This document shows, one piece after another, positions 1-64,000 of a DNA stretch of 64,000 nt. The stretch is from Candidatus Poseidoniales archaeon (GTDB taxonomy: Archaea > Thermoplasmatota > Poseidoniia > Poseidoniales > Thalassarchaeaceae). The notes beneath the pieces were generated by a model. It did not search any database, was not told the DNA's origin, and saw only the letters and a list, made by a program, of their open reading frames with translations. The position numbers and the translations under genes were made by a program. The stretch covers positions 5,366-69,365 of the forward strand of contig DUDF01000116.1 of the NCBI GenBank assembly GCA_012959435.1, read 5' to 3'. The stretch's first letter is position 1, and every line of letters begins with the position of its first letter.

Positions 1-2116
1 CTCCAGAGTTTGACACCTGGATTGTCCAGTTACCAGATTGTGTGCTTCCAACCTTTACCCTCTCTACATTGTTTAGAGTATCATAGGTACCTCCAGATGT
101 TGAGAAGCCATTTGAAAACATGTTGCCCTTGTATGTCGTACCATCAGGCGCAGACACTAGAAGATTGAGATTGTTGACCAAACGTGGAGAAGATTGACTG
201 GCTGAGGATGAACCTTCACGGTCGTTCCACACCAAAGTCACAGAGAATCCGTAAGCACCATCTATTCCATATGTGTACAAGTACGAATACCCAGGTGTGA
301 GGGTTTGATTTTGGTCAAAGAAAGTATTCAACGCCAAAATCCCACTAGTTGGATAGATGCTTCGTTGCAAATCGAGTTGGCCCCACCCTTCATCCGAATT
401 TGGAATATCTGAAGAACCTAAGTCCTTAGCACCATTGATGATAATTGCTCTAATCAAATCGCTTCTAGGTTGATTTAGATTCATGTAGTTGCGTAGGAAT
501 TGGCGAACAAGAACTGTGGCTCCAGCTGCAACAGGAGTTGCAGCAGATGTCCCATCAGCCTTCATGTACATCGGGTCGTTATTTCCGTGTCTTGCGTTAG
601 AACAGGACGGCCCGGCTGGATACTGGGCTTCTTCTGCCCTAGCCGAACAAATTTGTACTCCCGGGGCGACTATATCTGGCTTGATTCGCCCGTCAAGCGT
701 GTTACCTTGGCTGGAGAAGGATGCAACTTGGCCAACGGATGCTGTGAATGGACGGCCAGTTGTTGATGCACCCACTGTCAGGACATTCTTGGCAGTTGAA
801 GGTGGCGACACCGTAGTTTGACCTGACGCACCGTCATTGCCGGCTGCGAATAGGACGGTATAATCGCTGTAATCATCCATGAATGCGTCTGCAGACCGGC
901 TATCAGAGGTATATTGCCCACCCATGTTCTCAGCCCCCCAAGAATTGCTGTGAACTCCTGCTGACTGCTGACGAGAGTGCCGGAACATATCGTATAACGA
1001 GCCCCACCGAGCCAGTTGTCCTGACTGGTCGTGCTCCAATTGGTAAAATTGGAAGGTTGTAGCAGGAGCCATACCTTGGTAGGTTGAGTCACCTGAACCA
1101 TCACCTAGCATGATACCAGCAACATGAGTACCGTGACCGGTATTCATATCGGCACCCGAATTATCAGGGCCGAAGTTATTGTAGATAGTCAACAAGCGAC
1201 CAGTGAAGTCACCGTGATCTGAATCAAGTCCTGAATCAGATATTGCAGCAACTTCTCCAGTGCCATCCAAACCACTGTTGTGATTATTTACAACTTCATC
1301 AATTCTAGCAATATTACGTGCATAATCATTAGCAAGAACAAGATTACTACTTGGTTCTGTGAATAGGATTCTGCCATCATTAGCGAGGACAAGCATCCAA
1401 CCAGGGCCTATTCCTTTTACTTGACATAACCAAGCATCGCAACGGACTTCTTCTGCACCCGTTGAAGAAAGATGCTCCTGTAATTCACCAATCTGTTCAA
1501 TCGAGAGGTCGCCGGCAGGAGTTACATCAACATCGATATCAGGAACTGAAATGCCTGAGAAAGCATCCAACGAAATTTGCATCAAATCGGGATGGACTCT
1601 CCACCCCGGGTGTTGAACAACAACTGCACGAATTGAGGGGTGATTGGACAGTTCTTCTATCGCCGATAAGGCAGCACTAGAGTCTGCAGGCAAACGCACC
1701 AAGTAACTATCATCAGGAATGTAATCCAAATCCACTAAACCAAGACGAGTCACCAATTCTTCAAACACCGTGTAATCGTGTTCTACGAGTTGCACGATTG
1801 CAAACCTAGTGTTGTCAATATCAAAGTGGTCACGATAGGCTTCTGGTGGCAACGGTGGTGTTTCACTAGTTGGGTCAAAAGAGCCCAAAATAGTGTGAAT
1901 TTTGTGAGATGACTCGGTGAGAGATACCAAAGGCCCATCATTTGGAGAGGTGCTACCCCATTGCAAAGCGGCCTGTTCTGCAGTCCATTGTGGAGTTAAT
2001 TGCTCAAGTTGTGAGGTGGAGGTTTCGGGATTTTCAACATCCCCATCGGCAAGACTTGCCCAAGATGTTGTGAGCATCAGAAAAACAAGGAGGACAGGCG
2101 CTAATACTCGACGCAT
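1..2116 (-). CDS. Secreted subtilisin-like serine protease (peptidase S8); 3' end runs off the window
   Basis: Absent from the ORF track because no stop lies inside the window. My manual minus-strand translation from ATG (2116..2114) stays open to base 1. Signal peptide MRRVLAPVLLVFLMLTTSWASLA. S8 catalytic motifs occur in canonical order: AISDSGLDSDH (Asp), GHGTHVAGIM (His), LFAAGNDG (Asn), DGTSAATPVAAG (Ser). Confidence 0.85.
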   Translation of the reverse strand, partial: MRRVLAPVLLVFLMLTTSWASLADGDVENPETSTSQLEQLTPQWTAEQAALQWGSTSPNDGPLVSLTESSHKIHTILGSFDPTSETPPLPPEAYRDHFDIDNTRFAIVQLVEHDYTVFEELVTRLGLVDLDYIPDDSYLVRLPADSSAALSAIEELSNHPSIRAVVVQHPGWRVHPDLMQISLDAFSGISVPDIDVDVTPAGDLSIEQIGELQEHLSSTGAEEVRCDAWLCQVKGIGPGWMLVLANDGRILFTEPSSNLVLANDYARNIARIDEVVNNHNSGLDGTGEVAAISDSGLDSDHGDFTGRLLTIYNNFGPDNSGADMNTGHGTHVAGIMLGDGSGDSTYQGMAPATTFQFYQLEHDQSGQLARWGSLYDMFRHSRQQSAGVHSNSWGAENMGGQYTSDSRSADAFMDDYSDYTVLFAAGNDGASGQTTVSPPSTAKNVLTVGASTTGRPFTASVGQVASFSSQGNTLDGRIKPDIVAPGVQICSARAEEAQYPAGPSCSNARHGNNDPMYMKADGTSAATPVAAGATVLVRQFLRNYMNLNQPRSDLIRAIIINGAKDLGSSDIPNSDEGWGQLDLQRSIYPTSGILALNTFFDQNQTLTPGYSYLYTYGIDGAYGFSVTLVWNDREGSSSASQSSPRLVNNLNLLVSAPDGTTYKGNMFSNGFSTSGGTYDTLNNVERVKVGSTQSGNWTIQVSNSG

Positions 2117-2246
2117 TGACTTGGCGACTCAATGCACCCCTTTTGATGGTTGACGCTCTAAGAGCGTCTCATGCTCATAGCACTTTTTCTGAAATCTGAG
2201 CCCAAATAACACGCTTGCATTCAAACTAACAAGGTTAGTTGATTGA

Positions 2247-3287
2247 TTACAAGTTGTAGTAAATATCAATCGCTGCATCAGTTTTTGCAACACTTGTTTG
2301 CCAATCACTCTCAGTCCCCATAAGTGCTCGGATACAGTCCACATTTTCGGGGATAACGTCACTTTCTTGGTGAATTGCTTGGAAATAATAAAGGCGGTCT
2401 CCTTGCAAAGATACACCATCTTCCCACACAAAAATTTCATGCAAATCGCCCCATTTGCGGCCAATATCTCGGGCCATTTCCATTACTTCTGCAGTGGTAG
2501 TAATTCGGTTATCTGCACCATGCATTACAATCACTCTTGGAGTCTCTCTCCACATGTCAAGAATACTTTCGGTCGTCAAGCCATGACCAGGTGGTAAATC
2601 AGCGGTTATTGCGTGAGTATGCATGATTGTTGTTGGTACCGCTACTGCTAACGAATTGATTTCAATTTCTGGCTTAACGGTCATCACATCAGGACCATGA
2701 TGACTTGGCACTTTGAGAACCGGTTTGATCGCATTAATTGGCCCTTTACCTGAATCACCTGGGTCAGCAGCCCTTCGAATCATGGTGCACTCAACTTTTA
2801 GTGAGCCACAATGGTCATACAAAGGAACTAATGTTCTTGAAAGCCCTGTTGTGTTGCACGAAACAACCCGTGTCCCCTCTACGTTAAGATTCTCAGCATG
2901 GTTCGCTGAACTGGTGTATGAGCGCCCAGTAAGAGTGTGTTTTTCACCGCCTTGGAACATATATTTCACACCAGCAGCTTGGTATTTAGCAAGGTTTTCT
3001 GCACCCGTTTTCCCAGGTGAACAATCAACTACAACATCAGTAATTGCAAGTAAATCTGAAAGACCACCTGAGCAAACATAACCTTGGTCGGCGAAGCGAG
3101 CGATTCTATCCGGTTCATCAAAGGTACAATACAGTGGAAAGCCCTTCTTGACTGCTAAATCACAACCAAACGAAGGGCCTGTCTTTGTTACACCAACGAG
3201 TTCCATATCATCTTGGGCGTCAACAGCATCAGCCACACGCTTTCCAATCGTCCCAAATCCATTGATTGCGACCTTGATTTTAGACAT
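2247..3287 (-). CDS. gap: Glyceraldehyde-3-phosphate dehydrogenase, archaeal type II
   Basis: ATG at 3287 gives MSKIKVAINGFGTIGKRVADAV (Rossmann motif). The active-site motif VVSCNTTGL is typical of archaeal GAPDH. Length is about 346 aa. The track start at 3392 adds 35 unlikely Cys/Trp-rich residues and was trimmed. Confidence 0.9.
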   Translation of the reverse strand: MSKIKVAINGFGTIGKRVADAVDAQDDMELVGVTKTGPSFGCDLAVKKGFPLYCTFDEPDRIARFADQGYVCSGGLSDLLAITDVVVDCSPGKTGAENLAKYQAAGVKYMFQGGEKHTLTGRSYTSSANHAENLNVEGTRVVSCNTTGLSRTLVPLYDHCGSLKVECTMIRRAADPGDSGKGPINAIKPVLKVPSHHGPDVMTVKPEIEINSLAVAVPTTIMHTHAITADLPPGHGLTTESILDMWRETPRVIVMHGADNRITTTAEVMEMARDIGRKWGDLHEIFVWEDGVSLQGDRLYYFQAIHQESDVIPENVDCIRALMGTESDWQTSVAKTDAAIDIYYNL

Positions 3288-3500
3288 CCGCTGACCACAC
3301 ATGCCGTTGCCGGCAATCCATTGCGATAGACACCAATCTATGAACATCACGGATAAAGAACAATGAATTATTAGTCGGGAAATAATCCACAAAATGAAGT
3401 TTGAACTATCGCCCTAAGGACGCTAATTAGCAAAATTACCTACCACTTCGTGCGTCAGCATCAATAAGAAGGTGGTATCCAAGAGGGTAGAGGTAGTACC

Positions 3501-5075
3501 ATGCGAGAGATGGTTGAGAAGAGTATTCAGTTGAATCGTGAGCTCGATTCACTGCTCGTTCGTGCCCTTGAATCAAACAAGGCGATTAAGATTGGTTGGG
3601 GCCGAGGAGATGACCCTAAACCACGAGATGGAGAGATGGGTGTTGCTTCACATCTTCCCGTTGGGGCGAGAGTCCGCTTGCTAGGCAACATTGGAGATTT
3701 GGCCGCAATTTGTGCAGAAGGTGGTAATTTCACACTTGAAGGAGAAGTTGGTGGTTGGTTTGGGGCTTGGAATAGAGGGGCAAAACTCGTTGTTGAACAA
3801 GAATGTGGGGCTCGGCTCGGAATGAAACAACAAGATGGTCAAATTATCTGTCATGCATCATCTGGACCAGAAGCTGGTGCAGGGATGTCTGGAGGATTAG
3901 TGGTTGTCCGAGGTTCGGCTGGGAAACGAGCGGGTGCTGGCATGGAAGGCGGCACATTGGTCATCATGGGAGATGCAGCATCAGATATTGGAACCAATAT
4001 GAAAGGTGGCCAAATCATAGTTAATGGGCGTTGCCCACCACCAGGTGAAGGTGCAACAAGTATTGTACTAAGCAGCGATAAATTAACAGAAATTAATGAA
4101 ATACTGAAGGAAATCAATCTCAAAATCGATTCAGATGCTGCTTTGATAATCACAGATACTGAGCATTCAACAACCATTTCAATACCATCACGAGGAATTG
4201 ATTCTCAGTTTGATGCTATTACTATTGTCTCAGGTGGAAACCCTAGACTTCACGAACATGCCCCACTTGATTTGTTAACACTATTACAACTAAGAGGTGA
4301 AGAAAAGGGGATGTTACTCCCCTTACCGGTATTCCCACGACTTGAAAGTGGAAAGGGTTTGAAGGGAGATTTCCTAAATCGCCAGCCATGCATAGTAAGT
4401 ACTCACCCAAGAGAAATTGACTTGTTACGGATTAGTGAAACTAACCTTCATGATTGCACCGATGGATTGAGTAACGCTGCTGGAGCGGTGATTTGCCTAG
4501 ATGATTTACCACGCATGAACGATGCTGAATTAGATGCGATGATTTCATTGGTGAAATCTAAACTTGCTGATGATAAATTCATTCTTCTTAGCGGGGGTAT
4601 TGACCGAATTTCAATGATTCATCGAATGGCGGCAGCACTCGACTGTGACGGTGCGATTGCTGACTCTGCAACCGCTGCCCACCTACCAGCCAGTGCAGTT
4701 CTACCAATGGTTGGACTTTCTGCACGTGAGCATCAGCTTACTCGCAAAGGAGTGTCACAAGGAATTTCCATACCTTGGGAGGCAGCGGCAACTGATGCGC
4801 TGATAATCGCTGCCGCTGGAGCACAATTCATCGTCAGCAACCCATTTGCCAATTCTGAAATCCCTAAGACCGACAAAGGAAAGGCGGAGTTCGTTGAGAA
4901 TTGGTTAGCAACTTTAGATTCTGAAATCCGAGGCCGATTAGTAGAAATCGGTGAAGATGGTATTGACCAACTCAATCGCCGCCACCTGAGGGCTCTAGAC
5001 TCAGACACTGCTAATATGACTGGGATTCGCTTAGCCGGTTACGATAGACCAATGCCACAATGGCTTGGCCAGTGA
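3501..5075 (+). CDS. GXGXG-motif protein (glutamate synthase alpha-subunit C-terminal / FwdC-like domain) with a divergent C-terminal half
   Basis: Repeated Gly-rich beta-helix pattern: GNIGDLAAICAEGGNFTLEGEVGGWFGAWNRGAKLVV ... SGGLVVVRGSAGKRAGAGMEGGTLVIMGDAASDIGTNMKGGQIIVNG. The C-terminal ~290 aa only loosely resemble an FMN TIM barrel (GGIDRISMIHRMAAALDCDGAIADS). No function can be assigned. Confidence 0.6.
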   Translation: MREMVEKSIQLNRELDSLLVRALESNKAIKIGWGRGDDPKPRDGEMGVASHLPVGARVRLLGNIGDLAAICAEGGNFTLEGEVGGWFGAWNRGAKLVVEQECGARLGMKQQDGQIICHASSGPEAGAGMSGGLVVVRGSAGKRAGAGMEGGTLVIMGDAASDIGTNMKGGQIIVNGRCPPPGEGATSIVLSSDKLTEINEILKEINLKIDSDAALIITDTEHSTTISIPSRGIDSQFDAITIVSGGNPRLHEHAPLDLLTLLQLRGEEKGMLLPLPVFPRLESGKGLKGDFLNRQPCIVSTHPREIDLLRISETNLHDCTDGLSNAAGAVICLDDLPRMNDAELDAMISLVKSKLADDKFILLSGGIDRISMIHRMAAALDCDGAIADSATAAHLPASAVLPMVGLSAREHQLTRKGVSQGISIPWEAAATDALIIAAAGAQFIVSNPFANSEIPKTDKGKAEFVENWLATLDSEIRGRLVEIGEDGIDQLNRRHLRALDSDTANMTGIRLAGYDRPMPQWLGQ

Positions 5076-5089
5076 TGGAGGATGTTGGG

Positions 5090-6850
5090 ATGCCAACCGT
5101 CACTTTTGACCACCAAAACCTACGCATTCTCCAACTAGGCGCTAACATCACCCACGACCCTGCTCTATGGGGTGAGGAATTGGATAAAATTGGATGCGTT
5201 GTAGAAGAATGTGATGATAATACTGTTGAAATTGAGGTATTTCCAGACCGCCCAGATCTCCTTAGTGCTGAGACTATGGCTTACGCTACCAGAACTTTCC
5301 TTCATGATGCTGATGCTGAACCAAAACTGCCCGTAAAGGCTGGCTCAATCACGATGACTGTTGACCCATCATTGGAAAATGTACGTCCTATCATCTATGG
5401 TGCAGTAGTGCGAGGTGTCAACACAGGACATACTAGTGAAGCGCGAAGCCAATTCATCCAGGGATTGATGGACCACCAAGAAAAGTTACACTTTGCATTA
5501 GGGAGAGGGAGAAGGCGCTCTTCCATCGGGGTTCACGACCTATCAAGACTTAAGCCACCTTTCCGAGTCATAACTGTTGATTCAAAGTACAAATTCATAC
5601 CTCTTGCAATGAACGAAGAGATGACAATTTCTGATATTCTTAGTGAGCACCCCAAAGGTGTAAATTACGCACATCTCCTTGATGGCTTTGAAAAATTCCC
5701 AGTGATTCTAGATGCTTCTGGAGATGTACTTTCTTTCCCACCCATAATCAATGGTGCTCATACAACTGTAAGCGAAGAAACTACAGATTTCTTCATTGAT
5801 GTAACTGGCTGGGATAAAAAGGCATGCGAATCGTCTCTGCTCCTAGTATGCCTCTCGATGGCGGTTCGCGGTGGCACCATTGAAAGCATTGAGTTGACAG
5901 GTTGGAATGGAGAAATGTCGATTTGTCCAAATGGCTCACCACAAACTCATAAATTGCCAAAATCACTACTAGAAAATGTACTTGGAAGAGAGTTTAGTGA
6001 TGCTGAGATTTCTGAAGCAATCAATCGAATGGGTGGCCGCTTCATTCGTAGACGAGTAGTCACTGATGGCCCACTTGTTTCAGAGAGGTGGGCTGATGCA
6101 GAAGTTGGTAGCGATGAATATCTAATTGAAATGCCAAGGTGGCGCTCAGACATCCTTCACCCTGTTGATATGGTGGAAGAAGTTGCCACTGGGATTGGTT
6201 ACGAAGACCTAGGTGTCGCAACTTCAATGCAAAGCATCGCCGGAAAACCGCTTAAAAAAATGACACTACATCGAAGAATTAGAGAAAGTTTGCAGGGCTG
6301 TGGATTACAGCAGATACAATCACTCACATTATCAAATGAAGGTGACCAATTTACTAAAATGAGGCAAAAACACAGTGGTAGTGTTACTGAATTACATAAT
6401 CCTATCACAATTGAACATACAATAATGAGGCAATACATTCTCCCAAGTTTACTCAGACTTTTAGCAGCAAATCGCCACCATGAATTACCCCAAAGGGTGT
6501 ATGAATTAGGCACCGTGGTACATGATCATCATAACAACGACAGAGTGGCTTGGGGCTGTGCGGAAGTAGGTACCGGATTTACCGGTGCGAAGGGCATTGC
6601 TCAAGCATTACTAAGAGATTTAGGAGTTGAACAAGAAGAACTTGAGGTCAACTACAAGCCCATAAAATCAGGCGATGGACCTTGGTTAGAAGGGCGAGGG
6701 GCTGATATTCTAATCAATGGGAAAAAAGTGGGTAGTTGTGGGGAAATAGACCCAGTGATTGCGGACTTATTTGAACTAAGAGTTCCGATTCAGGCTGGTG
6801 AATTCGATGTTGAGGCGCTAGGAAGGATGATTCCAGACCCAGTCCATTAA
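5090..6850 (+). CDS. pheT: Phenylalanine--tRNA ligase beta subunit (archaeal type)
   Basis: MPTVTFDHQNL start at ATG 5090 is preceded by GGAGGA (5077..5082). The B3_4-type core is HPKGVNYAHLL ... FPVILDASGDVLSFPPIINGAHTTV. Length is about 586 aa. The track start at 5060 would overlap the upstream stop at 5073..5075. Confidence 0.85.
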   Translation: MPTVTFDHQNLRILQLGANITHDPALWGEELDKIGCVVEECDDNTVEIEVFPDRPDLLSAETMAYATRTFLHDADAEPKLPVKAGSITMTVDPSLENVRPIIYGAVVRGVNTGHTSEARSQFIQGLMDHQEKLHFALGRGRRRSSIGVHDLSRLKPPFRVITVDSKYKFIPLAMNEEMTISDILSEHPKGVNYAHLLDGFEKFPVILDASGDVLSFPPIINGAHTTVSEETTDFFIDVTGWDKKACESSLLLVCLSMAVRGGTIESIELTGWNGEMSICPNGSPQTHKLPKSLLENVLGREFSDAEISEAINRMGGRFIRRRVVTDGPLVSERWADAEVGSDEYLIEMPRWRSDILHPVDMVEEVATGIGYEDLGVATSMQSIAGKPLKKMTLHRRIRESLQGCGLQQIQSLTLSNEGDQFTKMRQKHSGSVTELHNPITIEHTIMRQYILPSLLRLLAANRHHELPQRVYELGTVVHDHHNNDRVAWGCAEVGTGFTGAKGIAQALLRDLGVEQEELEVNYKPIKSGDGPWLEGRGADILINGKKVGSCGEIDPVIADLFELRVPIQAGEFDVEALGRMIPDPVH

Positions 6851-6863
6851 ATTGGATTTACAA

Positions 6864-7253
6864 TTACGCTGAATATGGACTGAAAGAACCATCTTCGGAT
6901 TTCACATAAGCAGCCTCATCAAAAGATCCATCATCATTCTTGAGATACCAATACCCGTCACCACTCTGTACGTATTCGCGTTCAGTTCCGCCACCACTAA
7001 CTGTATCCACTAAGTCAACTGTTTCTTCATTTTGTTGAGTATCAACAACTTCAGTTTTTACAACCTCGCCAGCAGACTCTTTACCAAGATGGGGGGTTGT
7101 CAACAAATCAATAGCGGCTTGATATTGTTCATCCTCAATATGGCTTCTATCCGATATGATTTCCTCGGCATGATGGTCGTCCTTACTATACGTGACAATT
7201 TTTTGTCCTTCGGCCTCGGACGCCTTTTTCTTGAATGGCCATATACCCGCCAT
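6864..7253 (-). CDS. Hypothetical small acidic protein
   Basis: ATG at 7253 (MAGIWPFKKK...) gives 129 aa. The C-terminus has paired GDGYWYLKNDDGSF / KSEDGSFSPY motifs. The track start at 7412 adds a Cys-rich extension overlapping the neighbouring divergent gene start. No family recognised. Confidence 0.35.
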   Translation of the reverse strand: MAGIWPFKKKASEAEGQKIVTYSKDDHHAEEIISDRSHIEDEQYQAAIDLLTTPHLGKESAGEVVKTEVVDTQQNEETVDLVDTVSGGGTEREYVQSGDGYWYLKNDDGSFDEAAYVKSEDGSFSPYSA

Positions 7254-7378
7254 GATAGGTCGAATATGGTTCCTTGCCTTAGAATGTGTGATTGGAATAT
7301 TAGAAAATGAACAAAAATTGACTTGTAGCACACACAAGCAGGAGCAACTCTTCAAGAACCATACCAATTCCGAGAACC

Positions 7379-9703
7379 ATGCGCAGGTCACTGTTGCAAC
7401 CGATACTGGCACTTCTCCTTGTACTAACTGTATCAGTACTTCCTATACTTGAAACAGATAATACTCACCATCAGAAAGCCATCTCACTTGTTGAATTCTC
7501 AATTGCTGGGACATCAAACAACTCAAATAACTACACAAGTAACCTATCTTGGGGGCCAAATTCTGGTCTAAACGCATTTGCGTCTGTTGATACACCGATG
7601 ACTATGTCAATTAACATCACTAATGGAGCAAATGTTAGTGATGCGGTTGATTTTATCCTCACCAGTGATGCTGGCTGGGATTGTATCTGGTTCGGCACAA
7701 TCATCCCTTGCCACCAACCAAATCAAATCGTTATTGGATCAGGGGAATTAGGATGGCCGCAATATACGATTACAGTTCCACCCGTAGTAGATGGGGCTCC
7801 TCTAGCTTTTATGAGGCACCCGTTTCAGTTAACTGCTATTTCTAGCCTAGATGGTGCTGAGGTCAAATATAATTTCACATTAGAACCAGATGAGTGGTTT
7901 CAAGCAAAATTTGATTCTTCTAACAGTAATATTAGTTTAGAGCCGGGTAAATTAGAGCGAATTACACTTACCCTTCGGAATACTGGAAATTCACCCGCAC
8001 AACTGATCGCTCGTGTAGTGCCCTTAGATTCCAATAATTTACCATTGCCAGGATTCACACCAGAACAGTCCTATCAACATGAACAAAATATTTCCTATCA
8101 GCACGATGGGTGGTGGGTGGGTATATACAATGCCCACAACCTGAATGGGCAGGGTGGAAATGGTATAGGAGCAAATGTACAAGCCACTATTGATATCGAT
8201 ATCCAACCACCATCTCTAGCTACTGGACAGATGAAGGTTGGAATAGTGGCATGGAGTAATTACAATCCAACTGAGAGAGTAATGATTACCATTGATTCAA
8301 GCATAGTTTGGGAACGAGGAGGTGAATTATTTGTAGAGGAAAATTGTGGTGATAGTGATGTATCACCTGAACAAAGTTGTAGCGCTACAATTAGTATAAC
8401 CAATACCGGAAATTTTGAAGATTCATTTGAAATAATTGTTGACAATGAAAGTTGGTTGGGCGCAGAACTAAGCCAACATACGACGGTACTAACAAAAGAT
8501 GAAACCAAAGAGGCTGCAATACTAACACTGACTGTTCAAGAGATGACCCCGGCATTTTCTCATGGTTCGGTCACAATCACATTGAAACTAGTTTCAGGTG
8601 AAATTCTTGGTATTCAAACCATTGGATTGCGAGTTGCACCTTTGGTTAATTGGGAATTACATGCAATTGAGAGTAGCATTGATTCCCATGACAATATTTC
8701 AGTTGCCTACACAATACGAAACCTTGGTAATGGAGACGATGGACTACAAGTTTCTCTTCATGTTGATATGAGTGTAGAACATGGTTTTGTCCCACCAGAC
8801 CAAGCAACACATGGTTCTGACACGGACACACCTAGATTCTTTGAAATTGTCCAAATACCCCCTGGAGTGAACTTTACTTTCCGAGCTTGGATGCACCTGC
8901 CTCATGATAACGAAGCAAATGGCACAATCATTATGACTGTTGAAATGCAGAGTATTTTGAGTCCTGATATCATGTTTGTAAACGAGACAAAAATAGAATA
9001 TCTAGCCGATGCATGGAGGCCTGAAAATATTCACGAAGATTCTGCTTGGGTGAAACTTGAGATGGCTGCTGCCGACTTATGGAATCAATTTAATGGCTTG
9101 GTAATGACTATTCTAGTGGTTCTAGCAGGCTCACTTGGACTTTTACAAGCACTCAAACATCGAGCAGCCAAAGATGCAGCATGGAAGGCTAGGTTGGCAG
9201 CAGCAGAGCCAGCCGCACCTGAAAAGCCTGAAGAATGGATGGGGAAATTTGACAAAAAAGGTGGGACAGGAAACAAAGGAATTGTTGGAACAGTCATTGA
9301 AGCACCTAAAATTGCAGCCAGGGTGTTTCAAGACTTGTTCACTACTAATACTCCGCCAAAGAGCAAACAAAAAGAAAAACCATCTGAATCCCTTCTTGAT
9401 GCCGCTAATACAGTTTTAGAACACCATGAAACCACTATAGAAGGTGACTTGCTAGATGACTTGGCTGGTAAGTTAGTTATTGAAAAGGATTCACATCCCG
9501 CAAACGAATTATTTGACAAAGTGGAACAAGAATCAGGGAGAACTGTGAGGAAACCTAAGCAAAAGTCGGGATCAAAATACCTGAAACCTAAAACAGAATC
9601 ATCTAAACAAAGCAGTTCATCAACAAAGAATGCGAAGGATTCACACACCGCCACCTCTCCAGCCGTAGTGGAACAAGGCGATGAATTAGACCTTGACCTC
9701 TGA
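7379..9703 (+). CDS. Type I membrane-anchored surface protein with CARDB-like modules
   Basis: Signal peptide MRRSLLQPILALLLVLTVSVLPIL. Three modules have the CARDB-like N(T/L)GN signature (LTLRNTGNSPAQL, ISITNTGNFEDSFEI, YTIRNLGNGDDGLQV). A single TM (LVMTILVVLAGSLGLLQAL) is followed by a ~180-aa Lys/Ser-rich tail. Confidence 0.6.
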   Translation: MRRSLLQPILALLLVLTVSVLPILETDNTHHQKAISLVEFSIAGTSNNSNNYTSNLSWGPNSGLNAFASVDTPMTMSINITNGANVSDAVDFILTSDAGWDCIWFGTIIPCHQPNQIVIGSGELGWPQYTITVPPVVDGAPLAFMRHPFQLTAISSLDGAEVKYNFTLEPDEWFQAKFDSSNSNISLEPGKLERITLTLRNTGNSPAQLIARVVPLDSNNLPLPGFTPEQSYQHEQNISYQHDGWWVGIYNAHNLNGQGGNGIGANVQATIDIDIQPPSLATGQMKVGIVAWSNYNPTERVMITIDSSIVWERGGELFVEENCGDSDVSPEQSCSATISITNTGNFEDSFEIIVDNESWLGAELSQHTTVLTKDETKEAAILTLTVQEMTPAFSHGSVTITLKLVSGEILGIQTIGLRVAPLVNWELHAIESSIDSHDNISVAYTIRNLGNGDDGLQVSLHVDMSVEHGFVPPDQATHGSDTDTPRFFEIVQIPPGVNFTFRAWMHLPHDNEANGTIIMTVEMQSILSPDIMFVNETKIEYLADAWRPENIHEDSAWVKLEMAAADLWNQFNGLVMTILVVLAGSLGLLQALKHRAAKDAAWKARLAAAEPAAPEKPEEWMGKFDKKGGTGNKGIVGTVIEAPKIAARVFQDLFTTNTPPKSKQKEKPSESLLDAANTVLEHHETTIEGDLLDDLAGKLVIEKDSHPANELFDKVEQESGRTVRKPKQKSGSKYLKPKTESSKQSSSSTKNAKDSHTATSPAVVEQGDELDLDL

Positions 9704-9712
9704 GATGACAAT

Positions 9713-10450
9713 ATGTGGGTTGCCGGAATTGATGAAGCTGGACGAGGACCGTGTATTGGGCCGCTAGTAGTAGCAATTGTTGCAATACCTCAATCAGATA
9801 TCCCATTACTTGAGGAACAAGGAATTGATGATTCTAAGAAATTAACACCTAAGAGGAGATTGGAATGCCACGACTGGTTGTATGAACAATCACAACACAG
9901 AGGGTGGCGTATTGAAGTTCTGAATGCTATGCCATACCACATTGATAACTGGATGGAATCTAAATCACTTAACGACTTAGAAGTCGAAATGTTTGCTTAC
10001 GTTGCAAATAAAATCCTCCCACCAAAGAACCAAGATGAAGGTATCCTACATCTCGATGCTTGTGATGTAAATGAACAGCGGTTCGGCGATAACATTGGTA
10101 CAAGATTGAATGATTGGCCATGGGGAAACTGGGAAATCACTAGTGAGCATGGTGCTGATGCCAAACACTTGGTAGTTGGTGCCGCTTCAATCATTGCAAA
10201 GCAAGTACGTGACACATTCATTGAGAAACTAAAGCAAGAGGAAGGGATACCATTTGGCTCCGGTTATCCCTCCGACCCAAACACTAGGAAGGTATTACCA
10301 GAATTAATGAAGGGTGCCACACCCCATCAGATGTTGCGGTGGAAATGGAAAACAACAGAAAATGCTTGGCAAGATTCTCACGACTCTCCAATACCTACTA
10401 GGCTCCGTGAAGCGTCATTGTTCAAAGAAAGGAATCTGTTAGATTATTGA
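9713..10450 (+). CDS. rnhB: Ribonuclease HII
   Basis: N-terminus [21 protein letters not shown] with catalytic DEAGRG, then [11 protein letters not shown]; SIIAKQVRD near the C-terminal third. Confidence 0.9.
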
Positions 10451-10508
10451 GCCTGTAAGGGTAAATTGGCCGGATATACTCAAGAGGTGTAGCCAAGGCC
10501 GACAGGAC

Positions 10509-12272
10509 ATGAGCGATTGGATTCCCGATGAGGACACAATTCGCTTAATTCGAAAATATGCGATGCAAAATGCCCTTGAATATGATGGGAAAGGACAAGC
10601 TGCTTCTGTTCAAGGAAGAATTCTTGGCGAAGTTGCGGAACTTCGCCAGCATGCAAAACATCTGTTTGGTGTGCTAGGGCCAGCAATAGAGGAAGCAAAC
10701 CAACTTTGGAATGATGAAGGTGCTGAAGCAGTCACAGCGGTGCTACTAGCTGAAGCACCAGACGCTCTTGAAAAGCGAGTTAAAGAGCGCCGGGAAGGCT
10801 TACCTGAATTACCCAATGCTGTCAAGGGTGAAGTGATTTTACGCTTCGCACCCAATCCAAATGGGCCACTAACCATCGGCCACAGCCGAGGTGTAATCAT
10901 CAATTCCCAGTATGCAGAGATGTATGATGGAAAAATGATTCTCAGATATGATGATACAGACGCGAAAATTAAACGCCCCGATTTGAAAGCCTATGACTGG
11001 ATTAAGGAAGATTTCACATGGCTAGCAGGGGTAAAGCCCGATATTATTCTAGAGGCGTCAGCGAGAATGCCAGAATATATGGCCCACGCAAAACAATTCA
11101 TTGCTGATGATTACATGTATGTATGCACCTGTACAGCAGATGAATTCAAGCAACTCAGAATTGACCAACAAGAATGCCCATGCCGCGCCAATAGTGCACT
11201 CAAGAACAGTGATTTATGGAATCAAATGAATGACACTGAGGGAGGGTTCAACGAAGGTGATGCCGTAGTTCGAGTGAGAACTGGCATGGAACACAAGAAC
11301 CCCGCGCTACGAGATTGGCCTGCATTAAGAATTCAGAGAGCATCTCATCCTAAAGTAGGTGACAAATATCGAGTTTGGCCACTTCTAGATTTCCAAAGTG
11401 CAGTTGAGGACCACGTACAAAAGGTGACTCACATCATTCGTGGCAAGGACCTTATGGACTCAACTAGGAAACAAAAATTACTCTACGAAATGGCTGGTTG
11501 GAATTATCCCGAAACGCTCTACTGGGGGCGAGTTAAGGTTCACGAATTTGGAGGTTTTTCAACCTCACAAATGAAGATTGATATTGAAAATGGAGATTTT
11601 AACGGATGGGATGATCCGCGCCTCCCTACCGTACGTGCGCTCCGCAGGCGCGGGTTTTCTGCTGCAGCAATGAGGAAATTTTGGATTGAATTGAGTTTGA
11701 CCCAAAAGGACATATCTGTACCGTTAGCAACATTGATTTCCCATAATTCAACTGAAATAGATTCTTCAACTCCTAGACTGTCCTTCATACAAAATCCAGT
11801 GATGTTAGCACTGAACTGTGCCGGAATCGAATTACCGGATGCAATTGATATTCCTTGTCATCCTTTAGAAAAAGAAATGGGTGTACGAAATTGGGCACTA
11901 CCTCGTGATAGTGAATTGCAAGTGTATATCGAAAAAGAGGATTTTGATATTGCCATTGCAAGCGATGGTAAGATTCGCCTCAAAGATTTCGCAGATATTG
12001 ATGTTAGTGAAAATAAGGGTGGGGTTGTCACCTCTATGCCACGCTCAGACGAGCGCCCAATTATTCACTGGTTAACAGAGGAAATGGCAACTAATCACAC
12101 ATTACTCAGGCCAGATGAGCAAGGCGAACAACTTGATGAAATCAAAGGTCTGCTTGAAAAGAATCCCCACCCTTCTGGCACGATTATCCAACTAGAGCGT
12201 ATTGGTTTTGCCCGTTTGGAATCAAGCGAGAGCGAACCAAGCATGACTCGAATGATTTGGACTCACTCTTGA
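10509..12272 (+). CDS. gltX: Glutamate--tRNA ligase (archaeal type)
   Basis: Class I signature region LRFAPNPNGPLTIGHSRGVIINS, followed by ILRYDDTD and VTHIIRGKDL blocks. The 587-aa length is typical of archaeal GluRS. Confidence 0.88.
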   Translation: MSDWIPDEDTIRLIRKYAMQNALEYDGKGQAASVQGRILGEVAELRQHAKHLFGVLGPAIEEANQLWNDEGAEAVTAVLLAEAPDALEKRVKERREGLPELPNAVKGEVILRFAPNPNGPLTIGHSRGVIINSQYAEMYDGKMILRYDDTDAKIKRPDLKAYDWIKEDFTWLAGVKPDIILEASARMPEYMAHAKQFIADDYMYVCTCTADEFKQLRIDQQECPCRANSALKNSDLWNQMNDTEGGFNEGDAVVRVRTGMEHKNPALRDWPALRIQRASHPKVGDKYRVWPLLDFQSAVEDHVQKVTHIIRGKDLMDSTRKQKLLYEMAGWNYPETLYWGRVKVHEFGGFSTSQMKIDIENGDFNGWDDPRLPTVRALRRRGFSAAAMRKFWIELSLTQKDISVPLATLISHNSTEIDSSTPRLSFIQNPVMLALNCAGIELPDAIDIPCHPLEKEMGVRNWALPRDSELQVYIEKEDFDIAIASDGKIRLKDFADIDVSENKGGVVTSMPRSDERPIIHWLTEEMATNHTLLRPDEQGEQLDEIKGLLEKNPHPSGTIIQLERIGFARLESSESEPSMTRMIWTHS

Positions 12273-12347
12273 GCGATTGCTTGCAATCAATTGTATAATT
12301 CTGTTCAAGTGCATAAGTTACAAGACCTTTGACTAAATAGGACGCGC

Positions 12348-12923
12348 ATGAACAAAGGTGCAAAAGTCATCTTAGCGATAGGGGGAGTGATTGTTCTTCT
12401 AGGAATTGCTTCACTTGTAATTGCCGGACCGTCTGCAAAACGGTATTATGTCAACCCATTAGATGAAATCCAGTGGCAAACCAATTCGGTAGTTAACGAA
12501 ACAATTCCTCTTTCTCCAGACGAGACTTACCAATTATTTGCCAAAAATGGGACGGGGTATCATAATCTGTCAATCACAGATCCTGATGGCAATGAATTGT
12601 TTCAAGGTGAACATTGTAGAGAATTTGGAGATGATGATTCATCTTGCGAATATGAATGGATTGAAATCGGATATTTTGATGCCTACGATTGTCCTTGTCA
12701 AATAACTGTGGAATCATCAGAGGATATCCTTTTCTTAGTGTATGGAGAAGGTGGGGAAAAAAGTGACGTTGACGGTTATTTCATGTCGTTTTGTGGTGGG
12801 ATTCTTGCCATCTTGTTAGGAATTGTGATACTAGTTGTGGGTGGTGGGGTGTCAATGTTCACCAAAACCAAAAGCGTTGACTTAGTCTCTGTGAACCAAC
12901 AACATTACCCCCCAATGGATTGA
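12348..12923 (+). CDS. Hypothetical membrane protein with two terminal TMs flanking a Cys-containing ectodomain
   Basis: N-terminal TM VILAIGGVIVLLGIASLVIAG and C-terminal TM GGILAILLGIVILVVGGGV. The ~120 aa between them carry several Cys (HCREF, SSCEYEW, YDCPCQ). Confidence 0.5.
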   Translation: MNKGAKVILAIGGVIVLLGIASLVIAGPSAKRYYVNPLDEIQWQTNSVVNETIPLSPDETYQLFAKNGTGYHNLSITDPDGNELFQGEHCREFGDDDSSCEYEWIEIGYFDAYDCPCQITVESSEDILFLVYGEGGEKSDVDGYFMSFCGGILAILLGIVILVVGGGVSMFTKTKSVDLVSVNQQHYPPMD

Positions 12924-12930
12924 ATGAAGG

Positions 12931-13359
12931 TTATTCGTGCTGAGCAAGACGCTTGATTGCGGGCCTTGCTTCAATATGGTCAAGTGCCTCACGGTAATCA
13001 TTTGGTGAAAAGTAGCCAGTAAATTGGCCGTCCCCATCAACAGCAACAACGGCATGTGGTTTACGTTCATTCATTTGCACGATAATATCGTCAACATTGT
13101 CATTTTGGCCAACTTCCATGACATCAGCATCCATGTGCTCACCAACGGTCATGTCATTAGAATCTCCACCATCTGAAATTGCGGAAAGAACTTGATTTGG
13201 CGTAACTATTCCTTTGACCATCTTGTCTTCGCCAAGAACAATCAAAATCCCTCGTTCAAGAGCAAGTAATTTACTAGCTGCATCAGCAATGGATGCATCC
13301 ATCTCAACTACTTCATGCTCATCTGTCAAAATCAAGTCTGAGACTTTCACATCATCCAT
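12931..13359 (-). CDS. CBS domain pair protein
   Basis: Two CBS-like units: VVEMDASIADAASKLLALERGILIVLGEDKMVKGIVTPNQVL and DVMEVGQNDNVDDIIVQMNERKPHAVVAVDGDGQFTGYFSPNDY. Confidence 0.8.
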   Translation of the reverse strand: MDDVKVSDLILTDEHEVVEMDASIADAASKLLALERGILIVLGEDKMVKGIVTPNQVLSAISDGGDSNDMTVGEHMDADVMEVGQNDNVDDIIVQMNERKPHAVVAVDGDGQFTGYFSPNDYREALDHIEARPAIKRLAQHE

Positions 13360-13602
13360 AATAGGTCACTAAATCCAAGGCAGACACCGCGGTTCTTGAA
13401 TCTGTTGGAATATCTAATTTGTATCGCAAGTGCAAAATAATGCTGGAAACGAACAAACACACCTTAGAAAATATAACTTGTAAATTCTATTTTACTAATT
13501 CGGCAACTTGTTCATCACCCCACATACATACTGTTTAGTGGCCCTATCATCCGTTGCCTTGAAAGAGCCAAGGAGGGCCCACGCACACTGGGGTAGCAGA
13601 TA

Positions 13603-15681
13603 ATGAAGCGAATAACCACAATTCTCGCTCTCTTGGCACTGTTACTATCAGCCCTCCCAAACAGCCACCTCATCGGTGATGTAGATGCACAAATTACCTG
13701 CTGTGATTCAGTTGAGGTTGACTACTATTTGCTGGGTGAAGGTGATGAAACCGGAAAAGGCTCACTAAGTCCATTCTCTGCTGATTTAACTACTGAACAA
13801 GATGTATGGGTTACTTCATCAGTAAGCCAACTGACTGAAATTGCTCGCTGGAGAGTTCCTCAGGCAACGAGTGGAAGTTATCCAATTTCAACTTGGACAC
13901 TATCGGTAAATTATGAGGTTGTAAATGCTGGGGGAGTTCAAGCAAATGTCTCTGCTGAAGTGAAAATAGGTGGGAAGTCATGGACAGGATCGTCAAACAC
14001 TAATCCCGCATATACACCTGGTCTAGGAACTGTTGATGTGTCAATAGACATTGATGAGCAAGGCAACATTCTCTCTGGTGGAGAGTTAGTTGTTGTAGTT
14101 CTTAGCGTACAAACCCTGATCTTCAATTCCCCTGGTGACGATGCAGGTGTGAGATTTATTTGGGGTACAGATGAATATGCATCTAATCTCCAGGCTAATA
14201 TTCCCTTAGTAAAAATGGATTGGCAACCTGCTGTAGTGAATGGACACTCTGTTCAGATTCCAGTAGTGCTACGCTCGGGTTATGGTGCCGCCATCTGGGA
14301 AAAATCAACAACTGAATTCAAGATTGATGGGGTAGTTGTTGACACCGTTGTTGCAACTATGCATAATGACGGCGCTCAAGTTTACCTAAATTGGCAAGCG
14401 CCAGATTCTGCTCAAGATGGAGTTTACGAAGTCAATCTCTCACTAATAGTTTCAGATTCACAAATCCAACCATTCCGTGGCGGGTTTTCCTATGTGTTAG
14501 CATTTGGAGGAGGAACTGGTAGCGGATATGGGATATTCCCAGCAGATGAACCACTTCGAAGTGGGGGGAGTCAAATCAGTGTCAAAATTGATGCCGAGGT
14601 CCAAGGTGGTGACCGCATACGTAGGACAACTCAAATAGACCTAGAAGGCCCTATGGCAACATGGATGAGATGGGGTTTTGACAACATCGGTAATGACTCG
14701 CTAGACTCACTTTCCCAATGGCGTAAGGTCCAGGGGACTTCTTCAACAGAAGCAACACGTAATAATCAGCAAGTTGATTCATCCGAAATTCAGGCATTGG
14801 AAACGCATCTATCCGGGAGGGCTTCCTCACTCAAACAATTCATGTTTGATGGGTTGATGCTTGATTCGGGTCGCCTACTAGGGGTAGAGCCTATTGAAGC
14901 GGCAGCATCACCAACAGTTAGCATCAATGTAAACGACGATTACGGATTTAGTGACTCAACCATCACGATTACCATTGAATCACTTGAAAATATCAAAGTA
15001 GGTGAAAAGAGTATTCTTTTCGATAATTTTATCAGACCACAAGCATCAGCAACTCCATTTTGGACTGAGTTAACAATTGATGCCCGTTTGGGAACTTCAA
15101 TGATGGTTGGAACTGCTGCAGTTGATGGTAGTGGAGTAGATTACTCACACAAGCGACTCATTTACACAGAAACTGTGACTGTATCAAAAACTACCTTAGT
15201 AGGAGAAGATGCGATGTCGGATTACCGTATTGCATACGTAATTGGTAGTTTAGCCCATTCCCCACTTGTCACCCTATTGCAATCATTTGCAATGTTTGTT
15301 GCATTCACCCTTTTAGCCCGTAAATTGACCAAAGATAAGCCAAGAGTTGGTTTCTGGTTGACGTCAGTGCTATTCGCAGGTGTTTGGGGTTACTCATACT
15401 TCTTCGCCTTGCCACTAGTCTTCATGCTGGTTGCTTTGGGAGTTGCAGGTGTAATGATGTTGGCTGTAGCTGTTGTAACTCCAAAAATCAGTTTAGATGA
15501 CGCGTTGGCTGATGAATCAGCGTATTTCACGATAATGCCAAGCATTGGAAGCCGTAAAAAGCGTGTAAAAATACCTGTCATTAAATGCCCTGTCTGTGCA
15601 GACAAAATTGCTGTAAAGACACCTAAGAGGCCGGCTAGAGTACGTTGTAATGGCTGTGATACACGCCTCAAAATATCATAA
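13603..15681 (+). CDS. Exported protein with C-terminal polytopic anchor and cytoplasmic zinc ribbon
   Basis: Signal peptide MKRITTILALLALLLSALP. A ~540-aa beta-rich ectodomain is followed by three hydrophobic helices near the C-terminus, then CPVCADKIAVKTPKRPARVRCNGCDTRL (CxxC...CxxC). Confidence 0.55.
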   Translation: MKRITTILALLALLLSALPNSHLIGDVDAQITCCDSVEVDYYLLGEGDETGKGSLSPFSADLTTEQDVWVTSSVSQLTEIARWRVPQATSGSYPISTWTLSVNYEVVNAGGVQANVSAEVKIGGKSWTGSSNTNPAYTPGLGTVDVSIDIDEQGNILSGGELVVVVLSVQTLIFNSPGDDAGVRFIWGTDEYASNLQANIPLVKMDWQPAVVNGHSVQIPVVLRSGYGAAIWEKSTTEFKIDGVVVDTVVATMHNDGAQVYLNWQAPDSAQDGVYEVNLSLIVSDSQIQPFRGGFSYVLAFGGGTGSGYGIFPADEPLRSGGSQISVKIDAEVQGGDRIRRTTQIDLEGPMATWMRWGFDNIGNDSLDSLSQWRKVQGTSSTEATRNNQQVDSSEIQALETHLSGRASSLKQFMFDGLMLDSGRLLGVEPIEAAASPTVSINVNDDYGFSDSTITITIESLENIKVGEKSILFDNFIRPQASATPFWTELTIDARLGTSMMVGTAAVDGSGVDYSHKRLIYTETVTVSKTTLVGEDAMSDYRIAYVIGSLAHSPLVTLLQSFAMFVAFTLLARKLTKDKPRVGFWLTSVLFAGVWGYSYFFALPLVFMLVALGVAGVMMLAVAVVTPKISLDDALADESAYFTIMPSIGSRKKRVKIPVIKCPVCADKIAVKTPKRPARVRCNGCDTRLKIS

Positions 15682-15704
15682 AGTCTGGATTACTAGTTTT
15701 GTAA

Positions 15705-16544
15705 TCAGACCGCCTTAGATAAAATTGCGTCAATCAAATCTGATACCGCTTTTGGAGTGCCATCCCACATTGCCCGAGCAGTAACCATCCTAGTGTGTAA
15801 ATCGTTATCAGAATCTGCCAATTTAATACGGTGCCATACCAACTCTTCAAGCCTTGCAGTTGATGGCTTATCACTCAATACCTGTGGTAGAACAAGGGTG
15901 CTTAGTGCGTTTGCCTTGCCATCTACATCTAAGGCAGACCATGTTTCACGAGTACTTGCCTCAGTGTCTAGGTCAACCTGTTTTAACCCAGTCATATCTG
16001 GGCTTTCTATCTCTGGAAGTGGTACTATTCTAACCGAACCCTCTTGATGTAAATGGTCACGAAGGGCACTATACACTGGGTCATATCCTTGGTCGAGCGC
16101 ACTAGCCCACCAATTACCGGCCAACAACCATGGCCTAAGTGAACGCAATCTTTTGCCATCAGGTGCAATTAATTCCGCCAAAGCTGCTGCTTGTGCAACT
16201 GTTGAGAGAACACCTCTGTGGGCCGCCCCCTCATGCCCTCTCACTCCAGTCGCGAAGAGTGGAGTGATGACAATTTGATTGGGTTTCTGAGTGAGAGGTT
16301 TGTCCAATGCGTCTCCATCCTTCACCTCAATAAATGGGGGACTTGCAGAGCGAGGGGAAAAACGGCGGCGATAGGAGATTTCGGCATCTAACAAAGCCGC
16401 CTCCAAAAAAGCCGAACTGACTGCCCCATCTGGTGATGGTGGAATAATCAGTGTAATCGTATCTGACTGGCTCATTGATGTAGCATATTCCTGGAGATTT
16501 ACGGCAATTGTTGCAAATGCCTCCAACTCCAATAATGAGCGCAT
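15705..16544 (-). CDS. Hypothetical protein; possible catalytically inactive DHH (RecJ/GAN/Cdc45-like) domain
   Basis: The ORF has an ATG start. The pattern ITLIIPPSPDGAVSSAFLEAAL ... QIVITPLFATG ... LSTVAQAAALAELI ... LLAGNWWASALDQG mirrors DHH motif spacing, but the metal-binding Asp/His residues are replaced. It lies directly downstream of rps15 on the same strand. Confidence 0.4.
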   Translation of the reverse strand: MRSLLELEAFATIAVNLQEYATSMSQSDTITLIIPPSPDGAVSSAFLEAALLDAEISYRRRFSPRSASPPFIEVKDGDALDKPLTQKPNQIVITPLFATGVRGHEGAAHRGVLSTVAQAAALAELIAPDGKRLRSLRPWLLAGNWWASALDQGYDPVYSALRDHLHQEGSVRIVPLPEIESPDMTGLKQVDLDTEASTRETWSALDVDGKANALSTLVLPQVLSDKPSTARLEELVWHRIKLADSDNDLHTRMVTARAMWDGTPKAVSDLIDAILSKAV

Positions 16545-16658
16545 GGCCGCCCGAGAAAGTCAACTGCCAAAAAACCACTTGCAAAAATAGCCAAAAATAA
16601 TGCTAGCAAATCAACAATGTTGAGAAATTAAAACTTGACTTGAAAACCAAGCCGTGAA

Positions 16659-17114
16659 TTATTCTACCATTAGACGTAGTTGGTCACGCTTGTAATTCCA
16701 ATCAGCATCCAATTTGTCATTTAACTTGTAATAACGAGCGGAGCGACGAATCTTTGATTCGACAAGATTGAGTTGACGGTTGTTGTGTAAATCTTTGTGA
16801 TGGCCCTCTAAATGGTCGATGATACCTTGTGCCTTACGCATCATGTTCATCAATTCTTCAGGGACCGCACGAGTTTTGCCAGCCTCTTCAAGAACTACGC
16901 CGACAGTCTTGCCGAGTAGTAGTTTTACACTAGGAACTGAGTGTTGGTCACGAAGTATTGTGCCGATCATAGCGTTAGAGTTGCCTTGTTCATTTAATTC
17001 AACAATGAGAGACTCAACCCTTGAAGTGTCTTGTTCAGACCACTCAGGTAAGTCACTAACATTTGGACGGGTTGAGCCCGAACGACCCTTTCCACCACTG
17101 TGCATTCGTCCCAT
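16659..17114 (-). CDS. rps15: 30S ribosomal protein uS15 (S15P/S13e type)
   Basis: MGRMHSGGKGRSGSTRP N-terminus and the C-terminal HLEGHHKDLHNNRQLNLVESKIRRSARYY block are typical of archaeal S15. AAGGTG sits 7 nt upstream of the ATG. Confidence 0.92.
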   Translation of the reverse strand: MGRMHSGGKGRSGSTRPNVSDLPEWSEQDTSRVESLIVELNEQGNSNAMIGTILRDQHSVPSVKLLLGKTVGVVLEEAGKTRAVPEELMNMMRKAQGIIDHLEGHHKDLHNNRQLNLVESKIRRSARYYKLNDKLDADWNYKRDQLRLMVE

Positions 17115-17182
17115 AATAACACCTTGAGCGAGCCGCCGACCTACTCCCCATTCATAACCGCTCCGCCTCTCTATGAGAGGCT

Positions 17183-18958
17183 TTACAGCCTGTGTTTGGT
17201 CTTTGCAACCCTGCCAGGGCTACCAAAATACTCCCATTTTGCAGTCACACTGCGGGCGCTACCAAGGAGATTACCAGCTCGGAAAAGTAACACTTCATCT
17301 CCGACACGGATATCTCCAACAACCTTGTCAACCATTGGTGAGAAAATATCTCCTTCAAGTTTCGGACCATCCTCTAAATGCACTTCTGATAGGGTCCCAC
17401 ACTTTGCCAAGTTAGGCAAAGTACCCTTTGGAAATGCGAACCTTCCATCTTTAGGATGCCACATTGCTAACTGCTGTTTTCCCTCAAGAATCTTCCAACG
17501 TGGCGGTTTTCCACCGACATGCGCGCTTTCAAGCCAGTCATCATTATTGTGAAGCCAGCGAGAAACGCTTCTCATTTTAATTAGCAAATGTTGCTTTTCA
17601 TTCATTCGGTAATTAGGATGAAATTTCTTAGCAGCATCCTCTGATGCTTGCTTAAGTCTCTCAAGTGCTTCATGAGAACCAGCACCCTCACCTTGCCGTG
17701 TATCAATAATTTCAACGCCGATTTCTTCACTGTCAAAGTTGATCCCACTATGATTGATTACCATCTTGTAACCGTTGTTAGAAACAAGTGATTTGACACA
17801 TTTTTGAATTATCGCTAATTCATCGCCGTCCCATTCCCCAGTGACCGGAATATCGTAATGAGAAGCAGGCCATAATTCCTCAAGTTCACGAGGGACGAGC
17901 CCTAATGGTGAAGTCACCATTACTTCGTGTAGGGGGCGGTGTCGAAGCGAACCACGGAAGCGCCTATGAGACTGTGACATGGAGTATGGTTTGCGAGCAC
18001 TGCATGGAAGTAGCACTAGAACTTCCGATTGCTCAGCGGGAGTTCGATAATCAGTAGTTATCCTTTGGATCCAATCAACAATGAGGGGGTCTTGGCGACT
18101 AACTGGGCTGTGACAACGCCATTTCATCCCATATTTCACAAATCGGCGTAATGGGGCGCCATTAATCGAAATCTCACCTTCATCACTCAGTTGCTGACGG
18201 ATTAATCGGTCATGATATCGAAGATGCTCAACCAGTTTCGGTGAATTCAAAGACCGTTTTTCGACTAATTGACGCAGACTACCATTCTTCAATGCAGATT
18301 TTACCGCAGAAATCTCACGCTTCCATTCATTATACTGCGCCGCAATGTCTGAATCTTCATCATATTCTTCACTTGGCCTTCTTGCTCCATCGGAAGTGAG
18401 TAAAAATCCAAATGATTCTGCTTGTCTAGAACGCGTAAAATCATGTAAATCAACGCCAAACCAAGTAAGAAGAGCGAGATTATCAGGTCCACCCAAACCA
18501 GGGCACCATAACAAAGACGAGGGGAAATGAGTCCTTAGGACTGCCAAAGCAGAAACCAACTTACCAGGATGGTTTGCTAATTGAAGAGCATCAACCAAAG
18601 CAATAATTTCTGGTTGTTCGGGTAAATCCATCAATTCTGAATCATGTCTCAGTGTTTGCCATGATAGAGATACTAGGCCACCGTTTGAACGCCCTCTGAC
18701 TCCTGTGTCAGAATCTTCTAATGAAGGCGGTAAAACATGGTTCATTTGACATACCCATTGAGGTGAATCATCGTCAAATGGCATCGCCATCGCACCTCTC
18801 CCAGTTATTGTCATAGTTGCTGGCAAAGAACTGCTATCATAATCAACTACAAATGGCATCAAATTTGTGCTGATACTTAGTTGAGATTCGTCATTTTTAG
18901 TTCCGATTAGAGCCGGAGTGATACATAACGGACCCTTGCGGTCACCTAGGGCAATCAT
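17183..18958 (-). CDS. arcS: Archaeosine synthase ArcS (TgtA2-like, C-terminal PUA domain)
   Basis: Exact ArcS signature PCX3KPYX2SX2H is present as LLPCSARKPYSMSQSHRRF. The TGT-like block is LWCPGLGGPDNLALLTWFGVDLHDF. The C-terminus is PUA-like (GDIRVGDEVLLFRAGNLLGSARSV). I chose ATG 18958 (MIALGD...). The track's GTG start at 19024 would leave only 13 nt to the divergent gene. Confidence 0.85.
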   Translation of the reverse strand: MIALGDRKGPLCITPALIGTKNDESQLSISTNLMPFVVDYDSSSLPATMTITGRGAMAMPFDDDSPQWVCQMNHVLPPSLEDSDTGVRGRSNGGLVSLSWQTLRHDSELMDLPEQPEIIALVDALQLANHPGKLVSALAVLRTHFPSSLLWCPGLGGPDNLALLTWFGVDLHDFTRSRQAESFGFLLTSDGARRPSEEYDEDSDIAAQYNEWKREISAVKSALKNGSLRQLVEKRSLNSPKLVEHLRYHDRLIRQQLSDEGEISINGAPLRRFVKYGMKWRCHSPVSRQDPLIVDWIQRITTDYRTPAEQSEVLVLLPCSARKPYSMSQSHRRFRGSLRHRPLHEVMVTSPLGLVPRELEELWPASHYDIPVTGEWDGDELAIIQKCVKSLVSNNGYKMVINHSGINFDSEEIGVEIIDTRQGEGAGSHEALERLKQASEDAAKKFHPNYRMNEKQHLLIKMRSVSRWLHNNDDWLESAHVGGKPPRWKILEGKQQLAMWHPKDGRFAFPKGTLPNLAKCGTLSEVHLEDGPKLEGDIFSPMVDKVVGDIRVGDEVLLFRAGNLLGSARSVTAKWEYFGSPGRVAKTKHRL

Positions 18959-19037
18959 GCGCGCATGACGCAATCTTTCGGCCACCGTACGGCCTAGCGT
19001 GGAATCAGTCACGAAGGGCGCCACCTATGCGCTATAA

Positions 19038-21302
19038 TTGAATGATTCTAAATGCCGAGGGGCGCGCCAAGTAGATGTGAGCCGCCTAATCATCACCTGC
19101 ACACTTGCGATTGTGATGCTACTAACTAGCATCCCAACACCATCAGAACTTCCCTCAAATGTGATGCAAGATTTCGCTTCAAACGTTGAACTAGAAGAAG
19201 GCGAAACAGTTTGGAGTGAGACAATATATACTCGTGAAAGTCCTTTTTGGATTTCAGTTGATTGTCCATCGGAAAGCAGTTGTGAAGAGTTGAATCTAAC
19301 GGTAACAGACTCTTTTGGGTCTGAATTCAGCACAACCGGCCGCTTCCATCTAGAACTAAGCGGAAACCTAAGTGCCGGCCTAACGACTATTCAAATTACA
19401 CGCGAAGGAGTGACTAGCCAAACATTACTTGTTTCTCAGATATTCTTTGACCTTGCGAGTGGTGAATTTGGTGATACACCCTCACAAATACCCAACCCTA
19501 GTGAAGATACTACTGGATGGCGTCTTATTGACATGGCTGGCTGTGACTCACTCAATGATTGTGGAGATATTGACCGTGACGCAATAGATGATTCAGCAGT
19601 TTGGTGGAATGGGACTCTTGATTCCGCTGAAGATTCCGATACATTTCAGCTCAATGCAAGTGATGGCGATGTTATTGAAATTGAATTCTCAGCCTTTTCA
19701 AATGATGTTTATGTTGAAATTTGGAGCCGTAGTACTGACGACCTACAACTGATTTCTCAACAACAATTCATGGCTGGGTCAACCAATCCTTCTCAAAGAT
19801 TACTTGTTGAAGTGTCAAATGATGAAATTTGGGTTTCCGCATACTCCGCTAGCAGTCAGGCAGGACTGTATTCACTACGGTTCGCAAGCCATTCAGCAGA
19901 ACTTGAAACACCCTTTGGGGAAACCGCATCTGAGCCTTGGATTGCCCCTACTTACGCAGGTGGCACAATATCAGGTCACCTCACAACCAATGATGATGGA
20001 GATACAATCAGATTAGAAGCTGGCTCACGTAGTAAATTCATTGTTGGGTGGACATTATCCAGTGCTGCTGATATTCACATCCAAGCAAGAAGCGGTACAT
20101 GGAATATATTCCATAATGAATCAAATCTCAGTGGGAGTACCCAATTCACCGTCCCAACTAGTGCAGATGCCGCAGCAATCACATTTACCAATGCTAGTGA
20201 ACCACTAATTTGGACCCTGACGCTCACACCTCTTGGACCATATGATGGTGCTACCCCAGGTGATGCCTCAGATAGTCACCCAACTGGTGAAGCAGACACA
20301 TTAGACTGGGCAGTTATGCAATCTGAATTGGGCTATACCAGCGGCACTATTGGTGGAGCAGATACTCGGGATGTATATCTCATTGAGAGAGAAATAGGAC
20401 ACCCATATCGGAGTCTATTGACTGCCACTATTGAATCAGACCCTGGTACTTGTGTGCTCAAACTTGTGCAACTCAATACTACCGCGTACAATGCATGGAC
20501 CACTGTTTCATGGAATCTTACCGAAATGCAAGGGCAGCAAGCGACTACAACTCTTGACTTACCACACGGGCGTCACATCTTGGTAGTAGAATCAAACATC
20601 ACTTCCGAAGTAGAGTACACAATTAATTGGGCATGGCTAACTCCAGAGGGTGCAGAACCAGTTGAGGGGGATTGGATTGATTATTCTGATGACGTTGGTT
20701 CTTTTTACATTGTAATTGGGTTAGTCTTGTTATCACCTATGATGGTGGTTATTTACTGGCGGTTTAGATCTGGAGGTGTATTGGAAATCGAAGCGCATGA
20801 AAAACGTAGGTTGATACGCCTGCGCGAGCGATTGATTGCCGCAGACCCAAATAATCTAAAGGACCCTAATGCATTACTTCACGCACTGGAATCCCTTGCA
20901 GATACAGACTGGGATGCATTAGTCATGGAATGGGGAGAACCTCTCACACGTCATACCACAGAATCGCTTGATTTGATTGTGTGGGGGTTGACTGCTAACG
21001 ATGGGGGGCGTTCGGTCACTGTAGGCCTTAGACTACTATCAGAAGAGTGGACATTAGCTGCTATCAGATTCCAGGCTGTTGAAGGCGTTGAATGGAATGT
21101 GACATCAGTCACTCCTGAATCATTGTTTGATGGTGACGAGGTTTTCCTCGGTGATTTGAATGCTAAAACAAACCGTTTCCTACGAATTGATATGGAGGGA
21201 GATGCTGATGGATTTGATTTGATTCTATCGGGATTAGTTGGTGGTAAACCAGTTGCAGCAGTGCCAACAAAAGCAGTACTCACAGCCACTGAAGAAGAAT
21301 AA
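19038..21302 (+). CDS. Membrane-anchored surface protein with PPC-like (pre-peptidase C-terminal type) modules and a cytoplasmic domain
   Basis: Hydrophobic leader LIITCTLAIVMLLTSIP. PPC-like signatures DSDTFQLNASDGDVIEIEFSAFSNDVYVEIW and GADTRDVYLIERE. TM FYIVIGLVLLSPMMVVIYW is followed by ~190 aa. The start is uncertain: TTG at 19038 or GTG at 19077. Confidence 0.6.
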   Translation: MNDSKCRGARQVDVSRLIITCTLAIVMLLTSIPTPSELPSNVMQDFASNVELEEGETVWSETIYTRESPFWISVDCPSESSCEELNLTVTDSFGSEFSTTGRFHLELSGNLSAGLTTIQITREGVTSQTLLVSQIFFDLASGEFGDTPSQIPNPSEDTTGWRLIDMAGCDSLNDCGDIDRDAIDDSAVWWNGTLDSAEDSDTFQLNASDGDVIEIEFSAFSNDVYVEIWSRSTDDLQLISQQQFMAGSTNPSQRLLVEVSNDEIWVSAYSASSQAGLYSLRFASHSAELETPFGETASEPWIAPTYAGGTISGHLTTNDDGDTIRLEAGSRSKFIVGWTLSSAADIHIQARSGTWNIFHNESNLSGSTQFTVPTSADAAAITFTNASEPLIWTLTLTPLGPYDGATPGDASDSHPTGEADTLDWAVMQSELGYTSGTIGGADTRDVYLIEREIGHPYRSLLTATIESDPGTCVLKLVQLNTTAYNAWTTVSWNLTEMQGQQATTTLDLPHGRHILVVESNITSEVEYTINWAWLTPEGAEPVEGDWIDYSDDVGSFYIVIGLVLLSPMMVVIYWRFRSGGVLEIEAHEKRRLIRLRERLIAADPNNLKDPNALLHALESLADTDWDALVMEWGEPLTRHTTESLDLIVWGLTANDGGRSVTVGLRLLSEEWTLAAIRFQAVEGVEWNVTSVTPESLFDGDEVFLGDLNAKTNRFLRIDMEGDADGFDLILSGLVGGKPVAAVPTKAVLTATEEE

Positions 21303-21326
21303 ACTCGATTATCATTGAAGAAATCA

Positions 21327-22475
21327 TCATCTGGTACGACGTCTTGATTTGGCTTCTTCACGGACTAAATCCTCTACTGAGTCTAAATCAATACCAATTT
21401 CTTCGCGTAATGCTTCAATCTGTTTCTTTACATTCTTTGATAATTTTGTTGGCACATACAATTTCAACAACACAGTAATATTACCTCGGCCACGACCACG
21501 AGGCCGAGGAAATCCTCGACCCTTCACTTCTAAGGTATCACCTGGGATTGACCCCGCAGGAATATCAATTGAGATTTCTTTGCCATCAATGTGTGGTAGT
21601 GATACTGATGCTCCAAGAAGTAATTCAGGATAGCCTAATGGAAGAGCCATTAGAAGGTCAGAGCCATCCCTCTCGTACCAGTCATGATCATCAATATGGA
21701 CTTGGATGTATAAGTCACCAGGACTGCCACCTCCGCCACGTATTGGCTCACCTCGCCCACCCATTCTCATACGAGTACCATCAGAAATACCAGCAGGAAT
21801 AGAGAAGCGTATTGTCTGTTTTTTCTTCTCTCTACCTTCGCCACGACATGCACTACATGGGTCCGTGATTTTTCTCCCTGTACCACTACATTCTGGACAT
21901 TCGGTCACCATTTGTTGAATAAATGGGCCAATCTTACGATTTTGTGTTACTTGGCCTTGGCCAGAACAGGTACCACAAGTCTTGACCCCATCTGGACTGG
22001 CTGCTGCTCGGCCTTCGCAAGCCTCACAGATAATGAGGAGTTTGACCTCTAATTCTGTATCTCCCCCTAACATCGCAGTCTCCATGTCAATAGAGTGTCT
22101 GATGAGAACATCATTGCCACGTGAAGAGCGGCGACCAGTTGTTGCATCGCCACCAAAAAATTGGGAAAAGACTGAATCAAAACCACCACTAAACAAATCA
22201 TCCATTGAAATATTTACGCCTTGGAAACCACCACTTCCAAATGGATTACCACCGGGCGACTCATGGCCGTATGCGTCATAACTTCGGCGCTGTTGAGGGT
22301 TTGATAAGACTGCGTAAGCCTCTTGAATTTCCTTGAAACGATTTTCTGCATCAGGGTCATCTGGATTCTTGTCGGGATGGTTTTTTCGAGCTAATACGCG
22401 AAACGCTTTCTTCAACTCAGAATCGCTAGAATCACGGCTAACTTCCAAGACTTCGTAGTAGTCTCTCTTAGCCAT
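21327..22475 (-). CDS. dnaJ: Chaperone DnaJ (type I Hsp40)
   Basis: J domain DYYEVLEVSRDSSDSELKKAFRVLARKNHPDKN, a G/F-rich linker, and a four-CxxCxGxG zinc-finger region (CEACEGRA, CGTCSGQG, CPECSGTG, CSACRGEG). Confidence 0.92.
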   Translation of the reverse strand: MAKRDYYEVLEVSRDSSDSELKKAFRVLARKNHPDKNPDDPDAENRFKEIQEAYAVLSNPQQRRSYDAYGHESPGGNPFGSGGFQGVNISMDDLFSGGFDSVFSQFFGGDATTGRRSSRGNDVLIRHSIDMETAMLGGDTELEVKLLIICEACEGRAAASPDGVKTCGTCSGQGQVTQNRKIGPFIQQMVTECPECSGTGRKITDPCSACRGEGREKKKQTIRFSIPAGISDGTRMRMGGRGEPIRGGGGSPGDLYIQVHIDDHDWYERDGSDLLMALPLGYPELLLGASVSLPHIDGKEISIDIPAGSIPGDTLEVKGRGFPRPRGRGRGNITVLLKLYVPTKLSKNVKKQIEALREEIGIDLDSVEDLVREEAKSRRRTR

Positions 22476-22547
22476 GACCCCATCACCGAATGGTCGCTGA
22501 CTGCCCGCCTGTTTTGAATCTGACCATCATACTGAATGATTACAGTA

Positions 22548-23411
22548 TTAGGTTAAGGAAGAGCCACAACTACCACAGGAACCTCTACCTACAGGATTCC
22601 TTGAACCACAGTCCAAACAAATCTTGGTCTCTTTACCGACTGATTTACCGCCACCAATTGATTCCCCAAGGTCATCAAACAACTTGTCCTCTCGGGAAAC
22701 TCCGGCTGTACCCATCTGACCGCCACCAGCATCTGGCTTTGGTTTGGGTTTGGGTTTTGGTTTAGGTTGTGGCTTTGGTTGTGGTTTAGGTTGTGGCTTA
22801 GGCTTCTTCTGCTTCTCTAACCGTTCATCTTCAGCATTCAACTGAGCCATCATGTCATCAACATTAGTCTGACCGGACCCTGCCGCTTTCATCATCTCAA
22901 CAGCAGCCCCCGACATTTGTGCCATCGGGTCATTATCTCCAGACATGCGTGCTGATGAACGTTTGACATGTTCCTCATCGTGGAACATTTTTACCTCTTC
23001 TTTGGGTTTTTCATCGCCTATTTCACCAGTACGTTTCTCGCGTAGAATTTCCTTGACTTTCCGTCCTTGAATGAGGTCTTTATCACTTGCTTGATAACCA
23101 TCTGCGTCTCTCTCAAGGCCAGCCATAGCAGCATCAGCCTTGCCCCATAACCCTTGGTCTTCGGCCTTGTAGGCCTTGCTTAATTTCTTGATATTCTTAA
23201 CTCTGTGAAACTCGTGGTCTCTTTCACTTCGGGAACGTTTGAAAAATACAAAACCAAGTAGAAATGCAAAACCATAGTATGCACCAATTTGCCAATTTTC
23301 AACTAGAAGCAAGTCAACCGCAGGAATAATTCTACCAATTAATCCTGCAATGATTAAAGGAACCAATAGAACAGCCCAAGAATTTAGGTTGTTCTTGTCA
23401 TCATCAGCCAT
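22548..23411 (-). CDS. Membrane protein with charged cytoplasmic region, KP/QP repeat and C-terminal zinc ribbon
   Basis: ATG at 23411 (MADDDKNNL); the track start at 23432 is TTG. Two N-terminal TMs, a long charged region, (KP/QP)12, then CLDCGSRNPVGRGSCGSCGSSL. Confidence 0.6.
   Translation of the reverse strand: MADDDKNNLNSWAVLLVPLIIAGLIGRIIPAVDLLLVENWQIGAYYGFAFLLGFVFFKRSRSERDHEFHRVKNIKKLSKAYKAEDQGLWGKADAAMAGLERDADGYQASDKDLIQGRKVKEILREKRTGEIGDEKPKEEVKMFHDEEHVKRSSARMSGDNDPMAQMSGAAVEMMKAAGSGQTNVDDMMAQLNAEDERLEKQKKPKPQPKPQPKPQPKPKPKPKPKPDAGGGQMGTAGVSREDKLFDDLGESIGGGKSVGKETKICLDCGSRNPVGRGSCGSCGSSLT
22734..22805 (-). repeat. In-frame 6/12-nt tandem repeat encoding (K/Q)P x12
   Basis: The plus strand reads tggctttggtttgggtttgggttttggtttaggttgtggctttggttgtggtttaggttgtggcttaggctt. 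On the minus strand this translates to KPKPQPKPQPKPQPKPKPKPKPKP. Confidence 0.8.
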
Positions 23412-23482
23412 GTCAACCAAAGCGTTGGACAATGTGATATGGGTTCAATGTTACCCCCACTTGCTAAGCAGGATTTCAGGGC

Positions 23483-24541
23483 CTAACTAGTAACACGATC
23501 TTTTGCTGGGCGGCCCTTTCTCAACAATCCATCAAGTAATCCTATGCTGAAAGTTGTGTGAAGTAGAAACAGCATTATTGGTACTCCAATAATCAAACTT
23601 GGTTGTGAGCGAGTAAAGGATTCTAAAAGACCGTGGAGAAGTATGACCACAGAATAGGCAGCGACTGGAATTTGCCAAGCGGGATACCCTCCAACCACGC
23701 AACCTGACCAGCACAATGCTAGAGTAGTGAGCAATCCAATCCATGGCAAAAACTCAAGAATTGATGCTCTTTGAGGGGTCTTTCGTACATGTTTAGTACG
23801 CCAAAATCCGTAACGGTGTCCAAATCGAAGCCAGCCTACAATGGAAGTCCGTTTGGCCATTCGGCAATACGATGCGTCTGAACGCCACAGGCTCCAACCC
23901 TGGCCGTCAAGACGCATGTTTAGTTCAGAATCCTGAGTTGTAATGAAGTCAGGATTCCAGCCGCCAACCGCATCTAAAGCGGCTCGGCGGTAAAGTGTGA
24001 ATGGGGGAATTGTAGTCCGCTGACAACCAGTAAATTGAGCAAATTGCCCACGGCCACTTGCCAACGGATTCTGTAAAGTAGCCTCAACCCAGCGACCAAT
24101 CATTTTCAGAGGTTGGTCGCTCTCCTTAACAATAGTTCCAATACCAGCAATTTTGTTACCGTCCTCTCCGAGTTCTTCTTCTAAATCATCAAATTCACTC
24201 ATGCGTGATTCAATATGCTTGGGTGGTACCCAAACGTGCCCTATCATCTCAAGCACATGGGTTGCCTTGTCAGGCAATTTTCCTAGGCTGAGATTTCTAG
24301 CATCGGCAACAAATCGGTCTGGGTTTTCCAATAACAGAATTTCCGGACCACCTTCATCGGTCGACTTTTTAGCCAAATCTGTAATTATTTGGCGGGTTCC
24401 ATCATCACTACCTCCATCTACAACATGTATCAAATGCTGTTGTGGCGGCCATGTCTGAGCCATCAATGACAGAAGACAACGCTCGATATGATCCGCCTCC
24501 TGAAAGGTCGGAACTACGGTGACAACGTACGGCTCAGCCAT
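23483..24541 (-). CDS. Family 2 glycosyltransferase with C-terminal TM helices
   Basis: GT-A N-terminus VVTVVPTFQEADHIERCLLSLMAQTWP...HVVDGGSDDGTRQII. The C-terminal ~100 aa are hydrophobic. I chose ATG 24541; the track start at 24550 is GTG. Confidence 0.8.
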   Translation of the reverse strand: MAEPYVVTVVPTFQEADHIERCLLSLMAQTWPPQQHLIHVVDGGSDDGTRQIITDLAKKSTDEGGPEILLLENPDRFVADARNLSLGKLPDKATHVLEMIGHVWVPPKHIESRMSEFDDLEEELGEDGNKIAGIGTIVKESDQPLKMIGRWVEATLQNPLASGRGQFAQFTGCQRTTIPPFTLYRRAALDAVGGWNPDFITTQDSELNMRLDGQGWSLWRSDASYCRMAKRTSIVGWLRFGHRYGFWRTKHVRKTPQRASILEFLPWIGLLTTLALCWSGCVVGGYPAWQIPVAAYSVVILLHGLLESFTRSQPSLIIGVPIMLFLLHTTFSIGLLDGLLRKGRPAKDRVTS

Positions 24542-24634
24542 CTGACTCACCCCACGCTGATTGGTGACTGTCTGTCAATCTTGCCACTACTCAAGCGATA
24601 GAGTTCATCATCTAGCCACTCCTCGCAACTACCG

Positions 24635-25132
24635 ATGAGTTCGCCTTACGCAGTGGTTTGCACGACAATCCTCCCTTCCGACCATGCACCAAGTGTTGCT
24701 GATTCACTAAGCACCCTATTCCCTGAACTTGAACCACCCGAGTTCAACGAAAATGAATTCCCTATGACTGACAAGGGAGAAGAATGGAAATTTGAGGAGG
24801 TGGACCTAAGTAAATTCCTTTCACGTATTTCTGAATTGAGAATCCTTGATACCGCTCTAGATGCAATGGGCGCAAATTTGTATGATAATGAAACTGTTTT
24901 TTCGCTTTCACGCCAAGCTGCATTAGCCGGTAAAGTCGCCTTTGTTCTAAATAATGAAAAGTCGCTTGGCGGTACAATTGATGTCACCCTTAGCGGCGAC
25001 AACTTAGCCGCTTGGATAGAGGAATCAACTTGGCATGAAGGCAGAACTGAGTATCCCCGCTCCCTCAGTGATGATTGGTCAATGCACAAAGATGGTGAAG
25101 TCAGTGAATGGGTTGACAAAAAATCAGACTGA
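24635..25132 (+). CDS. Hypothetical protein, possibly UPF0201/COG1931-type predicted RNA-binding protein
   Basis: The pattern resembles that archaeal family as I remember it: an N-terminal beta strand, then LFPELE, a later FSLSRQAALAGKVAFVL block, and LGGTIDVTL. This is recollection only and was not searched. Confidence 0.45.
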   Translation: MSSPYAVVCTTILPSDHAPSVADSLSTLFPELEPPEFNENEFPMTDKGEEWKFEEVDLSKFLSRISELRILDTALDAMGANLYDNETVFSLSRQAALAGKVAFVLNNEKSLGGTIDVTLSGDNLAAWIEESTWHEGRTEYPRSLSDDWSMHKDGEVSEWVDKKSD

Positions 25133-25144
25133 TGAATAGCACAT

Positions 25145-26206
25145 TCACAGGTTTGCAATCCCTCGCTCTTGGATTCTCTTTACAAATTCAACATCTGGTG
25201 GAAGCCATTCCACATCCATCAATTCATCCTCAGAAAGCCAGCGGTTTTCATCATGGGATGTCATCACAGCCGGAGGCAATTCTCCATCCGCTTCACACAA
25301 GAAGAAGGTCAGGTGAACGACCATTTCTGGCCAAGCATGGGAATACTCTTCACACACTCTTATTGGTTTGATTGTCCAGCCAAACTCTTCGTGATACTCG
25401 CGACTAATCGCTGCCTCTTTGCTCTCACCTTTCTCGACCTTTCCGCCGGGGAATTCCCAGTAACCACCCATGTATTCATCGGATGACCTACGTGCCGCAA
25501 GTAGGCGATTATTTTCACCCCTCAACATACCGCCAACAACTTGCATCTCAGGCCTCTGTACAGTGATTGCAATAATCCGTTTCACCAAGGAAATTTGGGT
25601 TTCAAATGGTATTTTATCTGCCGATGGTAAGTGCACAAATAGAACAGGGATTGCTCGGTTCATTCGTTCTCTCACATCAGCCTGCTCAACTGCTTGGAGG
25701 GTTTTGAAATAAGTTTCATTGCAGATAAAGCGACCTGGGTCTTCACTCTTGCAAATTAATTCTTCATCAACAAACTCTGCCATCAACAAATTAATTGGGG
25801 CTGTTGTGTGTAATAGATTATGACTAGAATCTGTAATGACACCAGATGATACTTGTCGGCCTTTATTATCAGCAATACGAAAATCCAACTCATTGAATGC
25901 TGTTGCCTCCAAAGAGATGACATCTTGATTTTCAGCAAATCCTAGATGGATGATAGCTTGTGGCAACACAGTATCAGATTCAGTAATACTTGAGGCGATT
26001 GACTCGCTTCCTGCTTTGTCAACAGTTAGAATCTGTGATTTGATTTCAACTGATATTTCACGTGATTCAACTGCCATCGGCCCAAGTGGTGGGCCAATTG
26101 ATATCACATCGTTGAAATCTGCTAAATGTTCAGTAATTTGTTGTGAAATGTTGGTCTGATGCTCACCAAAAGGCTCGTAGCCTGTCAACCAAACTTCGAC
26201 CCCCAT
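25145..26206 (-). CDS. Fusion protein: pyroglutamyl peptidase I-like (C15) domain plus NUDIX hydrolase (MutT-like) domain
   Basis: N-terminal half: VWLTGYEPFGEHQTNIS, Glu in ISLEATAFN, Cys in PGRFICNETYF, His in VLFVHLP. C-terminal half has a complete Nudix box, GGKVEKGESKEAAISREYHEEFGW. I chose ATG 26206; the track start at 26209 is TTG. Confidence 0.8.
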   Translation of the reverse strand: MGVEVWLTGYEPFGEHQTNISQQITEHLADFNDVISIGPPLGPMAVESREISVEIKSQILTVDKAGSESIASSITESDTVLPQAIIHLGFAENQDVISLEATAFNELDFRIADNKGRQVSSGVITDSSHNLLHTTAPINLLMAEFVDEELICKSEDPGRFICNETYFKTLQAVEQADVRERMNRAIPVLFVHLPSADKIPFETQISLVKRIIAITVQRPEMQVVGGMLRGENNRLLAARRSSDEYMGGYWEFPGGKVEKGESKEAAISREYHEEFGWTIKPIRVCEEYSHAWPEMVVHLTFFLCEADGELPPAVMTSHDENRWLSEDELMDVEWLPPDVEFVKRIQERGIANL

Positions 26207-26256
26207 CAATAACCCCTACAACCGCTCTGATTGGGGCCGGTGGCGGGGTATCCATT

Positions 26257-26838
26257 ATGTCACCGATTGACTTGCCGCGTATTGTGGACGAGTTAGAGCG
26301 CCTATCTATTGAGCATTCGCGCGCTCAATTTGAGACTGTCGAAGGTGAAATTACTGCAAATTTTGGACTTTTGCTAGCAGATGCCATGATTTACGCCATC
26401 GGATTCATCTCTATTATTATCGGACTAGCAGATATTGCCCTATCCATCAACCCAACTGAATGGTTGTGGTCAGAAGGTGACCTCATTCTACTTTGTAGTG
26501 GCGTAGCACTGTGGGTTTGTTCACAATCTCTAAATGATTTCAAACGATTACTACCTTTGTGGCTACGAATGGTACTCAAATTAGGCATCGGCCCAAAGGA
26601 TTTCTCAGATCAATCTGAAGCGGCGCAGAAGCGCCGCGCCGCGACCCTCGTAATCGCCTCACTACTTTCAGCAATTATTGGTTGGAGAATCTCGGTCTTA
26701 CCAGATACTATCGCAACTAGAATTGGCATTGATTTCCATATAGTAATCTATGCTGTTTCAGCAGGACTCCTTTTTCTATCCATGTACTGGAACCGCCTTA
26801 TCGGCGAAGGTTCGGATATTGAGCAATTCAATAGATAG
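26257..26838 (+). CDS. Hypothetical polytopic membrane protein
   Basis: ATG 26257 (MSPIDLPRIVDELERL) is followed by four hydrophobic helices. The track start at 26143 overlaps the divergent gene and was trimmed. Confidence 0.5.
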   Translation: MSPIDLPRIVDELERLSIEHSRAQFETVEGEITANFGLLLADAMIYAIGFISIIIGLADIALSINPTEWLWSEGDLILLCSGVALWVCSQSLNDFKRLLPLWLRMVLKLGIGPKDFSDQSEAAQKRRAATLVIASLLSAIIGWRISVLPDTIATRIGIDFHIVIYAVSAGLLFLSMYWNRLIGEGSDIEQFNR

Positions 26839-26887
26839 AGGGGGAAACAACCGTTGAACTCAAAATGTACAACCCGGAGGAGTAATT

Positions 26888-27235
26888 GTGAGTGAAGGTT
26901 TTTCCGAGCGCGTGCGGCAACGTTTGCATGAGAAATTAGAAAACTCTCCAACTTGGCACACACCTTTCCAAGTGGTACTGGTAGTACTCAGTGAAATTAC
27001 TGGTGGAGTTGGCCCTTGGGGGGCATTACGCCCATTAATTGCTACCGGATTAGCGATTGTGCCTTTCTTATTCCTTGGTCAGCATTTTAATCGCCAGCAT
27101 TCTAAAGCGTTTGATTGGTTTGCACTGCAAATTCCGCTTCTATTCTGCTTACTCTGGCCACTGATATGGCTATGGTCAATCTTTGATGCATACCAAACTG
27201 CAATGCTTTCTGTTACCAAGACATATTCTGCTTGA
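26888..27235 (+). CDS. Hypothetical small membrane protein
   Basis: GTG start is preceded by GGAGGAG 5 nt upstream. Three hydrophobic helices, including a W-rich segment LLFCLLWPLIWLWSIF. Confidence 0.45.
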   Translation: MSEGFSERVRQRLHEKLENSPTWHTPFQVVLVVLSEITGGVGPWGALRPLIATGLAIVPFLFLGQHFNRQHSKAFDWFALQIPLLFCLLWPLIWLWSIFDAYQTAMLSVTKTYSA

Positions 27236-27241
27236 AAGAAA

Positions 27242-30200
27242 TTACTGATTTGCAAAGGACTTAGCAGCTTCTTCCAATTCTTTACCATTGAGATAATTAT
27301 TACCATCTTTATCAAACTCAATTGCATGAGACATAAATGCTGCTTTGTCTGTGATATCATGTGCTTGCATCACTGAATCAACGACTGAATCTGAAAAATT
27401 GTATTGTGCTGCTGGGTGGTTTGCTGGAAGTTTCGCATCAACTTGAGGACTATCTAGGACATCAGTTCGTACCGCTGGTTGCGTAACCACCTCAGCACTA
27501 ACTGGACTGGTTTGTGGCACCTCTCCCTCACCTTGCTCAGCACGCCAAGTATCCACTTGCCATTGTGTCCATCCCTGAGCAATTAGCATCTCATCGGACC
27601 AACCCGAATAATCGGTCTCGAGACTAGGTGAATCAGTTGTTGGCTCAGATACTACTGAACTATCTGCGGTATTCTCAACAGGTTGCACGAAGCCATCAGG
27701 TGGAAGAGGTGTGGCATTCGGGTCAAACCCTGGTGGAGGTGGAGGTGGCGCATCAACATCAAACCCAGGAGGTGGAGGTGGTGAATCCATGGCTTCAACC
27801 ACTTCTAACACCTGTTCAGCAGGGTCTAATTCAAGGCCCTCATTTGATAACTGTCTGTTCATTGTTATCAACACAACAATTGCAATTAGTGCCACAATTA
27901 GCGCAATGTAAAGTAAAACAGTACCTGTTTGTTCAGTAAACTGTTGTGAAATAGCAGCACCATCACGAGCTACTGCAGGCTGGATTATCAATGGGTCAAG
28001 AGACATACGATCAAGAATGACATGGTTGTCTTTTACTATCAGTCGATAGCGCTCAACAGTCTCTTCATCAACCTTTGACGTCTGGATTGAAATCACGGAA
28101 GAGAAATTCCCATTGGCTCGTAATAAAGCATCAGTAGAAGCATTGTTGACATTTATCCAATCACCATCCTTGGTCTTTTGTTGCAAGGCAAAAGTAAGAG
28201 TACCCTCTTCACTATTTTCGTTAGCCCCGTCAATTAACAAACTAACGTTCTCACCCGACACAGGTGTAGCATCCGTCCAATAGACATCCAAGTCCATCAG
28301 AGTAACACTAGGGCCTACACGAACAATCCTCCATTGAGTAAGTGGAGTTTGTTCGGTATTATTTTCTGAAACATAGGGGTTCCCCGCAGCGTCTGCCCCA
28401 GTAACCCAAACATCAACCGTGTAGCCAGGGAGAAGTTCAGTAACTCCACCATCGGTTAGGTCAATTACACCAGTCCAGTGGCCATAGCCGTACTGTTCTA
28501 GGAGTGTTCCTAACTCTTGGGAACCTCTAGAAACCTCTGATTCCCCTGCCTTCACCTTGTAGTGTAAGACTGCAGTTCTTTGGGCTATGAATCCATGGTC
28601 ATCACTTGAATTAATGAAAACTGGAATATCTGATGCGTCTGTAATTGCGATATCACCTGATGGACTGATAGCATTAATCACTGGTGAATTACCATCAACT
28701 TCCAACAGGATTCTTGGCTGTTCTTCGCTTTCATCTGCAGCAAGACCCGGTAAATTTTCTAGCCATGCGATCATATCTAAATGTCCACTTCTGACATTGG
28801 GAACTAGAATGTCGCTAGTGAATTCGCCGTCATCTCTTGGCACTGCGCGCCATTCCAATTCAAGATTCCCAATTACGATGTCGAAAGCACCTTCTGGAGC
28901 AGGTGTCTCATCTTCACTGAATAGAATTCTGCCGCTAACTCTGATAACTTGCCCTGCTGCTATGGTCTCCTGTTCATCTCCGCCGTTGTAGAGGTTTCTT
29001 CCAGTCGCTAAATCAATCGCTGTGAAATGACCAGGGGCCATGTCAAAGCGAAGGTCATTATCTAGGCTCCAACGGTCATTACCAAGTCCATTGCGATGTT
29101 CAAAGCAAGCTATATCCTCCCCATCAAGGCAAGGCCAATCAGCGATTTCTATAACTGGAATAAATGTTGTATCGCCATTAGTATCCCAAATTTCGGAGAA
29201 ATGCCAAGTCAATTGGAATTGAATATCTAAATCAAGTGCTGTGTCATTAACGAAGGAGAAAGTGCTGTATAGGTTTGAAACTGCTAAACCATCACCACCT
29301 GACTCAAGATGCATTTTGATTCCACCGTCAGAAAGTTTAGTGAAATTCACCCAAATTGCTGTTTCATTCGCATCAATGTCGCTACCTAGTGCCATCTTGA
29401 TACTTTCAATATCATTCCAGCCATTATTATCCCAAACCCTCAGTTTGGCAATGTATTTTGTACCTGGATGCAACGGTGCTGAATCATCGTGGCCAACAAT
29501 AGTAGAATTACCATCAAGTACTAATTCTGGTTCAAATTCTTCACGGATTTTGTAAGTCACTAAATCAGCATCCCAGTCAGGAAGAGTTTGGGTTGGAAGT
29601 TCACCACATGGTGCATCGTCATCAAGACATACCGGGCCACCTCCCATCGCTAACACGTTTCCTTGTGCATCAGCACCAGACAAGAAGAAGGATACCATCT
29701 CTCCATGATGATTCATTGAATCTGTGATGAGACCTTCAAAAATATTGAGGCCACCGGGTTGTAGTTCTGGAGTTCTGAGTGAAAGTGTAGTGTACTCATT
29801 TTCATCTGGGATCTTATCATAATTCAAATCGTCTTGACCTTGGCGCCAGTAATGTAGAGTGAGTAAGGTTGGTGGGTCGACAGAGTCCTGTACAACTATT
29901 CTTATTGGCTGGTTAGGGCTACCCTTATGCCTCTCAGTACCATCTTCTGGAGTTGCTCCAATCACCAATGGGCTATTTCCATCTAAGACAATTCTTACTG
30001 AGTTAAATTCAGGATTGATATATGTTGAACCATTTTGGAGATTCACCGCTTTTATTCGGAAAAGCATCCCACCCGGTGATGACTCAATTGGCGAGGTGAT
30101 TGTCAATGAGTATTGCCCATGGCTTGGATTTGGCTCAATGTGGAACTGCTTCTCGGGCTCTTCAGGAATCCCATTCATGGATAGATTCTGGCCAGTCAAT

Positions 30201-32815
30201 TCAATACTAAATTGACCCGCATGCGGAGTATAAGTTGTCCCTTCGAACACAATACCTCCTTGGAATGTCATTTGTAGACCGCCTCGCATCCAATCATTAC
30301 CTTCAAGAATTCTTCCAGTTTCATCAGTCACTCCTAATTCAAGCAACACAATATCGTTTTCAACTCGAATATCCATGCCATCTGTTAACCAACCATTCAC
30401 TTGTCGGCCAATGTCATCGTCAACTATTATTTTTGCTTCAACATCCAATTCATCATTCCATTCCCAAGTTGATTCTATCGGGAAAAGTAATGAAAGATAT
30501 CCATTACTATCTGTGGATGATGAGCAGTTTCCAGCATCAAAACGAACTAAATTATCGGTGTTACTCACTAAATCACAAACATTACCACTCTGCCACTGTA
30601 ACACCGAATTATTACGGCCATTAGCCATTAGTTCAACTTGCACCTGAGTAATGCGATCTGCTTCATCACCTTCAGCTACTCTAACTAGTAACACACGAGT
30701 ATCACCATCTGGGACCAATATGTTCCCTTCAATTTCAGCACTGAGAGCACGAGTATTCATACGGTATGTGATATCAAGATTTGAAACTTTGATTCGCCCT
30801 GGTGAGCCAGCCGATAATCCCAGTGTGACGTTTGAAACACCTTCTCCATTGTCAATGATATGACTATTAAATGCACTAACTAGTGCCGCACCACTGATAT
30901 CAATTGGAGAATTCAATAAGCCGGTGCCAATGTATTCGTTGGTATTGTCTGCGCCAATATCAAGTCTAACTGCTGTAGGATATCCTTCTTCGTAATCAAG
31001 AGTAAAGGAATCAAGTAATGGAGTAAGTCCAGAATCTGTGGAGGAAAAACTGACTCGGTACTTTAGAGCAGACCCTTGGGTTTGCAATTCTATCAACTGG
31101 TTATTAGTTGCAGAATGCCAATTACTTCCATTGTCATTGCTAACCTCGACACTGAGTGAAGTACCAAGGGGAATAGTTTCAGTCCATTGTGGTTGCAAAG
31201 TACCTACTTGAGTACCCGTTGGTATCTCCGGAGAGGTCCAAGTACCAGATGTCGCATATGAGGTACCATATTCCATTGATAACCACCATGAAACAGCAGT
31301 TCCACCAACCAATTGTAACTTCCAACGCAAATGGTTTCCCGGATTTGAGAAATGAACTGTTTCATTATTTGTGACTTGGATCCAGTGAGTACCATTATCG
31401 GCACTAACCCAATAATCAACTCTGTCACCTGTTGAGGTCGCTGACCATGAGGTTTCCAAATTTGCCATTATCACGTCATCATTGGTAATAATTGGTTCTG
31501 ATATCCAACTAGCAGTCCCTGGTTGCGCCGAAATTGGATATGCCCATCCAGTCCCATATTCACGATAATATCGTGCAGACCACATGTAGTGGTCAATCAA
31601 GGATATCCTTGAACCATCGTAATAGAGACCAAATCCACGAGCAGTGATAGAACGCTCACCAGTTTGTTTTGCAAGAGTGGTTGATGTACCACTGATTGCA
31701 TAAGCTTCCAATCGGTCTTGATAGTAATTGAATTGACTTCTGAAGAAGAACATGTTGTTGTGAGCTACCAAACCATTTTGCTCACTATAACTAGAAAAGT
31801 AAGAGTATTGTAAATCCGTGTCCCTATCAAAAGAACCATCAGAGTTGAATGTGTAGGGAGTAACGGTGTTCCTTACTGAATGGAGAACCCAAATTAGGTC
31901 ACGACTCCTATCATAGGATATCCCTGTATAGGGACCATAGGAGTTTGAGGAAAGGTCGTAAGTGTTCTCACAAGTCCACACATCTTCGTAGCGAATATCA
32001 AACACCACCATCACTAATTCACTAATTGAGGCAGATTGCCTGTTCAATCCAAGAATACCGTACAACTTCTCGTCATCACCGATTGTCCAATCTCTGAATC
32101 CATAGTATGCGCTCCAAGTTGAGCCTGCGGGAGATGGAATGTTACAATTCCCTTCAACTATCGCGACGCTAGAAGCGGTACTGAGGTTGTTTGGATATGT
32201 CTTCTTCACGACTTGGTTAAGTGTGGTTGAGGCAAATGTCGAAACATAAGTCCAACCGCGGTAGTTGAGAGTTGCGCCTGCACCTTGATTTCCAAATGGC
32301 GAGGTAACTGTTCGCTGAGGATTGAATCTTGTTTCTGAGGCGTTGGATGTATGAGGTTGGCGAATTGAAAAAGAGCCATTATGGTTCCAAGCATTTCCAG
32401 AAGTTGGTGTTTCGTCAACTTGATGGGCTGAAAAATTTAGATCTGAAGATGCCAACCCCAGAGATATAGAGTCGGAACGAGGGTCTGTATCGACGGCATC
32501 TCCCACTACCCAATCTGCTCTAGAGGTTTGTTGAATCTGATTCCAACCGGTTGAAGATGCCCCTGAAAGAGTCATTTCCACAGCTGTAACTTCTGCCCCT
32601 TTTGGTAAAGAAACTTTGATGTTGGTTGCTTTTTGACCACTTTGATAGAGGGCTACCGCTTCAATCGAACCATCTGTAAAGGTGTAGATATGCCTTGAAC
32701 CACCAGATGCTTCAGCAACATCACTGGTGAGGTCCAACAGTGGTGCTAGTGAAGAAAGAATAAACAACAAAACTAGCATTGAGGGAATGTGTCTTCTGTT
32801 TACTTCACCCGGCAT
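27242..32815 (-). CDS. Giant (1857 aa) type I anchored surface protein with Asp-box repeats and a cytoplasmic polyproline/EF-hand tail
   Basis: Signal peptide IPSMLVLLFILSSLAPLLDL. Propeller-like repeats. Two BNR/Asp-box motifs (VSADNGTHW, VSNDNGSNW). A long beta-rich ectodomain, then one TM (VLLYIALIVALIAIVVLITM, 27860..27919) and a 205-aa tail. Confidence 0.85.
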   Translation of the reverse strand: MPGEVNRRHIPSMLVLLFILSSLAPLLDLTSDVAEASGGSRHIYTFTDGSIEAVALYQSGQKATNIKVSLPKGAEVTAVEMTLSGASSTGWNQIQQTSRADWVVGDAVDTDPRSDSISLGLASSDLNFSAHQVDETPTSGNAWNHNGSFSIRQPHTSNASETRFNPQRTVTSPFGNQGAGATLNYRGWTYVSTFASTTLNQVVKKTYPNNLSTASSVAIVEGNCNIPSPAGSTWSAYYGFRDWTIGDDEKLYGILGLNRQSASISELVMVVFDIRYEDVWTCENTYDLSSNSYGPYTGISYDRSRDLIWVLHSVRNTVTPYTFNSDGSFDRDTDLQYSYFSSYSEQNGLVAHNNMFFFRSQFNYYQDRLEAYAISGTSTTLAKQTGERSITARGFGLYYDGSRISLIDHYMWSARYYREYGTGWAYPISAQPGTASWISEPIITNDDVIMANLETSWSATSTGDRVDYWVSADNGTHWIQVTNNETVHFSNPGNHLRWKLQLVGGTAVSWWLSMEYGTSYATSGTWTSPEIPTGTQVGTLQPQWTETIPLGTSLSVEVSNDNGSNWHSATNNQLIELQTQGSALKYRVSFSSTDSGLTPLLDSFTLDYEEGYPTAVRLDIGADNTNEYIGTGLLNSPIDISGAALVSAFNSHIIDNGEGVSNVTLGLSAGSPGRIKVSNLDITYRMNTRALSAEIEGNILVPDGDTRVLLVRVAEGDEADRITQVQVELMANGRNNSVLQWQSGNVCDLVSNTDNLVRFDAGNCSSSTDSNGYLSLLFPIESTWEWNDELDVEAKIIVDDDIGRQVNGWLTDGMDIRVENDIVLLELGVTDETGRILEGNDWMRGGLQMTFQGGIVFEGTTYTPHAGQFSIELTGQNLSMNGIPEEPEKQFHIEPNPSHGQYSLTITSPIESSPGGMLFRIKAVNLQNGSTYINPEFNSVRIVLDGNSPLVIGATPEDGTERHKGSPNQPIRIVVQDSVDPPTLLTLHYWRQGQDDLNYDKIPDENEYTTLSLRTPELQPGGLNIFEGLITDSMNHHGEMVSFFLSGADAQGNVLAMGGGPVCLDDDAPCGELPTQTLPDWDADLVTYKIREEFEPELVLDGNSTIVGHDDSAPLHPGTKYIAKLRVWDNNGWNDIESIKMALGSDIDANETAIWVNFTKLSDGGIKMHLESGGDGLAVSNLYSTFSFVNDTALDLDIQFQLTWHFSEIWDTNGDTTFIPVIEIADWPCLDGEDIACFEHRNGLGNDRWSLDNDLRFDMAPGHFTAIDLATGRNLYNGGDEQETIAAGQVIRVSGRILFSEDETPAPEGAFDIVIGNLELEWRAVPRDDGEFTSDILVPNVRSGHLDMIAWLENLPGLAADESEEQPRILLEVDGNSPVINAISPSGDIAITDASDIPVFINSSDDHGFIAQRTAVLHYKVKAGESEVSRGSQELGTLLEQYGYGHWTGVIDLTDGGVTELLPGYTVDVWVTGADAAGNPYVSENNTEQTPLTQWRIVRVGPSVTLMDLDVYWTDATPVSGENVSLLIDGANENSEEGTLTFALQQKTKDGDWINVNNASTDALLRANGNFSSVISIQTSKVDEETVERYRLIVKDNHVILDRMSLDPLIIQPAVARDGAAISQQFTEQTGTVLLYIALIVALIAIVVLITMNRQLSNEGLELDPAEQVLEVVEAMDSPPPPPGFDVDAPPPPPPGFDPNATPLPPDGFVQPVENTADSSVVSEPTTDSPSLETDYSGWSDEMLIAQGWTQWQVDTWRAEQGEGEVPQTSPVSAEVVTQPAVRTDVLDSPQVDAKLPANHPAAQYNFSDSVVDSVMQAHDITDKAAFMSHAIEFDKDGNNYLNGKELEEAAKSFANQ
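27278..27313 (-). other. EF-hand calcium-binding loop in the cytoplasmic tail of the 1857-aa protein
   Basis: GAT AAA GAT GGT AAT AAT TAT CTC AAT GGT AAA GAA encodes DKDGNNYLNGKE, followed by L. It is flanked by helix-like KAAFMSHAIEF and LEEAAKSF. It satisfies every position of the PROSITE EF-hand loop pattern as I recall it. Confidence 0.7.
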
Positions 32816-32882
32816 AGAGTTCCCTCATCCTATCACAAAATACCCCTACCTATCAATTCTCCCCCATGTGGTCAAATCTGAC

Positions 32883-32899
32883 TCTGGCCTATGGCCAGA
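32883..32899. promoter_or_regulatory. Perfect palindrome TCTGGCC-TAT-GGCCAGA upstream of the 1857-aa gene (candidate operator or hairpin)
   Basis: A 7+7 bp inverted repeat with a 3-nt centre lies 68-84 nt upstream of the ATG at 32815. It shares the core GCCTATGGC with the palindrome at 39972..39986. Confidence 0.2.
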
Positions 32900-32941
32900 T
32901 GTCATTAGCCCTTCCGAATATCATTCCAAGGGTTGTAATAG

Positions 32942-32950
32942 AAATAAAAA
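32942..32950 (-). terminator. Oligo-T tract downstream of the 1910-aa gene (candidate archaeal terminator)
   Basis: The minus strand reads cgTTTTTATTTct about 55 nt after the TGA at 33004..33006. Further T4 runs lie between them. Confidence 0.3.
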
Positions 32951-33003
32951 CGAATCATAGACTACCAAAACTACAGAGCAATCATTTGCAAAATTTAATG
33001 CTT

Positions 33004-36000
33004 TCAACCACTGTTTGTAGTACGGTCATCGTAACGAATTGGAGATGGCCCGTTACCGCGTATTCCATCAAGCATATCATTTTCAATTTCAAACCAATCA
33101 TTGAGCCAATCACCATCGGTATCCCAATTGATTGGATTCGTGCCATCAGCAATCATATCACCGTCATAATCTAACAACCACCAACCATACACATTCTCAC
33201 CTAAGCCAGTGTTTGGCAAATGATATTGGTCTCCGAAAACACGACCCCAGTCCGCCGTCCAATCCCCCTTCACAATAGGTGTGTCATCCGAACCGTTGAT
33301 GGTAAGATAATCATTATCATGGTCGTCAACAATTAAGGCATAGAGTTCGTCTGAAATTTGATTGACCCTAAACATCCTTAGATAGTTCCAATCGTACTCA
33401 TTTGACCTACCCTTTGCCAACAAAGCATTTTGTAACTCCCACCATTCCTGGGGCACGATTTGAATCGGAGGATCTGTACCCGCAATGGTCACAGGAGTTG
33501 CCCGCGCTAATGTTGCAGAGGTGATAGATTGATTTGTCAAGCCGAAGAATTCTTGGAAATTATTGTACGGAGTGTATGTGCATCCTGCATTACTACAATC
33601 CCAATTCCCATCTCTATCAGGGTCTTGGAGTGAATCGGAAGGATCGGTTGGGTCAAAGGTAACCCAAGTCCAGTTTAGAAGTGGCCTCTCAAGGAGACCC
33701 CCATTCTCATGCAAAGGACGCATAGCAACGCTTCCAAGAATTGAATACTGTTCCCACACGACTTCTACCTGCTGATATGATGACCAATTATCATTGGTTT
33801 CATTCCAACCAAATTTCAACTCATACCAATCAGGGAGCATATCCCAATCAGTATCATTGTCTGTGGCGTCACTACCATACTTGAACACCTCTCGGCCATC
33901 AGTCAAATCCCAACTACGATAGTAGTCATCAGTAATCATTGGGTCAAAGGAGTTAGCCACATGAACCATATTGACAGCGTCACCATCAGTATCATTGAGG
34001 TCGGGACGAGTACCATTGTCATACTCCATCCAGTTAGTGAAGAATAGAGGGTTGTTACCGGGCGCGTATTGGTCCTCTATCGCACCAGGTGTGAAAGCGT
34101 GATTAGTCCATCTACCTTGTTCGGCTGGTGTGTCTCCACTAGTCCTGTCAAACCAACCATCCTCGTCCGGGTCATAGTCAACATCAAGCGGGTTAACCGG
34201 ATTTAATGTCCAACGATATTCGTTTACAGGCATCACTTCTTGATAGGCACCATAACAAAATTCCCAACCATCTGGTAATCCATCCATATCGCTGTCCGGG
34301 TGAGTTGGATCAGAGATTCCAAGCAGACTAATGTTGAAATTGTCACTCCATGCGGTATTTATTCTTGCAAGACGTTCAGTACTGGTTACGTCCTTGGAGG
34401 CAAAAATATTGACGATTGCTTGTCTTGCATCTTCCCAATTTAATGAATTCTCACTCATTTGAGCAGCAATAGCATCATCGCCAAAATCAATCAAACCAGA
34501 ACCCGGCGGGAACATATAACGCATTGATTCCTTGCCATAGATTCTTGCTTCGTATTCTCTAAGATTAGTGTAGCGTTCACTCATCTGAATTACGCCATCT
34601 TCATTACAATCATAAGAATCATCATCACTATCAGCATCAATATCGGATTGCGTTAGTGGATTCATTGACCATCGGTTTTCGTCTAAATCCCATTCTGTGA
34701 ACCAATATTCGTACCCATCTATCATACCATCATCATCTGTATCATTATTTGTTGGATCTGTAATACCAATTAGAGTCGCTAATAATGGCCTTGCCACTCC
34801 TGTTGAAACCCATTCCGAATGTTGATCAAGTGCCAAAAATGCGCGGCCAAGTTTGTTGTCAAGAATTGACTGAACTCTGCTAGTGAAGTTTTGAGGTTCG
34901 AGGGCGTATGCCTCTTCCCACATCTTAGGTGCGTCAGGCGGTGCAAGTCCACCGTTGAGAGGATTCTCAAATGTCAAATTTAATTCTTGACGGTCGGTAA
35001 GTGAATCTTGATCACCATCACCCCCACCATCATTTGCGACTAGAGGGTTTAGTGACCAATTAGCAAATGTAGAGTTCCATTGAGTGAATAGTAATTCAAT
35101 CCCATCAAGTAAACCATCGCCATCGCTATCAGCATTATTTGGGTCACATGTAGCGCCACTCATTGTATACTGAGTTGGAGAAACGTATGAACCAAACGAA
35201 GGAGTTCCTACTGCAAGATTCCACGGAGTCAAAATTAGGGTATTACCTAACTTAAACGGATGGTACTGGGGTGATGTCTGATTCTCGTTGGTCTCAGTTA
35301 CATTTGCATCTATGCTGTTATATTCCTCCCAATTAGTCATACCATCACCATCTGGGTCGTTGAAAATATCACTCTCATTGAGAGGGTTCAAAGTCCACAT
35401 GGAATCAAAAGTATCCCAACGCGCAAACCAAACTTCCCAACCGTCAGGCATTCCATCACCATCCGTATCGGCAGACAATGGATTAGCGGAACCACGATCA
35501 GTCAATGGCATACCAGGAACGCTAACTATGGTAGTAACACTAACGGATTCGCCAAACGGTCTTGACGCACTAGACACCCATGTATCATTCCACAACGATG
35601 TAGAAAACCCGTCTGGCAAAGGTGCACCACTTTCAGTGTAGTTGCCAAAAATTTGGTCATCTCGAATATGATATTCCATCCAATTGCTGAATTCTTCTTC
35701 AACTTGGATTACTCCATCATGATTAGCGTCGTATCCATCCCCATCAGGATTTGAAAATGCATCACTACCATTTAGAGGATTGATGCCAATATTGGAGATT
35801 AACCAAGTGCATGAATATCTTGATTCCCAACCATCAGGTAAAGAATCACCATCTGAATCAGGGTTGTTTGGGTCAATCTTTGACCAAGAAGCGGCGGCTT
35901 CTGCTGTCTCACCGAATGCAGGTAATCCATCAGCTAATGCTGCTTGCAACAGTAATTCCCATTGATATTCACACAAATTAGACAGCCCATCGCTATCTGC

Positions 36001-38736
36001 ATCTTCAAATGCATCGGTAGGGTCTCGAGGGTCAAGTGACCACTCGTTACCTCCATGGAAATCAGTCCCAATCCATCGACGATTAGCAATTTCCCAACCA
36101 TCGGGCATCCCATCTTTGTCCGTATCTGAATTTGTAGGGTCTGTAGAGCGGTCTGTCCCGCCACTAGCCATGGTCCCAGGGTAGCCAACTGCATATACCT
36201 GAGCGGCAGCATCACCTTCAGTTTGATCACATACATATTCGCCTATCTCATAGTGGCAAGTGAAGTTGGTCTCATCATAGAACCAACCCCAGTATTCAGA
36301 CCCATCAAGCAAACCATCACCATCGGTATCAGATAGCCTTGGGTCGGTGCCATTCCACCCATCGGGGGTACTAGCAATATACCTGAATTCATCTAGATTT
36401 GTCCAGTTATGGTCAATCAAATCATCTACATACGGATTGATATTGATTCCATCAACATCTAAGTCCTCATCCCTATCAAATGGATCTGTTGGGTCAAGTC
36501 CGTGAGCATTCTCCCAACCATCAGGCATCCCATCAAGGTCTGAGTCATTGCTAAACGGATTTATTAGCATACGATTGGAATATCTACCAGGGTATAACCC
36601 AGCGAATACAGTATCATTACCGAGCACATCCATTACTATAATTTCAGTGACAAATCCTGGGATTCTTGTATGTTCATCATCAATCCCCAATACTCTGGCA
36701 TGGTCGCCATCTAAAGTCCAAGTACCGTACCTTGAACCAACTAATATCTCATCACCGAGTGGTAATATCGCATGAACATCATTAGCACCATCTAAATTGT
36801 TTTCATCATTCTGCATCCGGTCCCTAGAGAAAGCAATGGAAGGGTCTGCTTCATCTAACAGAGAAAATTGGTGCACTCCGCCTGCAGTCCCTACCCACAG
36901 TGTCTGGGTACTAGAGATTGTACCATCGGGTTGACGTGGGCCATCCAATACAAGAGCCCTTACATTTGCAGAATGAGAAATGTTCTCATCATTTGCATGG
37001 CGCACATAATTTTCAGCATCGGATTCATTGAATATCCATAGTGCTGGATAATCCCCTGTTGCATCTTCTGTGCTTGCTACTAAGAATCCGTGGTCAGTAC
37101 CGACATAGAGTTTCTTAGCACCACCATTTACAGATGTGTGAGCTACCGCCTGAATTGTTGCATCCTCTATTTCTAAGACTTCAATGAGAGTTTCTGCCTC
37201 TCTTAAATCTGTGATTTGCCCAGAACCATCAATTGTTAATGTCCATGCTTGTGAACCATCACCAGAAACTAACAAGTCAAGATTACCTGACCCTGTATCC
37301 AATTGATATAGGCCCCTGACTGGTTCCATTTCAACGCCTGATATGCCAGCATTCTGATTAAGGAATCCATCACCATCTAAAGTCCAGATTTCAATTCCAC
37401 CGTTAGTAGCGAGAACTAGTCTTTGTTCGCCTCCTTGGTCAGACCACAACATCATGTCGAATAATTCGCCACCTGGTGGGAGAGCTAAATCCCAACTGCC
37501 ACCGGTGCTTGGCTCAAAGATTGTCAGTCCGCGCTTGGTCCCGACATATAGCAATCCAAGCACTTCATCGACTTGTAAGGAGCGTACATCATGATGCATG
37601 ATTCTTGGGCTTGTGCCTTGATCATACATTGATACCATGGCATCATCATCACCTAGAAGAGTTGACTTGAGACCTGCTCTTACCCACGTACCATTATCAA
37701 TGAAAGTATAGTATTCTTCCAAATTAGAATACGCTTCGCCAATGTAAATTGTAGCTCTTGAACCATCAGGCATAATCATGCCATCTCTATTCAAGTCCCA
37801 GCCATCAGAATCACTGTCAAGTAGACTGTCAGACTCATTCAATGGATTTAGTCCGAAGAAAACCTCCCAACCATCAGGGATCGCATCGCCGCGACTACTC
37901 TTCGCTAACTCGCGACTACCAGACCAATAGTAAAAATCGCTATCATTACGTAACGGGTCTGTTCCAAGCCACCCAGGTGAACCAGTAGGTCGGCTAACAT
38001 TATCAGCACAGGCATCCATCAATTCTAGACAACGCAACCCATGTATTTCAGTAGTCCAATTATCCGGTGCATTGTAATTGTACTCTTCGGCATTTGTATA
38101 CCACTCATGCACCTCAATGATTCCATCTCGGTCTACGTCAAATCCATCTCCACAACCAAGTTCACCATCCCAACATCGGTCTGAGTCATTTTGGCCATCG
38201 TGGGGATTTAGTGGGTCAAAACCATCGCATTCCCAAGCCATGGATTCATTTTTCTCACCCGTTTCCCTCATGCACATCCATATCTCGTAACCATCGGGCA
38301 GGCCATCACCATCAGTATCTCCCAGTCTTGGGTCGAGGAACTCTCGCATCCCTGACTCGGTTTGTTCAGGGGGTATTCCAGTGAGTGATTTACGGTCAAC
38401 AAAGCAGTGATCTAAGTCGTAGGGCCAACAATATTCTTCAAGAGAATTGAGGCCATCATTGTCAAAGTCAGATTCATTATCAGATGCATTTTCATAATCA
38501 AGTCCATTTATTGTGTAAACTACATCATCCAATGTGATGTTTCTGTCAACACTATACATTTGCTCATGCAAGTCAGGAATCTTGTCTTTATCGGTGTCCG
38601 TTATCGGTGGACCTTCGCCAGTCGTATCATCAGGATGAACTGAATCAACTTCTGAAGATGGTCTTGACATTGAGACAAAAGCCAGGCTTCCAATCAATAG
38701 CAAAGTGATGAAGAGAACTGTCTGTTTTCTGCGCAT
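33004..38736 (-). CDS. Giant (1910 aa) secreted calcium-binding protein: more than 20 thrombospondin type 3-like repeats, EF-hand/dockerin-like loops and a central beta-propeller
   Basis: Signal peptide MRRKQTVLFITLLLIGSLAFVSM. Repeats include DTDGDGLPDGYE, DTDKDGMPDGWE, DSDGDSLPDGWE, DTDGDGMPDGWE, DSDMDGLPDGWE and DSDGDGLLDGIE. Propeller-like blades are YVGTKRGLTIFEPSTGGSW, LYVGTDHGFLVAS and LWVGTAGGVHQFS. No C-terminal TM. Confidence 0.88.
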   Translation of the reverse strand: MRRKQTVLFITLLLIGSLAFVSMSRPSSEVDSVHPDDTTGEGPPITDTDKDKIPDLHEQMYSVDRNITLDDVVYTINGLDYENASDNESDFDNDGLNSLEEYCWPYDLDHCFVDRKSLTGIPPEQTESGMREFLDPRLGDTDGDGLPDGYEIWMCMRETGEKNESMAWECDGFDPLNPHDGQNDSDRCWDGELGCGDGFDVDRDGIIEVHEWYTNAEEYNYNAPDNWTTEIHGLRCLELMDACADNVSRPTGSPGWLGTDPLRNDSDFYYWSGSRELAKSSRGDAIPDGWEVFFGLNPLNESDSLLDSDSDGWDLNRDGMIMPDGSRATIYIGEAYSNLEEYYTFIDNGTWVRAGLKSTLLGDDDAMVSMYDQGTSPRIMHHDVRSLQVDEVLGLLYVGTKRGLTIFEPSTGGSWDLALPPGGELFDMMLWSDQGGEQRLVLATNGGIEIWTLDGDGFLNQNAGISGVEMEPVRGLYQLDTGSGNLDLLVSGDGSQAWTLTIDGSGQITDLREAETLIEVLEIEDATIQAVAHTSVNGGAKKLYVGTDHGFLVASTEDATGDYPALWIFNESDAENYVRHANDENISHSANVRALVLDGPRQPDGTISSTQTLWVGTAGGVHQFSLLDEADPSIAFSRDRMQNDENNLDGANDVHAILPLGDEILVGSRYGTWTLDGDHARVLGIDDEHTRIPGFVTEIIVMDVLGNDTVFAGLYPGRYSNRMLINPFSNDSDLDGMPDGWENAHGLDPTDPFDRDEDLDVDGININPYVDDLIDHNWTNLDEFRYIASTPDGWNGTDPRLSDTDGDGLLDGSEYWGWFYDETNFTCHYEIGEYVCDQTEGDAAAQVYAVGYPGTMASGGTDRSTDPTNSDTDKDGMPDGWEIANRRWIGTDFHGGNEWSLDPRDPTDAFEDADSDGLSNLCEYQWELLLQAALADGLPAFGETAEAAASWSKIDPNNPDSDGDSLPDGWESRYSCTWLISNIGINPLNGSDAFSNPDGDGYDANHDGVIQVEEEFSNWMEYHIRDDQIFGNYTESGAPLPDGFSTSLWNDTWVSSASRPFGESVSVTTIVSVPGMPLTDRGSANPLSADTDGDGMPDGWEVWFARWDTFDSMWTLNPLNESDIFNDPDGDGMTNWEEYNSIDANVTETNENQTSPQYHPFKLGNTLILTPWNLAVGTPSFGSYVSPTQYTMSGATCDPNNADSDGDGLLDGIELLFTQWNSTFANWSLNPLVANDGGGDGDQDSLTDRQELNLTFENPLNGGLAPPDAPKMWEEAYALEPQNFTSRVQSILDNKLGRAFLALDQHSEWVSTGVARPLLATLIGITDPTNNDTDDDGMIDGYEYWFTEWDLDENRWSMNPLTQSDIDADSDDDSYDCNEDGVIQMSERYTNLREYEARIYGKESMRYMFPPGSGLIDFGDDAIAAQMSENSLNWEDARQAIVNIFASKDVTSTERLARINTAWSDNFNISLLGISDPTHPDSDMDGLPDGWEFCYGAYQEVMPVNEYRWTLNPVNPLDVDYDPDEDGWFDRTSGDTPAEQGRWTNHAFTPGAIEDQYAPGNNPLFFTNWMEYDNGTRPDLNDTDGDAVNMVHVANSFDPMITDDYYRSWDLTDGREVFKYGSDATDNDTDWDMLPDWYELKFGWNETNDNWSSYQQVEVVWEQYSILGSVAMRPLHENGGLLERPLLNWTWVTFDPTDPSDSLQDPDRDGNWDCSNAGCTYTPYNNFQEFFGLTNQSITSATLARATPVTIAGTDPPIQIVPQEWWELQNALLAKGRSNEYDWNYLRMFRVNQISDELYALIVDDHDNDYLTINGSDDTPIVKGDWTADWGRVFGDQYHLPNTGLGENVYGWWLLDYDGDMIADGTNPINWDTDGDWLNDWFEIENDMLDGIRGNGPSPIRYDDRTTNSG

Positions 38737-39029
38737 GGGCTCACCTACAGTGTCCGCTGTTTACGAGAGAACCCTACGGGTTTCCTTATGATGCTGATGG
38801 AGCACAGTTCATACAAGCGTTTGAGGGATGCCTGTGAAAAACTACCTGAAGTCATTATTTTCACATTTTTTTTCAAATTTTTAACCTTGATAGAAGAAAG
38901 TTGGGAATCTAAGTGTTTCCACCACCAAAACTAGCCTGTTGGCAACTAGTGTTAAGGGCATCAAAACATATTATTTGACTGAGTTCAGGGGACTTCTTCA
39001 AGGGGTGACCGCGCTCCGACCTGACTTGG

Positions 39030-39830
39030 ATGACACTCTCAATCACTCACCTTGGCTCAGGCTCTGGTGGAAACGCCACCCTCATCGCCACTGATGAGAC
39101 AAAAATCCTACTTGATTGTGGGTTTTCTGGAAAACAAATTGAGAAGCGCCTCGGGATGTTAGAACTCTCTCCAACAGACCTTGATGCCATTCTAATTAGC
39201 CACCACCACATTGACCACTCGAGAGGGGCCGCCATCACCCAAAAACGATGGGGGACAGAAATTTGGGCTAACTTTGAGACTTGTGCCAGATTAGGAATGG
39301 ACCCAGTGAACGAATGCCATTTGTTTGAGGCGCTAACACGTATTGATGTCGGTAGTGATTTGAGTATTCTCCCATTATCAGTCAACCATGATAGGGCCGA
39401 TAATGTTGGGTTCATTGCATCTCATCGCGGGGAGCGGGCCGCAGTGGTAACTGACCTTGGTTCTTGGAACGATGAATTAGCCCGCCACATGGCTGAATGT
39501 GTGCACATTTCTATCGAGGCAAATTATGACTCTGAACGGTTATGGAATGGGCCCTATCCAGAACGCCTTAAACAACGAATTAGTGGACGTGGTGGCCACC
39601 TATCTAATCGGCAAACTGCAGGCCTATTATCGAATGTCGTAGGTGAGCATACACGTAGCATTGTTTTGAGTCACCTGAGTGCTCAAAACAATGCCCCACA
39701 TTTAGCGGAAAGCGAGGTGCTAATGGAGATTGATGAAATGTTTACTGGAGACATCTCAATTAGTACCCAAGAAGGGCCGGAATTTTCCCATTATTTAGGC
39801 CAAGCAGAGTCCGAAAAAATTGCTATTTGA
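39030..39830 (+). CDS. MBL-fold metallo-hydrolase
   Basis: LGSGSGGNATLI near the N-terminus and ILISHHHIDHSRG (HxHxDH zinc motif). Length is 266 aa. Confidence 0.85.
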   Translation: MTLSITHLGSGSGGNATLIATDETKILLDCGFSGKQIEKRLGMLELSPTDLDAILISHHHIDHSRGAAITQKRWGTEIWANFETCARLGMDPVNECHLFEALTRIDVGSDLSILPLSVNHDRADNVGFIASHRGERAAVVTDLGSWNDELARHMAECVHISIEANYDSERLWNGPYPERLKQRISGRGGHLSNRQTAGLLSNVVGEHTRSIVLSHLSAQNNAPHLAESEVLMEIDEMFTGDISISTQEGPEFSHYLGQAESEKIAI

Positions 39831-39971
39831 TAGGTTCTAATCAAGTAGATTAGCAGACGATTCACATCATTCTTGTTTGAATCCAAATACTTAGTTGATA
39901 TCACACAATTTGGTTATGCTACCAACCACATAAGTAATGCTTGATTCCGGGATAGAACCTTAGTCAGATAT

Positions 39972-39986
39972 ATCGCCTATGGCGAT
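39972..39986. promoter_or_regulatory. Palindrome ATCGCC-TAT-GGCGAT next to a TATA-like GATATAT upstream of the pilin-like operon
   Basis: A 6+6 bp inverted repeat lies 47-61 nt upstream of the GTG at 40033. The left arm abuts cagATATATcg. Confidence 0.2.
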
Positions 39987-40032
39987 GTATTTCACAGCGA
40001 ACCCATAAGAACGGGGAGGGTTAGTCACATCT

Positions 40033-41052
40033 GTGAGGCGGAGCGAGAGCCATAACGAGGACGCGGTTAGCGAAATCCTCGGAGTTACTATGCTGTTAGC
40101 CATGGTTGTCACTGTGATTGGGAGCGTGTTTGTACTACTCACCCCATTTCTTGAAGACATCAGCGACAATCGTGAATGGTCATCTGGCACAGTAGCAGCG
40201 ACTCAGTTAAACGACCGGATTTTAATTGCTGCTCAAACCCCAGAGGGTAGTGGATTGGTGCAACAAAACGCTCAACTTTCTCGGTCAATGGACCCACTAC
40301 AAGATGCTGAAATATGGGTGATTCAAGCAGATCTTGGAGGTAGTGACCGAACTGTAGTAACCCTTGATGGTGACCTGCTCACGGTCACCAGTCTCAATCG
40401 CACAGCATCAATTGTAAGAGTTAACGATTCGATTTCAACACAATCTTTCACAATGACAAACCACACAAATAATTTTACTGTTTCAGGTTTAATTGGCAAT
40501 GTGGTCATTGAAGTCGAGGATATTTACGGAACAATATCACATCGTTTCGTAGAGGTGGCAATTGATGGAATCCGCCTCAAAAATGTATTAACAGATGGGG
40601 AATTTTCAGTTGATTTAATCAACGGTGGAAGAATAGAGAAATTACCAAACCAGCCAGTTGTAGTCAAGCAATTCCCTCGTTTTAAAACAGATTTATTACT
40701 TGATGGGACACCAAGAGTTTCACTGATTCTTCTTGACCTTGATATTACATCTTCTGCAAGCCGACATATGACTAACGTACATCTGGATTCAAAAGGTGAA
40801 CAAGCACTATTTGACAGCGAAGCACGGAATCTAATTGTTGAGATTGAAATAGCAGGTGACCCTTCAATACCCCCTCAATATATCCACCACTGGACCGGTG
40901 ATTATGCCCTGTATCTGGCAGGCGACTCAATAAACGAGTACCAAGGATTTGGGCCAAACGGACGCATCTCAGGACTTGACGGGATAACGGTCCTACCAGG
41001 TGATGTACCATTCCAATTTGTTGTGACATTACAATCGGTGGAGGTATACTGA
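40033..41052 (+). CDS. Class III signal peptide (archaeal type IV pilin-like, DUF1628-type N-terminus) protein, 339 aa
   Basis: MRRSESHNEDAVSEILGVTMLLAMVVTVIGSVFVLL matches the archaeal pilin N-terminal pattern (charged leader, A|VS, ~22 hydrophobic residues). The rest is a beta-rich domain with several N-x-S/T sequons. GTG is the only start after the in-frame stop at 40006. Confidence 0.7.
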   Translation: MRRSESHNEDAVSEILGVTMLLAMVVTVIGSVFVLLTPFLEDISDNREWSSGTVAATQLNDRILIAAQTPEGSGLVQQNAQLSRSMDPLQDAEIWVIQADLGGSDRTVVTLDGDLLTVTSLNRTASIVRVNDSISTQSFTMTNHTNNFTVSGLIGNVVIEVEDIYGTISHRFVEVAIDGIRLKNVLTDGEFSVDLINGGRIEKLPNQPVVVKQFPRFKTDLLLDGTPRVSLILLDLDITSSASRHMTNVHLDSKGEQALFDSEARNLIVEIEIAGDPSIPPQYIHHWTGDYALYLAGDSINEYQGFGPNGRISGLDGITVLPGDVPFQFVVTLQSVEVY

Positions 41053-43265
41053 TGCGTCGTAGATTCGATGATGAAGCGGTTTCTGCGGCGATCGCAACTG
41101 TTCTACTGTTTGCTGGTGTGCTTGGTATCATTGCTGGGATGATGGTTACTATCACCCCCCTGATTAATGAGAAACACGGCTCAGTTGAAAGGCAAGCAAT
41201 GGCAGGTCAAATGGAGGATTTAGCTGCTGAAACAGTCAGAATCTCTGAAAATGGGTTGCCGGGAGATTCTGCAATCATACAACTCAGACCACACTCAGGA
41301 GAATTAGGTTGGGACTTAGCCCAGGGAGGGACATGGTATTCGGTTGCCTTCGTTGAGGGTGGTAGTTTGCGTCTTGATGGATTACTAGATTTAGATGACA
41401 AAACTAGAATACGATATTCTGAAAGTGAAGTTTCCGCGGCTTGTTTTTCAGATCTTAGAGCAAATAAGGACGCTACTTGGAATTACAGAATCCCAAGTAT
41501 TAGTGGTACTATTCTGGCCACACCTGCTACCAGCCTCCAACAACCACTTTATGATACCACGGTGAAATACACAACTGGAGTAACTAGTAGTTATTATTCT
41601 CTAATTCCTGGTTCAGTATTGTCAACTTCATCAACTGAAGAAAGTTGGTTACAATCGGATGGCCCACTGAAAGTCATATTCTTACGAGGTAATGGAGGAG
41701 TCACGATGGTTGAGCCTGACCTAGTCAACCCTTCAGATGGTAAAGGAAGGTCATGGACAATACCGATGCCAACTGGGTCTGTTAGTTTACATCTTGTCAG
41801 TTCTGATTTAACTACTGTTAGTTGGGATTCTAATTCCAACTCCGGTACTGCTACTAGTACCGGTTCACCTGCAACGTGGAATAGTGATTTCACCACATTA
41901 GCAGGGGATGTGATGACCGTTCATTCCAGCACCCCTGCGAGATTGATGATGGTTTGGGGTGGCGCCACAGGCGCCACTGTGTGGCCTGATGATGGAGGTA
42001 GTGGATTAGGGATTAGTCACACACTTCCTGCAGCAGCGGGTAGTATTCTGATTGAAAATCCCGAAACCACATCAATAGCTGTTCAGATTGATGGGTTGTT
42101 CAACACTATTTCTGCTCAAAGTTCAATACGAATTCCATGGCCAGCAATATCATCACAGATTGTATCAACTGGTCCAGTACAAGTTCATTGGCTTGCAGAA
42201 GATGCAAGTAACTCTTATCGCACTGGCTCACTTGAAATGATTCCTGCCACAGATACTGGGCGCTCAAGTGGCCTAGAACACTCGTATGCAACACCAACTT
42301 CAGCGGCTGACGAAAGAGTTCTGATTCAGCCAGCCAGCCCCGAAACATCTCTAATATTAATTGCAGACCTTGAAGCGGGCCAATCAGCTCAAATCACAGT
42401 GAACAATTCTAACGGTAGCCACCTAGCAACTCTTACTCCAACGGCTTCAAACTTAGTGAGAACCACAGTTAATTCAACAGACCAACTGGATGACGCACCA
42501 TTCCGAATTATATCAGTAGCAGGAGATGATGGGATGATGGAAATTCGCCAAGATGGAGAGCAGAGATGCTTGCCCATTGGATACTGGGCTTCAGGTTGGG
42601 TTGAATTAAACCTCCCTTGGGAAGATTTTTCACACTATAACACTGCTATTGTGAAGGATGCATGGAAGGATGGGTCACATCCTTTGGGAGTTGAAGTCAC
42701 TCTATTTGGGCCACAAAATGGCGCCCCACATCACACCCTAGCAGCTGCTTGGGGTGCACACTTACCTCGCCTAAACTACGAATTCCAAAGTTCGGTTTCT
42801 GGCATGGAAATTGGCTACCGTGGAGGATTTGTTGGAACCAATCACCCTGAGTATCAAGCCGATGTTCTAATTCTCCCACCAGCACGTGAAGGTCCTGGAC
42901 CAAGATTAGCAGTCACAATACCCCTGACCATGCCTGCAGACAGTTCTTCAATCGGAAATAGCCGAGTTGCTCTTACTGTTTCATTAGATCAAAGAGTTCA
43001 GTTGGTATCTGTACAGGCACATGAAATACGCCGCGGATGGGATGGACCATATGGGTCTGCAATTGCTGCTGAATCATCTCAAGAATTGGCTTTCAGCGCC
43101 GACTGGTTGACATTCCCCGGGCGCATTGACCTTCTCGATGATTATGTTGGCTGGGTACAATTGACGCATTCTAGCCCTGAGGCAATTTACCATGCATCTG
43201 GTGAATCGATAATGTTCAATCTACAACTGAGTCAGATATCTATTGATACGGAGTTGATTATTTGA
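41052..43265 (+). CDS. Class III signal peptide (pilin-like) protein, 737 aa
   Basis: MRRRFDDEAVSAAIATVLLFAGVLGIIAGMMVTI. The ATG overlaps the upstream stop (ATGA at 41049..41054). The C-terminal block MEIGYRGGFVGTNHPEYQADVLILPP...RLAVTIPL resembles the block DLINGGRIEKLPNQPVVVKQFPRF...RVSLILLDL in gene 1. Confidence 0.7.
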   Translation: MRRRFDDEAVSAAIATVLLFAGVLGIIAGMMVTITPLINEKHGSVERQAMAGQMEDLAAETVRISENGLPGDSAIIQLRPHSGELGWDLAQGGTWYSVAFVEGGSLRLDGLLDLDDKTRIRYSESEVSAACFSDLRANKDATWNYRIPSISGTILATPATSLQQPLYDTTVKYTTGVTSSYYSLIPGSVLSTSSTEESWLQSDGPLKVIFLRGNGGVTMVEPDLVNPSDGKGRSWTIPMPTGSVSLHLVSSDLTTVSWDSNSNSGTATSTGSPATWNSDFTTLAGDVMTVHSSTPARLMMVWGGATGATVWPDDGGSGLGISHTLPAAAGSILIENPETTSIAVQIDGLFNTISAQSSIRIPWPAISSQIVSTGPVQVHWLAEDASNSYRTGSLEMIPATDTGRSSGLEHSYATPTSAADERVLIQPASPETSLILIADLEAGQSAQITVNNSNGSHLATLTPTASNLVRTTVNSTDQLDDAPFRIISVAGDDGMMEIRQDGEQRCLPIGYWASGWVELNLPWEDFSHYNTAIVKDAWKDGSHPLGVEVTLFGPQNGAPHHTLAAAWGAHLPRLNYEFQSSVSGMEIGYRGGFVGTNHPEYQADVLILPPAREGPGPRLAVTIPLTMPADSSSIGNSRVALTVSLDQRVQLVSVQAHEIRRGWDGPYGSAIAAESSQELAFSADWLTFPGRIDLLDDYVGWVQLTHSSPEAIYHASGESIMFNLQLSQISIDTELII

Positions 43266-43738
43266 GACGCAATTCAGAATTTATGCGCGATACTGTTGCC
43301 GCAGCCACCGAGTTAGGGTATGTGCTGACTTTCTTGCTTGGACTCTCATTCCTGTCAGTATTCAGTATTTGGACATGGGAACTTCAGGATGAGCGAGGAG
43401 ATGTATGGTTAGAACAGGCAATGGAGGAGAACTTAGATTCCATCGCAGAAGCAGTGGAACGAGCAGATCTTGCTAGCCGGCAGGAAGGTGATATCACCTA
43501 TGCTGAACCAGTTGACCTACTTTTATCTAAAGCAGTAAATCTTCAATTAAGATTAATATTAAACGATAATGAATTATTAATGCAAGATAAAGGTGAAACT
43601 TTGGTATTCTCAAGAGATATTTCGTCGGCTAGTGCCACCAACCATAGCGGAGAAGTAGAATTAGCTGGTTTACAACGAATATGGGTATTGCTTCAGGGAA
43701 ATAATGTAACTATCACCAGTAACCAACCAGGATTCTAG
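43262..43738 (+). CDS. Small pilin-like or N-terminally anchored protein, third gene of the operon
   Basis: MRRNSEFMRDTVAAATELGYVLTFLLGLSFLSVFSIW. The TTG start overlaps the upstream TGA. An alternative ATG at 43283 gives MRDTVAAA.... Confidence 0.5.
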   Translation: MRRNSEFMRDTVAAATELGYVLTFLLGLSFLSVFSIWTWELQDERGDVWLEQAMEENLDSIAEAVERADLASRQEGDITYAEPVDLLLSKAVNLQLRLILNDNELLMQDKGETLVFSRDISSASATNHSGEVELAGLQRIWVLLQGNNVTITSNQPGF

Positions 43739-43744
43739 ACCTGA

Positions 43745-46264
43745 TTATCCCATTAGGGCGCGATGAACCTTAGACTGGATTTCACGCATCCGGTCATTTG
43801 CCCCTAGTTCTCTGAACACAGTGAGGGAACGCTGTAGGTATTCCATGCGCCTACTACGATCAGGAGCCGCTTCACCAAGGCGCGCTAATAATTCACCAAT
43901 CAACACCCTAAAATCATTTGATTCGGCCAACACGAGGGCGTCACGGTAACATTCCATCGCTTCATCACGACGCCCCGCATCCACCAACACCTCACCTAAT
44001 AACAAAGTGATTTCAACTTCCGCGTGATGGTCCCTCTCTTCAGAGAGTCCATCTAGGGCACCTATGTAATGGTGTAACGCTAATTCACGGTCACCGGTCT
44101 TGGAATAGTATCTCCCTAAAACTGCGCGTGCCCTCGCTTGATGAACTGAACTGCCACCTTCGCTAGTCTCATCGTAAGCCAAAAACGCATGCTCTTTGGC
44201 CCTGTCCTCCTCTCCCATCTCAAGGAAGGCTGATGCTAATTTAATCCGTGATTCCACCAATTCAGGGTCATCTTCAGATTCAAGAAGTTCTTCCACATTA
44301 GCGTAAACCTCCAAGGCTCTCTTGTCATTTTTCTGGCGGCGGTAGATGTAACCCATATTGTTGTAAGTTCTAGCCGCCCCTCTAGGGTCGTTTAGTTTAA
44401 TGAATGACTCTAATGCTTCTTTGTGCAATGCAAGTGCTTCGTCGGCCTCGCCAATTGTAACTGAAATATCTGCTAGACTAGACTTAATTCTTGCTCGAAT
44501 TAATTCCTCCTTTTTACTAGAACCAAGTATTTCAATTGCTTCATTATAATGAGATTTAGCATCTGACCAATTTCCTTGCATTGAAAGAATATTGGCTCTG
44601 AGTTCAAGGATTACTGGCCACGCCGAATCATCTACTGAATCTTTGTCAACAGAATCGAGGATGGGGAATAATTCCATGTGACCTGCTTGAACAAGGTCTG
44701 AGCCAATAGTAGCAAGTGCTTCACCTAACTCCTCAGAGTCCCCGGACTGAGATAAGTGGAAGAGAAATTCAATCTGTTCCTCGGGGCGTTCTCTGCGTGT
44801 ACGATACCAATCTACTGCCTTTGCATGTAATTGCACGTTTGTATCAGAATCTAGTGAGCGGGTCAAAAATTCACGAATCAAATCGTGAACATCATACATT
44901 TCTGAATCAGCCTGTCTAGCCAATCCCTTCTCAACTAAGTCATCGAGCAAGTCTGTTTCTAAATCATGGCCGCTTAATGCTTCCAAAGGCATTGGCTCCC
45001 TGAAAACTGCAAGGGCACCAAGCAATCGTTTTTCAGCACCTGAAAGTTTGCTGAAAATTTCCTGTTCAATATACATTTCCAAGGTCTCGTAAAAAGTGGT
45101 CCCAATAGAACCACGATTAATCAAATTTAGAACAAGCGGGTGACCTCTAGATAATCCGTAGATGTGCTGGTAAGTCACTTCATCAACTGGCTCTAGTGAT
45201 GGCAGTAAATTTCTACAAGCATCCCTATCCAAGCCATCTAAAGGCACCACTAATGTTGTGATTTTACCTTCTGCGTCACGCAATGGAACGACTGATTTGA
45301 ATGACCGCGAAAAGAGAATCAAACCAGTTTCATCCAAGTCATCCATACGCTGAGTTAATCCCCTAATGACTGCATACAAAATGTCATCTGCGACCTTGTG
45401 TAAATCATCAATGACGATAATAGTTGGGACATCAATAAGTGAGTCCACAATTAAATCAATTGACATTTGTGCTACAGGCACTGGAGTAGCAGCTAGATAG
45501 TCCGAAAGGGAATCATTACCAATAGCAGCCAACCATTCCCCGCAAGCCTCTAGGAATGCCCTTGAACCCTCCCAATCTTGTACCCGGTGGTATAGTAAAT
45601 TGCGCTTATGTGTGAAGGTCTCTATCAATTTACCAGCAAGAGCAGTTTTTCCAATCCCTGCAATCCCAGGAACTAGAATTGTTGTTGACCGCGCATCAAG
45701 GAGATCTACCATCGTTTTTACTTCTGTGTCACGCCCATAGAAACTGCGTAATCTAGGTAAATCCTCAAGAGATGTTACTAGTTGTTTCTCTACGTGTTTT
45801 GCCAAATCTCTTTTTATTAATTCAGGATTCAATGGGCGCAAATCAACAAGGCCGCTATCATCCATATAACGGATAATATCAACCGCCCTAATAGAAAACG
45901 GTGAACTTTCAACCGCCTTTGCTAATGTTGTGCTACTTGTGCTTCCTTCTTGGCCAATCAATCTCACAGGATAGTTGGACAATCTCTCCCAAGTCTCTTC
46001 TGCAACAATCATGCCCGAATCGGTTAGGAAGTAGGCTTTCCGCTTACGAGTCACTCCTGTGACGTGAGTCTGCCTCTCAACCAACAAACCTTGGTCTCTT
46101 AGTCCAGCAATTGCCCTAGGAACATTACTACGAGCTATTGCAACAGCATTTGCAATACCCATCTGAGAAAGAGCAAACGGAACTTCAACCTTGCTTGAAT
46201 AATCTCCAAAGTCACGTAGGTGTAACAGGATTCTTTCCTGAACACCTGGTTTAATGACTACCAA
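43745..46264 (-). CDS. wHTH - STAND/AAA-type NTPase - TPR regulator
   Basis: N-terminal winged-helix-like region (ERILLHLRDF...GIANAVAIARSNVPRAIAGLRDQGLLVERQ). Walker A VPGIAGIGKTALAG and Walker B TIIVIDDLHKV. C-terminal TPR-like repeats (ARTYNNMGYIYRRQKNDKRALEVY, AVLGRYYSKTGDRELALHHY). The TTG start is preceded by AGGAGAGGA 5 nt upstream. Confidence 0.8.
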   Translation of the reverse strand: MVVIKPGVQERILLHLRDFGDYSSKVEVPFALSQMGIANAVAIARSNVPRAIAGLRDQGLLVERQTHVTGVTRKRKAYFLTDSGMIVAEETWERLSNYPVRLIGQEGSTSSTTLAKAVESSPFSIRAVDIIRYMDDSGLVDLRPLNPELIKRDLAKHVEKQLVTSLEDLPRLRSFYGRDTEVKTMVDLLDARSTTILVPGIAGIGKTALAGKLIETFTHKRNLLYHRVQDWEGSRAFLEACGEWLAAIGNDSLSDYLAATPVPVAQMSIDLIVDSLIDVPTIIVIDDLHKVADDILYAVIRGLTQRMDDLDETGLILFSRSFKSVVPLRDAEGKITTLVVPLDGLDRDACRNLLPSLEPVDEVTYQHIYGLSRGHPLVLNLINRGSIGTTFYETLEMYIEQEIFSKLSGAEKRLLGALAVFREPMPLEALSGHDLETDLLDDLVEKGLARQADSEMYDVHDLIREFLTRSLDSDTNVQLHAKAVDWYRTRRERPEEQIEFLFHLSQSGDSEELGEALATIGSDLVQAGHMELFPILDSVDKDSVDDSAWPVILELRANILSMQGNWSDAKSHYNEAIEILGSSKKEELIRARIKSSLADISVTIGEADEALALHKEALESFIKLNDPRGAARTYNNMGYIYRRQKNDKRALEVYANVEELLESEDDPELVESRIKLASAFLEMGEEDRAKEHAFLAYDETSEGGSSVHQARARAVLGRYYSKTGDRELALHHYIGALDGLSEERDHHAEVEITLLLGEVLVDAGRRDEAMECYRDALVLAESNDFRVLIGELLARLGEAAPDRSRRMEYLQRSLTVFRELGANDRMREIQSKVHRALMG

Positions 46265-46333
46265 AACAATCCTCTCCTAATGGAATAGATACCTGCTACC
46301 ATTCAATAGTTTCGCCTCAGATAGAATTACCTT

Positions 46334-49300
46334 TCACTGTTCAGGTATCCACTGGTTAGTCTCTGGGTCCCACTTCCAACCAGGGTAAGTGGGCTGTGGT
46401 TCAGCAACTGGTTGGGCTGGTGCAGCCACTTGGGCCTGCGCCTCTTCCTGGTTCGCCTTACCCCAAGCATATGGGTCCTCTTCAACTACTTCGTGCGCCT
46501 CAATATCTCCAATTTCCGGCTCATCTTCAAATTCCACGAAGAAGAACATGAATACGGCCCCAAGTCCGGCTAAGACAACTATGGCCAAGACTGCCCAAAG
46601 AACCCAACCTAATGCGCTCTCTTGCGCAGAAGCACCGACTTGTACTGAAAGGGAATCACCAGTAAAATCGCCGCCGTATTCAAATTTTACCTCATTCACT
46701 CCAGACTCTAACTTATTGCTTTGCACACTCATCATCCAAGTACCATCATCACCAACAATGGTATTGTTTAGACGAAGCCCTGTATTTGAGGAACGAGCGA
46801 CCACTTCAACACCTGGACGACCATGTCCTGTGAAGATAGCCGTATCACCAGCAGCAATCTCAGGAATCCCATCAATTCGTTCAACATCAAAAGAAACAGC
46901 CCGTACAATGAAGTCAATATTCATGGTACGAGCATTTGATGAGCCATCCTTTGCAATGAATTGCATTCCTTCACATGACCACAAATCAATATCAGTTGTA
47001 TGGAAAGACATCCCCACTGGGTCATATGTCACTTTACCATAAATATCAATGGAAATTAAATCAGCGCATAATTCATCATGCTGTAAATCACTGTTTGCAA
47101 TTATTTCAGGATCATCAAAGACATCGTAATCCAGTTGGTCACCATCTTCATCAGAGAAAAATGGTGGCAGTACTATACTTCCACCATTCCCACATCTGTC
47201 AAGAGCTTGACTTCCATCTTCACAGAAGATGATCACTTCCCCAACCCAACCTGTTGAGTTGAAAAGTGGTGCACGGTTATTTGCATCTAATGGATTATGA
47301 ATAATCACTTCAACCTCTTTCCATTCACTATATGAATGGCCATCGAACGAACGAGCGCTGATGAGATAGTGGAAATCATGGATCATGTTGCTAGTATCCC
47401 AAGTTGTACTCCAGAGACCATTAGATTCTATCACAGTCACGTAAGGAGGAGCATTCGGTAATTCACGTAGGGCATCTTGAGGGTCCCGGATACGAATTTC
47501 TACTCGACTTACTGCGCCATCTGTATCTCTGGCTATTCCTGAAATAACAGTGTCATGGCTTGCTGAAATTACTTCATCTTCATATGGTGAAAGTAACGAG
47601 AGAACAGGTGCAGCGTTGCTATTGTCAATATCAAGTTCTAGTGTTACAGTATCACAAGTGTCAATGTCTTCAAGACAATAACCAGAATCAGACGCCCAAA
47701 TTACGAAAGTCCATGTTTCACGAATGCTTGGCATTACTGAAAAGTCCCATTCCCACGACCACTCTGAAAGTGCACCAATTGGGTTACCCTCTGAGTCGAG
47801 TGGACGAACTATACTAGTGGTCGTAGTTATCCAAGTAGGGCTTGACATACGGAAATGAATCTCTTGAATATCACTTCCAAGTGCTCCATTGTAAGCATCA
47901 CTTGCACTACCAGAAAAGACCACTTTCCCAGAATTATGCATAGAACCATTGACTGGGGATGCAACGTTAATTGTTGGTGGGTTTGTGTTTAATTTGATGG
48001 TTTTTGTTACGATTGGGCTGTAATCCACCCCATCATAAGCCCTGAAATCAAAGGTATAATCACCTTCAGGTTGGTCAGCCATGTCATACTCAAAGTGCCA
48101 GTTTTTGAATGGCCTATTATTACGAGTTACTTCGCCGTTTGAACCACTATCATCAACAGCATAACGAACATCAACCCATGAACTTGAATCAGGTGTCTTG
48201 ACTTCAATTCTCTGAACTGTACCTTGCTGCTCCCATTGAGCTTGCTGAGCAGTTCCAAATACGCCAGTCCCAATATTCCCATCCCAAGCATACCCTGTGA
48301 AATTGACGTTACGAATGAACGAGTGCCCATCACTTTGGGTAACAACAACTGTTGGATTTAGATTAGTCATTGCAAGAGTATCCTCATAAGTTCCTGTAAG
48401 ATTAAATGATGACTTATGGTATCCTTTACCAAATTTGTAAGCTGTTACGAAGTATTTTGACAATTCTCTCGTACCTGCGCCAGCATTGCAATCAGGGTCA
48501 TCCAAATCGTATAATAAATCTCCATCGTTATCGATTCCGTCAGCACAAGAATCTTCGCCAACATCATCAGCAAATCCATCTGGATTATTCCCATTTCCTC
48601 TTATATCAAGATGGAAATCAGATGGTAATGCAACCCAAGGAGCAAATCCTTGTGTGTCTGTTTGCAGATTGTAAAGATCATTCCCATGAGCATCCTCTAG
48701 CAGAATTGTTGCACCTGGTACCCTTACACCGCCAACAGTAGCCCTGATACGAACTAAAGCTGCTTCACGAACTTGAACCGCCCATGGAGTTGGAAGAGCG
48801 CCAATTTCTATCTTGTTAAGGGATAATCCAGACATGTTTGCATAGGTAAAAACAGTAGAATTGTTTACCGCTTGTAACGATAATGGGAAATTCACAGGAG
48901 GAATTGATGCAGTAGGTGGAAGAATCACCTGATTGTCCCAATTATTGAACTGGAAAGCCTCTCCACGATCCCACACTAACTGAATAGGCCAATCTCCACC
49001 AGTAACTGTGGGTATTGTCTCTGACTGAACCGTCACAGAACTCTTGGTGATGTTGTAAACAATATCTGAAACACCGAGCCATTGATTCCCTGAGAAGAAC
49101 GCCAATGAAGCGTATGTATGCTCATGGTCAACAATTTTTGCACCTTCTCCACCGACAGTGAATTCATTGTCTTGTACATCTAGAAGTGAGCCAATTGCAC
49201 GGATTGCATCACCTGCAACTCCTGTCACAATATTTCTCTTGATAGATGCGCTAGCTCGGAAAACGTGGAAAGCAGGGCAGGGAAAATCTTCTTCGTCCCA

Positions 49301-50695
49301 AACAGTATCTGAGGAACATGTACCTGATACATTGTTGAAGACATTGTCATTGATAGTAGCCCTAGCAGGAGCAGGTCCACTGACTGACCAACCAGAATCT
49401 TGAAAGTGGTATTCACCAACAACTATTGGCTCCCGATTAATTTCTAGGAATGTATTATTGTCAATTTCCATGTCAAAGTAACCAACACCCCAAATTCCGT
49501 TGTATCCAGTAATGGGTCCAATAACGTTGTTCGTAAATCGAACCTGAGTAACGACACCTGCAGCACCAGAAGATGAAACCACTTGGATCCCTGAACCTTC
49601 TGCTGCACCACTCATCACATTTCCTTCAACATGAGCATATGCAGCATCGTAAACAGTTAATGGGGAATTGTCGCCTGTTATGATTGAGTTACTAATGACA
49701 TTCACTTTGTAGTCTGTGTTTGAGATAGACCTACGACCATTAAGATCAATTCCCGTACAATCTGTTGCTATTGTATTTCCACTAATAGTACCTGCTGAAT
49801 CAGTATATCTGTATCCATAATCGCCACTTGCTACGACCCCATGGTCAATGTTAGTGAATGACTTCTGAGCCCAAAGGACGTGACGTCCGTTGTCCTCGGA
49901 AGAACAACCGTTCTCAGTACCGGTAAAAACGGGACTTAGGAAACGCACTGGGCCACTCGGGCTTCCAGCACCATATGTTTGCACTGCATTCCCAGCTAGG
50001 CTAGAAATTACTTCATCTGAACCTACTTCAAAAGAGCCACCATTGAATGTTGGTGCTGCTAAATCAAGAACTAGAACGCTAGAAGTATTGATGCTGGTAA
50101 ATTCCATCTCAGTAAGAGTTGGACTTGCACCATCGAGAATAAATGCAGCCCAACGAATCTCCCCCAAATCAGCAACATATCGAGGCATACCATACGCATT
50201 CTCAACTGTAACGTGATTGAAACTGGTTTGAGCAATATCAACTGTGTCGCGCACTAGCACACCTTCAAAGCAAGAAGGGTCGGCATTCCACAGTGGCTGA
50301 CCACTTGATGGATTTATCATTTTGTAACAACGACCTGTCGCTGATTCGTTGGCAGGGTTACCCCATCTGAGGGTAATTCTGCTTGCATTACTGCCCATTC
50401 CATTTGCCCCACAAGAGGTATCTGCAGCACACAGGTTACCTTTCACATCCAAGTATGTACCATTGAGAAATGTTACTGTTGTCCCAGGCTGAATAATCAA
50501 TTTTGCACCCGGTGCAATCTCAACATCACCTGTCAGAGTGTGTCCACCCTGCCAAATTTCAGTTCCTGTAATCGTACCACTTGTAGTTTCATTACTTGCA
50601 ACTACAGTGGGTGTCAAAGTGACTAATGCAGTCATCGAACTAATCACAAATAAAGCGACTAGAAGAAGACTTGTGGTTCGGTTATTCGTTTCCAT
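46334..50695 (-). CDS. Giant (1453 aa) anchored surface protein with right-handed beta-helix (PbH1-like) repeats and Ig-like modules
   Basis: Signal peptide TTSLLLVALFVISSMTALVTL. Beta-helix rungs such as NVISNSIITGDNSPLTVYDAAYAHVEGNVMSGAAEGSGIQV and FTNNVIGPITGYNGIWG. Cys-flanked acidic module CADGIDNDGDLLYDLDDPDC. TM WVLWAVLAIVVLAGLGAVFMFFFV is followed by a ~67-aa acidic tail. Confidence 0.8.
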   Translation of the reverse strand: METNNRTTSLLLVALFVISSMTALVTLTPTVVASNETTSGTITGTEIWQGGHTLTGDVEIAPGAKLIIQPGTTVTFLNGTYLDVKGNLCAADTSCGANGMGSNASRITLRWGNPANESATGRCYKMINPSSGQPLWNADPSCFEGVLVRDTVDIAQTSFNHVTVENAYGMPRYVADLGEIRWAAFILDGASPTLTEMEFTSINTSSVLVLDLAAPTFNGGSFEVGSDEVISSLAGNAVQTYGAGSPSGPVRFLSPVFTGTENGCSSEDNGRHVLWAQKSFTNIDHGVVASGDYGYRYTDSAGTISGNTIATDCTGIDLNGRRSISNTDYKVNVISNSIITGDNSPLTVYDAAYAHVEGNVMSGAAEGSGIQVVSSSGAAGVVTQVRFTNNVIGPITGYNGIWGVGYFDMEIDNNTFLEINREPIVVGEYHFQDSGWSVSGPAPARATINDNVFNNVSGTCSSDTVWDEEDFPCPAFHVFRASASIKRNIVTGVAGDAIRAIGSLLDVQDNEFTVGGEGAKIVDHEHTYASLAFFSGNQWLGVSDIVYNITKSSVTVQSETIPTVTGGDWPIQLVWDRGEAFQFNNWDNQVILPPTASIPPVNFPLSLQAVNNSTVFTYANMSGLSLNKIEIGALPTPWAVQVREAALVRIRATVGGVRVPGATILLEDAHGNDLYNLQTDTQGFAPWVALPSDFHLDIRGNGNNPDGFADDVGEDSCADGIDNDGDLLYDLDDPDCNAGAGTRELSKYFVTAYKFGKGYHKSSFNLTGTYEDTLAMTNLNPTVVVTQSDGHSFIRNVNFTGYAWDGNIGTGVFGTAQQAQWEQQGTVQRIEVKTPDSSSWVDVRYAVDDSGSNGEVTRNNRPFKNWHFEYDMADQPEGDYTFDFRAYDGVDYSPIVTKTIKLNTNPPTINVASPVNGSMHNSGKVVFSGSASDAYNGALGSDIQEIHFRMSSPTWITTTTSIVRPLDSEGNPIGALSEWSWEWDFSVMPSIRETWTFVIWASDSGYCLEDIDTCDTVTLELDIDNSNAAPVLSLLSPYEDEVISASHDTVISGIARDTDGAVSRVEIRIRDPQDALRELPNAPPYVTVIESNGLWSTTWDTSNMIHDFHYLISARSFDGHSYSEWKEVEVIIHNPLDANNRAPLFNSTGWVGEVIIFCEDGSQALDRCGNGGSIVLPPFFSDEDGDQLDYDVFDDPEIIANSDLQHDELCADLISIDIYGKVTYDPVGMSFHTTDIDLWSCEGMQFIAKDGSSNARTMNIDFIVRAVSFDVERIDGIPEIAAGDTAIFTGHGRPGVEVVARSSNTGLRLNNTIVGDDGTWMMSVQSNKLESGVNEVKFEYGGDFTGDSLSVQVGASAQESALGWVLWAVLAIVVLAGLGAVFMFFFVEFEDEPEIGDIEAHEVVEEDPYAWGKANQEEAQAQVAAPAQPVAEPQPTYPGWKWDPETNQWIPEQ

Positions 50696-50735
50696 GACAT
50701 CAAATCCTTGTTAAACAGCCGAGAACGCTGCCTAG

Positions 50736-50764
50736 TTATAAAAAAACGCCTTGCTGCAATTGCA
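50736..50764 (-). promoter_or_regulatory. TATA-like T7-ATAA element with an adjacent 10-bp palindrome TGCAATTGCA upstream of the beta-helix gene
   Basis: The minus strand reads tTGCAATTGCAgcaaggcgTTTTTTTATAAc, ending ~40 nt before the ATG at 50695. It could equally serve as the terminator T-tract for the upstream protease gene. Confidence 0.25.
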
Positions 50765-50879
50765 AAAATATCAAAGTAGCGCCATAAGTATCATCGTAAA
50801 TGAGGTGCCCTTCGGCCTATTTGTATCATTTGATTGCTAAAGTATCAACAAATAAGGTGGTTTTAGAGCCACATTATTC

Positions 50880-52130
50880 TCAAAGTCTTGCTCCAACAGC
50901 ATCTGACCAACTATCAGCATTGAGAGAGCCATACCCGTATCTCAGATGGTGCTCACCTTGTACTTGGAAAACCCCTGGTTCAGACGAATCGGCGAGTGCG
51001 GACTTCACTAATTGGATAGGTGAACGGTCTCCTTGGTGAGTGTGACTAAGTCCCGGGTTGCCATTGTATCTCTCAAGTATCAACGCAAGAGCACCGGTGA
51101 CAAACACTGTAGAATCACTGGTACCATCACTTCTTGACCATGTAGTCCCAGTTCTTTCTGAAACAAAAGTTGAGTGGATCTCAACCCCGGGGGCAACTAC
51201 TTCTGGTTTCTGATTTGGCCAAATTCTAGATTCGCCTGATGCATTGGTTGGCGAGCCTGAACTTGAAAATTGCCAAAGTGAATTATTGCGGTGGACTGCT
51301 CCGACTGCAATAACTCCATCAACATTAGCTGGTACTGTGACATCAGGATAATCTTGACCAGCGCCGCCGTGATTTCCAGCAGCAGCCACAACAAATATCC
51401 CATTATCGAGTGCATCGCTAACCGCGCCTTCTGTCCTACCACCAAATGTAGAAACTAAATCCGGTTTCCCACCAAGACTCAAACTAATGATATCCGCATC
51501 CTTTTTGGTCCAACACCATTCAATCGCATCAGCAACAGCAACCTCTGAGCCTGAACCACCATCTGCGCCAAGTGCTGCTGCAACAATTAATTGTACATTT
51601 GGAGCAGCGCCAATGAATGAGCCGTTAGCAACAAGAATACCGGCCATCATTGTCCCATGAGATTGTGTCAAATCATTGTCATGAGGGTTATCGGTCCCAT
51701 GAATAAAATCTCTGAAACCAACAAGATTAACCCCTACCAAATCAGGATGTGTCATATCTATTCCTGTGTCAACAATGCAAACACGTACTCCTTTACCACT
51801 ATATCCATCAGCATTCAAGGTGCGTATTCCTGCATTCTCATAAGCCCATTCTGATTCAGGGATGAACTCATCGAGGTAACCAATTATTGAACTATAACTA
51901 ATCACCAATGCCACAATTAATCCAACTAACATCCATAACCCCCAAGGGAGGTTCAGAGGTCGTTTCCTAGGTTTAACCGCATCCGCATCCTTCCATGCCT
52001 GGGGGTCCATTTCAGTAGGCATACCATATGCCTCCGCTGGGTATCCAGATGCACCCGGATCAATTGTGGAAAGCATCCGCGGGTCCTCTGGTTCTGGCAG
52101 AAATTCAACACCCTCCAAACCCGGTATCAC
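50880..52130 (-). CDS. Membrane-tethered subtilisin-like serine protease (S8)
   Basis: A ~55-aa cytoplasmic leader, then TM WGLWMLVGLIVALVISYSSIIGYL. S8 motifs follow: VCIVDTGIDMTHPDL (Asp), SHGTMMAGIL (His), VAAAGNHGG (Asn), DGTSDSTVFVTGALALIL (Ser). The GTG start is preceded by AGGTGA; an alternative ATG lies at 52076. Confidence 0.8.
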   Translation of the reverse strand: MIPGLEGVEFLPEPEDPRMLSTIDPGASGYPAEAYGMPTEMDPQAWKDADAVKPRKRPLNLPWGLWMLVGLIVALVISYSSIIGYLDEFIPESEWAYENAGIRTLNADGYSGKGVRVCIVDTGIDMTHPDLVGVNLVGFRDFIHGTDNPHDNDLTQSHGTMMAGILVANGSFIGAAPNVQLIVAAALGADGGSGSEVAVADAIEWCWTKKDADIISLSLGGKPDLVSTFGGRTEGAVSDALDNGIFVVAAAGNHGGAGQDYPDVTVPANVDGVIAVGAVHRNNSLWQFSSSGSPTNASGESRIWPNQKPEVVAPGVEIHSTFVSERTGTTWSRSDGTSDSTVFVTGALALILERYNGNPGLSHTHQGDRSPIQLVKSALADSSEPGVFQVQGEHHLRYGYGSLNADSWSDAVGARL

Positions 52131-52230
52131 AGTCTCACCTAATATCCGGTAAAGGCGATGCTAAATGCACTCTTCGGCGTTTGGTCCCGAACCATCCTAG
52201 TTTTGTAACCAAGGATAACTTTGTATTCCA

Positions 52231-55200
52231 TCAGAATGGCATCTGACCGCTGAGGGAATTACGAATTCTTCGGAATCCTAGGAATCCAATAATGAAAGCT
52301 GCTATGATTAACAACGGCACCCAAATATTTACCGATTCGGGAGGTGGTGTGGCAACCTTCAACGATCTTGTGATACTTTCATCAGAATCTTCATCTAAAT
52401 CAAGTCCGAACTCACTCTGTAAAGTAAACACGAAATTCTGCTTGCCAATGCCGACGCCATCTAAATCAATGAAGAGAATGTATTCAGCCGTATTTCCAAT
52501 TGCTATATCCTGTGATTCTGAAAGGATGTAAAGGTCATCATATCCTTCAATTGAAATGTTAACTCTGATGTTTTTTGCGTCAACAAGGCCAGTATTTTCA
52601 AGCGATACAATCATTTTGTTGCTTTTACCTCTAACGGCATCTTCACCATTAAATGTACCAGTATTATCTATTATGAAGTTCAGAAGTGGCTTCGCAGACT
52701 TAATCTGTAATTCGATTGGATCATAGGCAGTACCATCAGTGCTATTGATATTTACAGCAAGTGTAAATGCTGTAGTGTCAGCATCAGCAGGTGCAAAGAT
52801 AGTGAACGAATATGTTCTTTCTTCACCATATGCCCAAGGCGATTCACTAGGTCCTGTAGCACTCCATCCATCTGGTAACCATGCAGTGTCAATCTCAAAT
52901 CCAAGCATGTCTTGGCCATTTCCTGTATTCAGAATAACGAATTCAACACGCTTCTCTTCCCCAGGGAATACTCCAATAGTATCTCCAGGTGATGATACAA
53001 TCTCAATAGAGTAAGTCTGAGGGATGTGAATCTTCAGGACATATTCGCTGAATGTACCTGTTGAATGGGTTGTTCGTAGTTTGATGATGTGCCCGCCAGC
53101 AATTGACTGTGCGTTCTCAACATCGGCTGTTGTAACACGCATGCGTATTGAAGATGAGGCACCACCATCCAAACCAAGGGTCACGGGTGTTGTCTCGCTC
53201 CAAATTTCTGTACCATTCTCATCTGTCCCATTATAGAACTCGATATTCCAGTAATCAACATCTTCTGCATCGAAGACTGTCCCGACCGTATACTCATCAA
53301 AGGCTTCGTTACCGTTGTAAGTCAAATTAACATTGAACTCTATCACTTGGTAAGCAGTTTCATTATCATATAATGCATTAACTTCCTCATTACTATCATC
53401 TGTTTGATTTGCCCCACTAATTGATGTGATGTTGAAGTCAATCGAGTGTTCAAGGATACGATTGTAATTGAAGGTCACTGCAGGAGCTTCTTGTTGAGCA
53501 GAAATAGTACTGGTCAACCCCGCTCGGTAAACCATTGCCATCCCTCGCTCATTGGTCTCAAATACGCCCTCAAGGTAAATGTCTCCACTAGGTAATAAGA
53601 AGTTAATTTGTCCATTAGAGTCAACTGTTTCGTTCCAACTAACTCCTAAGATGGTCACTTTAATTTCAGGTGAACCGAATATTTCTGCACCAGAAACACT
53701 AGTCTCACTCAAATCATGGCTCTCACCATTAAAGTCAATCCAGTTTGTGCTGAGTACCAAAGTCCCTCCTTGAATCATAGTCAAGTTCATTTGCGCACCA
53801 TCGTGGACGTCAGCCTCAACAATTGTAATCCCAACAATTCCTTCATCAACAACTGTTGCAGAAAGAATCCAATCACCGGGTTCAACATCAGCAGTCCACT
53901 CGCCATCCCAAGAGCCATCGTTAGCCATCACCTTAGTAGGTGTACGGGAATCTCTCTCGATTCCTGACGCAGGTATTAGAGTTAGGACAACATCATCTGA
54001 GAACTCATCCCAAACTTCCATTTGCACATAATCAACAATTCCAGAAATTGTAACATTACCTGCTGATAACTCAAGGTCTGTAGAGTTAGAAACTGTTGTC
54101 ACTTGAGCAACAATCGACACCGAAGAGAACCCAAGTTGAGATGCCTCAATAGAGTAATTGTTTTGTGACGGCACAAATAATTGCCATGTACCATAGGAAG
54201 AACTAGTCAAGTTCACAGGTGTATCAAGACCTCCTCCCGAGACGGTGATGTTTGCGCCTTCAACACCTTCGTTGAAATCGTACTCGTCATCAGAATCTAA
54301 GTCCCAGAACAAGTTACCTCCAAGGGTAACCCAATGTTCTACTGAGAAGTTAATGATTGAAAGGTTTTGACCGGCAGATAATGTTGCTAGTTGTTGATCA
54401 TCCAACACCCACCTATCCATTGATTCAGAGCGGTTTAGCGCTACAACCCAATCACCGGGGAATAGGTAACCAACCATATCTCCTTGATCGTTCGTGTACG
54501 GCAGTACTACCTCGCCATATCCATCTGAGCTAGTTGCAATTAGTGAGAAACCGGTCAACGGGTCACCTGTATCACCTTCAGAAAGGTGGATTGCTACTTC
54601 AGCAGATTCCAACGAGCGCCATATCAAACCTGTTCTAGATGATGTTTCATTCGTTGTAAGTGCAACTCTAAATTGTTCATATGTGTCCGCAACCAAAGTT
54701 CTGTCAACTATGACTACCCAATCACCCTCAGGTATGTAATCTGAAATTGTTCCGTTTTCATCCGCTAATATTTGGAATGTATCCTCAGAATCAACCGAGT
54801 TAAAGATGACTGTTATGTTATCTAGAATACCACCTGATTGATTGGTTAAATTTGCTTCTAACTTCCACAATGGTTCAAGTATCAATTCTGCATACTCTGT
54901 TGTGGTGTTATCCAATCCTAATTCAAGAATTAATTCATTGTCAATTAGAACTGTATCAAAGTCAGAGCCATTTACCTTGTCTTGTGCATCAATTGCGATT
55001 GTGTATACACCTGGTTGCAATGAAGCGTTGTAATGTCCATTTGACATCTCATCTGCTGTGACGTTCAATCTTGTACCAACTCCTCCTCCAGAAATCGGTA
55101 CGAATGCAAAATCAATACTGACAAATGTGCCATTACTACTGTTCCCATCAAGTGAATGGTCTAGGAAGGCAGTAATGTCCACAGTGATGTTGTCAGGGTT

Positions 55201-58200
55201 TGCTATCAACTCCACGCGAGAAAGTTCTTCGAGGTTTATATCTGATACTTCTAATAGTAATTCATCAACATTTAGTCTATCATCTGAGACATCAAATGTC
55301 CAATTACCCTGCATCAACTTCTGTGAAAAGCGCCCTGTTTCAGGATCAATATCAAAGTACCAATGTACACCTCTATCAACCTGATATGCATGCAATTGCA
55401 CTTCAGTAAACCCAGGGATATTCGGCGTATAGGCAGTTTGGTTCTCAAATAGGTAAAGCATACCATCTACCAACAACCCTTCTTCTAAGTGAAGAATGAC
55501 TGGTGCCATACCATCAGAAACCATGAAATTGGTGCCATTTGACATTTGATTTGCAATTGATGTGGTGGTCATATTTACATCTACACCTTCAGGTAAGAAC
55601 ACTGAGAAATTACCTGCTTCGGAGCCATAACCTGTTTGGACTGAAGTTGTGATTCCGCCCCATTGGAACTTTACCTCAATATTTGGAACACCTTCATCGG
55701 GTGACTCCTCTTTCCCAGTTTCAACAAGAATTTGACCGGTGACGTTGATGCTTCTCCTCAGCATCCAATTGATGTCTGTGATGTCCTCTGTCAACTCAAA
55801 TTCTTCCCACAGTAACAAATCACCATCGGAAGATGTGTTGGCAACCCACTCGCCTTCTGGCAATTCAACCCGATAAGTACCTGTTTCATTATCATAAATT
55901 GCTTCAACATATTCGTCGTCTGATAATACCGGACCATGGAAATTGATAACTGCATCAGTAACTGGTTCGACTGAACCGCCACCGGCATCCTTCATCAGTG
56001 TGAATTCCATGTCAAAATGCATAGGAACTGCGGCATCACTGCTCGCCATTGTGAAATTCGTTGGGTCGATTGTAGCAGCGACTGCAGCTCTACCATCACA
56101 GAAATTGGCTGTAGCAGGAGTTATCCAAGGAATACATTCGTTGAATCCATCGCCATCAGCATCCATAACCATCTCGTATGAACCATCAGGAATAGGCCCA
56201 TAACCAAATGAACCATTCTCATCAGTATAGATGATACAGGGAGCAAATATAGCCTCAGTGCAAGGTTCTGTTGCCTCTTCATCAATGCTTACTTCAGTTA
56301 GGTACAATTCAGTATTTGCAATTGGCGAACCATTGAACCAAACTAGTTCACCATCGAGTCGAGAACCCGGTAGACGTAATTCAACTCCACTAGTTGGAGT
56401 CGTATCAACTTCAAGTGGAGTACTCAATCTAGTGATATTCCCATTTGGAAGAATAACATAAACTCGGTATGAGCCAGGTAATGCGTCAACTAAGTGGAAT
56501 GTACCGGGCTCAACCATTGGGCCGTTGAAAATACCAGCACCGCTGAATGTGCCACTACCGTTGATTGTACCGTATGTTTCAAGACTCTCATCAGTCCCAT
56601 CGGTGAAGAATATACCGTTGCCTACAAGTGTTTCACGGTATAATGTTGCAGTGTAATCAACTGAACCATTTGCAGTTACTTTACCTGTACCGTCAAAAGT
56701 CCCTGAGAACAAGTATGTAACTGGATCTGAATCCGCCAATGTACATATTTCAGAGGGTTCAGGGATTGTGTTATTAACACATGTTGGAATTATTTCACCA
56801 CTTGTGATATCGCCAACGAATTGACCTGCACCAGAGAATTTCCCAACCCCTGTAAATGAGTGATTATTTGCAATCTGTCTTGTGTAGTTACCAGTGAAAT
56901 CAGACACTAATACCTCGCCTTCAGTAACTACCAAACCAGCACCAGTAAAGGTCACCTCACCTTCACCACGGAACACACGTGGATATTCATCGGTTGACAC
57001 AACTGTACCATTAGTAGTCCAGATATGCCCTAGTTCTTCTTCTGTCCAAATATCAGTAAAAATCAATTCATGGGAACTCAAAGGTGTCCCATCAAATGAT
57101 GAGTGCCCTTCCCAAGTAACAATTCCTGTCGCACTGGATGCTTCAATTGACAATGACTTCGAAATAACTGCACCACCATTGGTATCTGCTTGCGCACCAG
57201 TGACATTGAAATCCATCTCTCCGAGTAACTTCCCACCACTAACATTTGCCAAAATTCCAGTGATTGGATTAACTGACCTACTACCATCTTCATCAGTGCT
57301 TTGGCCTAAAACATCTGAAAACCATCCTTGCCATTCTTGGAAGTTGCTTTGTGCTGAGACGATTGCGTCACGGTCTTGATTACGCAAAACCTGTGCATCT
57401 TCTGCAAATCCAGAGAATGCTGTTACGCGAATGTGACCTGCTGGAACGCGGAATTCAAACCGTCCATTCTCGTCTGCATCAACTGAACCAATTGGGATCC
57501 AATATTCTCTTGGGTCCTCATCAAAGATATCTTCACCACTGTAAGCGTCACGTTCAATCAATAGACGTGCCTTCGGGACTACTCCGAAGTCACCTAATTT
57601 GACTTCACCACTTAGGGTAGCACCACTGTAGTACTTGAGTATCTTTACACCTGTGTTCGCATCATACCAAGGAGTGGTTTCGGTGGCTTCATCATTATAC
57701 CAATTCGCGATAACAAAGTTAGGCATCATAGCACCGGGAAGCGGGTATGCATACTGCAAACTGCTGTTCGTACTACCTCTTAGGTCAAAGTGCTGACCTG
57801 GCTGAGCAACCTTCCCAGGGAGACCCAATTGTGAACTACCGTAGCCAACATAAGCGCGGGCAACCATAGTTTCAAAGAATTCAGGCTCTTGATCAACCCG
57901 TAAGTCAACTGCTTGAATAATGTCCCCTGTGTTCTGTGATTGACTGAGTATGAGATCATTCTTGTATTGCTCTTCATATTCAGCTTGAGTCATGTCAACA
58001 AAGAAGTTTGAACTACCTCTCTGAGTAACATACCACGTCTTCATGTATGTCTCAGGGTCAAGACCAGCAAGTGTGGTAGGTGCATAGAAAATCCCCGTTG
58101 GATTACCACCACTACTCTGGTATGAGCCGCCTGTTGGATACAGACGATTATCAACTCCGAAATAACGAATATCGTGGTTTCTAGTAATAGTATCTCCAGG

Positions 58201-61200
58201 GCTACCCTCTGAATCTTCAACAATGTAGGTGACATCATTTGTTAATTGATGATAAATATCAACTAATTCAGGCATATCCATTACAGTAGTCAAGAAAACC
58301 CTACCTAGTGCTAAGCGGGCGTTCTGCCTGTGGATTGAAGATGATACATCATCAAAATCCTCAACTATGTCCTTTGTGTACCAATAATTACCAATTACTT
58401 GGTGACTAAACTTATTAACAACTTCATCGTTACGATCCTTTGATTGATTGAACTGAATCAATGCATCATTTTTATTGTTAAAATCGCCACCTATTTGCTC
58501 CTCACTATCATACACACGATAGATTGTAGCAGATGTTGGCATTCCGTTGTAGTCAAGCACGTGCCCCTCGCCAAGTGCAATTGCACCTGCTTTCTTAGTA
58601 ATTGAGAATGAACGAGATTTTAACTCATCAACCCCATTATCTCCACCTAGAGTGTTTAGAAGTAGGAACTCCTCAATTTGACTGTCAGTAAAATGCTTCT
58701 CTAAAGTGCGCTGGAAGTCAGGTGTAAATGTGCCACCATTGTATCTCAAATCACCTTCTGCAATCGTCATAGTGTAAAGTGAAAGCAAATCTTGGTCACT
58801 TTGTGCCAACAACATATTTCCAGCAGCAGGAATTCCGGACTGGAAGTTATCAGCGACTGTTGGATGCTTTCCTTGAGCCAATGCTTGGAATCCATAATCC
58901 CACCATGATACGAATGCTGGCCTTTGTCCAAACGGTACATCAGCGTCCTGCTCTTCAAGCCATTGATATCCCTCATTCCAAGATTCACCATTGAATCCAG
59001 GTCCAAAGGCACCCATGTACCAACAACTGCTTTCCTTTGCGCTACCGCGGCAATGGTTCGCTGGGTTGTACTGAGTAGAATCTAGGAAAGACCAACCAAA
59101 GATTGGATCTTCTGCACGCAGAATATTAGGTGTTATATTGTAAATATTTGAATCAATATCCTTTGCCTTTGAGTTCCCTGATGGAACCCCTGAGTCTAAT
59201 CCGTAGGTTGCGTGTTGTGCACCTACTAACATGAAAATCATCAGAACTGCAAGCACTCCAGGATATTTCCTAGCAGTCTTGGTAGTTGAGGAAAAGCGAG
59301 CTCTAGGAGAGCCGATACCGAGTCTGCGCCAAGCCTTGGCGAAATCAGTACCCCCTACCCACTGCCACATGATGACAAATGCCCAAGCACCCATCACTGC
59401 AACTGGAGGCGTTGCGTTGAAAATGAATCTACCAGCGCGCCATGCCATCACTCCTGCAACCAAAATCCAGATTGCTAGAACTAACCTACTACTATCACGA
59501 CGGCGCATGCCTTGCCAAAGTGCAATGAATCCAGCAAATAATGCTGCCAATGCTACTATTGGACCAAAGGATGCGAATAGCATTGCTCGACTTGGAGCCT
59601 GTGCTTCAGCGATAGTATCGAAAATTTTGTTCTTTGATAGATAGAAACCACCAGTAAAGAGAACATCCCAACCATTGTATATCCCCAAAAATTGAATCAA
59701 CCAAAGAGCACCGAGGATTACACCCGCTAGCGCACCTCCGCTAACCAATACCAGAAGCCATGGTTTGTCACGGAAAGAAACAGCGACCCACCCTGCTATA
59801 AATGTGAATCCGACAATGTAGAACATTGGTTGGAAACCACTCGCATCGAATACCAGTCCCAGTTGCATATGAGCATAGAATGGTAATGGAAGTAAGAATG
59901 TGACCAACATCATTGTCATTGCAGTAACATACAATGCCATGCTGTCACGTCTGCGGAATTGATTCATCACAATCTGAGCGAAGAACGCCAAGAAAACGAT
60001 TCCAAGACCATAAACGAACCCTTTCCATCCTAGAGCAACAGTAGAAAATGCAACACCTGAGAGAATAGCATTAGCAATTGCTCCTTGTCGCTTTTCAAAT
60101 GTGGCTTTGATTCCTTTGAATAAATAGGCAGGTGACCAATTTGCATTAGCCACCATTTTATCGTCCCCTGCTGCCTTTACTGCTTTCAACCAGAAGTAGA
60201 AACCTAGTGATAGGAACAAGATTGCAAATGCATCGTGGTCAGCCAAAGCAAAGGTGCTGTGACCAACGTGCCCTGGCATCAGAGCAATCAACCATGCCGC
60301 AACTGCACCAGTAGCACGACCGAAGAATCGGTTACCAATTCCTGCAATAGGTAGCACAGTTAGTGCACCATAAATTGCAGGAAGAGCCGCCACAGACCAC
60401 CAAACAGCGTCAGATGCTGGGACACCTAGCAAAGGTGCTAGAATCATGCCACCAACAGCAAGACTCCATGAAAACAAAGGTGGACGAGGGTTGATTGCAC
60501 CTAATGGGTAAGAACGATCCATGTCGATGAGGAAGTGGTTGTGCTCTGCAAGGATGTATTCAACCGTACGCATCATGTACCATGGGTCAGAACCACCAGT
60601 CAAGTCCCATTCATGGGTACCAGTAGAGTTCATGAATGGAAGAACATTCCATACCACACGAACTAGCAAACCAGACAAAAGAGCAGAACCTACGGTAATA
60701 CCATACCAATGCTCCTTCCAAAATTGCTTAGCCAATCCTGGTGTTCTTCTTGGTGAACCATCACCCAATTTTCCTTTGACACTTAGCATCACAACTAGCA
60801 CATTAAGCCAGAAGAAGATGAAGAACCAAACAAACAGACCATTATTCCCGGAGAAATATGAGTGCCATTCTTGTGAACCATTCATTATGATTCCATTCTC
60901 GTGGAAAGAACCGGCTGAGTAAATTAACCAGTTCATAGCGATTAAACCGCCACGTGTCCGCATATTTTCTGCAAAGCAATATGCAGTGAATAATGAGATT
61001 ACACCAGTAAATAGTGGCCACCATACTCCGATTGTATCACCTGAAATTCTCTGTGCTTCTGTTGCTGAGAAGAAAGATGATTCTGAAATCAGGTGGGCTA
61101 GAAGCCAAACACCAAATGCAGCAAACAACGGAATGAATGCTTTATCGTTGATTTTCTCTGGCAGGCTGGAAAACCAACCCTTTGTACTAGGCTTAACAAA

Positions 61201-61824
61201 TCTACCACGAATACCGAGTGTGACGAGCACACCGGTTAAGATAGATATCATCCAGCCGTTAAAGAACAGGAAAGCGGTTGCTTCCCTGTGCCCATCCATT
61301 GCGCCCCAGTAGTTCTCTGTTAGGTCAGGTAGCCAAGCACCGTTCACGAACTGAGTACCGTCCCAAAAAGGGGCAGCAACAGCTGCAAATGAAAGCGCAG
61401 CATAGAAGCCCATTACAATCCAGATGAGTAGGTTTGCTTCATCGTTACGACCTACTCTGTCAAACATGTGTACTCCGAATGCTAAAATCAGGAATAACAC
61501 TCCAAGTAGAGTATTCCCTAAAACCAACTGCGGAATCGCTGCTGCGAGTACTAGTGGCGCGAAGATTAGCAATGTGACCTGTGCAGGTTTCACTCCGAGG
61601 TTGGAGAAGACGATTCGTGGCACACTACCGAACATTGCACCGATCGTGAGTAACACGAACGGCAATACTTGCGTCATTATTGCTGTCTCTTTATCATAGG
61701 TCACACCCAGTGGATACATTGCCATCGTCATTAGCAGCAGAATAAGTGCTGCCAATGGTGCTCTAGCAAGCCCCCACACTACATTACGTAGCGCAGATGC
61801 GTTTCCTTCATTTTCCATTTCCAT
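52231..61824 (-). CDS. aglB: Giant oligosaccharyltransferase AglB/STT3 fused to an extra N-terminal polytopic domain and a ~1800-aa beta-sandwich stalk with a C-terminal TM
   Basis: STT3 hallmarks are all present: GGSDPWYMMRTVEYIL, LADHDAF, DTIAEAQ and SWWDYGFQ (58891..58905). Downstream lie at least ten CarboxypepD_reg/Cna-B-like repeats and two CARDB-like modules. The terminal TM is IWVPLLIIAAFIIGFLGFRRIR. The track start at 61896 is TTG; I use ATG 61824 (MEMENEG). ATG 61818 has better spacing from GAGGT. Confidence 0.85.
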   Translation of the reverse strand: MEMENEGNASALRNVVWGLARAPLAALILLLMTMAMYPLGVTYDKETAIMTQVLPFVLLTIGAMFGSVPRIVFSNLGVKPAQVTLLIFAPLVLAAAIPQLVLGNTLLGVLFLILAFGVHMFDRVGRNDEANLLIWIVMGFYAALSFAAVAAPFWDGTQFVNGAWLPDLTENYWGAMDGHREATAFLFFNGWMISILTGVLVTLGIRGRFVKPSTKGWFSSLPEKINDKAFIPLFAAFGVWLLAHLISESSFFSATEAQRISGDTIGVWWPLFTGVISLFTAYCFAENMRTRGGLIAMNWLIYSAGSFHENGIIMNGSQEWHSYFSGNNGLFVWFFIFFWLNVLVVMLSVKGKLGDGSPRRTPGLAKQFWKEHWYGITVGSALLSGLLVRVVWNVLPFMNSTGTHEWDLTGGSDPWYMMRTVEYILAEHNHFLIDMDRSYPLGAINPRPPLFSWSLAVGGMILAPLLGVPASDAVWWSVAALPAIYGALTVLPIAGIGNRFFGRATGAVAAWLIALMPGHVGHSTFALADHDAFAILFLSLGFYFWLKAVKAAGDDKMVANANWSPAYLFKGIKATFEKRQGAIANAILSGVAFSTVALGWKGFVYGLGIVFLAFFAQIVMNQFRRRDSMALYVTAMTMMLVTFLLPLPFYAHMQLGLVFDASGFQPMFYIVGFTFIAGWVAVSFRDKPWLLVLVSGGALAGVILGALWLIQFLGIYNGWDVLFTGGFYLSKNKIFDTIAEAQAPSRAMLFASFGPIVALAALFAGFIALWQGMRRRDSSRLVLAIWILVAGVMAWRAGRFIFNATPPVAVMGAWAFVIMWQWVGGTDFAKAWRRLGIGSPRARFSSTTKTARKYPGVLAVLMIFMLVGAQHATYGLDSGVPSGNSKAKDIDSNIYNITPNILRAEDPIFGWSFLDSTQYNPANHCRGSAKESSCWYMGAFGPGFNGESWNEGYQWLEEQDADVPFGQRPAFVSWWDYGFQALAQGKHPTVADNFQSGIPAAGNMLLAQSDQDLLSLYTMTIAEGDLRYNGGTFTPDFQRTLEKHFTDSQIEEFLLLNTLGGDNGVDELKSRSFSITKKAGAIALGEGHVLDYNGMPTSATIYRVYDSEEQIGGDFNNKNDALIQFNQSKDRNDEVVNKFSHQVIGNYWYTKDIVEDFDDVSSSIHRQNARLALGRVFLTTVMDMPELVDIYHQLTNDVTYIVEDSEGSPGDTITRNHDIRYFGVDNRLYPTGGSYQSSGGNPTGIFYAPTTLAGLDPETYMKTWYVTQRGSSNFFVDMTQAEYEEQYKNDLILSQSQNTGDIIQAVDLRVDQEPEFFETMVARAYVGYGSSQLGLPGKVAQPGQHFDLRGSTNSSLQYAYPLPGAMMPNFVIANWYNDEATETTPWYDANTGVKILKYYSGATLSGEVKLGDFGVVPKARLLIERDAYSGEDIFDEDPREYWIPIGSVDADENGRFEFRVPAGHIRVTAFSGFAEDAQVLRNQDRDAIVSAQSNFQEWQGWFSDVLGQSTDEDGSRSVNPITGILANVSGGKLLGEMDFNVTGAQADTNGGAVISKSLSIEASSATGIVTWEGHSSFDGTPLSSHELIFTDIWTEEELGHIWTTNGTVVSTDEYPRVFRGEGEVTFTGAGLVVTEGEVLVSDFTGNYTRQIANNHSFTGVGKFSGAGQFVGDITSGEIIPTCVNNTIPEPSEICTLADSDPVTYLFSGTFDGTGKVTANGSVDYTATLYRETLVGNGIFFTDGTDESLETYGTINGSGTFSGAGIFNGPMVEPGTFHLVDALPGSYRVYVILPNGNITRLSTPLEVDTTPTSGVELRLPGSRLDGELVWFNGSPIANTELYLTEVSIDEEATEPCTEAIFAPCIIYTDENGSFGYGPIPDGSYEMVMDADGDGFNECIPWITPATANFCDGRAAVAATIDPTNFTMASSDAAVPMHFDMEFTLMKDAGGGSVEPVTDAVINFHGPVLSDDEYVEAIYDNETGTYRVELPEGEWVANTSSDGDLLLWEEFELTEDITDINWMLRRSINVTGQILVETGKEESPDEGVPNIEVKFQWGGITTSVQTGYGSEAGNFSVFLPEGVDVNMTTTSIANQMSNGTNFMVSDGMAPVILHLEEGLLVDGMLYLFENQTAYTPNIPGFTEVQLHAYQVDRGVHWYFDIDPETGRFSQKLMQGNWTFDVSDDRLNVDELLLEVSDINLEELSRVELIANPDNITVDITAFLDHSLDGNSSNGTFVSIDFAFVPISGGGVGTRLNVTADEMSNGHYNASLQPGVYTIAIDAQDKVNGSDFDTVLIDNELILELGLDNTTTEYAELILEPLWKLEANLTNQSGGILDNITVIFNSVDSEDTFQILADENGTISDYIPEGDWVVIVDRTLVADTYEQFRVALTTNETSSRTGLIWRSLESAEVAIHLSEGDTGDPLTGFSLIATSSDGYGEVVLPYTNDQGDMVGYLFPGDWVVALNRSESMDRWVLDDQQLATLSAGQNLSIINFSVEHWVTLGGNLFWDLDSDDEYDFNEGVEGANITVSGGGLDTPVNLTSSSYGTWQLFVPSQNNYSIEASQLGFSSVSIVAQVTTVSNSTDLELSAGNVTISGIVDYVQMEVWDEFSDDVVLTLIPASGIERDSRTPTKVMANDGSWDGEWTADVEPGDWILSATVVDEGIVGITIVEADVHDGAQMNLTMIQGGTLVLSTNWIDFNGESHDLSETSVSGAEIFGSPEIKVTILGVSWNETVDSNGQINFLLPSGDIYLEGVFETNERGMAMVYRAGLTSTISAQQEAPAVTFNYNRILEHSIDFNITSISGANQTDDSNEEVNALYDNETAYQVIEFNVNLTYNGNEAFDEYTVGTVFDAEDVDYWNIEFYNGTDENGTEIWSETTPVTLGLDGGASSSIRMRVTTADVENAQSIAGGHIIKLRTTHSTGTFSEYVLKIHIPQTYSIEIVSSPGDTIGVFPGEEKRVEFVILNTGNGQDMLGFEIDTAWLPDGWSATGPSESPWAYGEERTYSFTIFAPADADTTAFTLAVNINSTDGTAYDPIELQIKSAKPLLNFIIDNTGTFNGEDAVRGKSNKMIVSLENTGLVDAKNIRVNISIEGYDDLYILSESQDIAIGNTAEYILFIDLDGVGIGKQNFVFTLQSEFGLDLDEDSDESITRSLKVATPPPESVNIWVPLLIIAAFIIGFLGFRRIRNSLSGQMPF
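58891..58905 (-). other. WWDYG catalytic motif of the OST domain
   Basis: The reverse complement of tccataatcccacca is TGG TGG GAT TAT GGA, encoding WWDYG. Confidence 0.9.
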
Positions 61825-61964
61825 TACCTCGGTTGTTGTCAGTCTTACGACCTTCAGCGTGGCCGCCACCTGACCCCTTTTTTTAACCGTTGCCAAACGA
61901 ACGCACGCACACCCACACGCACGTAGGGGGTAAAGCCGTAGTCCAACACTTGGTATTTTATTCT

Positions 61965-63233
61965 CTACAACGCTCTAAAACCGATGTCCGAACGATAGTG
62001 AGAACCTTCCAAAATGATGCCATCCATCAATGAATATGCAAGATTTCGTGCTTCGTCCAAGTTTGGACCGATGCCAGTGCAAGCAAGAACTCGGCCACCA
62101 CTTGAGACCAATTCACCCCCACTTTCATGCTTTGTACCCGCATGATGGATGAACGCGCCGCCGTCCCCGTTTGCAATCAGCGCAACTTCAATGGAAATTG
62201 GCAATCCTTTGCGTGGAGAATCAGGGTATCCTTCCGCCGCTAGAACCACTGTCAAAGCCGATGCATCGGTAAATTCAGGAGAGTGGGAACCTACGGTTCC
62301 AGATGCAACAGAAAACAGCAATTCGTAAAGGTCACTAGAAATCAAAGGTATCGTCACCTGAGTTTCAGGATCACCAAACCGCACATTATACTCGACAACA
62401 TAGGGGTCACCTAACTCATCAATCATTAGCCCGACATAGAGGCAACCACGGTAAAGAGAATCTTGAGACCTTAGCCATTCATGCATCGGCTCAACAATTC
62501 TTGAGTAAACCTTCTCACGCACCTCATCTGTAACCACAGGTGCTGGAGCGTATGCACCCATCCCCCCGGTGTTTGGACCTGTATCACCCTCTCCAACTCG
62601 TTTATGGTCCTGACTTGCGGGCAAGGCAACCCATCCACTTTCATCAAGCATGATGAGCATACTTGCTTCCTCACCACTGAGAAATTCTTCTAGTAGCACA
62701 AATCCATCTGCTTGCAAACCGTCAGACAACGCCTGACTTGCTTCTTGCCGGTCTGATGTTACGACTACACCTTTCCCCCCGGCAAGAACATCACGCTTGA
62801 CTACCCAAGGAGGTGCGAAGTCATCAAGTGCAGAGTCAATTTGTGAGGGAGAATTGATGTTGTGAATCCCTGCAGTAGGGATACCGAGATTTTGCATTGT
62901 CTGTTTTGCGTACAACTTACTCCCTTCAAGTTTAGCACCCTCAGTGTGAGGACCAAAACAGGGAATTCCTGCGGCAGTTAATTTGTCGGCCAAACCATCC
63001 ACTAAAGGGCCTTCTGGGCCAACTACAACAAGGTCGCAGCCTAACGATTGAGCCAATCCTACTAAGGATTCAACATCACCCGCTGAAAACGGATGATTAG
63101 TTGCTACTAGGGAAGTTCCAGCATTGCCAGGGGCAACGTGAACCTCACCTACAGAAGGCGATGCAACGAGGCCCATAGTCAACGCATGCTCGCGCCCGCC
63201 GCCGCCAACTACCAGAACGGTCGCCTCCGCCAT
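61965..63233 (-). CDS. purD: Phosphoribosylamine--glycine ligase
   Basis: MAEATVLVVGGGGREHAL N-terminus, ATP-grasp core (VVKRDVLAGGKGVVV, EEFLSGEEAS) and C-terminal GGRVLACTG. I chose ATG 63233; the track start at 63236 is TTG. Confidence 0.92.
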   Translation of the reverse strand: MAEATVLVVGGGGREHALTMGLVASPSVGEVHVAPGNAGTSLVATNHPFSAGDVESLVGLAQSLGCDLVVVGPEGPLVDGLADKLTAAGIPCFGPHTEGAKLEGSKLYAKQTMQNLGIPTAGIHNINSPSQIDSALDDFAPPWVVKRDVLAGGKGVVVTSDRQEASQALSDGLQADGFVLLEEFLSGEEASMLIMLDESGWVALPASQDHKRVGEGDTGPNTGGMGAYAPAPVVTDEVREKVYSRIVEPMHEWLRSQDSLYRGCLYVGLMIDELGDPYVVEYNVRFGDPETQVTIPLISSDLYELLFSVASGTVGSHSPEFTDASALTVVLAAEGYPDSPRKGLPISIEVALIANGDGGAFIHHAGTKHESGGELVSSGGRVLACTGIGPNLDEARNLAYSLMDGIILEGSHYRSDIGFRAL

Positions 63234-63318
63234 CAATCACATTGGTAGCAAAGGGGGGCGATAAGCAATACCACCGAGTTGACAAAGTAAAAAAGGGAAT
63301 AAACTCTGTTCTTTAACT

Positions 63319-63969
63319 TCAATATGGTACAGATTTCAACCCTAGTTTGTAGCCCATCACATTGAATGAACGATGAATAATTGGAGTCAATATGAGAAGA
63401 ATAACCATCCCCTTGACGAGAACTGTATCACCTGCAATCGCAGGAGAGAGAAAAAGAAGTCCAAAAATGAAAGTGAAAATTGCGAAAGGAAGTGTGTCCA
63501 GTAACGGCGCCTTACTACTCACCTCGCCTTCTCTCTTCAATCCACGGCGGCGCTTGATAAATGAGCCAACTGAGTCACCAATCATGCAACCAAGTCCTAA
63601 AATAAAGCCCATGATGAATGAGGCACCCCATTCACCGCCTATCCAAAACCAACTATTTTGGATATCTTCTGAACTGCTTGTGTAGGCACCCAAGGGGTCT
63701 AAAAATGGACCTGAATTATACATTCCGTTGCCTGCTGCTAACGCATGCGTTAGCATACAAATTAATCCGCCTCCAATACAGCCCCCAAGAAGACCATTCC
63801 ATGTTTTCCCATCGCCTAAGAGGCGATTTCCATCAGAATGAATTTTCCCACCATCAATCGGATAGACAGTGATCCCTGTTCTATCAGGAATCCACTTCCC
63901 ACCCAACATCGCAGTTGTGTTGGATAGATACCCTGGCAAATAGAGCCATAGAACGAGAAGAGGAGCCAC
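63319..63969 (-). CDS. carS: CDP-archaeol synthase
   Basis: The motifs LLGDGKTWNGLLGG, GDSVGSFIKRRRG and C-terminal TPIIHRSFNVMGYKLGLKSVPY match the CarS (DUF46) family as I recall the A. fulgidus enzyme. GTG start. Confidence 0.85.
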   Translation of the reverse strand: MAPLLVLWLYLPGYLSNTTAMLGGKWIPDRTGITVYPIDGGKIHSDGNRLLGDGKTWNGLLGGCIGGGLICMLTHALAAGNGMYNSGPFLDPLGAYTSSSEDIQNSWFWIGGEWGASFIMGFILGLGCMIGDSVGSFIKRRRGLKREGEVSSKAPLLDTLPFAIFTFIFGLLFLSPAIAGDTVLVKGMVILLILTPIIHRSFNVMGYKLGLKSVPY

Positions 63970-64000
63970 GATGATTGGGTCCCATGGTAAAGTGCCTGCT

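Follow-up and report, generated by a model that had tools for sequence, protein, structure and literature searches.

A lineage-specific envelope-gene neighbourhood around a giant AglB in Poseidoniales, read as several transcription units

According to our analysis, the 64,000-nucleotide stretch of DNA studied here (the window), which comes from an MGIIb-like Marine Group II archaeon (Poseidoniales), holds an order-wide, lineage-specific envelope-gene neighbourhood in the Poseidoniales core chromosome, which we consider, by a modest margin over even chances, to be made of several independent transcription units. Our verdict is that the block is a set of co-located envelope genes, not one machine. 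Its features and the neighbours used as controls are as follows.

21327..26209, minus strand: DnaJ, u294, GT2 glycosyltransferase, u170 and pcp-Nudix (Pfam; second synteny control)
27242..32815, minus strand: g1857, a 1857-aa surface protein with a signal peptide
33004..38736, minus strand: g1910, a 1910-aa secreted acidic protein, sequon-enriched
39030..39830, plus strand: MBL-fold hydrolase, 266 aa (Pfam Lactamase_B_2 and Lactamase_B above cut-off)
40033..41052, plus strand: pil339, with an archaeal type IV pilin-like N-terminus
41052..43265, plus strand: pil737, a large modular pilin-like protein (N-terminal motif; AF2 model)
43262..43738, plus strand: pil158, a small protein with one N-terminal hydrophobic helix, translationally coupled to pil737
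43745..46264, minus strand: wHTH-STAND NTPase-TPR regulator, 839 aa (Pfam and NCBIfam)
46334..50695, minus strand: 1453-aa membrane-anchored surface protein ("adhesin") with a signal peptide, Ig-like domains and a C-terminal TM helix
50769-73, 50789-93, 50824-28 and 50843-47, minus strand: four direct TGATA(Y)T boxes, the proposed operator/UAS of the adhesin-STAND unit
50880..52130, minus strand: membrane-tethered S8 subtilase, 416 aa (Peptidase_S8 E 6.6e-41)
52231..61824, minus strand: giant AglB/STT3 oligosaccharyltransferase (OST), about 3197 aa (STT3 match, WWDYG, D-x-D)
61965..63969, minus strand: purD and CDP-archaeol synthase (CarS) (Pfam; housekeeping neighbours, synteny control)

Gene order and its controls

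The preliminary description of this DNA had joined seven of these genes, from pil339 to AglB, into one self-contained surface module. The seven ORFs were recovered with the same coordinates and strands, as was the convergent junction, with 6 nt between the stops at 43738 and 43745. Gene order is the same in 80 of 80 species-level loci from MGIIa and MGIIb, wherever the contig reaches, and every pair of the seven families is syntenic in these Poseidoniales loci. Thus the lack of synteny that was to speak against a module was not encountered, but the test does not discriminate. Collinearity spans at least 43 kb and takes in DnaJ, the GT2 glycosyltransferase, pcp-Nudix, purD and CarS: downstream of the g1857 homologue, about 35 MGIIa metagenome loci carry the set from DnaJ to pcp-Nudix with order and orientation unchanged, and in the MGIIa locus L085 purD adjoins AglB and CarS adjoins purD, with CarS inverted. 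Since such unrelated housekeeping neighbours are equally collinear, synteny within the order cannot demonstrate a functional module.

We regard as improbable the reading in which the pilin-like operon, AglB, S8, the adhesin and STAND belong to a single glyco-appendage module, dedicated and co-regulated, where AglB would glycosylate the pilin-like proteins and the adhesin, S8 would mature them and STAND would switch the set. In its favour, each gene of the set codes for an envelope protein or for something that modifies one, the genes adjoin in all genomes seen, the arrangement belongs to Poseidoniales alone, and at the convergent junction the two gene ends touch or overlap, at -4 to +7 nt across loci. 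Besides the equally syntenic housekeeping genes, the minus-strand gaps argue against it, being big enough for separate promoters: 34-230 nt from AglB to S8 and 133-244 nt from S8 to the adhesin. The gap between the adhesin stop and STAND is 10-97 nt, and the STAND gene is probably co-transcribed with the adhesin; here and elsewhere we infer operon boundaries from gaps and motifs only.

Two giant surface-protein genes, at 27242-32815 (g1857) and 33004-38736 (g1910), also lie within the conserved block, outside the interval of the preliminary description, which does not mention them. g1857 is syntenic in every locus extending to it; its single TM helix spans residues 1632-1650 and is followed by some 200 aa of cytoplasmic tail, and it matches no Pfam family at E<=0.001.

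AglB, the S8 protease and sequon statistics

The giant aglB was correctly recognised: its STT3 domain scores 54.5 bits against a Pfam cut-off of 24.5, and WWDYG and DMD (D-x-D) motifs are present, so that the enzyme is catalytically plausible as judged from its sequence. Translation probably starts at the ATG at 61824, since a homologue's WWDYG lies at residue 973, as against 998 from the TTG at 61896. An extra multi-TM region of about 365 aa at the N-terminus precedes the STT3 core, which from query residue 366 onwards matches structures of Archaeoglobus fulgidus AglB-L and of STT3. Next come about 2150 aa of sequon-rich extracellular extension, and a TM anchor at the C-terminus; the length is 3181-3221 aa in both families. 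The protein shares with A. fulgidus AglB-L (PDB 3waj) the STT3 multi-TM core, D-x-D and WWDYG, together with an AglB core-like C-terminal globular unit, and differs from it in size (about 3200 aa versus 875 aa in the solved chain), in the additional N-terminal membrane region and C-terminal anchor, and in the sequon-rich tail, which contains a CarboxypepD_reg domain. Unlike outgroup AglB genes, whose neighbours are glycan-synthesis or unrelated genes and not STAND, adhesin or the pilin trio, it is flanked by surface-protein genes. As no other type of OST appears to have been recovered from the order, it is probably general rather than dedicated, which further argues against the single module; it looks like the lineage's general oligosaccharyltransferase in giant form.

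The membrane-tethered S8 protease was likewise borne out. The match covers Peptidase_S8 profile positions 1-288 of 288 and follows one TM helix at residues 65-83, with a cytoplasmic N-terminus and an external catalytic domain; the closest NCBIfam model, below cut-off, is mycosin. The protein would act as an exoprotease tethered to the membrane, and its gene has a separate upstream gap.

Many N-x-S/T sequons had been noted in the adhesin and the pilin-like proteins and taken to mark them as AglB substrates. Their number does not exceed chance, either here (adhesin, 17 versus 14.2+-3.3 expected; pil339, 4 versus 2.6; pil737, 3 versus 4.4; pil158, 2 versus 1.2) or across 49-76 homologues, where median z is near 0, so the sequon-based substrate argument fails for these proteins and the single module loses that support. 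One pil339 sequon, N122-x-S/T, is kept in position in 73 of 75 sequences across the order, which favours the module in that some AglB-pilin link is possible. Enrichment is limited to two proteins: g1910 (37 sequons versus 16.8+-3.9 expected; z>2 in 45 of 45 homologues, median 3.9) and the AglB extension (52 versus 21.1, z 7.5; 44 versus 28.5, z 3.3, in the MGIIa AglB homologue). g1910 has 12.9% Asp and weak TSP3-like repeats (weak TSP3_bac match), and we see in it the strongest candidate for a coat protein with heavy N-glycosylation. We propose that the STT3 core of AglB would transfer a lipid-linked glycan onto Asn in sequons of exported proteins, the likeliest heavy substrates encoded here being the 2150-aa extracellular tail of AglB itself and, next to these genes, g1910, and the adhesin and pilin-like proteins being unlikely ones.

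The same data could be read as a coat-building island, in which the AglB tail, g1910, g1857 and the adhesin would form a glycoprotein cell coat, and the trio, as a short pseudopilus or an anchor, would organise or tether that coat without the canonical type IV pilus ATPase. The four giant proteins, exported or anchored in the membrane, are encoded by conserved core genes present in single copy, two of them are strongly sequon-enriched, and the trio is retained across MGIIb although, in published reports, flaI/flaJ occur in only a minority of MGIIb. Against this, domain searches detected no S-layer domains, and the absence of ATPase and platform applies to the 64-kb window only. We hold this reading to be unlikely. 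We know of no characterisation of the Poseidoniales envelope to date.

The adhesin-STAND pair and its TGATA array

The proposed beta-helix adhesin stands in part: the signal peptide, Ig-like domains and C-terminal TM helix, followed by a short acidic tail, are present and the N-terminal region is beta-helix-like, but the Beta_helix Pfam match is found only in MGIIa homologues. For its neighbour the wHTH-STAND-TPR assignment holds, with an HTH_Crp_2-like N-terminus, the Walker A motif GIAGIGKT and TPR_12 repeats (82.5 bits); AAA_16 scores 32.4 bits against a cut-off of 32.6, NCBIfam MalT gives E 2.9e-11, and comparison with defence systems returned no match. The wHTH is the best conserved part of the protein, above all at residues 41-80 (column conservation 0.94, 61 sequences).

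The four TGATA boxes lie at -78, -98, -133 and -152 from the adhesin ATG, with 19-20 nt spacing within pairs; downstream of them comes a TATA-like, A+T-rich stretch at about 50736-50746. TGATA-N14-16-TGATA occurs six times in the window versus 0.69+-0.83 expected, a count reached in 0 of 100 shuffles. The array recurs at the homologous site upstream of the adhesin in 52 of 53 distinct loci of both families. Compared gene by gene, boxes number 3.9 per 200 nt upstream of the adhesin versus 0.08-0.53 for six other block genes, and a phased pair occurs in 51 of 52 loci versus 0-2 loci for these six; upstream regions of pil339 (0/76), S8 (0/53) and g1910 (0/70) have no array. The single switch suggested for the whole set thus lacks support, and the single module loses ground, since the only conserved operator-like array found is private to the adhesin-STAND pair. 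Together with the highly conserved wHTH, this specificity points to adhesin and STAND as a unit that regulates itself, apart from AglB, S8 and the pilin-like operon.

From these sequence features, the STAND regulator probably controls the adhesin. On sensing its ligand it would oligomerise, bind the four phased boxes upstream of the adhesin promoter and, in the manner of MalT, activate the adhesin together with its own gene; we infer that it is the binder, and another factor could bind instead. Like MalT/AfsR-type regulators, it combines a DNA-binding domain, a STAND NTPase and a TPR sensor. MalT boxes are several short direct repeats upstream of the target promoter, fitting oligomerisation-dependent binding, and by analogy the TGATA array is compatible with this pattern. 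The protein differs from these regulators in its N-terminal winged helix (versus a C-terminal LuxR-type HTH), in its archaeal promoter setting and in having a giant surface protein as putative target.

The pilin-like operon and its known counterparts

The overlaps described for the operon are present (TGATG at 41050-41054, TTGA at 43262-43265), and in more than 80 loci stop/start distances are -1 to +2 nt and -7 to -4 nt. The MBL-fold hydrolase gene lies upstream on the same strand, 202 nt from pil339 (median 95 nt across loci). All three proteins had been assigned class III signal peptides; pil339 and pil737 do have a credible archaeal type IV pilin N-terminus, but pil158 does not. In pil339 the motif is R-x-[DE]-[AG]-V-S-E-[IV]-L-G-V-x-M-L-L-A-M-V, and the protein gives weak matches to archaeal pilins among PDB profiles, at its N-terminus. 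Its homologues match DUF7289 (18 of 20, best E 1e-5) and Pilin_N (14 of 20, best E 5e-4), all below gathering score. The pil737 motif D-[DE]-A-V-S-A-A-I-A-T-V-L-L-F is invariant, as are the first 45 residues, the best conserved part of proteins otherwise 34-36% identical. Its AF2 model (pLDDT 75.2, pTM 0.77) predicts a helix at residues 7-67, then multiple beta-sandwich domains in an all-beta body, with no meaningful match among PDB folds (TM <=0.12). pil158 carries an alignment-invariant A-A-T-E-x-G-Y-x-x-T-F-L motif and shows no similarity to pil339 and no Pfam family; structure prediction, proposed for the whole trio, gave a pLDDT of 40 for it. What survives is a tightly coupled three-gene operon with two class-III-type N-termini.

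The remaining reading, that these are chance neighbours, the "pilin-like" proteins being type II signal-anchored membrane proteins unrelated to type IV pilins, with nothing interacting, draws on the sub-threshold family matches, the lack of a pilin signal in pil158 and of a fold match to solved pilins for pil737, and the missing assembly genes; we give it little credence, since the conserved pil737 N-terminus is homologous to that of pil339 (hhalign 83%, E 8.8e-6), archaeal pilins typically show [DE]-[AG]-V-S and then about 20 hydrophobic residues, most homologues have Pilin_N or DUF7289 as their top match, and the pil737 model joins a 60-residue N-terminal helix to beta domains.

As had been remarked, the pilus assembly core is missing nearby: profile search of window ORFs of at least 150 aa found no PilB, PilC or peptidase A24 family member. 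Euryarchaeal type IV pilus loci include minor pilin sets, e.g., arCOG02911-type pilins, which are of variable length (about 250-550 aa) and, according to Makarova, Koonin and Albers (2016, PMC4858521), can lie apart from the genes of the ATPase/TadC module. The trio resembles these sets in placing several pilin-like genes in one tight operon and in the class-III-type N-terminus followed by an all-beta body. It departs from them in that ATPase, TadC and peptidase were not found within 64 kb, one member reaches 737 aa with multiple beta-sandwich domains, Pfam pilin matches are only sub-threshold, the family does not extend beyond Poseidoniales (for pil737, 1.84 billion representatives yield only about 12 full-length clusters at 50% identity), and it is retained in MGIIb, most of which are reported without flaI/flaJ. 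In the minor pseudopilin tip complex GspI/J/K of type II secretion, three very unequal pilin-like proteins, one of them large, are encoded together. The trio recalls it, with three unequal proteins, one large, none of which is a major subunit; the likeness is offered as an analogy only, for an archaeon and with no secretion machinery nearby.

In the neighbourhood of independent units that we favour, pil339, pil737 and the helix-anchored pil158 would most likely act as minor-pilin or pseudopilin-like surface subunits, whose processing and assembly would rely on a peptidase, ATPase and platform encoded elsewhere; alternatively, they may stay membrane-anchored through the N-terminal helix. That many large surface proteins are encoded beside the only detected OST may reflect selection for co-location, or inherited collinearity.

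Gene content and collinearity of the envelope gene block

According to our ORF list, every gene named in the preliminary description, which had proposed a single self-contained glyco-appendage module made of a pilin-like operon, an oligosaccharyltransferase (AglB), a subtilase (S8), an adhesin and a wHTH-STAND-TPR protein (STAND), is present where it had been placed. The pilin-like proteins are named here by their length in amino acids.

39030-39830, plus strand: MBL-fold gene
40033-41052, plus strand: pil339
41052-43265, plus strand: pil737
43262-43738, plus strand: pil158
43745-46264, minus strand: STAND, 839 aa
46334-50695, minus strand: adhesin, 1453 aa
50880-52130, minus strand: S8
52231-61896, minus strand: AglB, likely start ATG at 61824

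Two more giant ORFs of the conserved block, the minus-strand surface-protein genes g1857 (27242-32815) and g1910 (33004-38736), had been omitted. The 6 nt reported between the convergent stops of pil158 and STAND were found again, and the ends of the two transcription units (window 43738-43745) abut or overlap, by -4 to +7 nt, in most of 81 loci. Since this junction leaves no space for terminators, read-through antisense transcription between both units is possible. Elsewhere in the window, amid housekeeping genes, three plus-strand ORFs of 692 to 774 aa (7379-9703, 13603-15681, and 19038-21302) are without a Pfam family at an E value of ≤0.001. The window gave no match in Rfam, tRNA, and tandem-repeat scans, and a scan for bacterial-type promoters and terminators, a method unsuited to archaea, gave counts equal to those of shuffles.

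The closest relatives of pil737 belong to uncultured Marine Group II archaea, among them a KM3 fosmid protein with 93% identity, and the family extends to Poseidoniaceae members of 34% identity. When one genome per GTDB species was scanned with a sequence pattern, 214 genomes proved to encode it, and all 80 pil737 loci among the matches listed are from Poseidoniales-type metagenome-assembled genomes (MAGs). A HMMER profile search for distant relatives among 1.84 billion representative proteins retrieved the same narrow family, that is, only ~12 full-length clusters plus fragments, the named clusters being from marine "Euryarchaeota" MAGs. From these searches we consider the family confined to Poseidoniales. 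One block, L084 (NZEQ01000036.1), is a complete Poseidoniales block titled "Verrucomicrobiales bacterium isolate ARS100," a name that probably results from wrong binning or labelling of the public entry.

When the window proteins were compared by tblastn with the 80 loci and the gene calls were inspected, a single order and orientation was found wherever the contig reaches, in MGIIa and MGIIb alike: g1857, g1910, MBL, pil339, pil737, pil158, STAND, adhesin, S8, AglB. The synteny on which the module proposal depended is thus real, but the unrelated neighbours are equally stable. In an MGIIa contig purD adjoins AglB and is followed by the CDP-archaeol synthase gene, while in ~35 MGIIa metagenome loci the genes pcp-Nudix, u170, GT2, u294, and DnaJ lie downstream of the g1857 homologue, ordered as in the window. 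Collinearity therefore covers at least 21.3 to 64 kb of the window, and synteny within Poseidoniales carries no specific information on a module; more generally, gene order kept within a collinear lineage is no evidence for one. At two distant AglB loci outside Poseidoniales, the neighbours of the AglB homologues are sugar-nucleotide and glycosyltransferase genes or unrelated genes. At a third distant locus, the outgroup L086, a small Pilin_N gene and an S8 gene lie within 10 kb, and STAND and adhesin are missing; this nearness of pilin and S8 genes to AglB was treated as coincidence.

The giant AglB and the likely glycoproteins

The identification of a giant AglB holds. Its STT3 domain (PF02516) scores 54.5 bits against a cut-off of 24.5, the catalytic motifs SWWDYGF, at residue 998, and DMD, a D-x-D motif at 458-460, are both present (ORF numbering), and the protein matches solved STT3/AglB chains. 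The likely start codon was judged from where WWDYG falls in a homologous protein. About 17 TM helices are predicted within the first 900 residues, and the solved chains align from residue 366 onward only, which therefore indicates an extra N-terminal membrane region; residues 1-365 add ~8 TM helices ahead of the canonical STT3 TM1. The core is followed by an extracellular region of ~2150 aa with a CarboxypepD_reg domain and by a C-terminal TM anchor, and the length of the protein is 3181 to 3221 aa in MGIIa and MGIIb. Since the homologue search returned the giant type alone for Poseidoniales, sequence comparison suggests that it is the general oligosaccharyltransferase of the order. The archaeosortase A-associated AglB model TIGR04154 gave 192.5 bits, under its cut-off of 450, and a PGF-type sorting signal is absent from the inspected C-termini of the neighbouring surface proteins. 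A sequence search of the tail against the PDB returned nothing, and we found no giant AglB form described in the literature searched. In L085, a locus on an MGIIa long-read contig (davie_1__contig_25036_pilon, 10001-19525), the AglB gene is called as seven separate genes and the S8 gene as two; these splits resemble frameshift artefacts, which may explain the many "partial" AglB proteins of this order in database searches.

The adhesin and the pilin-like proteins had been regarded as AglB substrates on account of many N-x-S/T sequons. Measured against residue shuffles, this argument fails: the adhesin has 17 sequons, for 14.2 ± 3.3 expected, the counts in pil339, pil737, and pil158 are likewise unremarkable, and the median z is near 0 in 49 to 76 homologues of each of these proteins. 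At the level of single sites, 73 of 75 pil339 sequences have a sequon at N122. Strong enrichment is found instead in g1910 (37 sequons versus 16.8 expected, with z >2 in 45 of 45 homologues) and in the extracellular tail of AglB (52 versus 21.1, z 7.5; 44 versus 28.5, z 3.3, in an MGIIa homologue), so that the substrate argument was aimed at the wrong proteins. Judging from these sequon counts, the heavy glycoproteins are likely AglB's own tail and the neighbouring giant protein, and g1910 is a candidate for the role of major coat glycoprotein. The g1910 product, encoded on the minus strand at 33004-38736 and thus beyond the interval of the preliminary description, is secreted and very acidic (12.9% Asp), with about twice the expected sequons. 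Upstream of its gene, a block of ~60 nt (~38760-38820, minus strand; TGCTCCATCAGCATCATAAGG followed by an AACCC-GTA-GGGTT hairpin) is conserved in MGIIa and MGIIb alike. It occupies the space between the divergently transcribed g1910 and MBL genes and could serve as a promoter or operator, or form a structure in the 5' leader. When the giant proteins were scanned with relaxed Pfam settings, nothing more than weak Ig-like, TSP3, and CARDB hints emerged, and BLASTP of one giant protein against another revealed no common domains.

The pilin-like operon

The operon had been described as encoding three class III signal-peptide proteins, which stands for pil339 and pil737 but not for pil158. The N-terminus of pil737, MRRRFDDEA|VSAAIATVLLFAGVL, follows the class III pattern, with a short charged leader, Gly/Ala at -1, and ~20 uninterrupted hydrophobic residues, and is the sole match in the window to a strict FlaFind-like pattern. 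That of pil339, EDA|VSEILGVTMLLAMVV, follows the pattern except for Glu at +3. Each family carries a motif of its own, R-x-[DE]-[AG]-V-S-E-[IV]-L-G-V-x-M-L-L-A-M-V in pil339 across the order and the invariant D-[DE]-A-V-S-A-A-I-A-T-V-L-L-F in pil737, and the first 45 residues of the two are homologous (hhalign 83%, E 8.8e-6). Pilin_N (PF07790) scores 14.9 bits on pil339, under the gathering score of 25.2; among 20 homologues, DUF7289 was matched in 18 (best E 1e-5) and Pilin_N in 14 (best E 5e-4), all sub-threshold, and the pil339 profile matches solved archaeal pilins weakly at the N-terminus. For pil737, DUF7289 is the only Pfam pilin-family match (E 0.021). Its AlphaFold2 model (pLDDT 75, pTM 0.77) has a helix at 7-67 followed by beta-sandwich domains, hence the long N-terminal helix and beta-rich body that are a pilin trait; a Foldseek search of this model against the PDB gave generic jelly-roll/beta-sandwich matches only (TM ≤0.12) and no meaningful solved relative.

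In pil158, the class III pattern is not consistently present, the invariant motif is unlike the others (A-A-T-E-x-G-Y-x-x-T-F-L), neither Pilin_N nor DUF7289 was matched, and neither similarity to pil339 nor any other family match was found; an AlphaFold2 model built with 15 close homologues is unusable (pLDDT 40). With pilin-type N-terminal evidence for pil339 and pil737 and none for pil158, two of the three are therefore deemed credible class-III-type proteins from their sequences. The overlapping stop and start codons that had been noted are TGATG at 41050-41054 and TTGA at 43262-43265, and the corresponding distances stay at -1 to +2 nt and -7 to -4 nt throughout more than 80 loci, evidence for translational coupling within an operon.

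The lack of a PilB/PilC/prepilin-peptidase core at the locus, already remarked in the preliminary description, extends to the whole 64-kb window: the Pfam scan detected no peptidase A24 there, and the T2SSE and T2SSF families (secretion ATPase PilB/FlaI and platform PilC/TadC/FlaJ) were found neither among its ORFs of ≥150 aa nor among the called genes of loci L001 to L004 and L085. The pilin-like operon is best read as a separate unit that would depend on factors encoded elsewhere. Published surveys report the archaellum genes flaH/I/J in all MGIIa and in only a minority of MGIIb; the three pilin-like genes were found in every MGIIb tier sampled. We found no description of pilins in Poseidoniales in the literature. 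It would be a bold and rather improbable reading that Poseidoniales make their coat from a giant AglB tail that glycosylates itself together with the giant glycoproteins encoded nearby, and that an order-specific pilin-like trio is, in archaellum-less lineages, processed and assembled without a canonical type IV pilus ATPase and platform; if true, it would mean a pilin-based surface structure, tied to that coat, with a new assembly or anchoring mode.

The proposed adhesin-STAND unit and the nature of the block

The protease label of S8 is borne out by a full-length Peptidase_S8 match (E 6.6e-41, 140.9 bits, profile positions 1-288 of 288) and by the Asp, His, and Ser motifs VDTG, HGT, and GTS. 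As for the "beta-helix adhesin," Pfam and NCBIfam models detected Ig-like domains in the 1453-aa protein, but a beta-helix Pfam match was obtained in homologues only. The wHTH-STAND-TPR architecture is confirmed by the Walker motifs GIAGIGKT and IVIDDLH, by a borderline AAA_16 score (32.4 versus 32.6 bits), by TPR_12 (82.5 bits), and by a sub-threshold match to the Crp-like HTH_Crp_2 (24.3 bits, cut-off 27); the protein is similar to MalT and AfsR. An Avs-like anti-phage defence STAND was excluded by a PADLOC scan, which gave only generic TPR and weak PDC matches. Across 61 sequences, the wHTH (residues 41-80) is the best-conserved part of the protein.

When upstream regions were compared between loci by footprinting, four direct TGATA(Y)T boxes came to light ahead of the adhesin gene (window 50769-50847, minus strand). 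They are placed at -78, -98, -133, and -152, in two pairs with 19- to 20-nt spacing, with an A+T-rich TATA-like stretch downstream. In the window we counted 6 occurrences of the phased pair where 0.69 are expected, and no shuffle gave as many; of 53 distinct loci from both families, 52 have the array at the homologous site (at ~19.6 to 19.9 kb in L001 to L084). A phased pair is absent across loci upstream of g1910, MBL, pil339, STAND, and S8, and was detected upstream of g1857 in 2 loci. In the window, a TGATA pair at 32831-32855 (minus strand), with a third box at 32919, precedes g1857 and is kept only in the close relatives L005 and L020; the same regulon may extend to g1857 in this clade, or the pair may be due to chance.

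The array is likely an operator or UAS of the adhesin, possibly for the STAND-wHTH protein. The STAND gene starts 10 to 97 nt after the adhesin across loci, with GGAGAGG ahead of its start codon, and we infer that the two form an autoregulated unit. MalT binds cooperatively at MalT boxes, driven by its oligomerization; by analogy, a ligand would make the STAND protein oligomerize, and the oligomers would bind the phased TGATA boxes cooperatively. Gaps elsewhere in the minus-strand string measure 34 to 244 nt and leave space for promoters. Because of this space and of the array between S8 and the adhesin, the string is best read as at least three units.

The observations of the preliminary description are largely right. 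With neighbours equally syntenic, sequons unremarkable, and an array placed upstream of the adhesin, the evidence gives no support to a single self-contained module that is jointly switched. The block is best interpreted as a conserved, lineage-specific neighbourhood of envelope genes comprising a giant general AglB, a separate pilin-like operon, an adhesin-STAND regulatory unit, and a membrane-tethered subtilase. We found no description of this block in the literature; its components are new variants within known kinds.

Marine Group II, still uncultured and with an uncharacterised cell envelope, ranks among the most abundant archaeal groups of the surface ocean. A stretch of ~35 kb holds the only detected oligosaccharyltransferase of the lineage, three giant surface proteins, and an order-specific pilin-like set, and a surface-protein gene within it has a clear regulatory element. 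The block offers concrete targets for glycoproteomics and for imaging antibodies, as well as a candidate ligand-controlled adhesion switch, which bears on the particle attachment discussed for Marine Group II.

Follow-up and report, generated by a model that had tools for sequence, protein, structure and literature searches.

Three consecutive genes on the forward strand of the analyzed window (the whole stretch of 64,000 nucleotides) encode proteins of 339, 737, and 158 aa in a Thalassarchaeaceae (marine group IIb) MAG that is 77% complete. Gene 1 (40033..41052) starts with GTG, gene 2 (41052..43265) with ATG, and gene 3 (43262..43738) with TTG. All three are preceded by GGAGG-like ribosome-binding sites 7-13 nt upstream of their starts. 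By reading of the sequence, these are the Shine-Dalgarno-like motifs GGGGAGGG (40013..40020, plus strand), 13 nt upstream of the GTG of gene 1, and GGTGGAGG (41037..41044, plus strand), 7 nt upstream of the ATG of gene 2 and located within the 3'-end of gene 1, as well as GGAG (43250..43253, plus strand), 8 nt upstream of the TTG of gene 3. Genes 1 and 2 share one nucleotide in the stop/start sequence TGATG (41050..41054), not the ATGA overlap given in a preliminary description of this DNA, whose 4-nt TTGA start/stop overlap of genes 2 and 3 (43262..43265) agreed with the sequence. The three genes are translationally coupled and probably represent one operon-like unit encoding type IV pilin-like surface proteins. 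A scan for sigma-70 promoters and terminators was discarded; it yielded background level only and is irrelevant to an archaeon. All members of the family carry the annotation "hypothetical".

Class III signal peptides are characterized by a short charged leader, glycine or alanine at position -1, and, directly following at the extreme N-terminus, a hydrophobic segment of some 20 residues. All three proteins display this arrangement, and in each the N-terminal segment is the only hydrophobic one. The MRR-leader N-termini of the preliminary description were reproduced exactly by translation of the ORFs. In alignments of 26, 25, and 17 orthologues of genes 1, 2, and 3, respectively, position -1 is occupied by alanine or glycine only. 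The leaders are variable and charged, followed by a nearly invariant, hydrophobic mature start. The conservation of the top residue accordingly amounts to 0.37-0.58 within the leader and to 0.81-0.91 at mature positions +1 to +20.

For gene 1 the alignment predicts cleavage between A11 and V12, resulting in the leader MRRSESHNEDA and the mature start VSEILGVTMLLAMV, with V12, S13, E14, I15, G17, V18, and M20 invariant. For gene 2 the predicted site lies between A9 and V10 (leader MRRRFDDEA, mature start VSAAIATVLLFAGV), and the stretch from A9 to V17 is invariant. In gene 3 the preliminary description had placed the site between threonine and valine. The conserved A/G residue is found at position 13 instead, hence cleavage between A13 and A14 is likelier, i.e. 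leader MRRNSEFMRDTVA followed by AATELGY (mature start AATELGYVLTFLLGL); E17, G19, and Y20 are invariant in the 17 orthologues. An acidic residue at position -2, which had been considered a peculiarity of this operon, did not hold as such. Gene 1 orthologues from elsewhere have R or K at this position (ERA-VSE, DRA-VSE, EKA-VSE; hyphens mark the predicted cleavage site), and the junctions of true Pilin_N pilins encoded in this genome are EEA-VS, EQA-VS, ETA-VS, and ERA-VS.

None of the Pfam pilin models reached its cut-off with any of the three proteins. Gene 1 scored 14.9 bits (E 0.05) against Pilin_N (PF07790), below the gathering score of 25.2 bits, and no match to this model was found for genes 2 and 3. 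PilA-like proteins of the same genome, serving as control, scored 34.6-44.9 bits. Sub-threshold matches to Pilin_N were obtained for 22 of the 26 gene 1 orthologues (best E 7.9e-4), and gene 1 enters the model at position 1 with its -2 residue, in the same register as true pilins. Similarly, matches to DUF7289 (PF23960, gathering score 27 bits) were below threshold for gene 1 (18.3 bits, model positions 2-55 of 238), gene 2 (14.8 bits, positions 2-72 of 238), and 25 of 26 gene 1 orthologues (best E 2.3e-5). DUF7266 (PF23928, gathering score 27.6 bits) did not match gene 3 of the window and weakly matched 5 of its 17 orthologues under the cut-off (best E 2.7e-4). A shared sequence block of genes 1 and 2 had been suggested previously. 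However, the profile-profile comparison aligned only the first 41 columns, i.e. leader and helix (probability 88%, E 3e-6). The profile of gene 3 had no similarity to those of genes 1 and 2, and similarity of gene 3 to either of them was rejected on this comparison.

An HMM built from the N-termini of genes 1 and 2 retrieved the PilA-like AVSPVIATIL proteins of the genome, not the pilins encoded next to one of its pilus machines (contig C25, see below). A FlaFind-style pattern listed 18 ORFs genome-wide and among the trio only gene 2; by appearance, the other candidates were mostly ordinary signal peptides or membrane anchors. Since the pattern missed the true Pilin_N pilins of the genome, it decides nothing.

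AlphaFold modeled gene 1 with a helix at residues 8-68 followed by a beta-rich domain (pLDDT 75), and gene 2 with a helix at residues 7-67 and an all-beta region at about 73-580 (pLDDT 72). Both models thus consist of a long N-terminal helix and beta-rich structure. The C-terminal region of gene 2 (580-737) is conserved yet poorly modeled. The sequon N-x-S/T at N122 of gene 1 is kept in all 26 orthologues, and its conservation fits a location outside the cell. Foldseek searches of the PDB with genes 1 and 2 returned generic Ig, FN3, and jelly-roll matches and no pilin, and a sequence profile search of the PDB gave no match. The matches of gene 1 were small Ig/FN3 domains (E above 0.01), and those of gene 2 weak vicilin-type jelly-rolls (TM below 0.2). 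Taken together, the pilin-like reading of the preliminary description is supported at the sequence level for genes 1 and 2 by the A/G residue at -1, the conservation boundary, the sub-threshold profile matches, and the models. Gene 3 shares the architecture, although not profile similarity to the other two. The proteins had also been called unusually large, which applies only in relative terms: the same genome encodes Pilin_N proteins of 399 and 512 aa, and large pilin-like proteins have already been described in archaea (PMC4858521, PMC13705601).

The approximately 500 residues of beta domains in gene 2, which belongs to no Pfam family, raise the question of functionalized class III signal peptide proteins like those of the Sulfolobales bindosome. 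Such proteins, with large and varied C-terminal domains and encoded away from filament loci, are reportedly widespread (PMC13705601). The trio would then be bindosome-like, its beta domains capturing substrates or particles on a short pseudopilus. We regard this as rather improbable. Searches of Pfam and NCBIfam revealed no substrate-binding-protein domain in the trio, and no ABC transporter is found in its neighborhood. Bindosome-type proteins possess a recognizable solute-binding domain and are usually encoded beside an ABC transporter. Moreover, the trio occurs as a fixed, coupled set, which is not the case for single binding proteins.

The trio family is restricted to Poseidoniales as judged by sequence searches. 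A profile search of 1.84 billion representatives recovered only the family itself, in about 12 full-length clusters, and no outside relatives of gene 2. A phylum-wide genome search gave no relative beyond Poseidoniales except for one match of 19.5 bits in the N-terminal helix region. In a sample of 64 Thalassarchaeaceae genomes, with gene 2 as marker, the trio was present in 16 and absent from all 48 genomes of seven streamlined genera.

Giant surface proteins, an MBL hydrolase, and a STAND regulator are neighbors of the trio. The block comprising a 1910-aa gene, MBL, the trio, STAND, a 1453-aa gene, S8, and AglB is collinear in all three families, and a giant gene of 1857 aa ends the block wherever the retrieved flank extends that far. 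This conserved order would be in line with a pilus-independent envelope complex that serves the neighbors (giant adhesins, STAND, S8 protease, giant AglB), e.g. in anchoring or export, as would the absence of the 1857-aa gene from trio-less loci. At five trio-less loci, each from a different genus, AglB, the S8 peptidase, the 1453-aa protein, STAND, MBL, and the 1910-aa gene are nevertheless still in order, with STAND adjoining MBL, and only the 1857-aa gene is missing together with the trio. Furthermore, every genome that lacks both pilus ATPases discussed below also lacks the trio (48 of 48 genomes). An envelope complex of this kind therefore appears very unlikely. Because the MBL hydrolase and the STAND regulator persist without the trio, they were also rejected as its dedicated partners.

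The preliminary description had noted the absence of assembly machinery from the window, and indeed neither a T2SSE ATPase nor a Peptidase_A24 match was found on its contig. The term orphan is adequate within the window but not for the genome, which contains two non-archaellum pilus ATPase/platform loci and an archaellum operon. One locus consists of an ATPase and two TadC genes and lacks a pilin gene of its own (contig C15, 21999-24584). The second ATPase machine (C25, 6412-11509) is encoded together with two small pilins of its own, whose junction reads [G/A]Q, and the arl operon is located at C202, 37699-44289, on a contig other than that of the trio. The C15-type ATPase was present in 16 of 16 trio-bearing and the C25-type in 14 of 16, while both were absent from all 48 trio-less genomes; the sampled trio-less genera form one clade. 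The archaellum (ArlI-type) ATPase was found in 6 of the 16 Thalassarchaeaceae genomes with the trio and in 13 of the 48 without it, and a link between trio and archaellum was rejected on this distribution.

In the tree of the STAND protein, five sampled trio-less genera form one clade with support of 100/100. The trio and the ATPases may therefore have disappeared in a single event during genome streamlining from about 2.0 to 1.4 Mb, and the co-occurrence consequently carries little statistical weight. As both machines were lost together, the phyletic pattern cannot pick the partner machine. The likelier partner is the C15 ATPase with its two-TadC locus. A PilA-like gene is located about 6 kb from the C15-type ATPase in three MGIIa genera, and the PilA-like pilins have the A-VS junction in common with the trio. 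In complete genomes, more than 200 kb separate the trio from the nearest ATPase, and in no genome examined does it adjoin either pilus machine.

Archaeal class III signal peptidases of the A24 type include PibD, FlaK, and EppA. A divergent A24-type prepilin peptidase is encoded in 15 of the 16 trio-bearing Thalassarchaeaceae genomes. It contains both Asp motifs, in the invariant sequences DH[KR]xRRVxNE and HGGADAKA, and matched Arc_PepC_II with an E-value of 4.6e-6. The sole exception is the 77% complete MAG analyzed here, in which a search for an A24-type peptidase gene was negative. The lack of a prepilin peptidase, named beforehand as evidence against pilin-like proteins, thus formally applies to this incomplete MAG, whereas 15 of 15 other trio-bearing members have the enzyme. 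Among genomes of trio-less genera, the peptidase was found in 13 of 14 that keep an archaellum and in none of 34 without any filament ATPase.

Co-occurrence with the pilus ATPases would also be expected for uncleaved, N-terminally anchored accessory parts of a pilus machine, i.e. stator or alignment proteins like ArlF/ArlG or PilN/PilO. The single N-terminal helix of each protein, the lack of pilin profile similarity in gene 3, and the scores of the Pfam pilin models, all below cut-off, are compatible with such parts. They do not readily explain the limitation of position -1 to A/G and the sharp conservation boundary at the predicted site in all three proteins, nor the alignment of gene 1 in register with Pilin_N, nor the distance of the trio from both machines. 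Proteins of the ArlF/ArlG type have their genes in the arl operon and follow ArlI/ArlJ in distribution; neither applies to the trio. Overall, we consider accessory parts an unlikely explanation.

In euryarchaea, large minor pilins and pilin sets encoded in trans from ATPase/TadC modules have been described (PMC4858521). PilA1-6 of Haloferax volcanii are encoded in trans and assembled by PilB3/PilC3 (PMC4858521), and minor pilins of arCOG02911 comprise 250-550 aa (Makarova, Koonin and Albers 2016, PMC4858521). The trio resembles these sets in its class III N-termini and A-VS junction, the distant motor with an ATPase locus lacking its own pilin gene, the large and variable sizes, and the all-beta domains. 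In contrast to them, it is a fixed three-gene unit with a 737-aa member inside a conserved block of cell-surface genes, occurs in Poseidoniales only, and shows no sequence relationship beyond sub-threshold matches in leader and helix. With the haloarchaeal pilin-like families DUF7289 and DUF7266 (along with DUF7261 and DUF7287), the matches are below threshold as well. Those of gene 1 orthologues to DUF7289 span its initial 55-72 positions, those of some gene 3 orthologues are to DUF7266, and all cover the N-terminal helix region only, without a match of the globular parts. A literature search found no text naming DUF7289, DUF7266, DUF7261, DUF7287, or DUF7288, and neither of two surveys of archaeal type IV filaments mentions Poseidoniales or marine group II.

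Minor pilins form tip complexes in bacteria, such as GspI-GspJ-GspK in type II secretion and FimU/PilVWX in type IVa pili; in Methanococcus maripaludis the minor pilins are EpdA-C. No homology of the trio to these proteins was detected. Like them, however, the trio is co-encoded, single-copy, graded in size, and separate from the major pilin, with the largest member as tip candidate. By this likeness, we infer a possible role in priming or capping.

Since the trio is found only where pilus motors are kept, its products are probably parts of an attachment pilus and not a free-standing oddity. We favor, with some confidence, pilin-like subunits assembled in trans, probably minor or tip pilins. 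The N-terminal helix would insert each product into the membrane, and the short charged leader would be cut after the conserved A/G residue by the divergent A24-type class III signal peptidase of the lineage. The mature proteins would then enter a type IV pilus machine whose genes are located at another site in the genome. Their single-copy occurrence, graded sizes (158, 339, and 737 aa), coupling, and separation from the many small PilA-like pilins suggest a minor-pilin set. It may form a complex for pilus initiation or at the tip, in which the 737-aa all-beta protein would be the exposed and probably adhesive head. The analysis shows the gene structure, the conserved boundary of leader and mature protein, the predicted pilin-type fold, the restriction to Poseidoniales, and the co-occurrence with pilus ATPases and peptidase; leader cleavage, filament incorporation, minor or tip role, and choice of machine are inferred. 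It is a more speculative and rather doubtful idea that the trio is a dedicated initiation/tip complex of a Poseidoniales PilA-type adhesion pilus, that the 737-aa protein is a new kind of adhesive head, and that one Thalassarchaeaceae clade turned to a pilus-free life with a small genome, as marked by its loss of the trio and both motors. With respect to the preliminary description, the observation was confirmed in part and its interpretation is partly supported.

Poseidoniales, an order without cultured members, reach very high abundance in surface seawater. Discussion of how they attach to particles or algae has to date centered mainly on archaella and thrombospondin-like proteins (PMC6461757). 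Our analysis names a previously unannotated protein family restricted to this order, whose distribution links it to two pilus machines and a prepilin peptidase missed by standard models. The small-genome MGIIb clade dropped the trio and both pilus motors, and the peptidase as well where no archaellum remains. This distribution offers candidate genomic markers for attached versus free-living lifestyles. If the interpretation as a tip complex is true, the trio would provide a marker of and a handle on how the most abundant planktonic archaea in surface ocean waters attach to particles or phytoplankton.

The trio, three consecutive genes on the + strand, is a real, previously unannotated family of pilin-like proteins that is found only in the Poseidoniales. 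Gene 1 (40033-41052, GTG start, 339 aa), gene 2 (41052-43265, ATG start, 737 aa) and gene 3 (43262-43738, TTG start, 158 aa) overlap at TGATG (41050-41054, +) and TTGA (43262-43265, +), and a GGAGG-like box can be read 7-13 nt ahead of all three starts. The products are acidic (pI 4.3-4.6), the sole hydrophobic segment of each being N-terminal. Conservation of the region upstream of Met20 in orthologues supports the GTG start of gene 1. In many public gene calls this start was missed (window 40033-40092) and the gene is called from Met20 (320, 316 or 308 aa), which leaves the annotated protein without its leader and with half of its hydrophobic helix.

Word-based searches returned marine group II matches only, whose names, where given, were without exception 'hypothetical' or 'uncharacterized', and when 1.84 billion representatives were searched exhaustively with a profile, nothing beyond the trio's own family was found. 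Among 151 Thermoplasmatota genomes, full-length matches were confined to Poseidoniales, in which the trio is not universal. No Pfam or NCBIfam family reached its cut-off for any of the three proteins. Gene 1 aligned below cut-off with model positions 1-28 of Pilin_N (14.9 bits) and 2-55 of DUF7289 (18.3 bits), families that were matched by 22 and 25 of its 26 orthologues, respectively; of the 17 orthologues of gene 3, 5 matched DUF7266. Four PilA-like proteins encoded by this genome served as a control and passed Pilin_N with 34.6-44.9 bits, in the same register as gene 1.

Aligned over 26 orthologues for gene 1, 25 for gene 2 and 17 for gene 3, the N-termini combined a variable leader (top-residue fraction 0.37-0.58), exclusively A or G at position -1, and 20 near-invariant residues after the predicted junction (0.81-0.91). 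The consensus junctions are x[A/G]|VSE[IV]xGVxMLLAMV for gene 1, [DE][DE]A|VSAAIATVL for gene 2 and x[A/G]|A[AS]TE[LIM]GY for gene 3, where the bar marks the predicted cleavage point. Since the conserved A or G and mature start of gene 3 stand two residues away from the T|V site of the preliminary description, the predicted site was moved accordingly. The acidic -2 residue noted there for genes 1 and 2 is present in this genome but is a local variant, gene 1 having R or K in other genera; canonical pilins of this genome have EEA|VS, EQA|VS, ETA|VS and ERA|VS junctions. A downstream block thought to be common to genes 1 and 2 is not real, as their profile-profile alignment is confined to the first 41 columns. 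The gene 3 profile aligned with neither of them.

AlphaFold models comprise a helix (residues 8-68) followed by a beta domain for gene 1 (pLDDT 75), and for gene 2 a helix (7-67) followed by beta domains that are modelled with confidence as far as about residue 580 (pLDDT 72), with a C-terminus that is poorly modelled yet highly conserved. Foldseek searches with these two models gave generic jelly-roll or Ig/FN3 similarity and nothing more. The N122 sequon of gene 1 is kept in all 26 orthologues, which would fit an extracellular, glycosylated region.

Other large pilin-like proteins are encoded elsewhere in this genome. A 4638-residue open frame on contig C74 (49321-63234) consists of a signal peptide, giant ectodomain, TM helix and acidic linker and continues in the same reading frame as an entire PilA-like pilin module (DDDRA|VSPVIATILLVAITV..., Pilin_N 38.5 bits). 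Two Pilin_N proteins, 399 and 512 aa long (C89:12247-13443 and C89:15735-17270) are almost identical in the pilin N-terminal half and differ in their C-terminal modules, the shorter one carrying Receptor L / LRR-like repeats. Large functionalised pilins are thus a common feature of this genome.

The genome, a 2.2-Mb MAG of 203 contigs (77% complete) in which the window occupies C116:5366-69365, contains three type IV filament loci: an archaellum operon (C202:37699-44289), the C25 locus (C25:6412-11509; ATPase, two T2SSF proteins, two small pilin-like genes) and the C15 locus (C15:21999-24584; ATPase and two T2SSF proteins, without a pilin gene). The survey covered 64 Thalassarchaeaceae genomes, which were this MAG and others of at least 85% completeness. 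Gene 2, the marker of the trio, was found in 16 genomes of 6 genera and was missing from all 48 genomes of 7 further genera (1.2-1.7 Mb, one a single contig). C15-type ATPases occurred in 16/16 trio-bearing and 0/48 trio-less genomes, C25-type ATPases in 14/16 and 0/48, and archaellum (ArlI-type) ATPases in 6/16 and 13/48. Apart from trio-less loci, gene order around the trio is constant in all three Poseidoniales families. In five trio-less genera the order AglB, S8 peptidase, 1453-aa beta-helix protein, wHTH-STAND-TPR protein, MBL hydrolase and 1910-aa TSP3 protein is kept; the trio is missing as a block and the ends of the STAND and MBL genes abut. Thus, the trio tracks the pilus motors and neither the archaellum nor its own neighbours. 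The trio and pilus ATPases may have been lost together in a single event during genome reduction, because the five trio-less genera that were sampled group as a single clade in the STAND-protein tree (support 100/100).

Further features were seen in this surface-protein region. A giant gene of 1857 aa (window 27242-32815, -; signal peptide, TM, cytoplasmic tail, no Pfam match) is absent, as is the trio, from the corresponding place in the four trio-less loci whose sequence extends to that side, in which its 1910-aa neighbour is retained. A single 354-aa ORF (25145-26209, -) joins a pyroglutamyl peptidase (Peptidase_C15) to a NUDIX domain and is conserved beside the surface-protein block in relatives.

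At the cut-off, Pfam Peptidase_A24 matched none of 31 Poseidoniales genomes and 12 of 14 control genomes. One 18-bit match led to a divergent 326-aa candidate in a relative (L001:1462-2442), whose homologues include those at loci L052-L059 and L089-L091. It matches Arc_PepC_II (E 4.6e-6) and has the invariant motifs AAW[MLF]DH[KR]xRRVxNE and HGGADAKA, which occupy the positions of the two Asp residues that are catalytic in A24 peptidases. Among database homologues, PF06847 is present in most and PF01478 additionally in some; nearly all copies are named hypothetical. The candidate was present in 15/16 trio-bearing genomes and in 13/14 genomes of two trio-less genera with an archaellum, there about 3 kb from ArlI, and in 0/34 surveyed genomes that lack all filament ATPases; its distribution coincides with that of type IV filament ATPases of whatever type. 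It was not found on the contigs of our MAG, which is attributed to incompleteness because 16 of 18 genomes of the genus carry it. Judged from sequence, this A24-like protein is the predicted prepilin/preflagellin peptidase of the Poseidoniales.

As to the partner machine, we lean towards the C15-type as the likelier assembler of PilA-like pilins and the trio. The C25-type locus has two pilins of its own in three families ([G/A]Q| junctions), the C15-type has none, the C15-type ATPase of three MGIIa genera has a PilA-like A|VSPVIATV gene about 6 kb away, and an HMM built on the N-termini of genes 1 and 2 recovered PilA-like proteins and not the C25 pilins. Three conserved genes (about 574, 308 and 121 aa; C15:24601-27637, kept in relatives, L092-L096) invariably precede the C15-type ATPase/TadC locus. 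None has a pilin-like N-terminus, and they may serve this machine as cytoplasmic partners.

Euryarchaea have been described as encoding pilins at a distance from their motors, as having ATPase/TadC loci that include no pilin, and as making minor pilins that are large and all-beta (PMC4858521), and large class III signal peptide proteins, including adhesin-like ones, are on record (PMC13705601). Poseidoniales and marine group II are mentioned in neither of these surveys, and the main Poseidoniales genomics paper treats archaella and thrombospondin-like genes only (PMC6461757). The trio resembles these euryarchaeal pilins in its separation from a motor and its large all-beta size, both known features, and the pilin-less C15-type locus is like their ATPase/TadC loci (PMC4858521). 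The best reading of the trio is a set of minor or tip pilins that would be assembled in trans, with cleavage, filament incorporation and partner machine being predicted.

Follow-up and report, generated by a model that had tools for sequence, protein, structure and literature searches.

In the solved structures of AglB, PglB and STT3, the active site is built from loops of the transmembrane domain and from the WWDYG motif that follows TM13. The NCBIfam family TIGR04154 (archaeo_STT3) describes the oligosaccharyltransferase (OST) associated with the archaeosortase A system of haloarchaea and methanogens. Archaeal S-layer glycoproteins, such as the SLG of Haloferax volcanii with its PGF-CTERM, are large, acidic, heavily N-glycosylated and anchored at the C-terminus. 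The Poseidoniales are uncultured and among the most abundant archaea of the surface ocean, and we know of no experimental work on their cell envelope. When MGIIb genus O1 is transcriptionally active, its enriched genes include one for an OST (PMC9723583). The AglB paralogues of A. fulgidus are 591–868 aa long (PMC3703281), consistent with the ~600–1100 residues that the initial annotation of the locus studied here gave for characterised AglBs.

The window analysed is a stretch of 64,000 nucleotides from a Candidatus Poseidoniales archaeon (Marine Group II, Thalassarchaeaceae-like). As initially annotated, a single minus-strand frame runs without interruption through 52231..61824 and encodes 3,197 aa. 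The frame is open over 52231..61896(-), or 3,221 codons if counted from a TTG; translation from the ATG at 61824 yields 3,197 aa, 100% identical to the deposited P0001, and homologues have N-termini that fit this start. Predicted helices and positive-inside loops gave a topology of 10+13+1 TM helices (24 TM), with the N-terminus and the C-terminal tail inside. The results support a complete AglB/STT3 enzyme module inside one giant polypeptide that is membrane-anchored at both ends. The features of the gene and its neighbours are as follows.

52231..61824, minus strand: entire gene for the giant AglB/STT3 (3,197 aa and stop codon)
60736..61824, minus strand: N-terminal extension, residues 1–363, ten predicted TM helices, N-terminus inside (AF2 helices)
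59203..60735, minus strand: STT3 transmembrane (GT-C) domain, residues 364–874, TM1–TM13 (Pfam STT3; TIGR04154 partial match; Foldseek; PDB sequence matches)
60571..60588, minus strand: EL1 acidic motif DPWYMM, residues 413–418
60232..60240, minus strand: second acidic motif D529-H530-D531, invariant
59605..59616, minus strand: TIXE motif in EL5, T737-I-A-E740; T, I and E invariant
58891..58905, minus strand: WWDYG motif, residues 974–978, after the last TM helix, invariant
57397..59202, minus strand: external OST part, residues 875–1476: WWDYG core, helical/beta insertion, alpha/beta unit, first CarboxypepD_reg-like sandwich (~1370–1471)
57250..57396, minus strand: helical insert or hinge between OST module and stalk, residues 1477–1525 (AF2 secondary structure)
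56515..57237, minus strand: Poseidoniales-specific beta module(s), residues 1530–1770
53005..56514, minus strand: ~12–13 beta-sandwich modules (CarboxypepD_reg/CnaB/transthyretin-like), residues 1771–2940
52750..52968, minus strand: NPCBM_assoc (NEW3)/FixG_C-like Ig module, residues ~2953–3025
52420..52686, minus strand: CARDB-like module, residues ~3047–3135
52276..52332, minus strand: C-terminal TM helix, residues 3165–3183
52234..52275, minus strand: cytoplasmic basic tail ending ...PF; F3197 kept in at least 97% of the family
50880..52100, minus strand: adjacent S8 subtilase, predicted to have a cytoplasmic tail at the N-terminus, a single TM helix and its catalytic domain outside
46334..50695, minus strand: secreted Big_7/beta-helix protein of 1,453 aa, likewise conserved in this gene string

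Mis-assembly or a fused gene call was rejected as the source of this long ORF, its probability being close to nil; nothing was found in its favour, and independent homologues refute it. An independent 74-kb contig carries the identical protein, and UniRef/nr has a homologue from uncultured marine group II/III with 91% identity over the full length. Full-length protein clusters, more than 110 in number (3,122–3,302 aa), were collinear with the window protein, with few gaps at either junction, and GC content was even across the whole gene. Scanning the GTDB species genomes with family-specific patterns gave 465 matching stretches, and all of the 80 examined belonged to Poseidoniales; the examined genomes of Marine Group II (Poseidoniales) all kept the giant STT3. 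No frameshift, stop or assembly join, which the initial annotation had treated as fatal to its reading, was found at either junction. Its proposal that enzyme and scaffold are one polypeptide is supported at the gene level by the shared collinear architecture of these clusters and stretches.

A Pfam STT3 (PF02516) search of the ORF, proposed as a check at the outset, gave a match of 54.5 bits against a cut-off of 24.5, covering 340 of the 405 profile positions. All four motifs (DPWYMM, DHD, TIAE and WWDYG) lie at exactly the coordinates first annotated. Among 113 full-length homologues with overall identity down to 36%, D413, D529/H530/D531, T737/I738/E740 and W974–G978 were invariant or at least 97% conserved. 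The invariant D413 (in GGSDPWYM) aligned with the first Asp (chain residue 49) of the human STT3A motif DPYFNY, and D529-H530-D531 aligned with the D-N-E of STT3A. In a Foldseek search with the AF2 model of residues 1–1200 (pLDDT 73, pTM 0.70), ranks 1–18 were all AglB, STT3 or PglB; AfAglB (5gmy/3wak/7e9s) came top (E 2.1e-10), and the matches also included STT3A/B, yeast Stt3 and PglB. The OST ectodomain contained 3 sequons versus 4.5 expected. Homology to relatives from other Thermoplasmatota extends to residue 1476.

For the DK/MI motif of the Ser/Thr pocket, no conserved DxxKxxx(M/I) or MxxI was recognisable by sequence in the family alignment, the sole candidate being D1152/D1159...H1165-R1166 on helix 1163–1181. 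This would agree with a catalytically dead STT3 module kept as a scaffold while another AglB carries out N-glycosylation, as would a TIGR04154 score far under the cut-off (192 vs 450 bits) and the low pLDDT of the catalytic loops in the truncated model. However, variant DK motifs cannot be identified without a three-dimensional structure (PMC3703281), all catalytic and metal-binding residues were invariant in the 113 sequences, and conservation within the protein peaked in the core (median identity 52–56% vs 27–31% in the stalk). Judged from motif invariance and core conservation in the sequences, a dead enzyme appears highly improbable, and this reading was rejected.

The N-terminal extension is specific to Poseidoniales and missing in relatives from other Thermoplasmatota. 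A separate 10-helix membrane module at this end was not part of the initial annotation. Its conserved residues are R126-x-E128-E129, R180, R206-G207, W269, E286, W299, W333 and F338. The module had no PDB sequence match at E ≤ 10 and no consistent Pfam match among 18 members, and hhalign found it unrelated to the STT3 TM domain and without internal duplication. The Foldseek query that covered it was the whole 1–1200 model. A search of a 5.8-billion-protein index with an 18-sequence profile of the module returned only a same-family fragment and was uninformative, as candidate selection was evidently swamped. The N-terminal module probably acts on the membrane side of catalysis, in complex assembly or lipid-carrier handling.

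The stalk (residues 1477–3164) is an acidic array of ~18 beta-sandwich modules, ~1,690 residues long and extracellular by topology. The AlphaFold model of residues 1201–2400 (pLDDT 82.5) was all-beta from ~1390, with about ten modules by 2380, and Foldseek matched it to tandem CnaB/Ig arrays. A G-x-P-x-G-type motif occurred 9 times versus 0.87 ± 0.92 in shuffles. At least ten beta-sandwich repeats had been claimed before any of these searches, and that claim holds. The only module above its Pfam threshold was a CarboxypepD_reg (PF13620) at residues 2518–2579 (40.1 bits, cut-off 32.3), and weak matches to the same family (E 0.01–0.06) fell at ~1447–1478 and ~1866–1891. When compared with the stalk profile by hhalign, this Pfam-positive sandwich found two or three relatives only; a sliding-window all-against-all profile comparison linked about eight segments at 50–90% probability. 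The repeats are too diverged for counting by sequence, so the module count rests on AF2 secondary structure. A DxDxDG-like site lies at 1888–1896 within the 1771–2940 array. The Poseidoniales-specific residues 1530–1770 contain G-rich GxGxFxG motifs, strands of 14–19 residues, Cys1682/Cys1694 and the near-invariant sequons N1540 and N1755.

Two CARDB-like modules had been proposed near the C-terminus. The second appears to be CARDB, and the first NPCBM_assoc-like instead. The window protein scored just below threshold for CARDB (PF07705, 20.7 vs 22.7 bits) and NPCBM_assoc (PF10633, 21.9 vs 24.4 bits), and aligned homologues scored above it (CARDB, 23–30 bits in 7 of 10; NPCBM_assoc, 31–33 bits in four). 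The final TM helix claimed for the protein is present at 3165–3183, and the ending of TM helix, RR and ...PF is common to all Poseidoniales members. The PGF tripeptide is absent before the C-terminal TM helix of the window protein, which reads ...PPPESVNIWVPLLII...RRIRNSLSGQMPF.

Acidic residues far outnumber basic ones in the stalk (D+E 16% vs K+R 4%), and its 50 N-X-S/T sequons, versus 17.7 ± 3.7 expected, make it the densest sequon carrier within the window. The other large surface proteins of the window are likewise acidic and sequon-rich. Across the family the median was 43 stalk sequons (range 29–66), and at 23 sequon columns at least half of the sequences (50%) agreed, N1540, N1755 and N2231 being examples of conserved sites. 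Stalk length had a CV of 1.5% despite identity dropping to ~27–31%.

The stalk could be mainly an adhesion or particle-binding organelle resembling the CnaB/MSCRAMM arrays of Gram-positive bacteria, with the STT3 module, still an OST, as its anchor and export device. Foldseek matched it best to adhesins and pilins of bacteria (TIE, SdrD B domains, SpaC, BcpA), and its acidity and sequon content resemble those of the other large surface proteins of the window. However, a membrane anchor at each end leaves no free tip, profile searches of the stalk recognised no ligand-binding head domain, and both length and domain order are nearly invariant, properties in which adhesins usually vary. We give this function a small probability only.

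The relatives in other Thermoplasmatota are shorter. Those of 2,100–2,800 aa lack the N-terminal module and end in a TM/basic tail or in PGF-CTERM, several with PGFE/PGFG. Still shorter relatives, of ~1,100–1,290 aa, also exist; they stop after a few sandwiches and have no anchor. Downstream of the giant gene, the S8 gene follows directly in all four Poseidoniales loci that extend far enough, with identities of the giant protein to the window protein down to ~37–44%. These observations bear on whether the gene product is a polyprotein. After STT3-mediated membrane insertion and glycosylation, the subtilase next door would cut it near the hinge (~1477–1530) into an ordinary-sized AglB and a C-terminally anchored S-layer-like glycoprotein. 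The predicted topology of the subtilase permits such cleavage, the helical insert divides the OST module from the stalk exactly where homology to the shorter relatives stops, the PGF-CTERM of some relatives is an archaeosortase signal typical of S-layer glycoproteins, and the relatives of ~1,100–1,290 aa, with their few sandwiches, are unanchored. On the other hand, P0137, the only locus examined from another Thermoplasmatota lineage, has no S8 neighbour, and the sequences showed no conserved motif recognisable as a cleavage site. Gene order is generally conserved here, with purD upstream of the giant gene in 74 of 74 loci, so that adjacency alone is a weak argument, and a fixed 1:1 stoichiometry speaks against a bulk S-layer subunit. 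We consider a cleaved precursor rather unlikely, with a chance that still deserves weight.

The explanation that we favour, and hold to be probable, is a permanent fusion of an active OST with a surface scaffold that is self-glycosylated, doubly anchored and fixed in length. The enzyme would act at the membrane surface as other AglBs do, moving glycans from their dolichol carrier onto the N-X-S/T sites of exported proteins. The stalk would emerge right beside the active site and, given that position and its sequon density, would be glycosylated in cis or by neighbouring copies. With both ends anchored in the membrane, a glycosylated stalk would have to close into an arch or loop of fixed contour length on the cell surface, a geometry predicted from topology only. 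The arch may serve as a scaffold or spacer of a glycocalyx or pseudo-periplasm while still attached to the enzyme. Some points count against this explanation: the DK/MI motif was not identified by sequence, the 1:1 ratio of enzyme to scaffold is unusual for a structural surface protein, and a membrane-anchored subtilase is conserved next door; cleavage by it is a live rival.

The initial annotation had also suggested that the stalk sets glycosylation at a distance from the membrane, which is unsupported, the stalk being C-terminal to the catalytic module. A stalk that lifts the active site off the membrane was rejected: the site consists of TM-domain loops and the WWDYG motif directly after TM13, so catalysis stays at the membrane surface.

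A broader version, which we offer as a speculation with only a slim chance of being right, makes the giant STT3 the glycoprotein that defines the envelope of Poseidoniales; shorter forms would do so in many members of the Thermoplasmatota that are wall-less or poorly characterised. It would be a self-contained "enzyme plus product" machine. The 10-TM module would handle the lipid-linked glycan by flipping or carrier recycling, the core would glycosylate its own emerging stalk of 1,700 residues, and the arch would set the thickness of the pseudo-periplasm or glycocalyx as a functional analogue of the eukaryotic spacer NOMO (nodal modulator), which is located next to the OST and translocon, possibly with an evolutionary connection.

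In every Poseidoniales genome examined, the putative N-glycosylation enzyme has two fused parts, an orphan 10-TM module and a doubly anchored ectodomain of 1,700 residues that is rich in sequons and constrained in length. If this holds, the textbook view of AglB as a stand-alone enzyme of 600–1,100 residues is incomplete for the phylum-level radiation of Thermoplasmatota, and Poseidoniales cells have in the giant protein a concrete candidate for their main surface scaffold. It is a natural enzyme-substrate fusion for the study of cis-glycosylation, and a NOMO-like rod beside STT3 is a lead on how the accessory components around the OST and translocon of eukaryotes arose. The initial annotation had allowed that the protein might prove real without being new. 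Its sequences are indeed deposited already, in hundreds of MAGs, under generic names ("STT3 domain-containing protein" and similar); the architecture itself appears to be undescribed, as no published description was found in the literature accessible without subscription on N-glycosylation in MGII, Poseidoniales or Thermoplasmatota, which yielded just the report of an OST among transcripts cited above.

Among known systems, AglB is the best structural match of the giant protein. A. fulgidus AglB-L (868 aa; PDB 3WAJ/3WAK/5GMY/7E9S) shares with it the 13-TM GT-C domain, the external domain after TM13, the EL1 Asp, D-x-D, TIXE and WWDYG. The giant protein is 3.7 times longer and adds the 10-TM N-terminal module, ~18 beta-sandwich modules, a second membrane anchor and insertions of ~140 residues in the external core. 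Identity is only ~18–19% over the structure-based Foldseek alignment, and the DK motif is unrecognisable. TIGR04154 was the best NCBIfam match (residues 406–1035 in ORF numbering), but its 192.5 bits fall far short of the 450 required, and the window protein is therefore not a member. Some giant Thermoplasmatota relatives end in the ArtA signal PGF-CTERM, whereas the window protein has no PGF.

The Thermoplasmatota giants that combine STT3 with CarboxypepD_reg have a homologous OST module (29–39% identity over residues ~375–1480) that is followed by a long stalk of beta-sandwiches and, at the C-terminus, by a TM/basic anchor. One of them, MFA5772382.1 of a Thermoplasmata archaeon, is annotated as "carboxypeptidase regulatory-like domain-containing protein". 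At 2,100–2,800 aa they have neither the 10-TM N-terminal module nor the 1530–1770 module, and their shorter stalks are only weakly collinear with that of the window protein (~20% identity). Like S-layer glycoproteins, the giant stalk is large, acidic, sequon-enriched and anchored by a C-terminal helix. Unlike them, it has no signal peptide of its own and runs directly on from the putative glycosylating enzyme.

The family profile also matched a PDB chain of NOMO2 (9C7V chain B, E 1.2e-5), and Pfam NOMO_3rd/5th matches were weak (E 0.04–0.07), with faint to weak precomputed matches in relatives; a shared fold alone may account for this similarity. NOMO differs from the giant stalk in being a separate protein with its own signal peptide and no STT3 fusion. 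In the BOS complex of eukaryotes, NOMO is likewise a rod of tandem CarboxypepD_reg/transthyretin-like sandwiches with a C-terminal TM anchor, and it likewise stands on the extracytoplasmic side of an OST-containing membrane.

The minus-strand frame of the giant AglB/STT3 oligosaccharyltransferase (OST) gene was open between a TTG at 61896 and the stop codon 52231..52233. Translation likely starts at the ATG at 61824, giving a product of 3,197 aa, and residues are counted from this codon. Homologues begin with the equivalent Met, and the deposited protein P0001 ('hypothetical protein CXT67_01920', from a 74-kb contig of a MAG) has the same length and sequence as this product. The motif coordinates in the initial annotation were all exact, corresponding to DPWYMM 413-418, DHD 529-531, TIAE 737-740 and WWDYG 974-978. 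GC content was uniform along the gene. A search of 5.8 billion proteins matched >110 clusters of 3,122-3,302 aa, aligning 95-99% of the query at identities down to 36%, from many independent assemblies. Their sources were named marine group II/III euryarchaeote, Candidatus Thalassarchaeaceae or Poseidoniales, and the proteins 'STT3 domain-containing protein', 'dolichyl-phosphooligosaccharide-protein glycotransferase' or 'hypothetical protein'. The initial annotation had asked for a check of the junctions on either side of the OST core; 113 full-length members aligned with MAFFT showed few gaps at both. Scanning one genome per GTDB species gave 465 stretches that code for relatives; the top 80 all came from Poseidoniales, with both families represented. 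The independent clusters, the 113-member alignment and the 465 stretches rule out an assembly artefact.

The Pfam STT3 model scored 54.5 bits on the giant protein (threshold 24.5). NCBIfam TIGR04154 scored 192 bits, far under its cut-off of 450, which places the protein in the STT3 family, outside the TIGR04154 subfamily. PDB sequence searches matched human STT3A/B, yeast Stt3, A. fulgidus AglB-L and the C-terminal domains of AglB-S; D413 paired with the leading Asp (chain residue 49) of DPYFNY in STT3A, and D529-H-D531 with D-N-E. In an AlphaFold2 (AF2) model of residues 1-1200 (pLDDT 73, pTM 0.70, 44 aligned sequences), TM1 spanned 364-399, with the STT3 helices after it, and Foldseek ranks 1-18 were OSTs only, led by AfAglB (E 2e-10). 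Across the 113 homologues, D413, D529/H530/D531, T737/I738/E740 and W974-G978 were invariant or at least 97% conserved. Median identity to the window protein was highest of all regions in the core (52-56%, vs 27-31% in the distal stalk). No DK/MI Ser/Thr-pocket motif could be located in the giant protein, as expected, because recognition of variant DK motifs took crystal structures (PMC3703281). The OST portion is almost certainly a catalytically active AglB, and a pseudo-enzyme is less likely.

An exhaustive HMMER search with residues 370-1010 found 870 representatives with a related core, in three size classes.

Size classes of proteins with a related core
3,150-3,230 aa: Poseidoniales
Mostly 2,000-2,800 aa: core identity 29-39%
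~1,100-1,290 aa: chain stopping after a few sandwiches, unanchored

The second class came from MAGs named Thermoplasmata, labelled Methanomassiliicoccales or of other Thermoplasmatota, and was annotated as 'carboxypeptidase regulatory-like domain-containing', 'STT3 domain-containing' or 'glycosyltransferase family 39' proteins. In BLASTP, the homology common to 96 relatives of 2,000-2,800 aa spanned ~375 to ~1480; it thus includes the first CarboxypepD_reg-like sandwich and sets the boundary of the OST module (residues 364-1476).

The N-terminal extension (residues 1-363) was missing from all non-Poseidoniales relatives, in which the core begins at residue ~40-150. The AF2 model predicted ten helices (pLDDT mostly 70-94), and K/R-rich loops lay at 206-227 and 350-363. 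From this we infer an N-in, 10-TM domain that would leave STT3 TM1 normally oriented. Conservation was weak (median identity 27%), with R126-x-E128-E129, R180, R206-G207, W269, E286, W299, W333 and F338 conserved. No consistent Pfam match was found in 18 members, nor any PDB sequence match, and profile comparison detected neither likeness to the STT3 TM domain nor internal similarity.

The stalk (residues 1477-3164) was modelled in part with residues 1201-2400 (pLDDT 82.5).

Features from residue 1201 to the C-terminus
First element of the AF2 model of residues 1201-2400: alpha/beta unit
Residues ~1370-1471, same model: sandwich
Residues 1477-1525, same model: helical insert
After the helical insert, same model: all-beta region, ~ten modules by residue 2380
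Residues 1530-1770, window 56515-57237 (minus strand): Poseidoniales-specific module
Window 52234-52360 (minus strand): C-terminal 40 residues

Judged by size, there is room for about eight or nine further modules in the last 780 residues, for a total of ~18, in agreement with the 'at least ten' repeats of the initial annotation. Its two CARDB-like modules are the last two, one NPCBM_assoc-like and one CARDB, just sub-threshold in the window protein and above threshold in aligned homologues. Foldseek likened the stalk model to tandem Ig/CnaB arrays (B. anthracis TIE, SpyCEP, SdrD B domains, Gram-positive pilins); a reading as an adhesin is less likely. Support for the repeats was weaker from sequence than from the model: one CarboxypepD_reg match above threshold (2518-2579) and two sub-threshold, weak NOMO_3rd/5th matches, a NOMO2 PDB match with the family profile (E 1.2e-5), nine occurrences of a repeat-motif regex (0.87±0.92 in shuffles) and ~eight segments linked to each other by hhalign. 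The module at 1530-1770 had repeated GxGxFxG motifs, very long predicted strands (14-19 residues in the unusual segment 1616-1767), a conserved Cys pair (1682/1694), two near-invariant sequons and no family match. Another module carried DADGDGFNE (residues 1888-1896, window 56137-56163, minus strand), an invariant D-x-D-x-D-G-x-x-E segment that is probably a calcium-binding loop.

The stalk was very acidic (D+E 16% vs K+R 4%) and contained 50 N-X-S/T sequons, vs 17.7±3.7 expected from composition, the highest density among large proteins of the window; the OST ectodomain had 3, vs 4.5 expected. Stalk sequons numbered 29-66 across the family (median 43), with 23 columns conserved in at least 50% of members and N1755, N2231 and N1540 in 100%, 100% and 96%. 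Stalk length was 1,618-1,763 aa (CV 1.5%, 113 homologues) despite identity down to ~27-31%. The final TM helix of the initial annotation was located at residues 3165-3183, followed by RRIRNSLSGQMPF. In all Poseidoniales members the C-terminus consisted of the TM helix, a basic cluster and (A/Q/M)PF, of which PF was invariant, and a (R/K)SP(P/A)VE-like juxtamembrane motif preceded the helix. This motif and PF may form a lineage-specific sorting or retention signal. Other large proteins of the window had no comparable tail.

The neighbours of the giant gene include CDP-archaeol synthase and purD, which marks the organism as an archaeon. In 74/74 loci with sufficient flanking sequence, purD was the same-strand gene immediately upstream. 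On the downstream side, the window and 4/4 loci reaching so far (identity to the window protein down to ~37-44%) shared an S8 subtilase, a beta-helix/Big_7 protein (~1,420-1,470 aa) and an HTH-AAA-TPR regulator. The HTH, AAA_16 (STAND-like) and TPR protein (43745-46264, minus strand) belonged to the same string as the giant STT3, S8 and beta-helix genes in every Poseidoniales locus examined and may act as a regulator of this surface-protein cluster. Beyond it, three consecutive ORFs of 339, 737 and 158 aa (40033-43738, plus strand) each opened with a short charged stretch and then a hydrophobic helix, resembling the class III signal peptides of archaeal type IV pilins; one matched DUF7289 weakly. 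The cassette was absent from the syntenic locus L001, where a metallo-beta-lactamase gene directly follows the TPR regulator. Two more giant signal-peptide proteins, of 1,857 aa (27242-32815, minus strand) and 1,910 aa (33004-38736, minus strand), had no Pfam match. The latter was very acidic (D+E 19%) with 37 sequons (17±3.5 expected), and L001 encodes a 1,916-aa protein at the equivalent position. A family 2 glycosyltransferase gene lay ~28 kb from the OST gene (23483-24550, minus strand); beside the OST gene itself, no further obvious agl-type genes for glycosylation were apparent.

The subtilase ORF (50880-52130, minus strand) probably starts at TTG 52100, because homologues start MPEPED. 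The type II membrane protein that it encodes has a cytoplasmic N-tail of ~55 residues (conserved PEPEDxR(I/M)L...DP), a single TM helix and a catalytic domain on the outside. The main alternative reading is that this adjoining protease cuts at the hinge, releasing a normal AglB and a C-terminally anchored surface glycoprotein; the subtilase was missing from the single second-class locus examined, and we consider such cleavage rather unlikely. Solved OSTs build their active site from loops of the TM domain together with the WWDYG segment immediately following TM13, so the stalk cannot shift catalysis off the membrane, and the earlier proposal to that effect was rejected. The stalk starts beside the active site, is the window's densest sequon carrier and is re-tethered to the membrane at its far end. 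The simplest interpretation is a fixed-length arch that is glycosylated by its own enzyme. The arch would stay joined to the enzyme as part of the surface coat or a pseudo-periplasm.

The gene itself is not new, its sequences being public under generic annotations; what appears undescribed is the architecture. Full-text searches of non-subscription literature yielded no paper on an AglB that is giant and doubly anchored, on the N-terminal module or on the sequon-rich stalk, and a 2024 review of archaeal N-glycosylation does not mention such giant forms. The sole mention found was of an OST gene enriched in transcripts when MGIIb genus O1 was active (PMC9723583). A TM helix and basic tail are likewise found at the C-terminus of the 2,100-2,800-aa relatives, several of which have a bona fide PGF-CTERM, so that double anchoring is old and conserved in this protein lineage. 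Some relatives in other Thermoplasmatota carry PGF-CTERM where the Poseidoniales proteins have their PF end.
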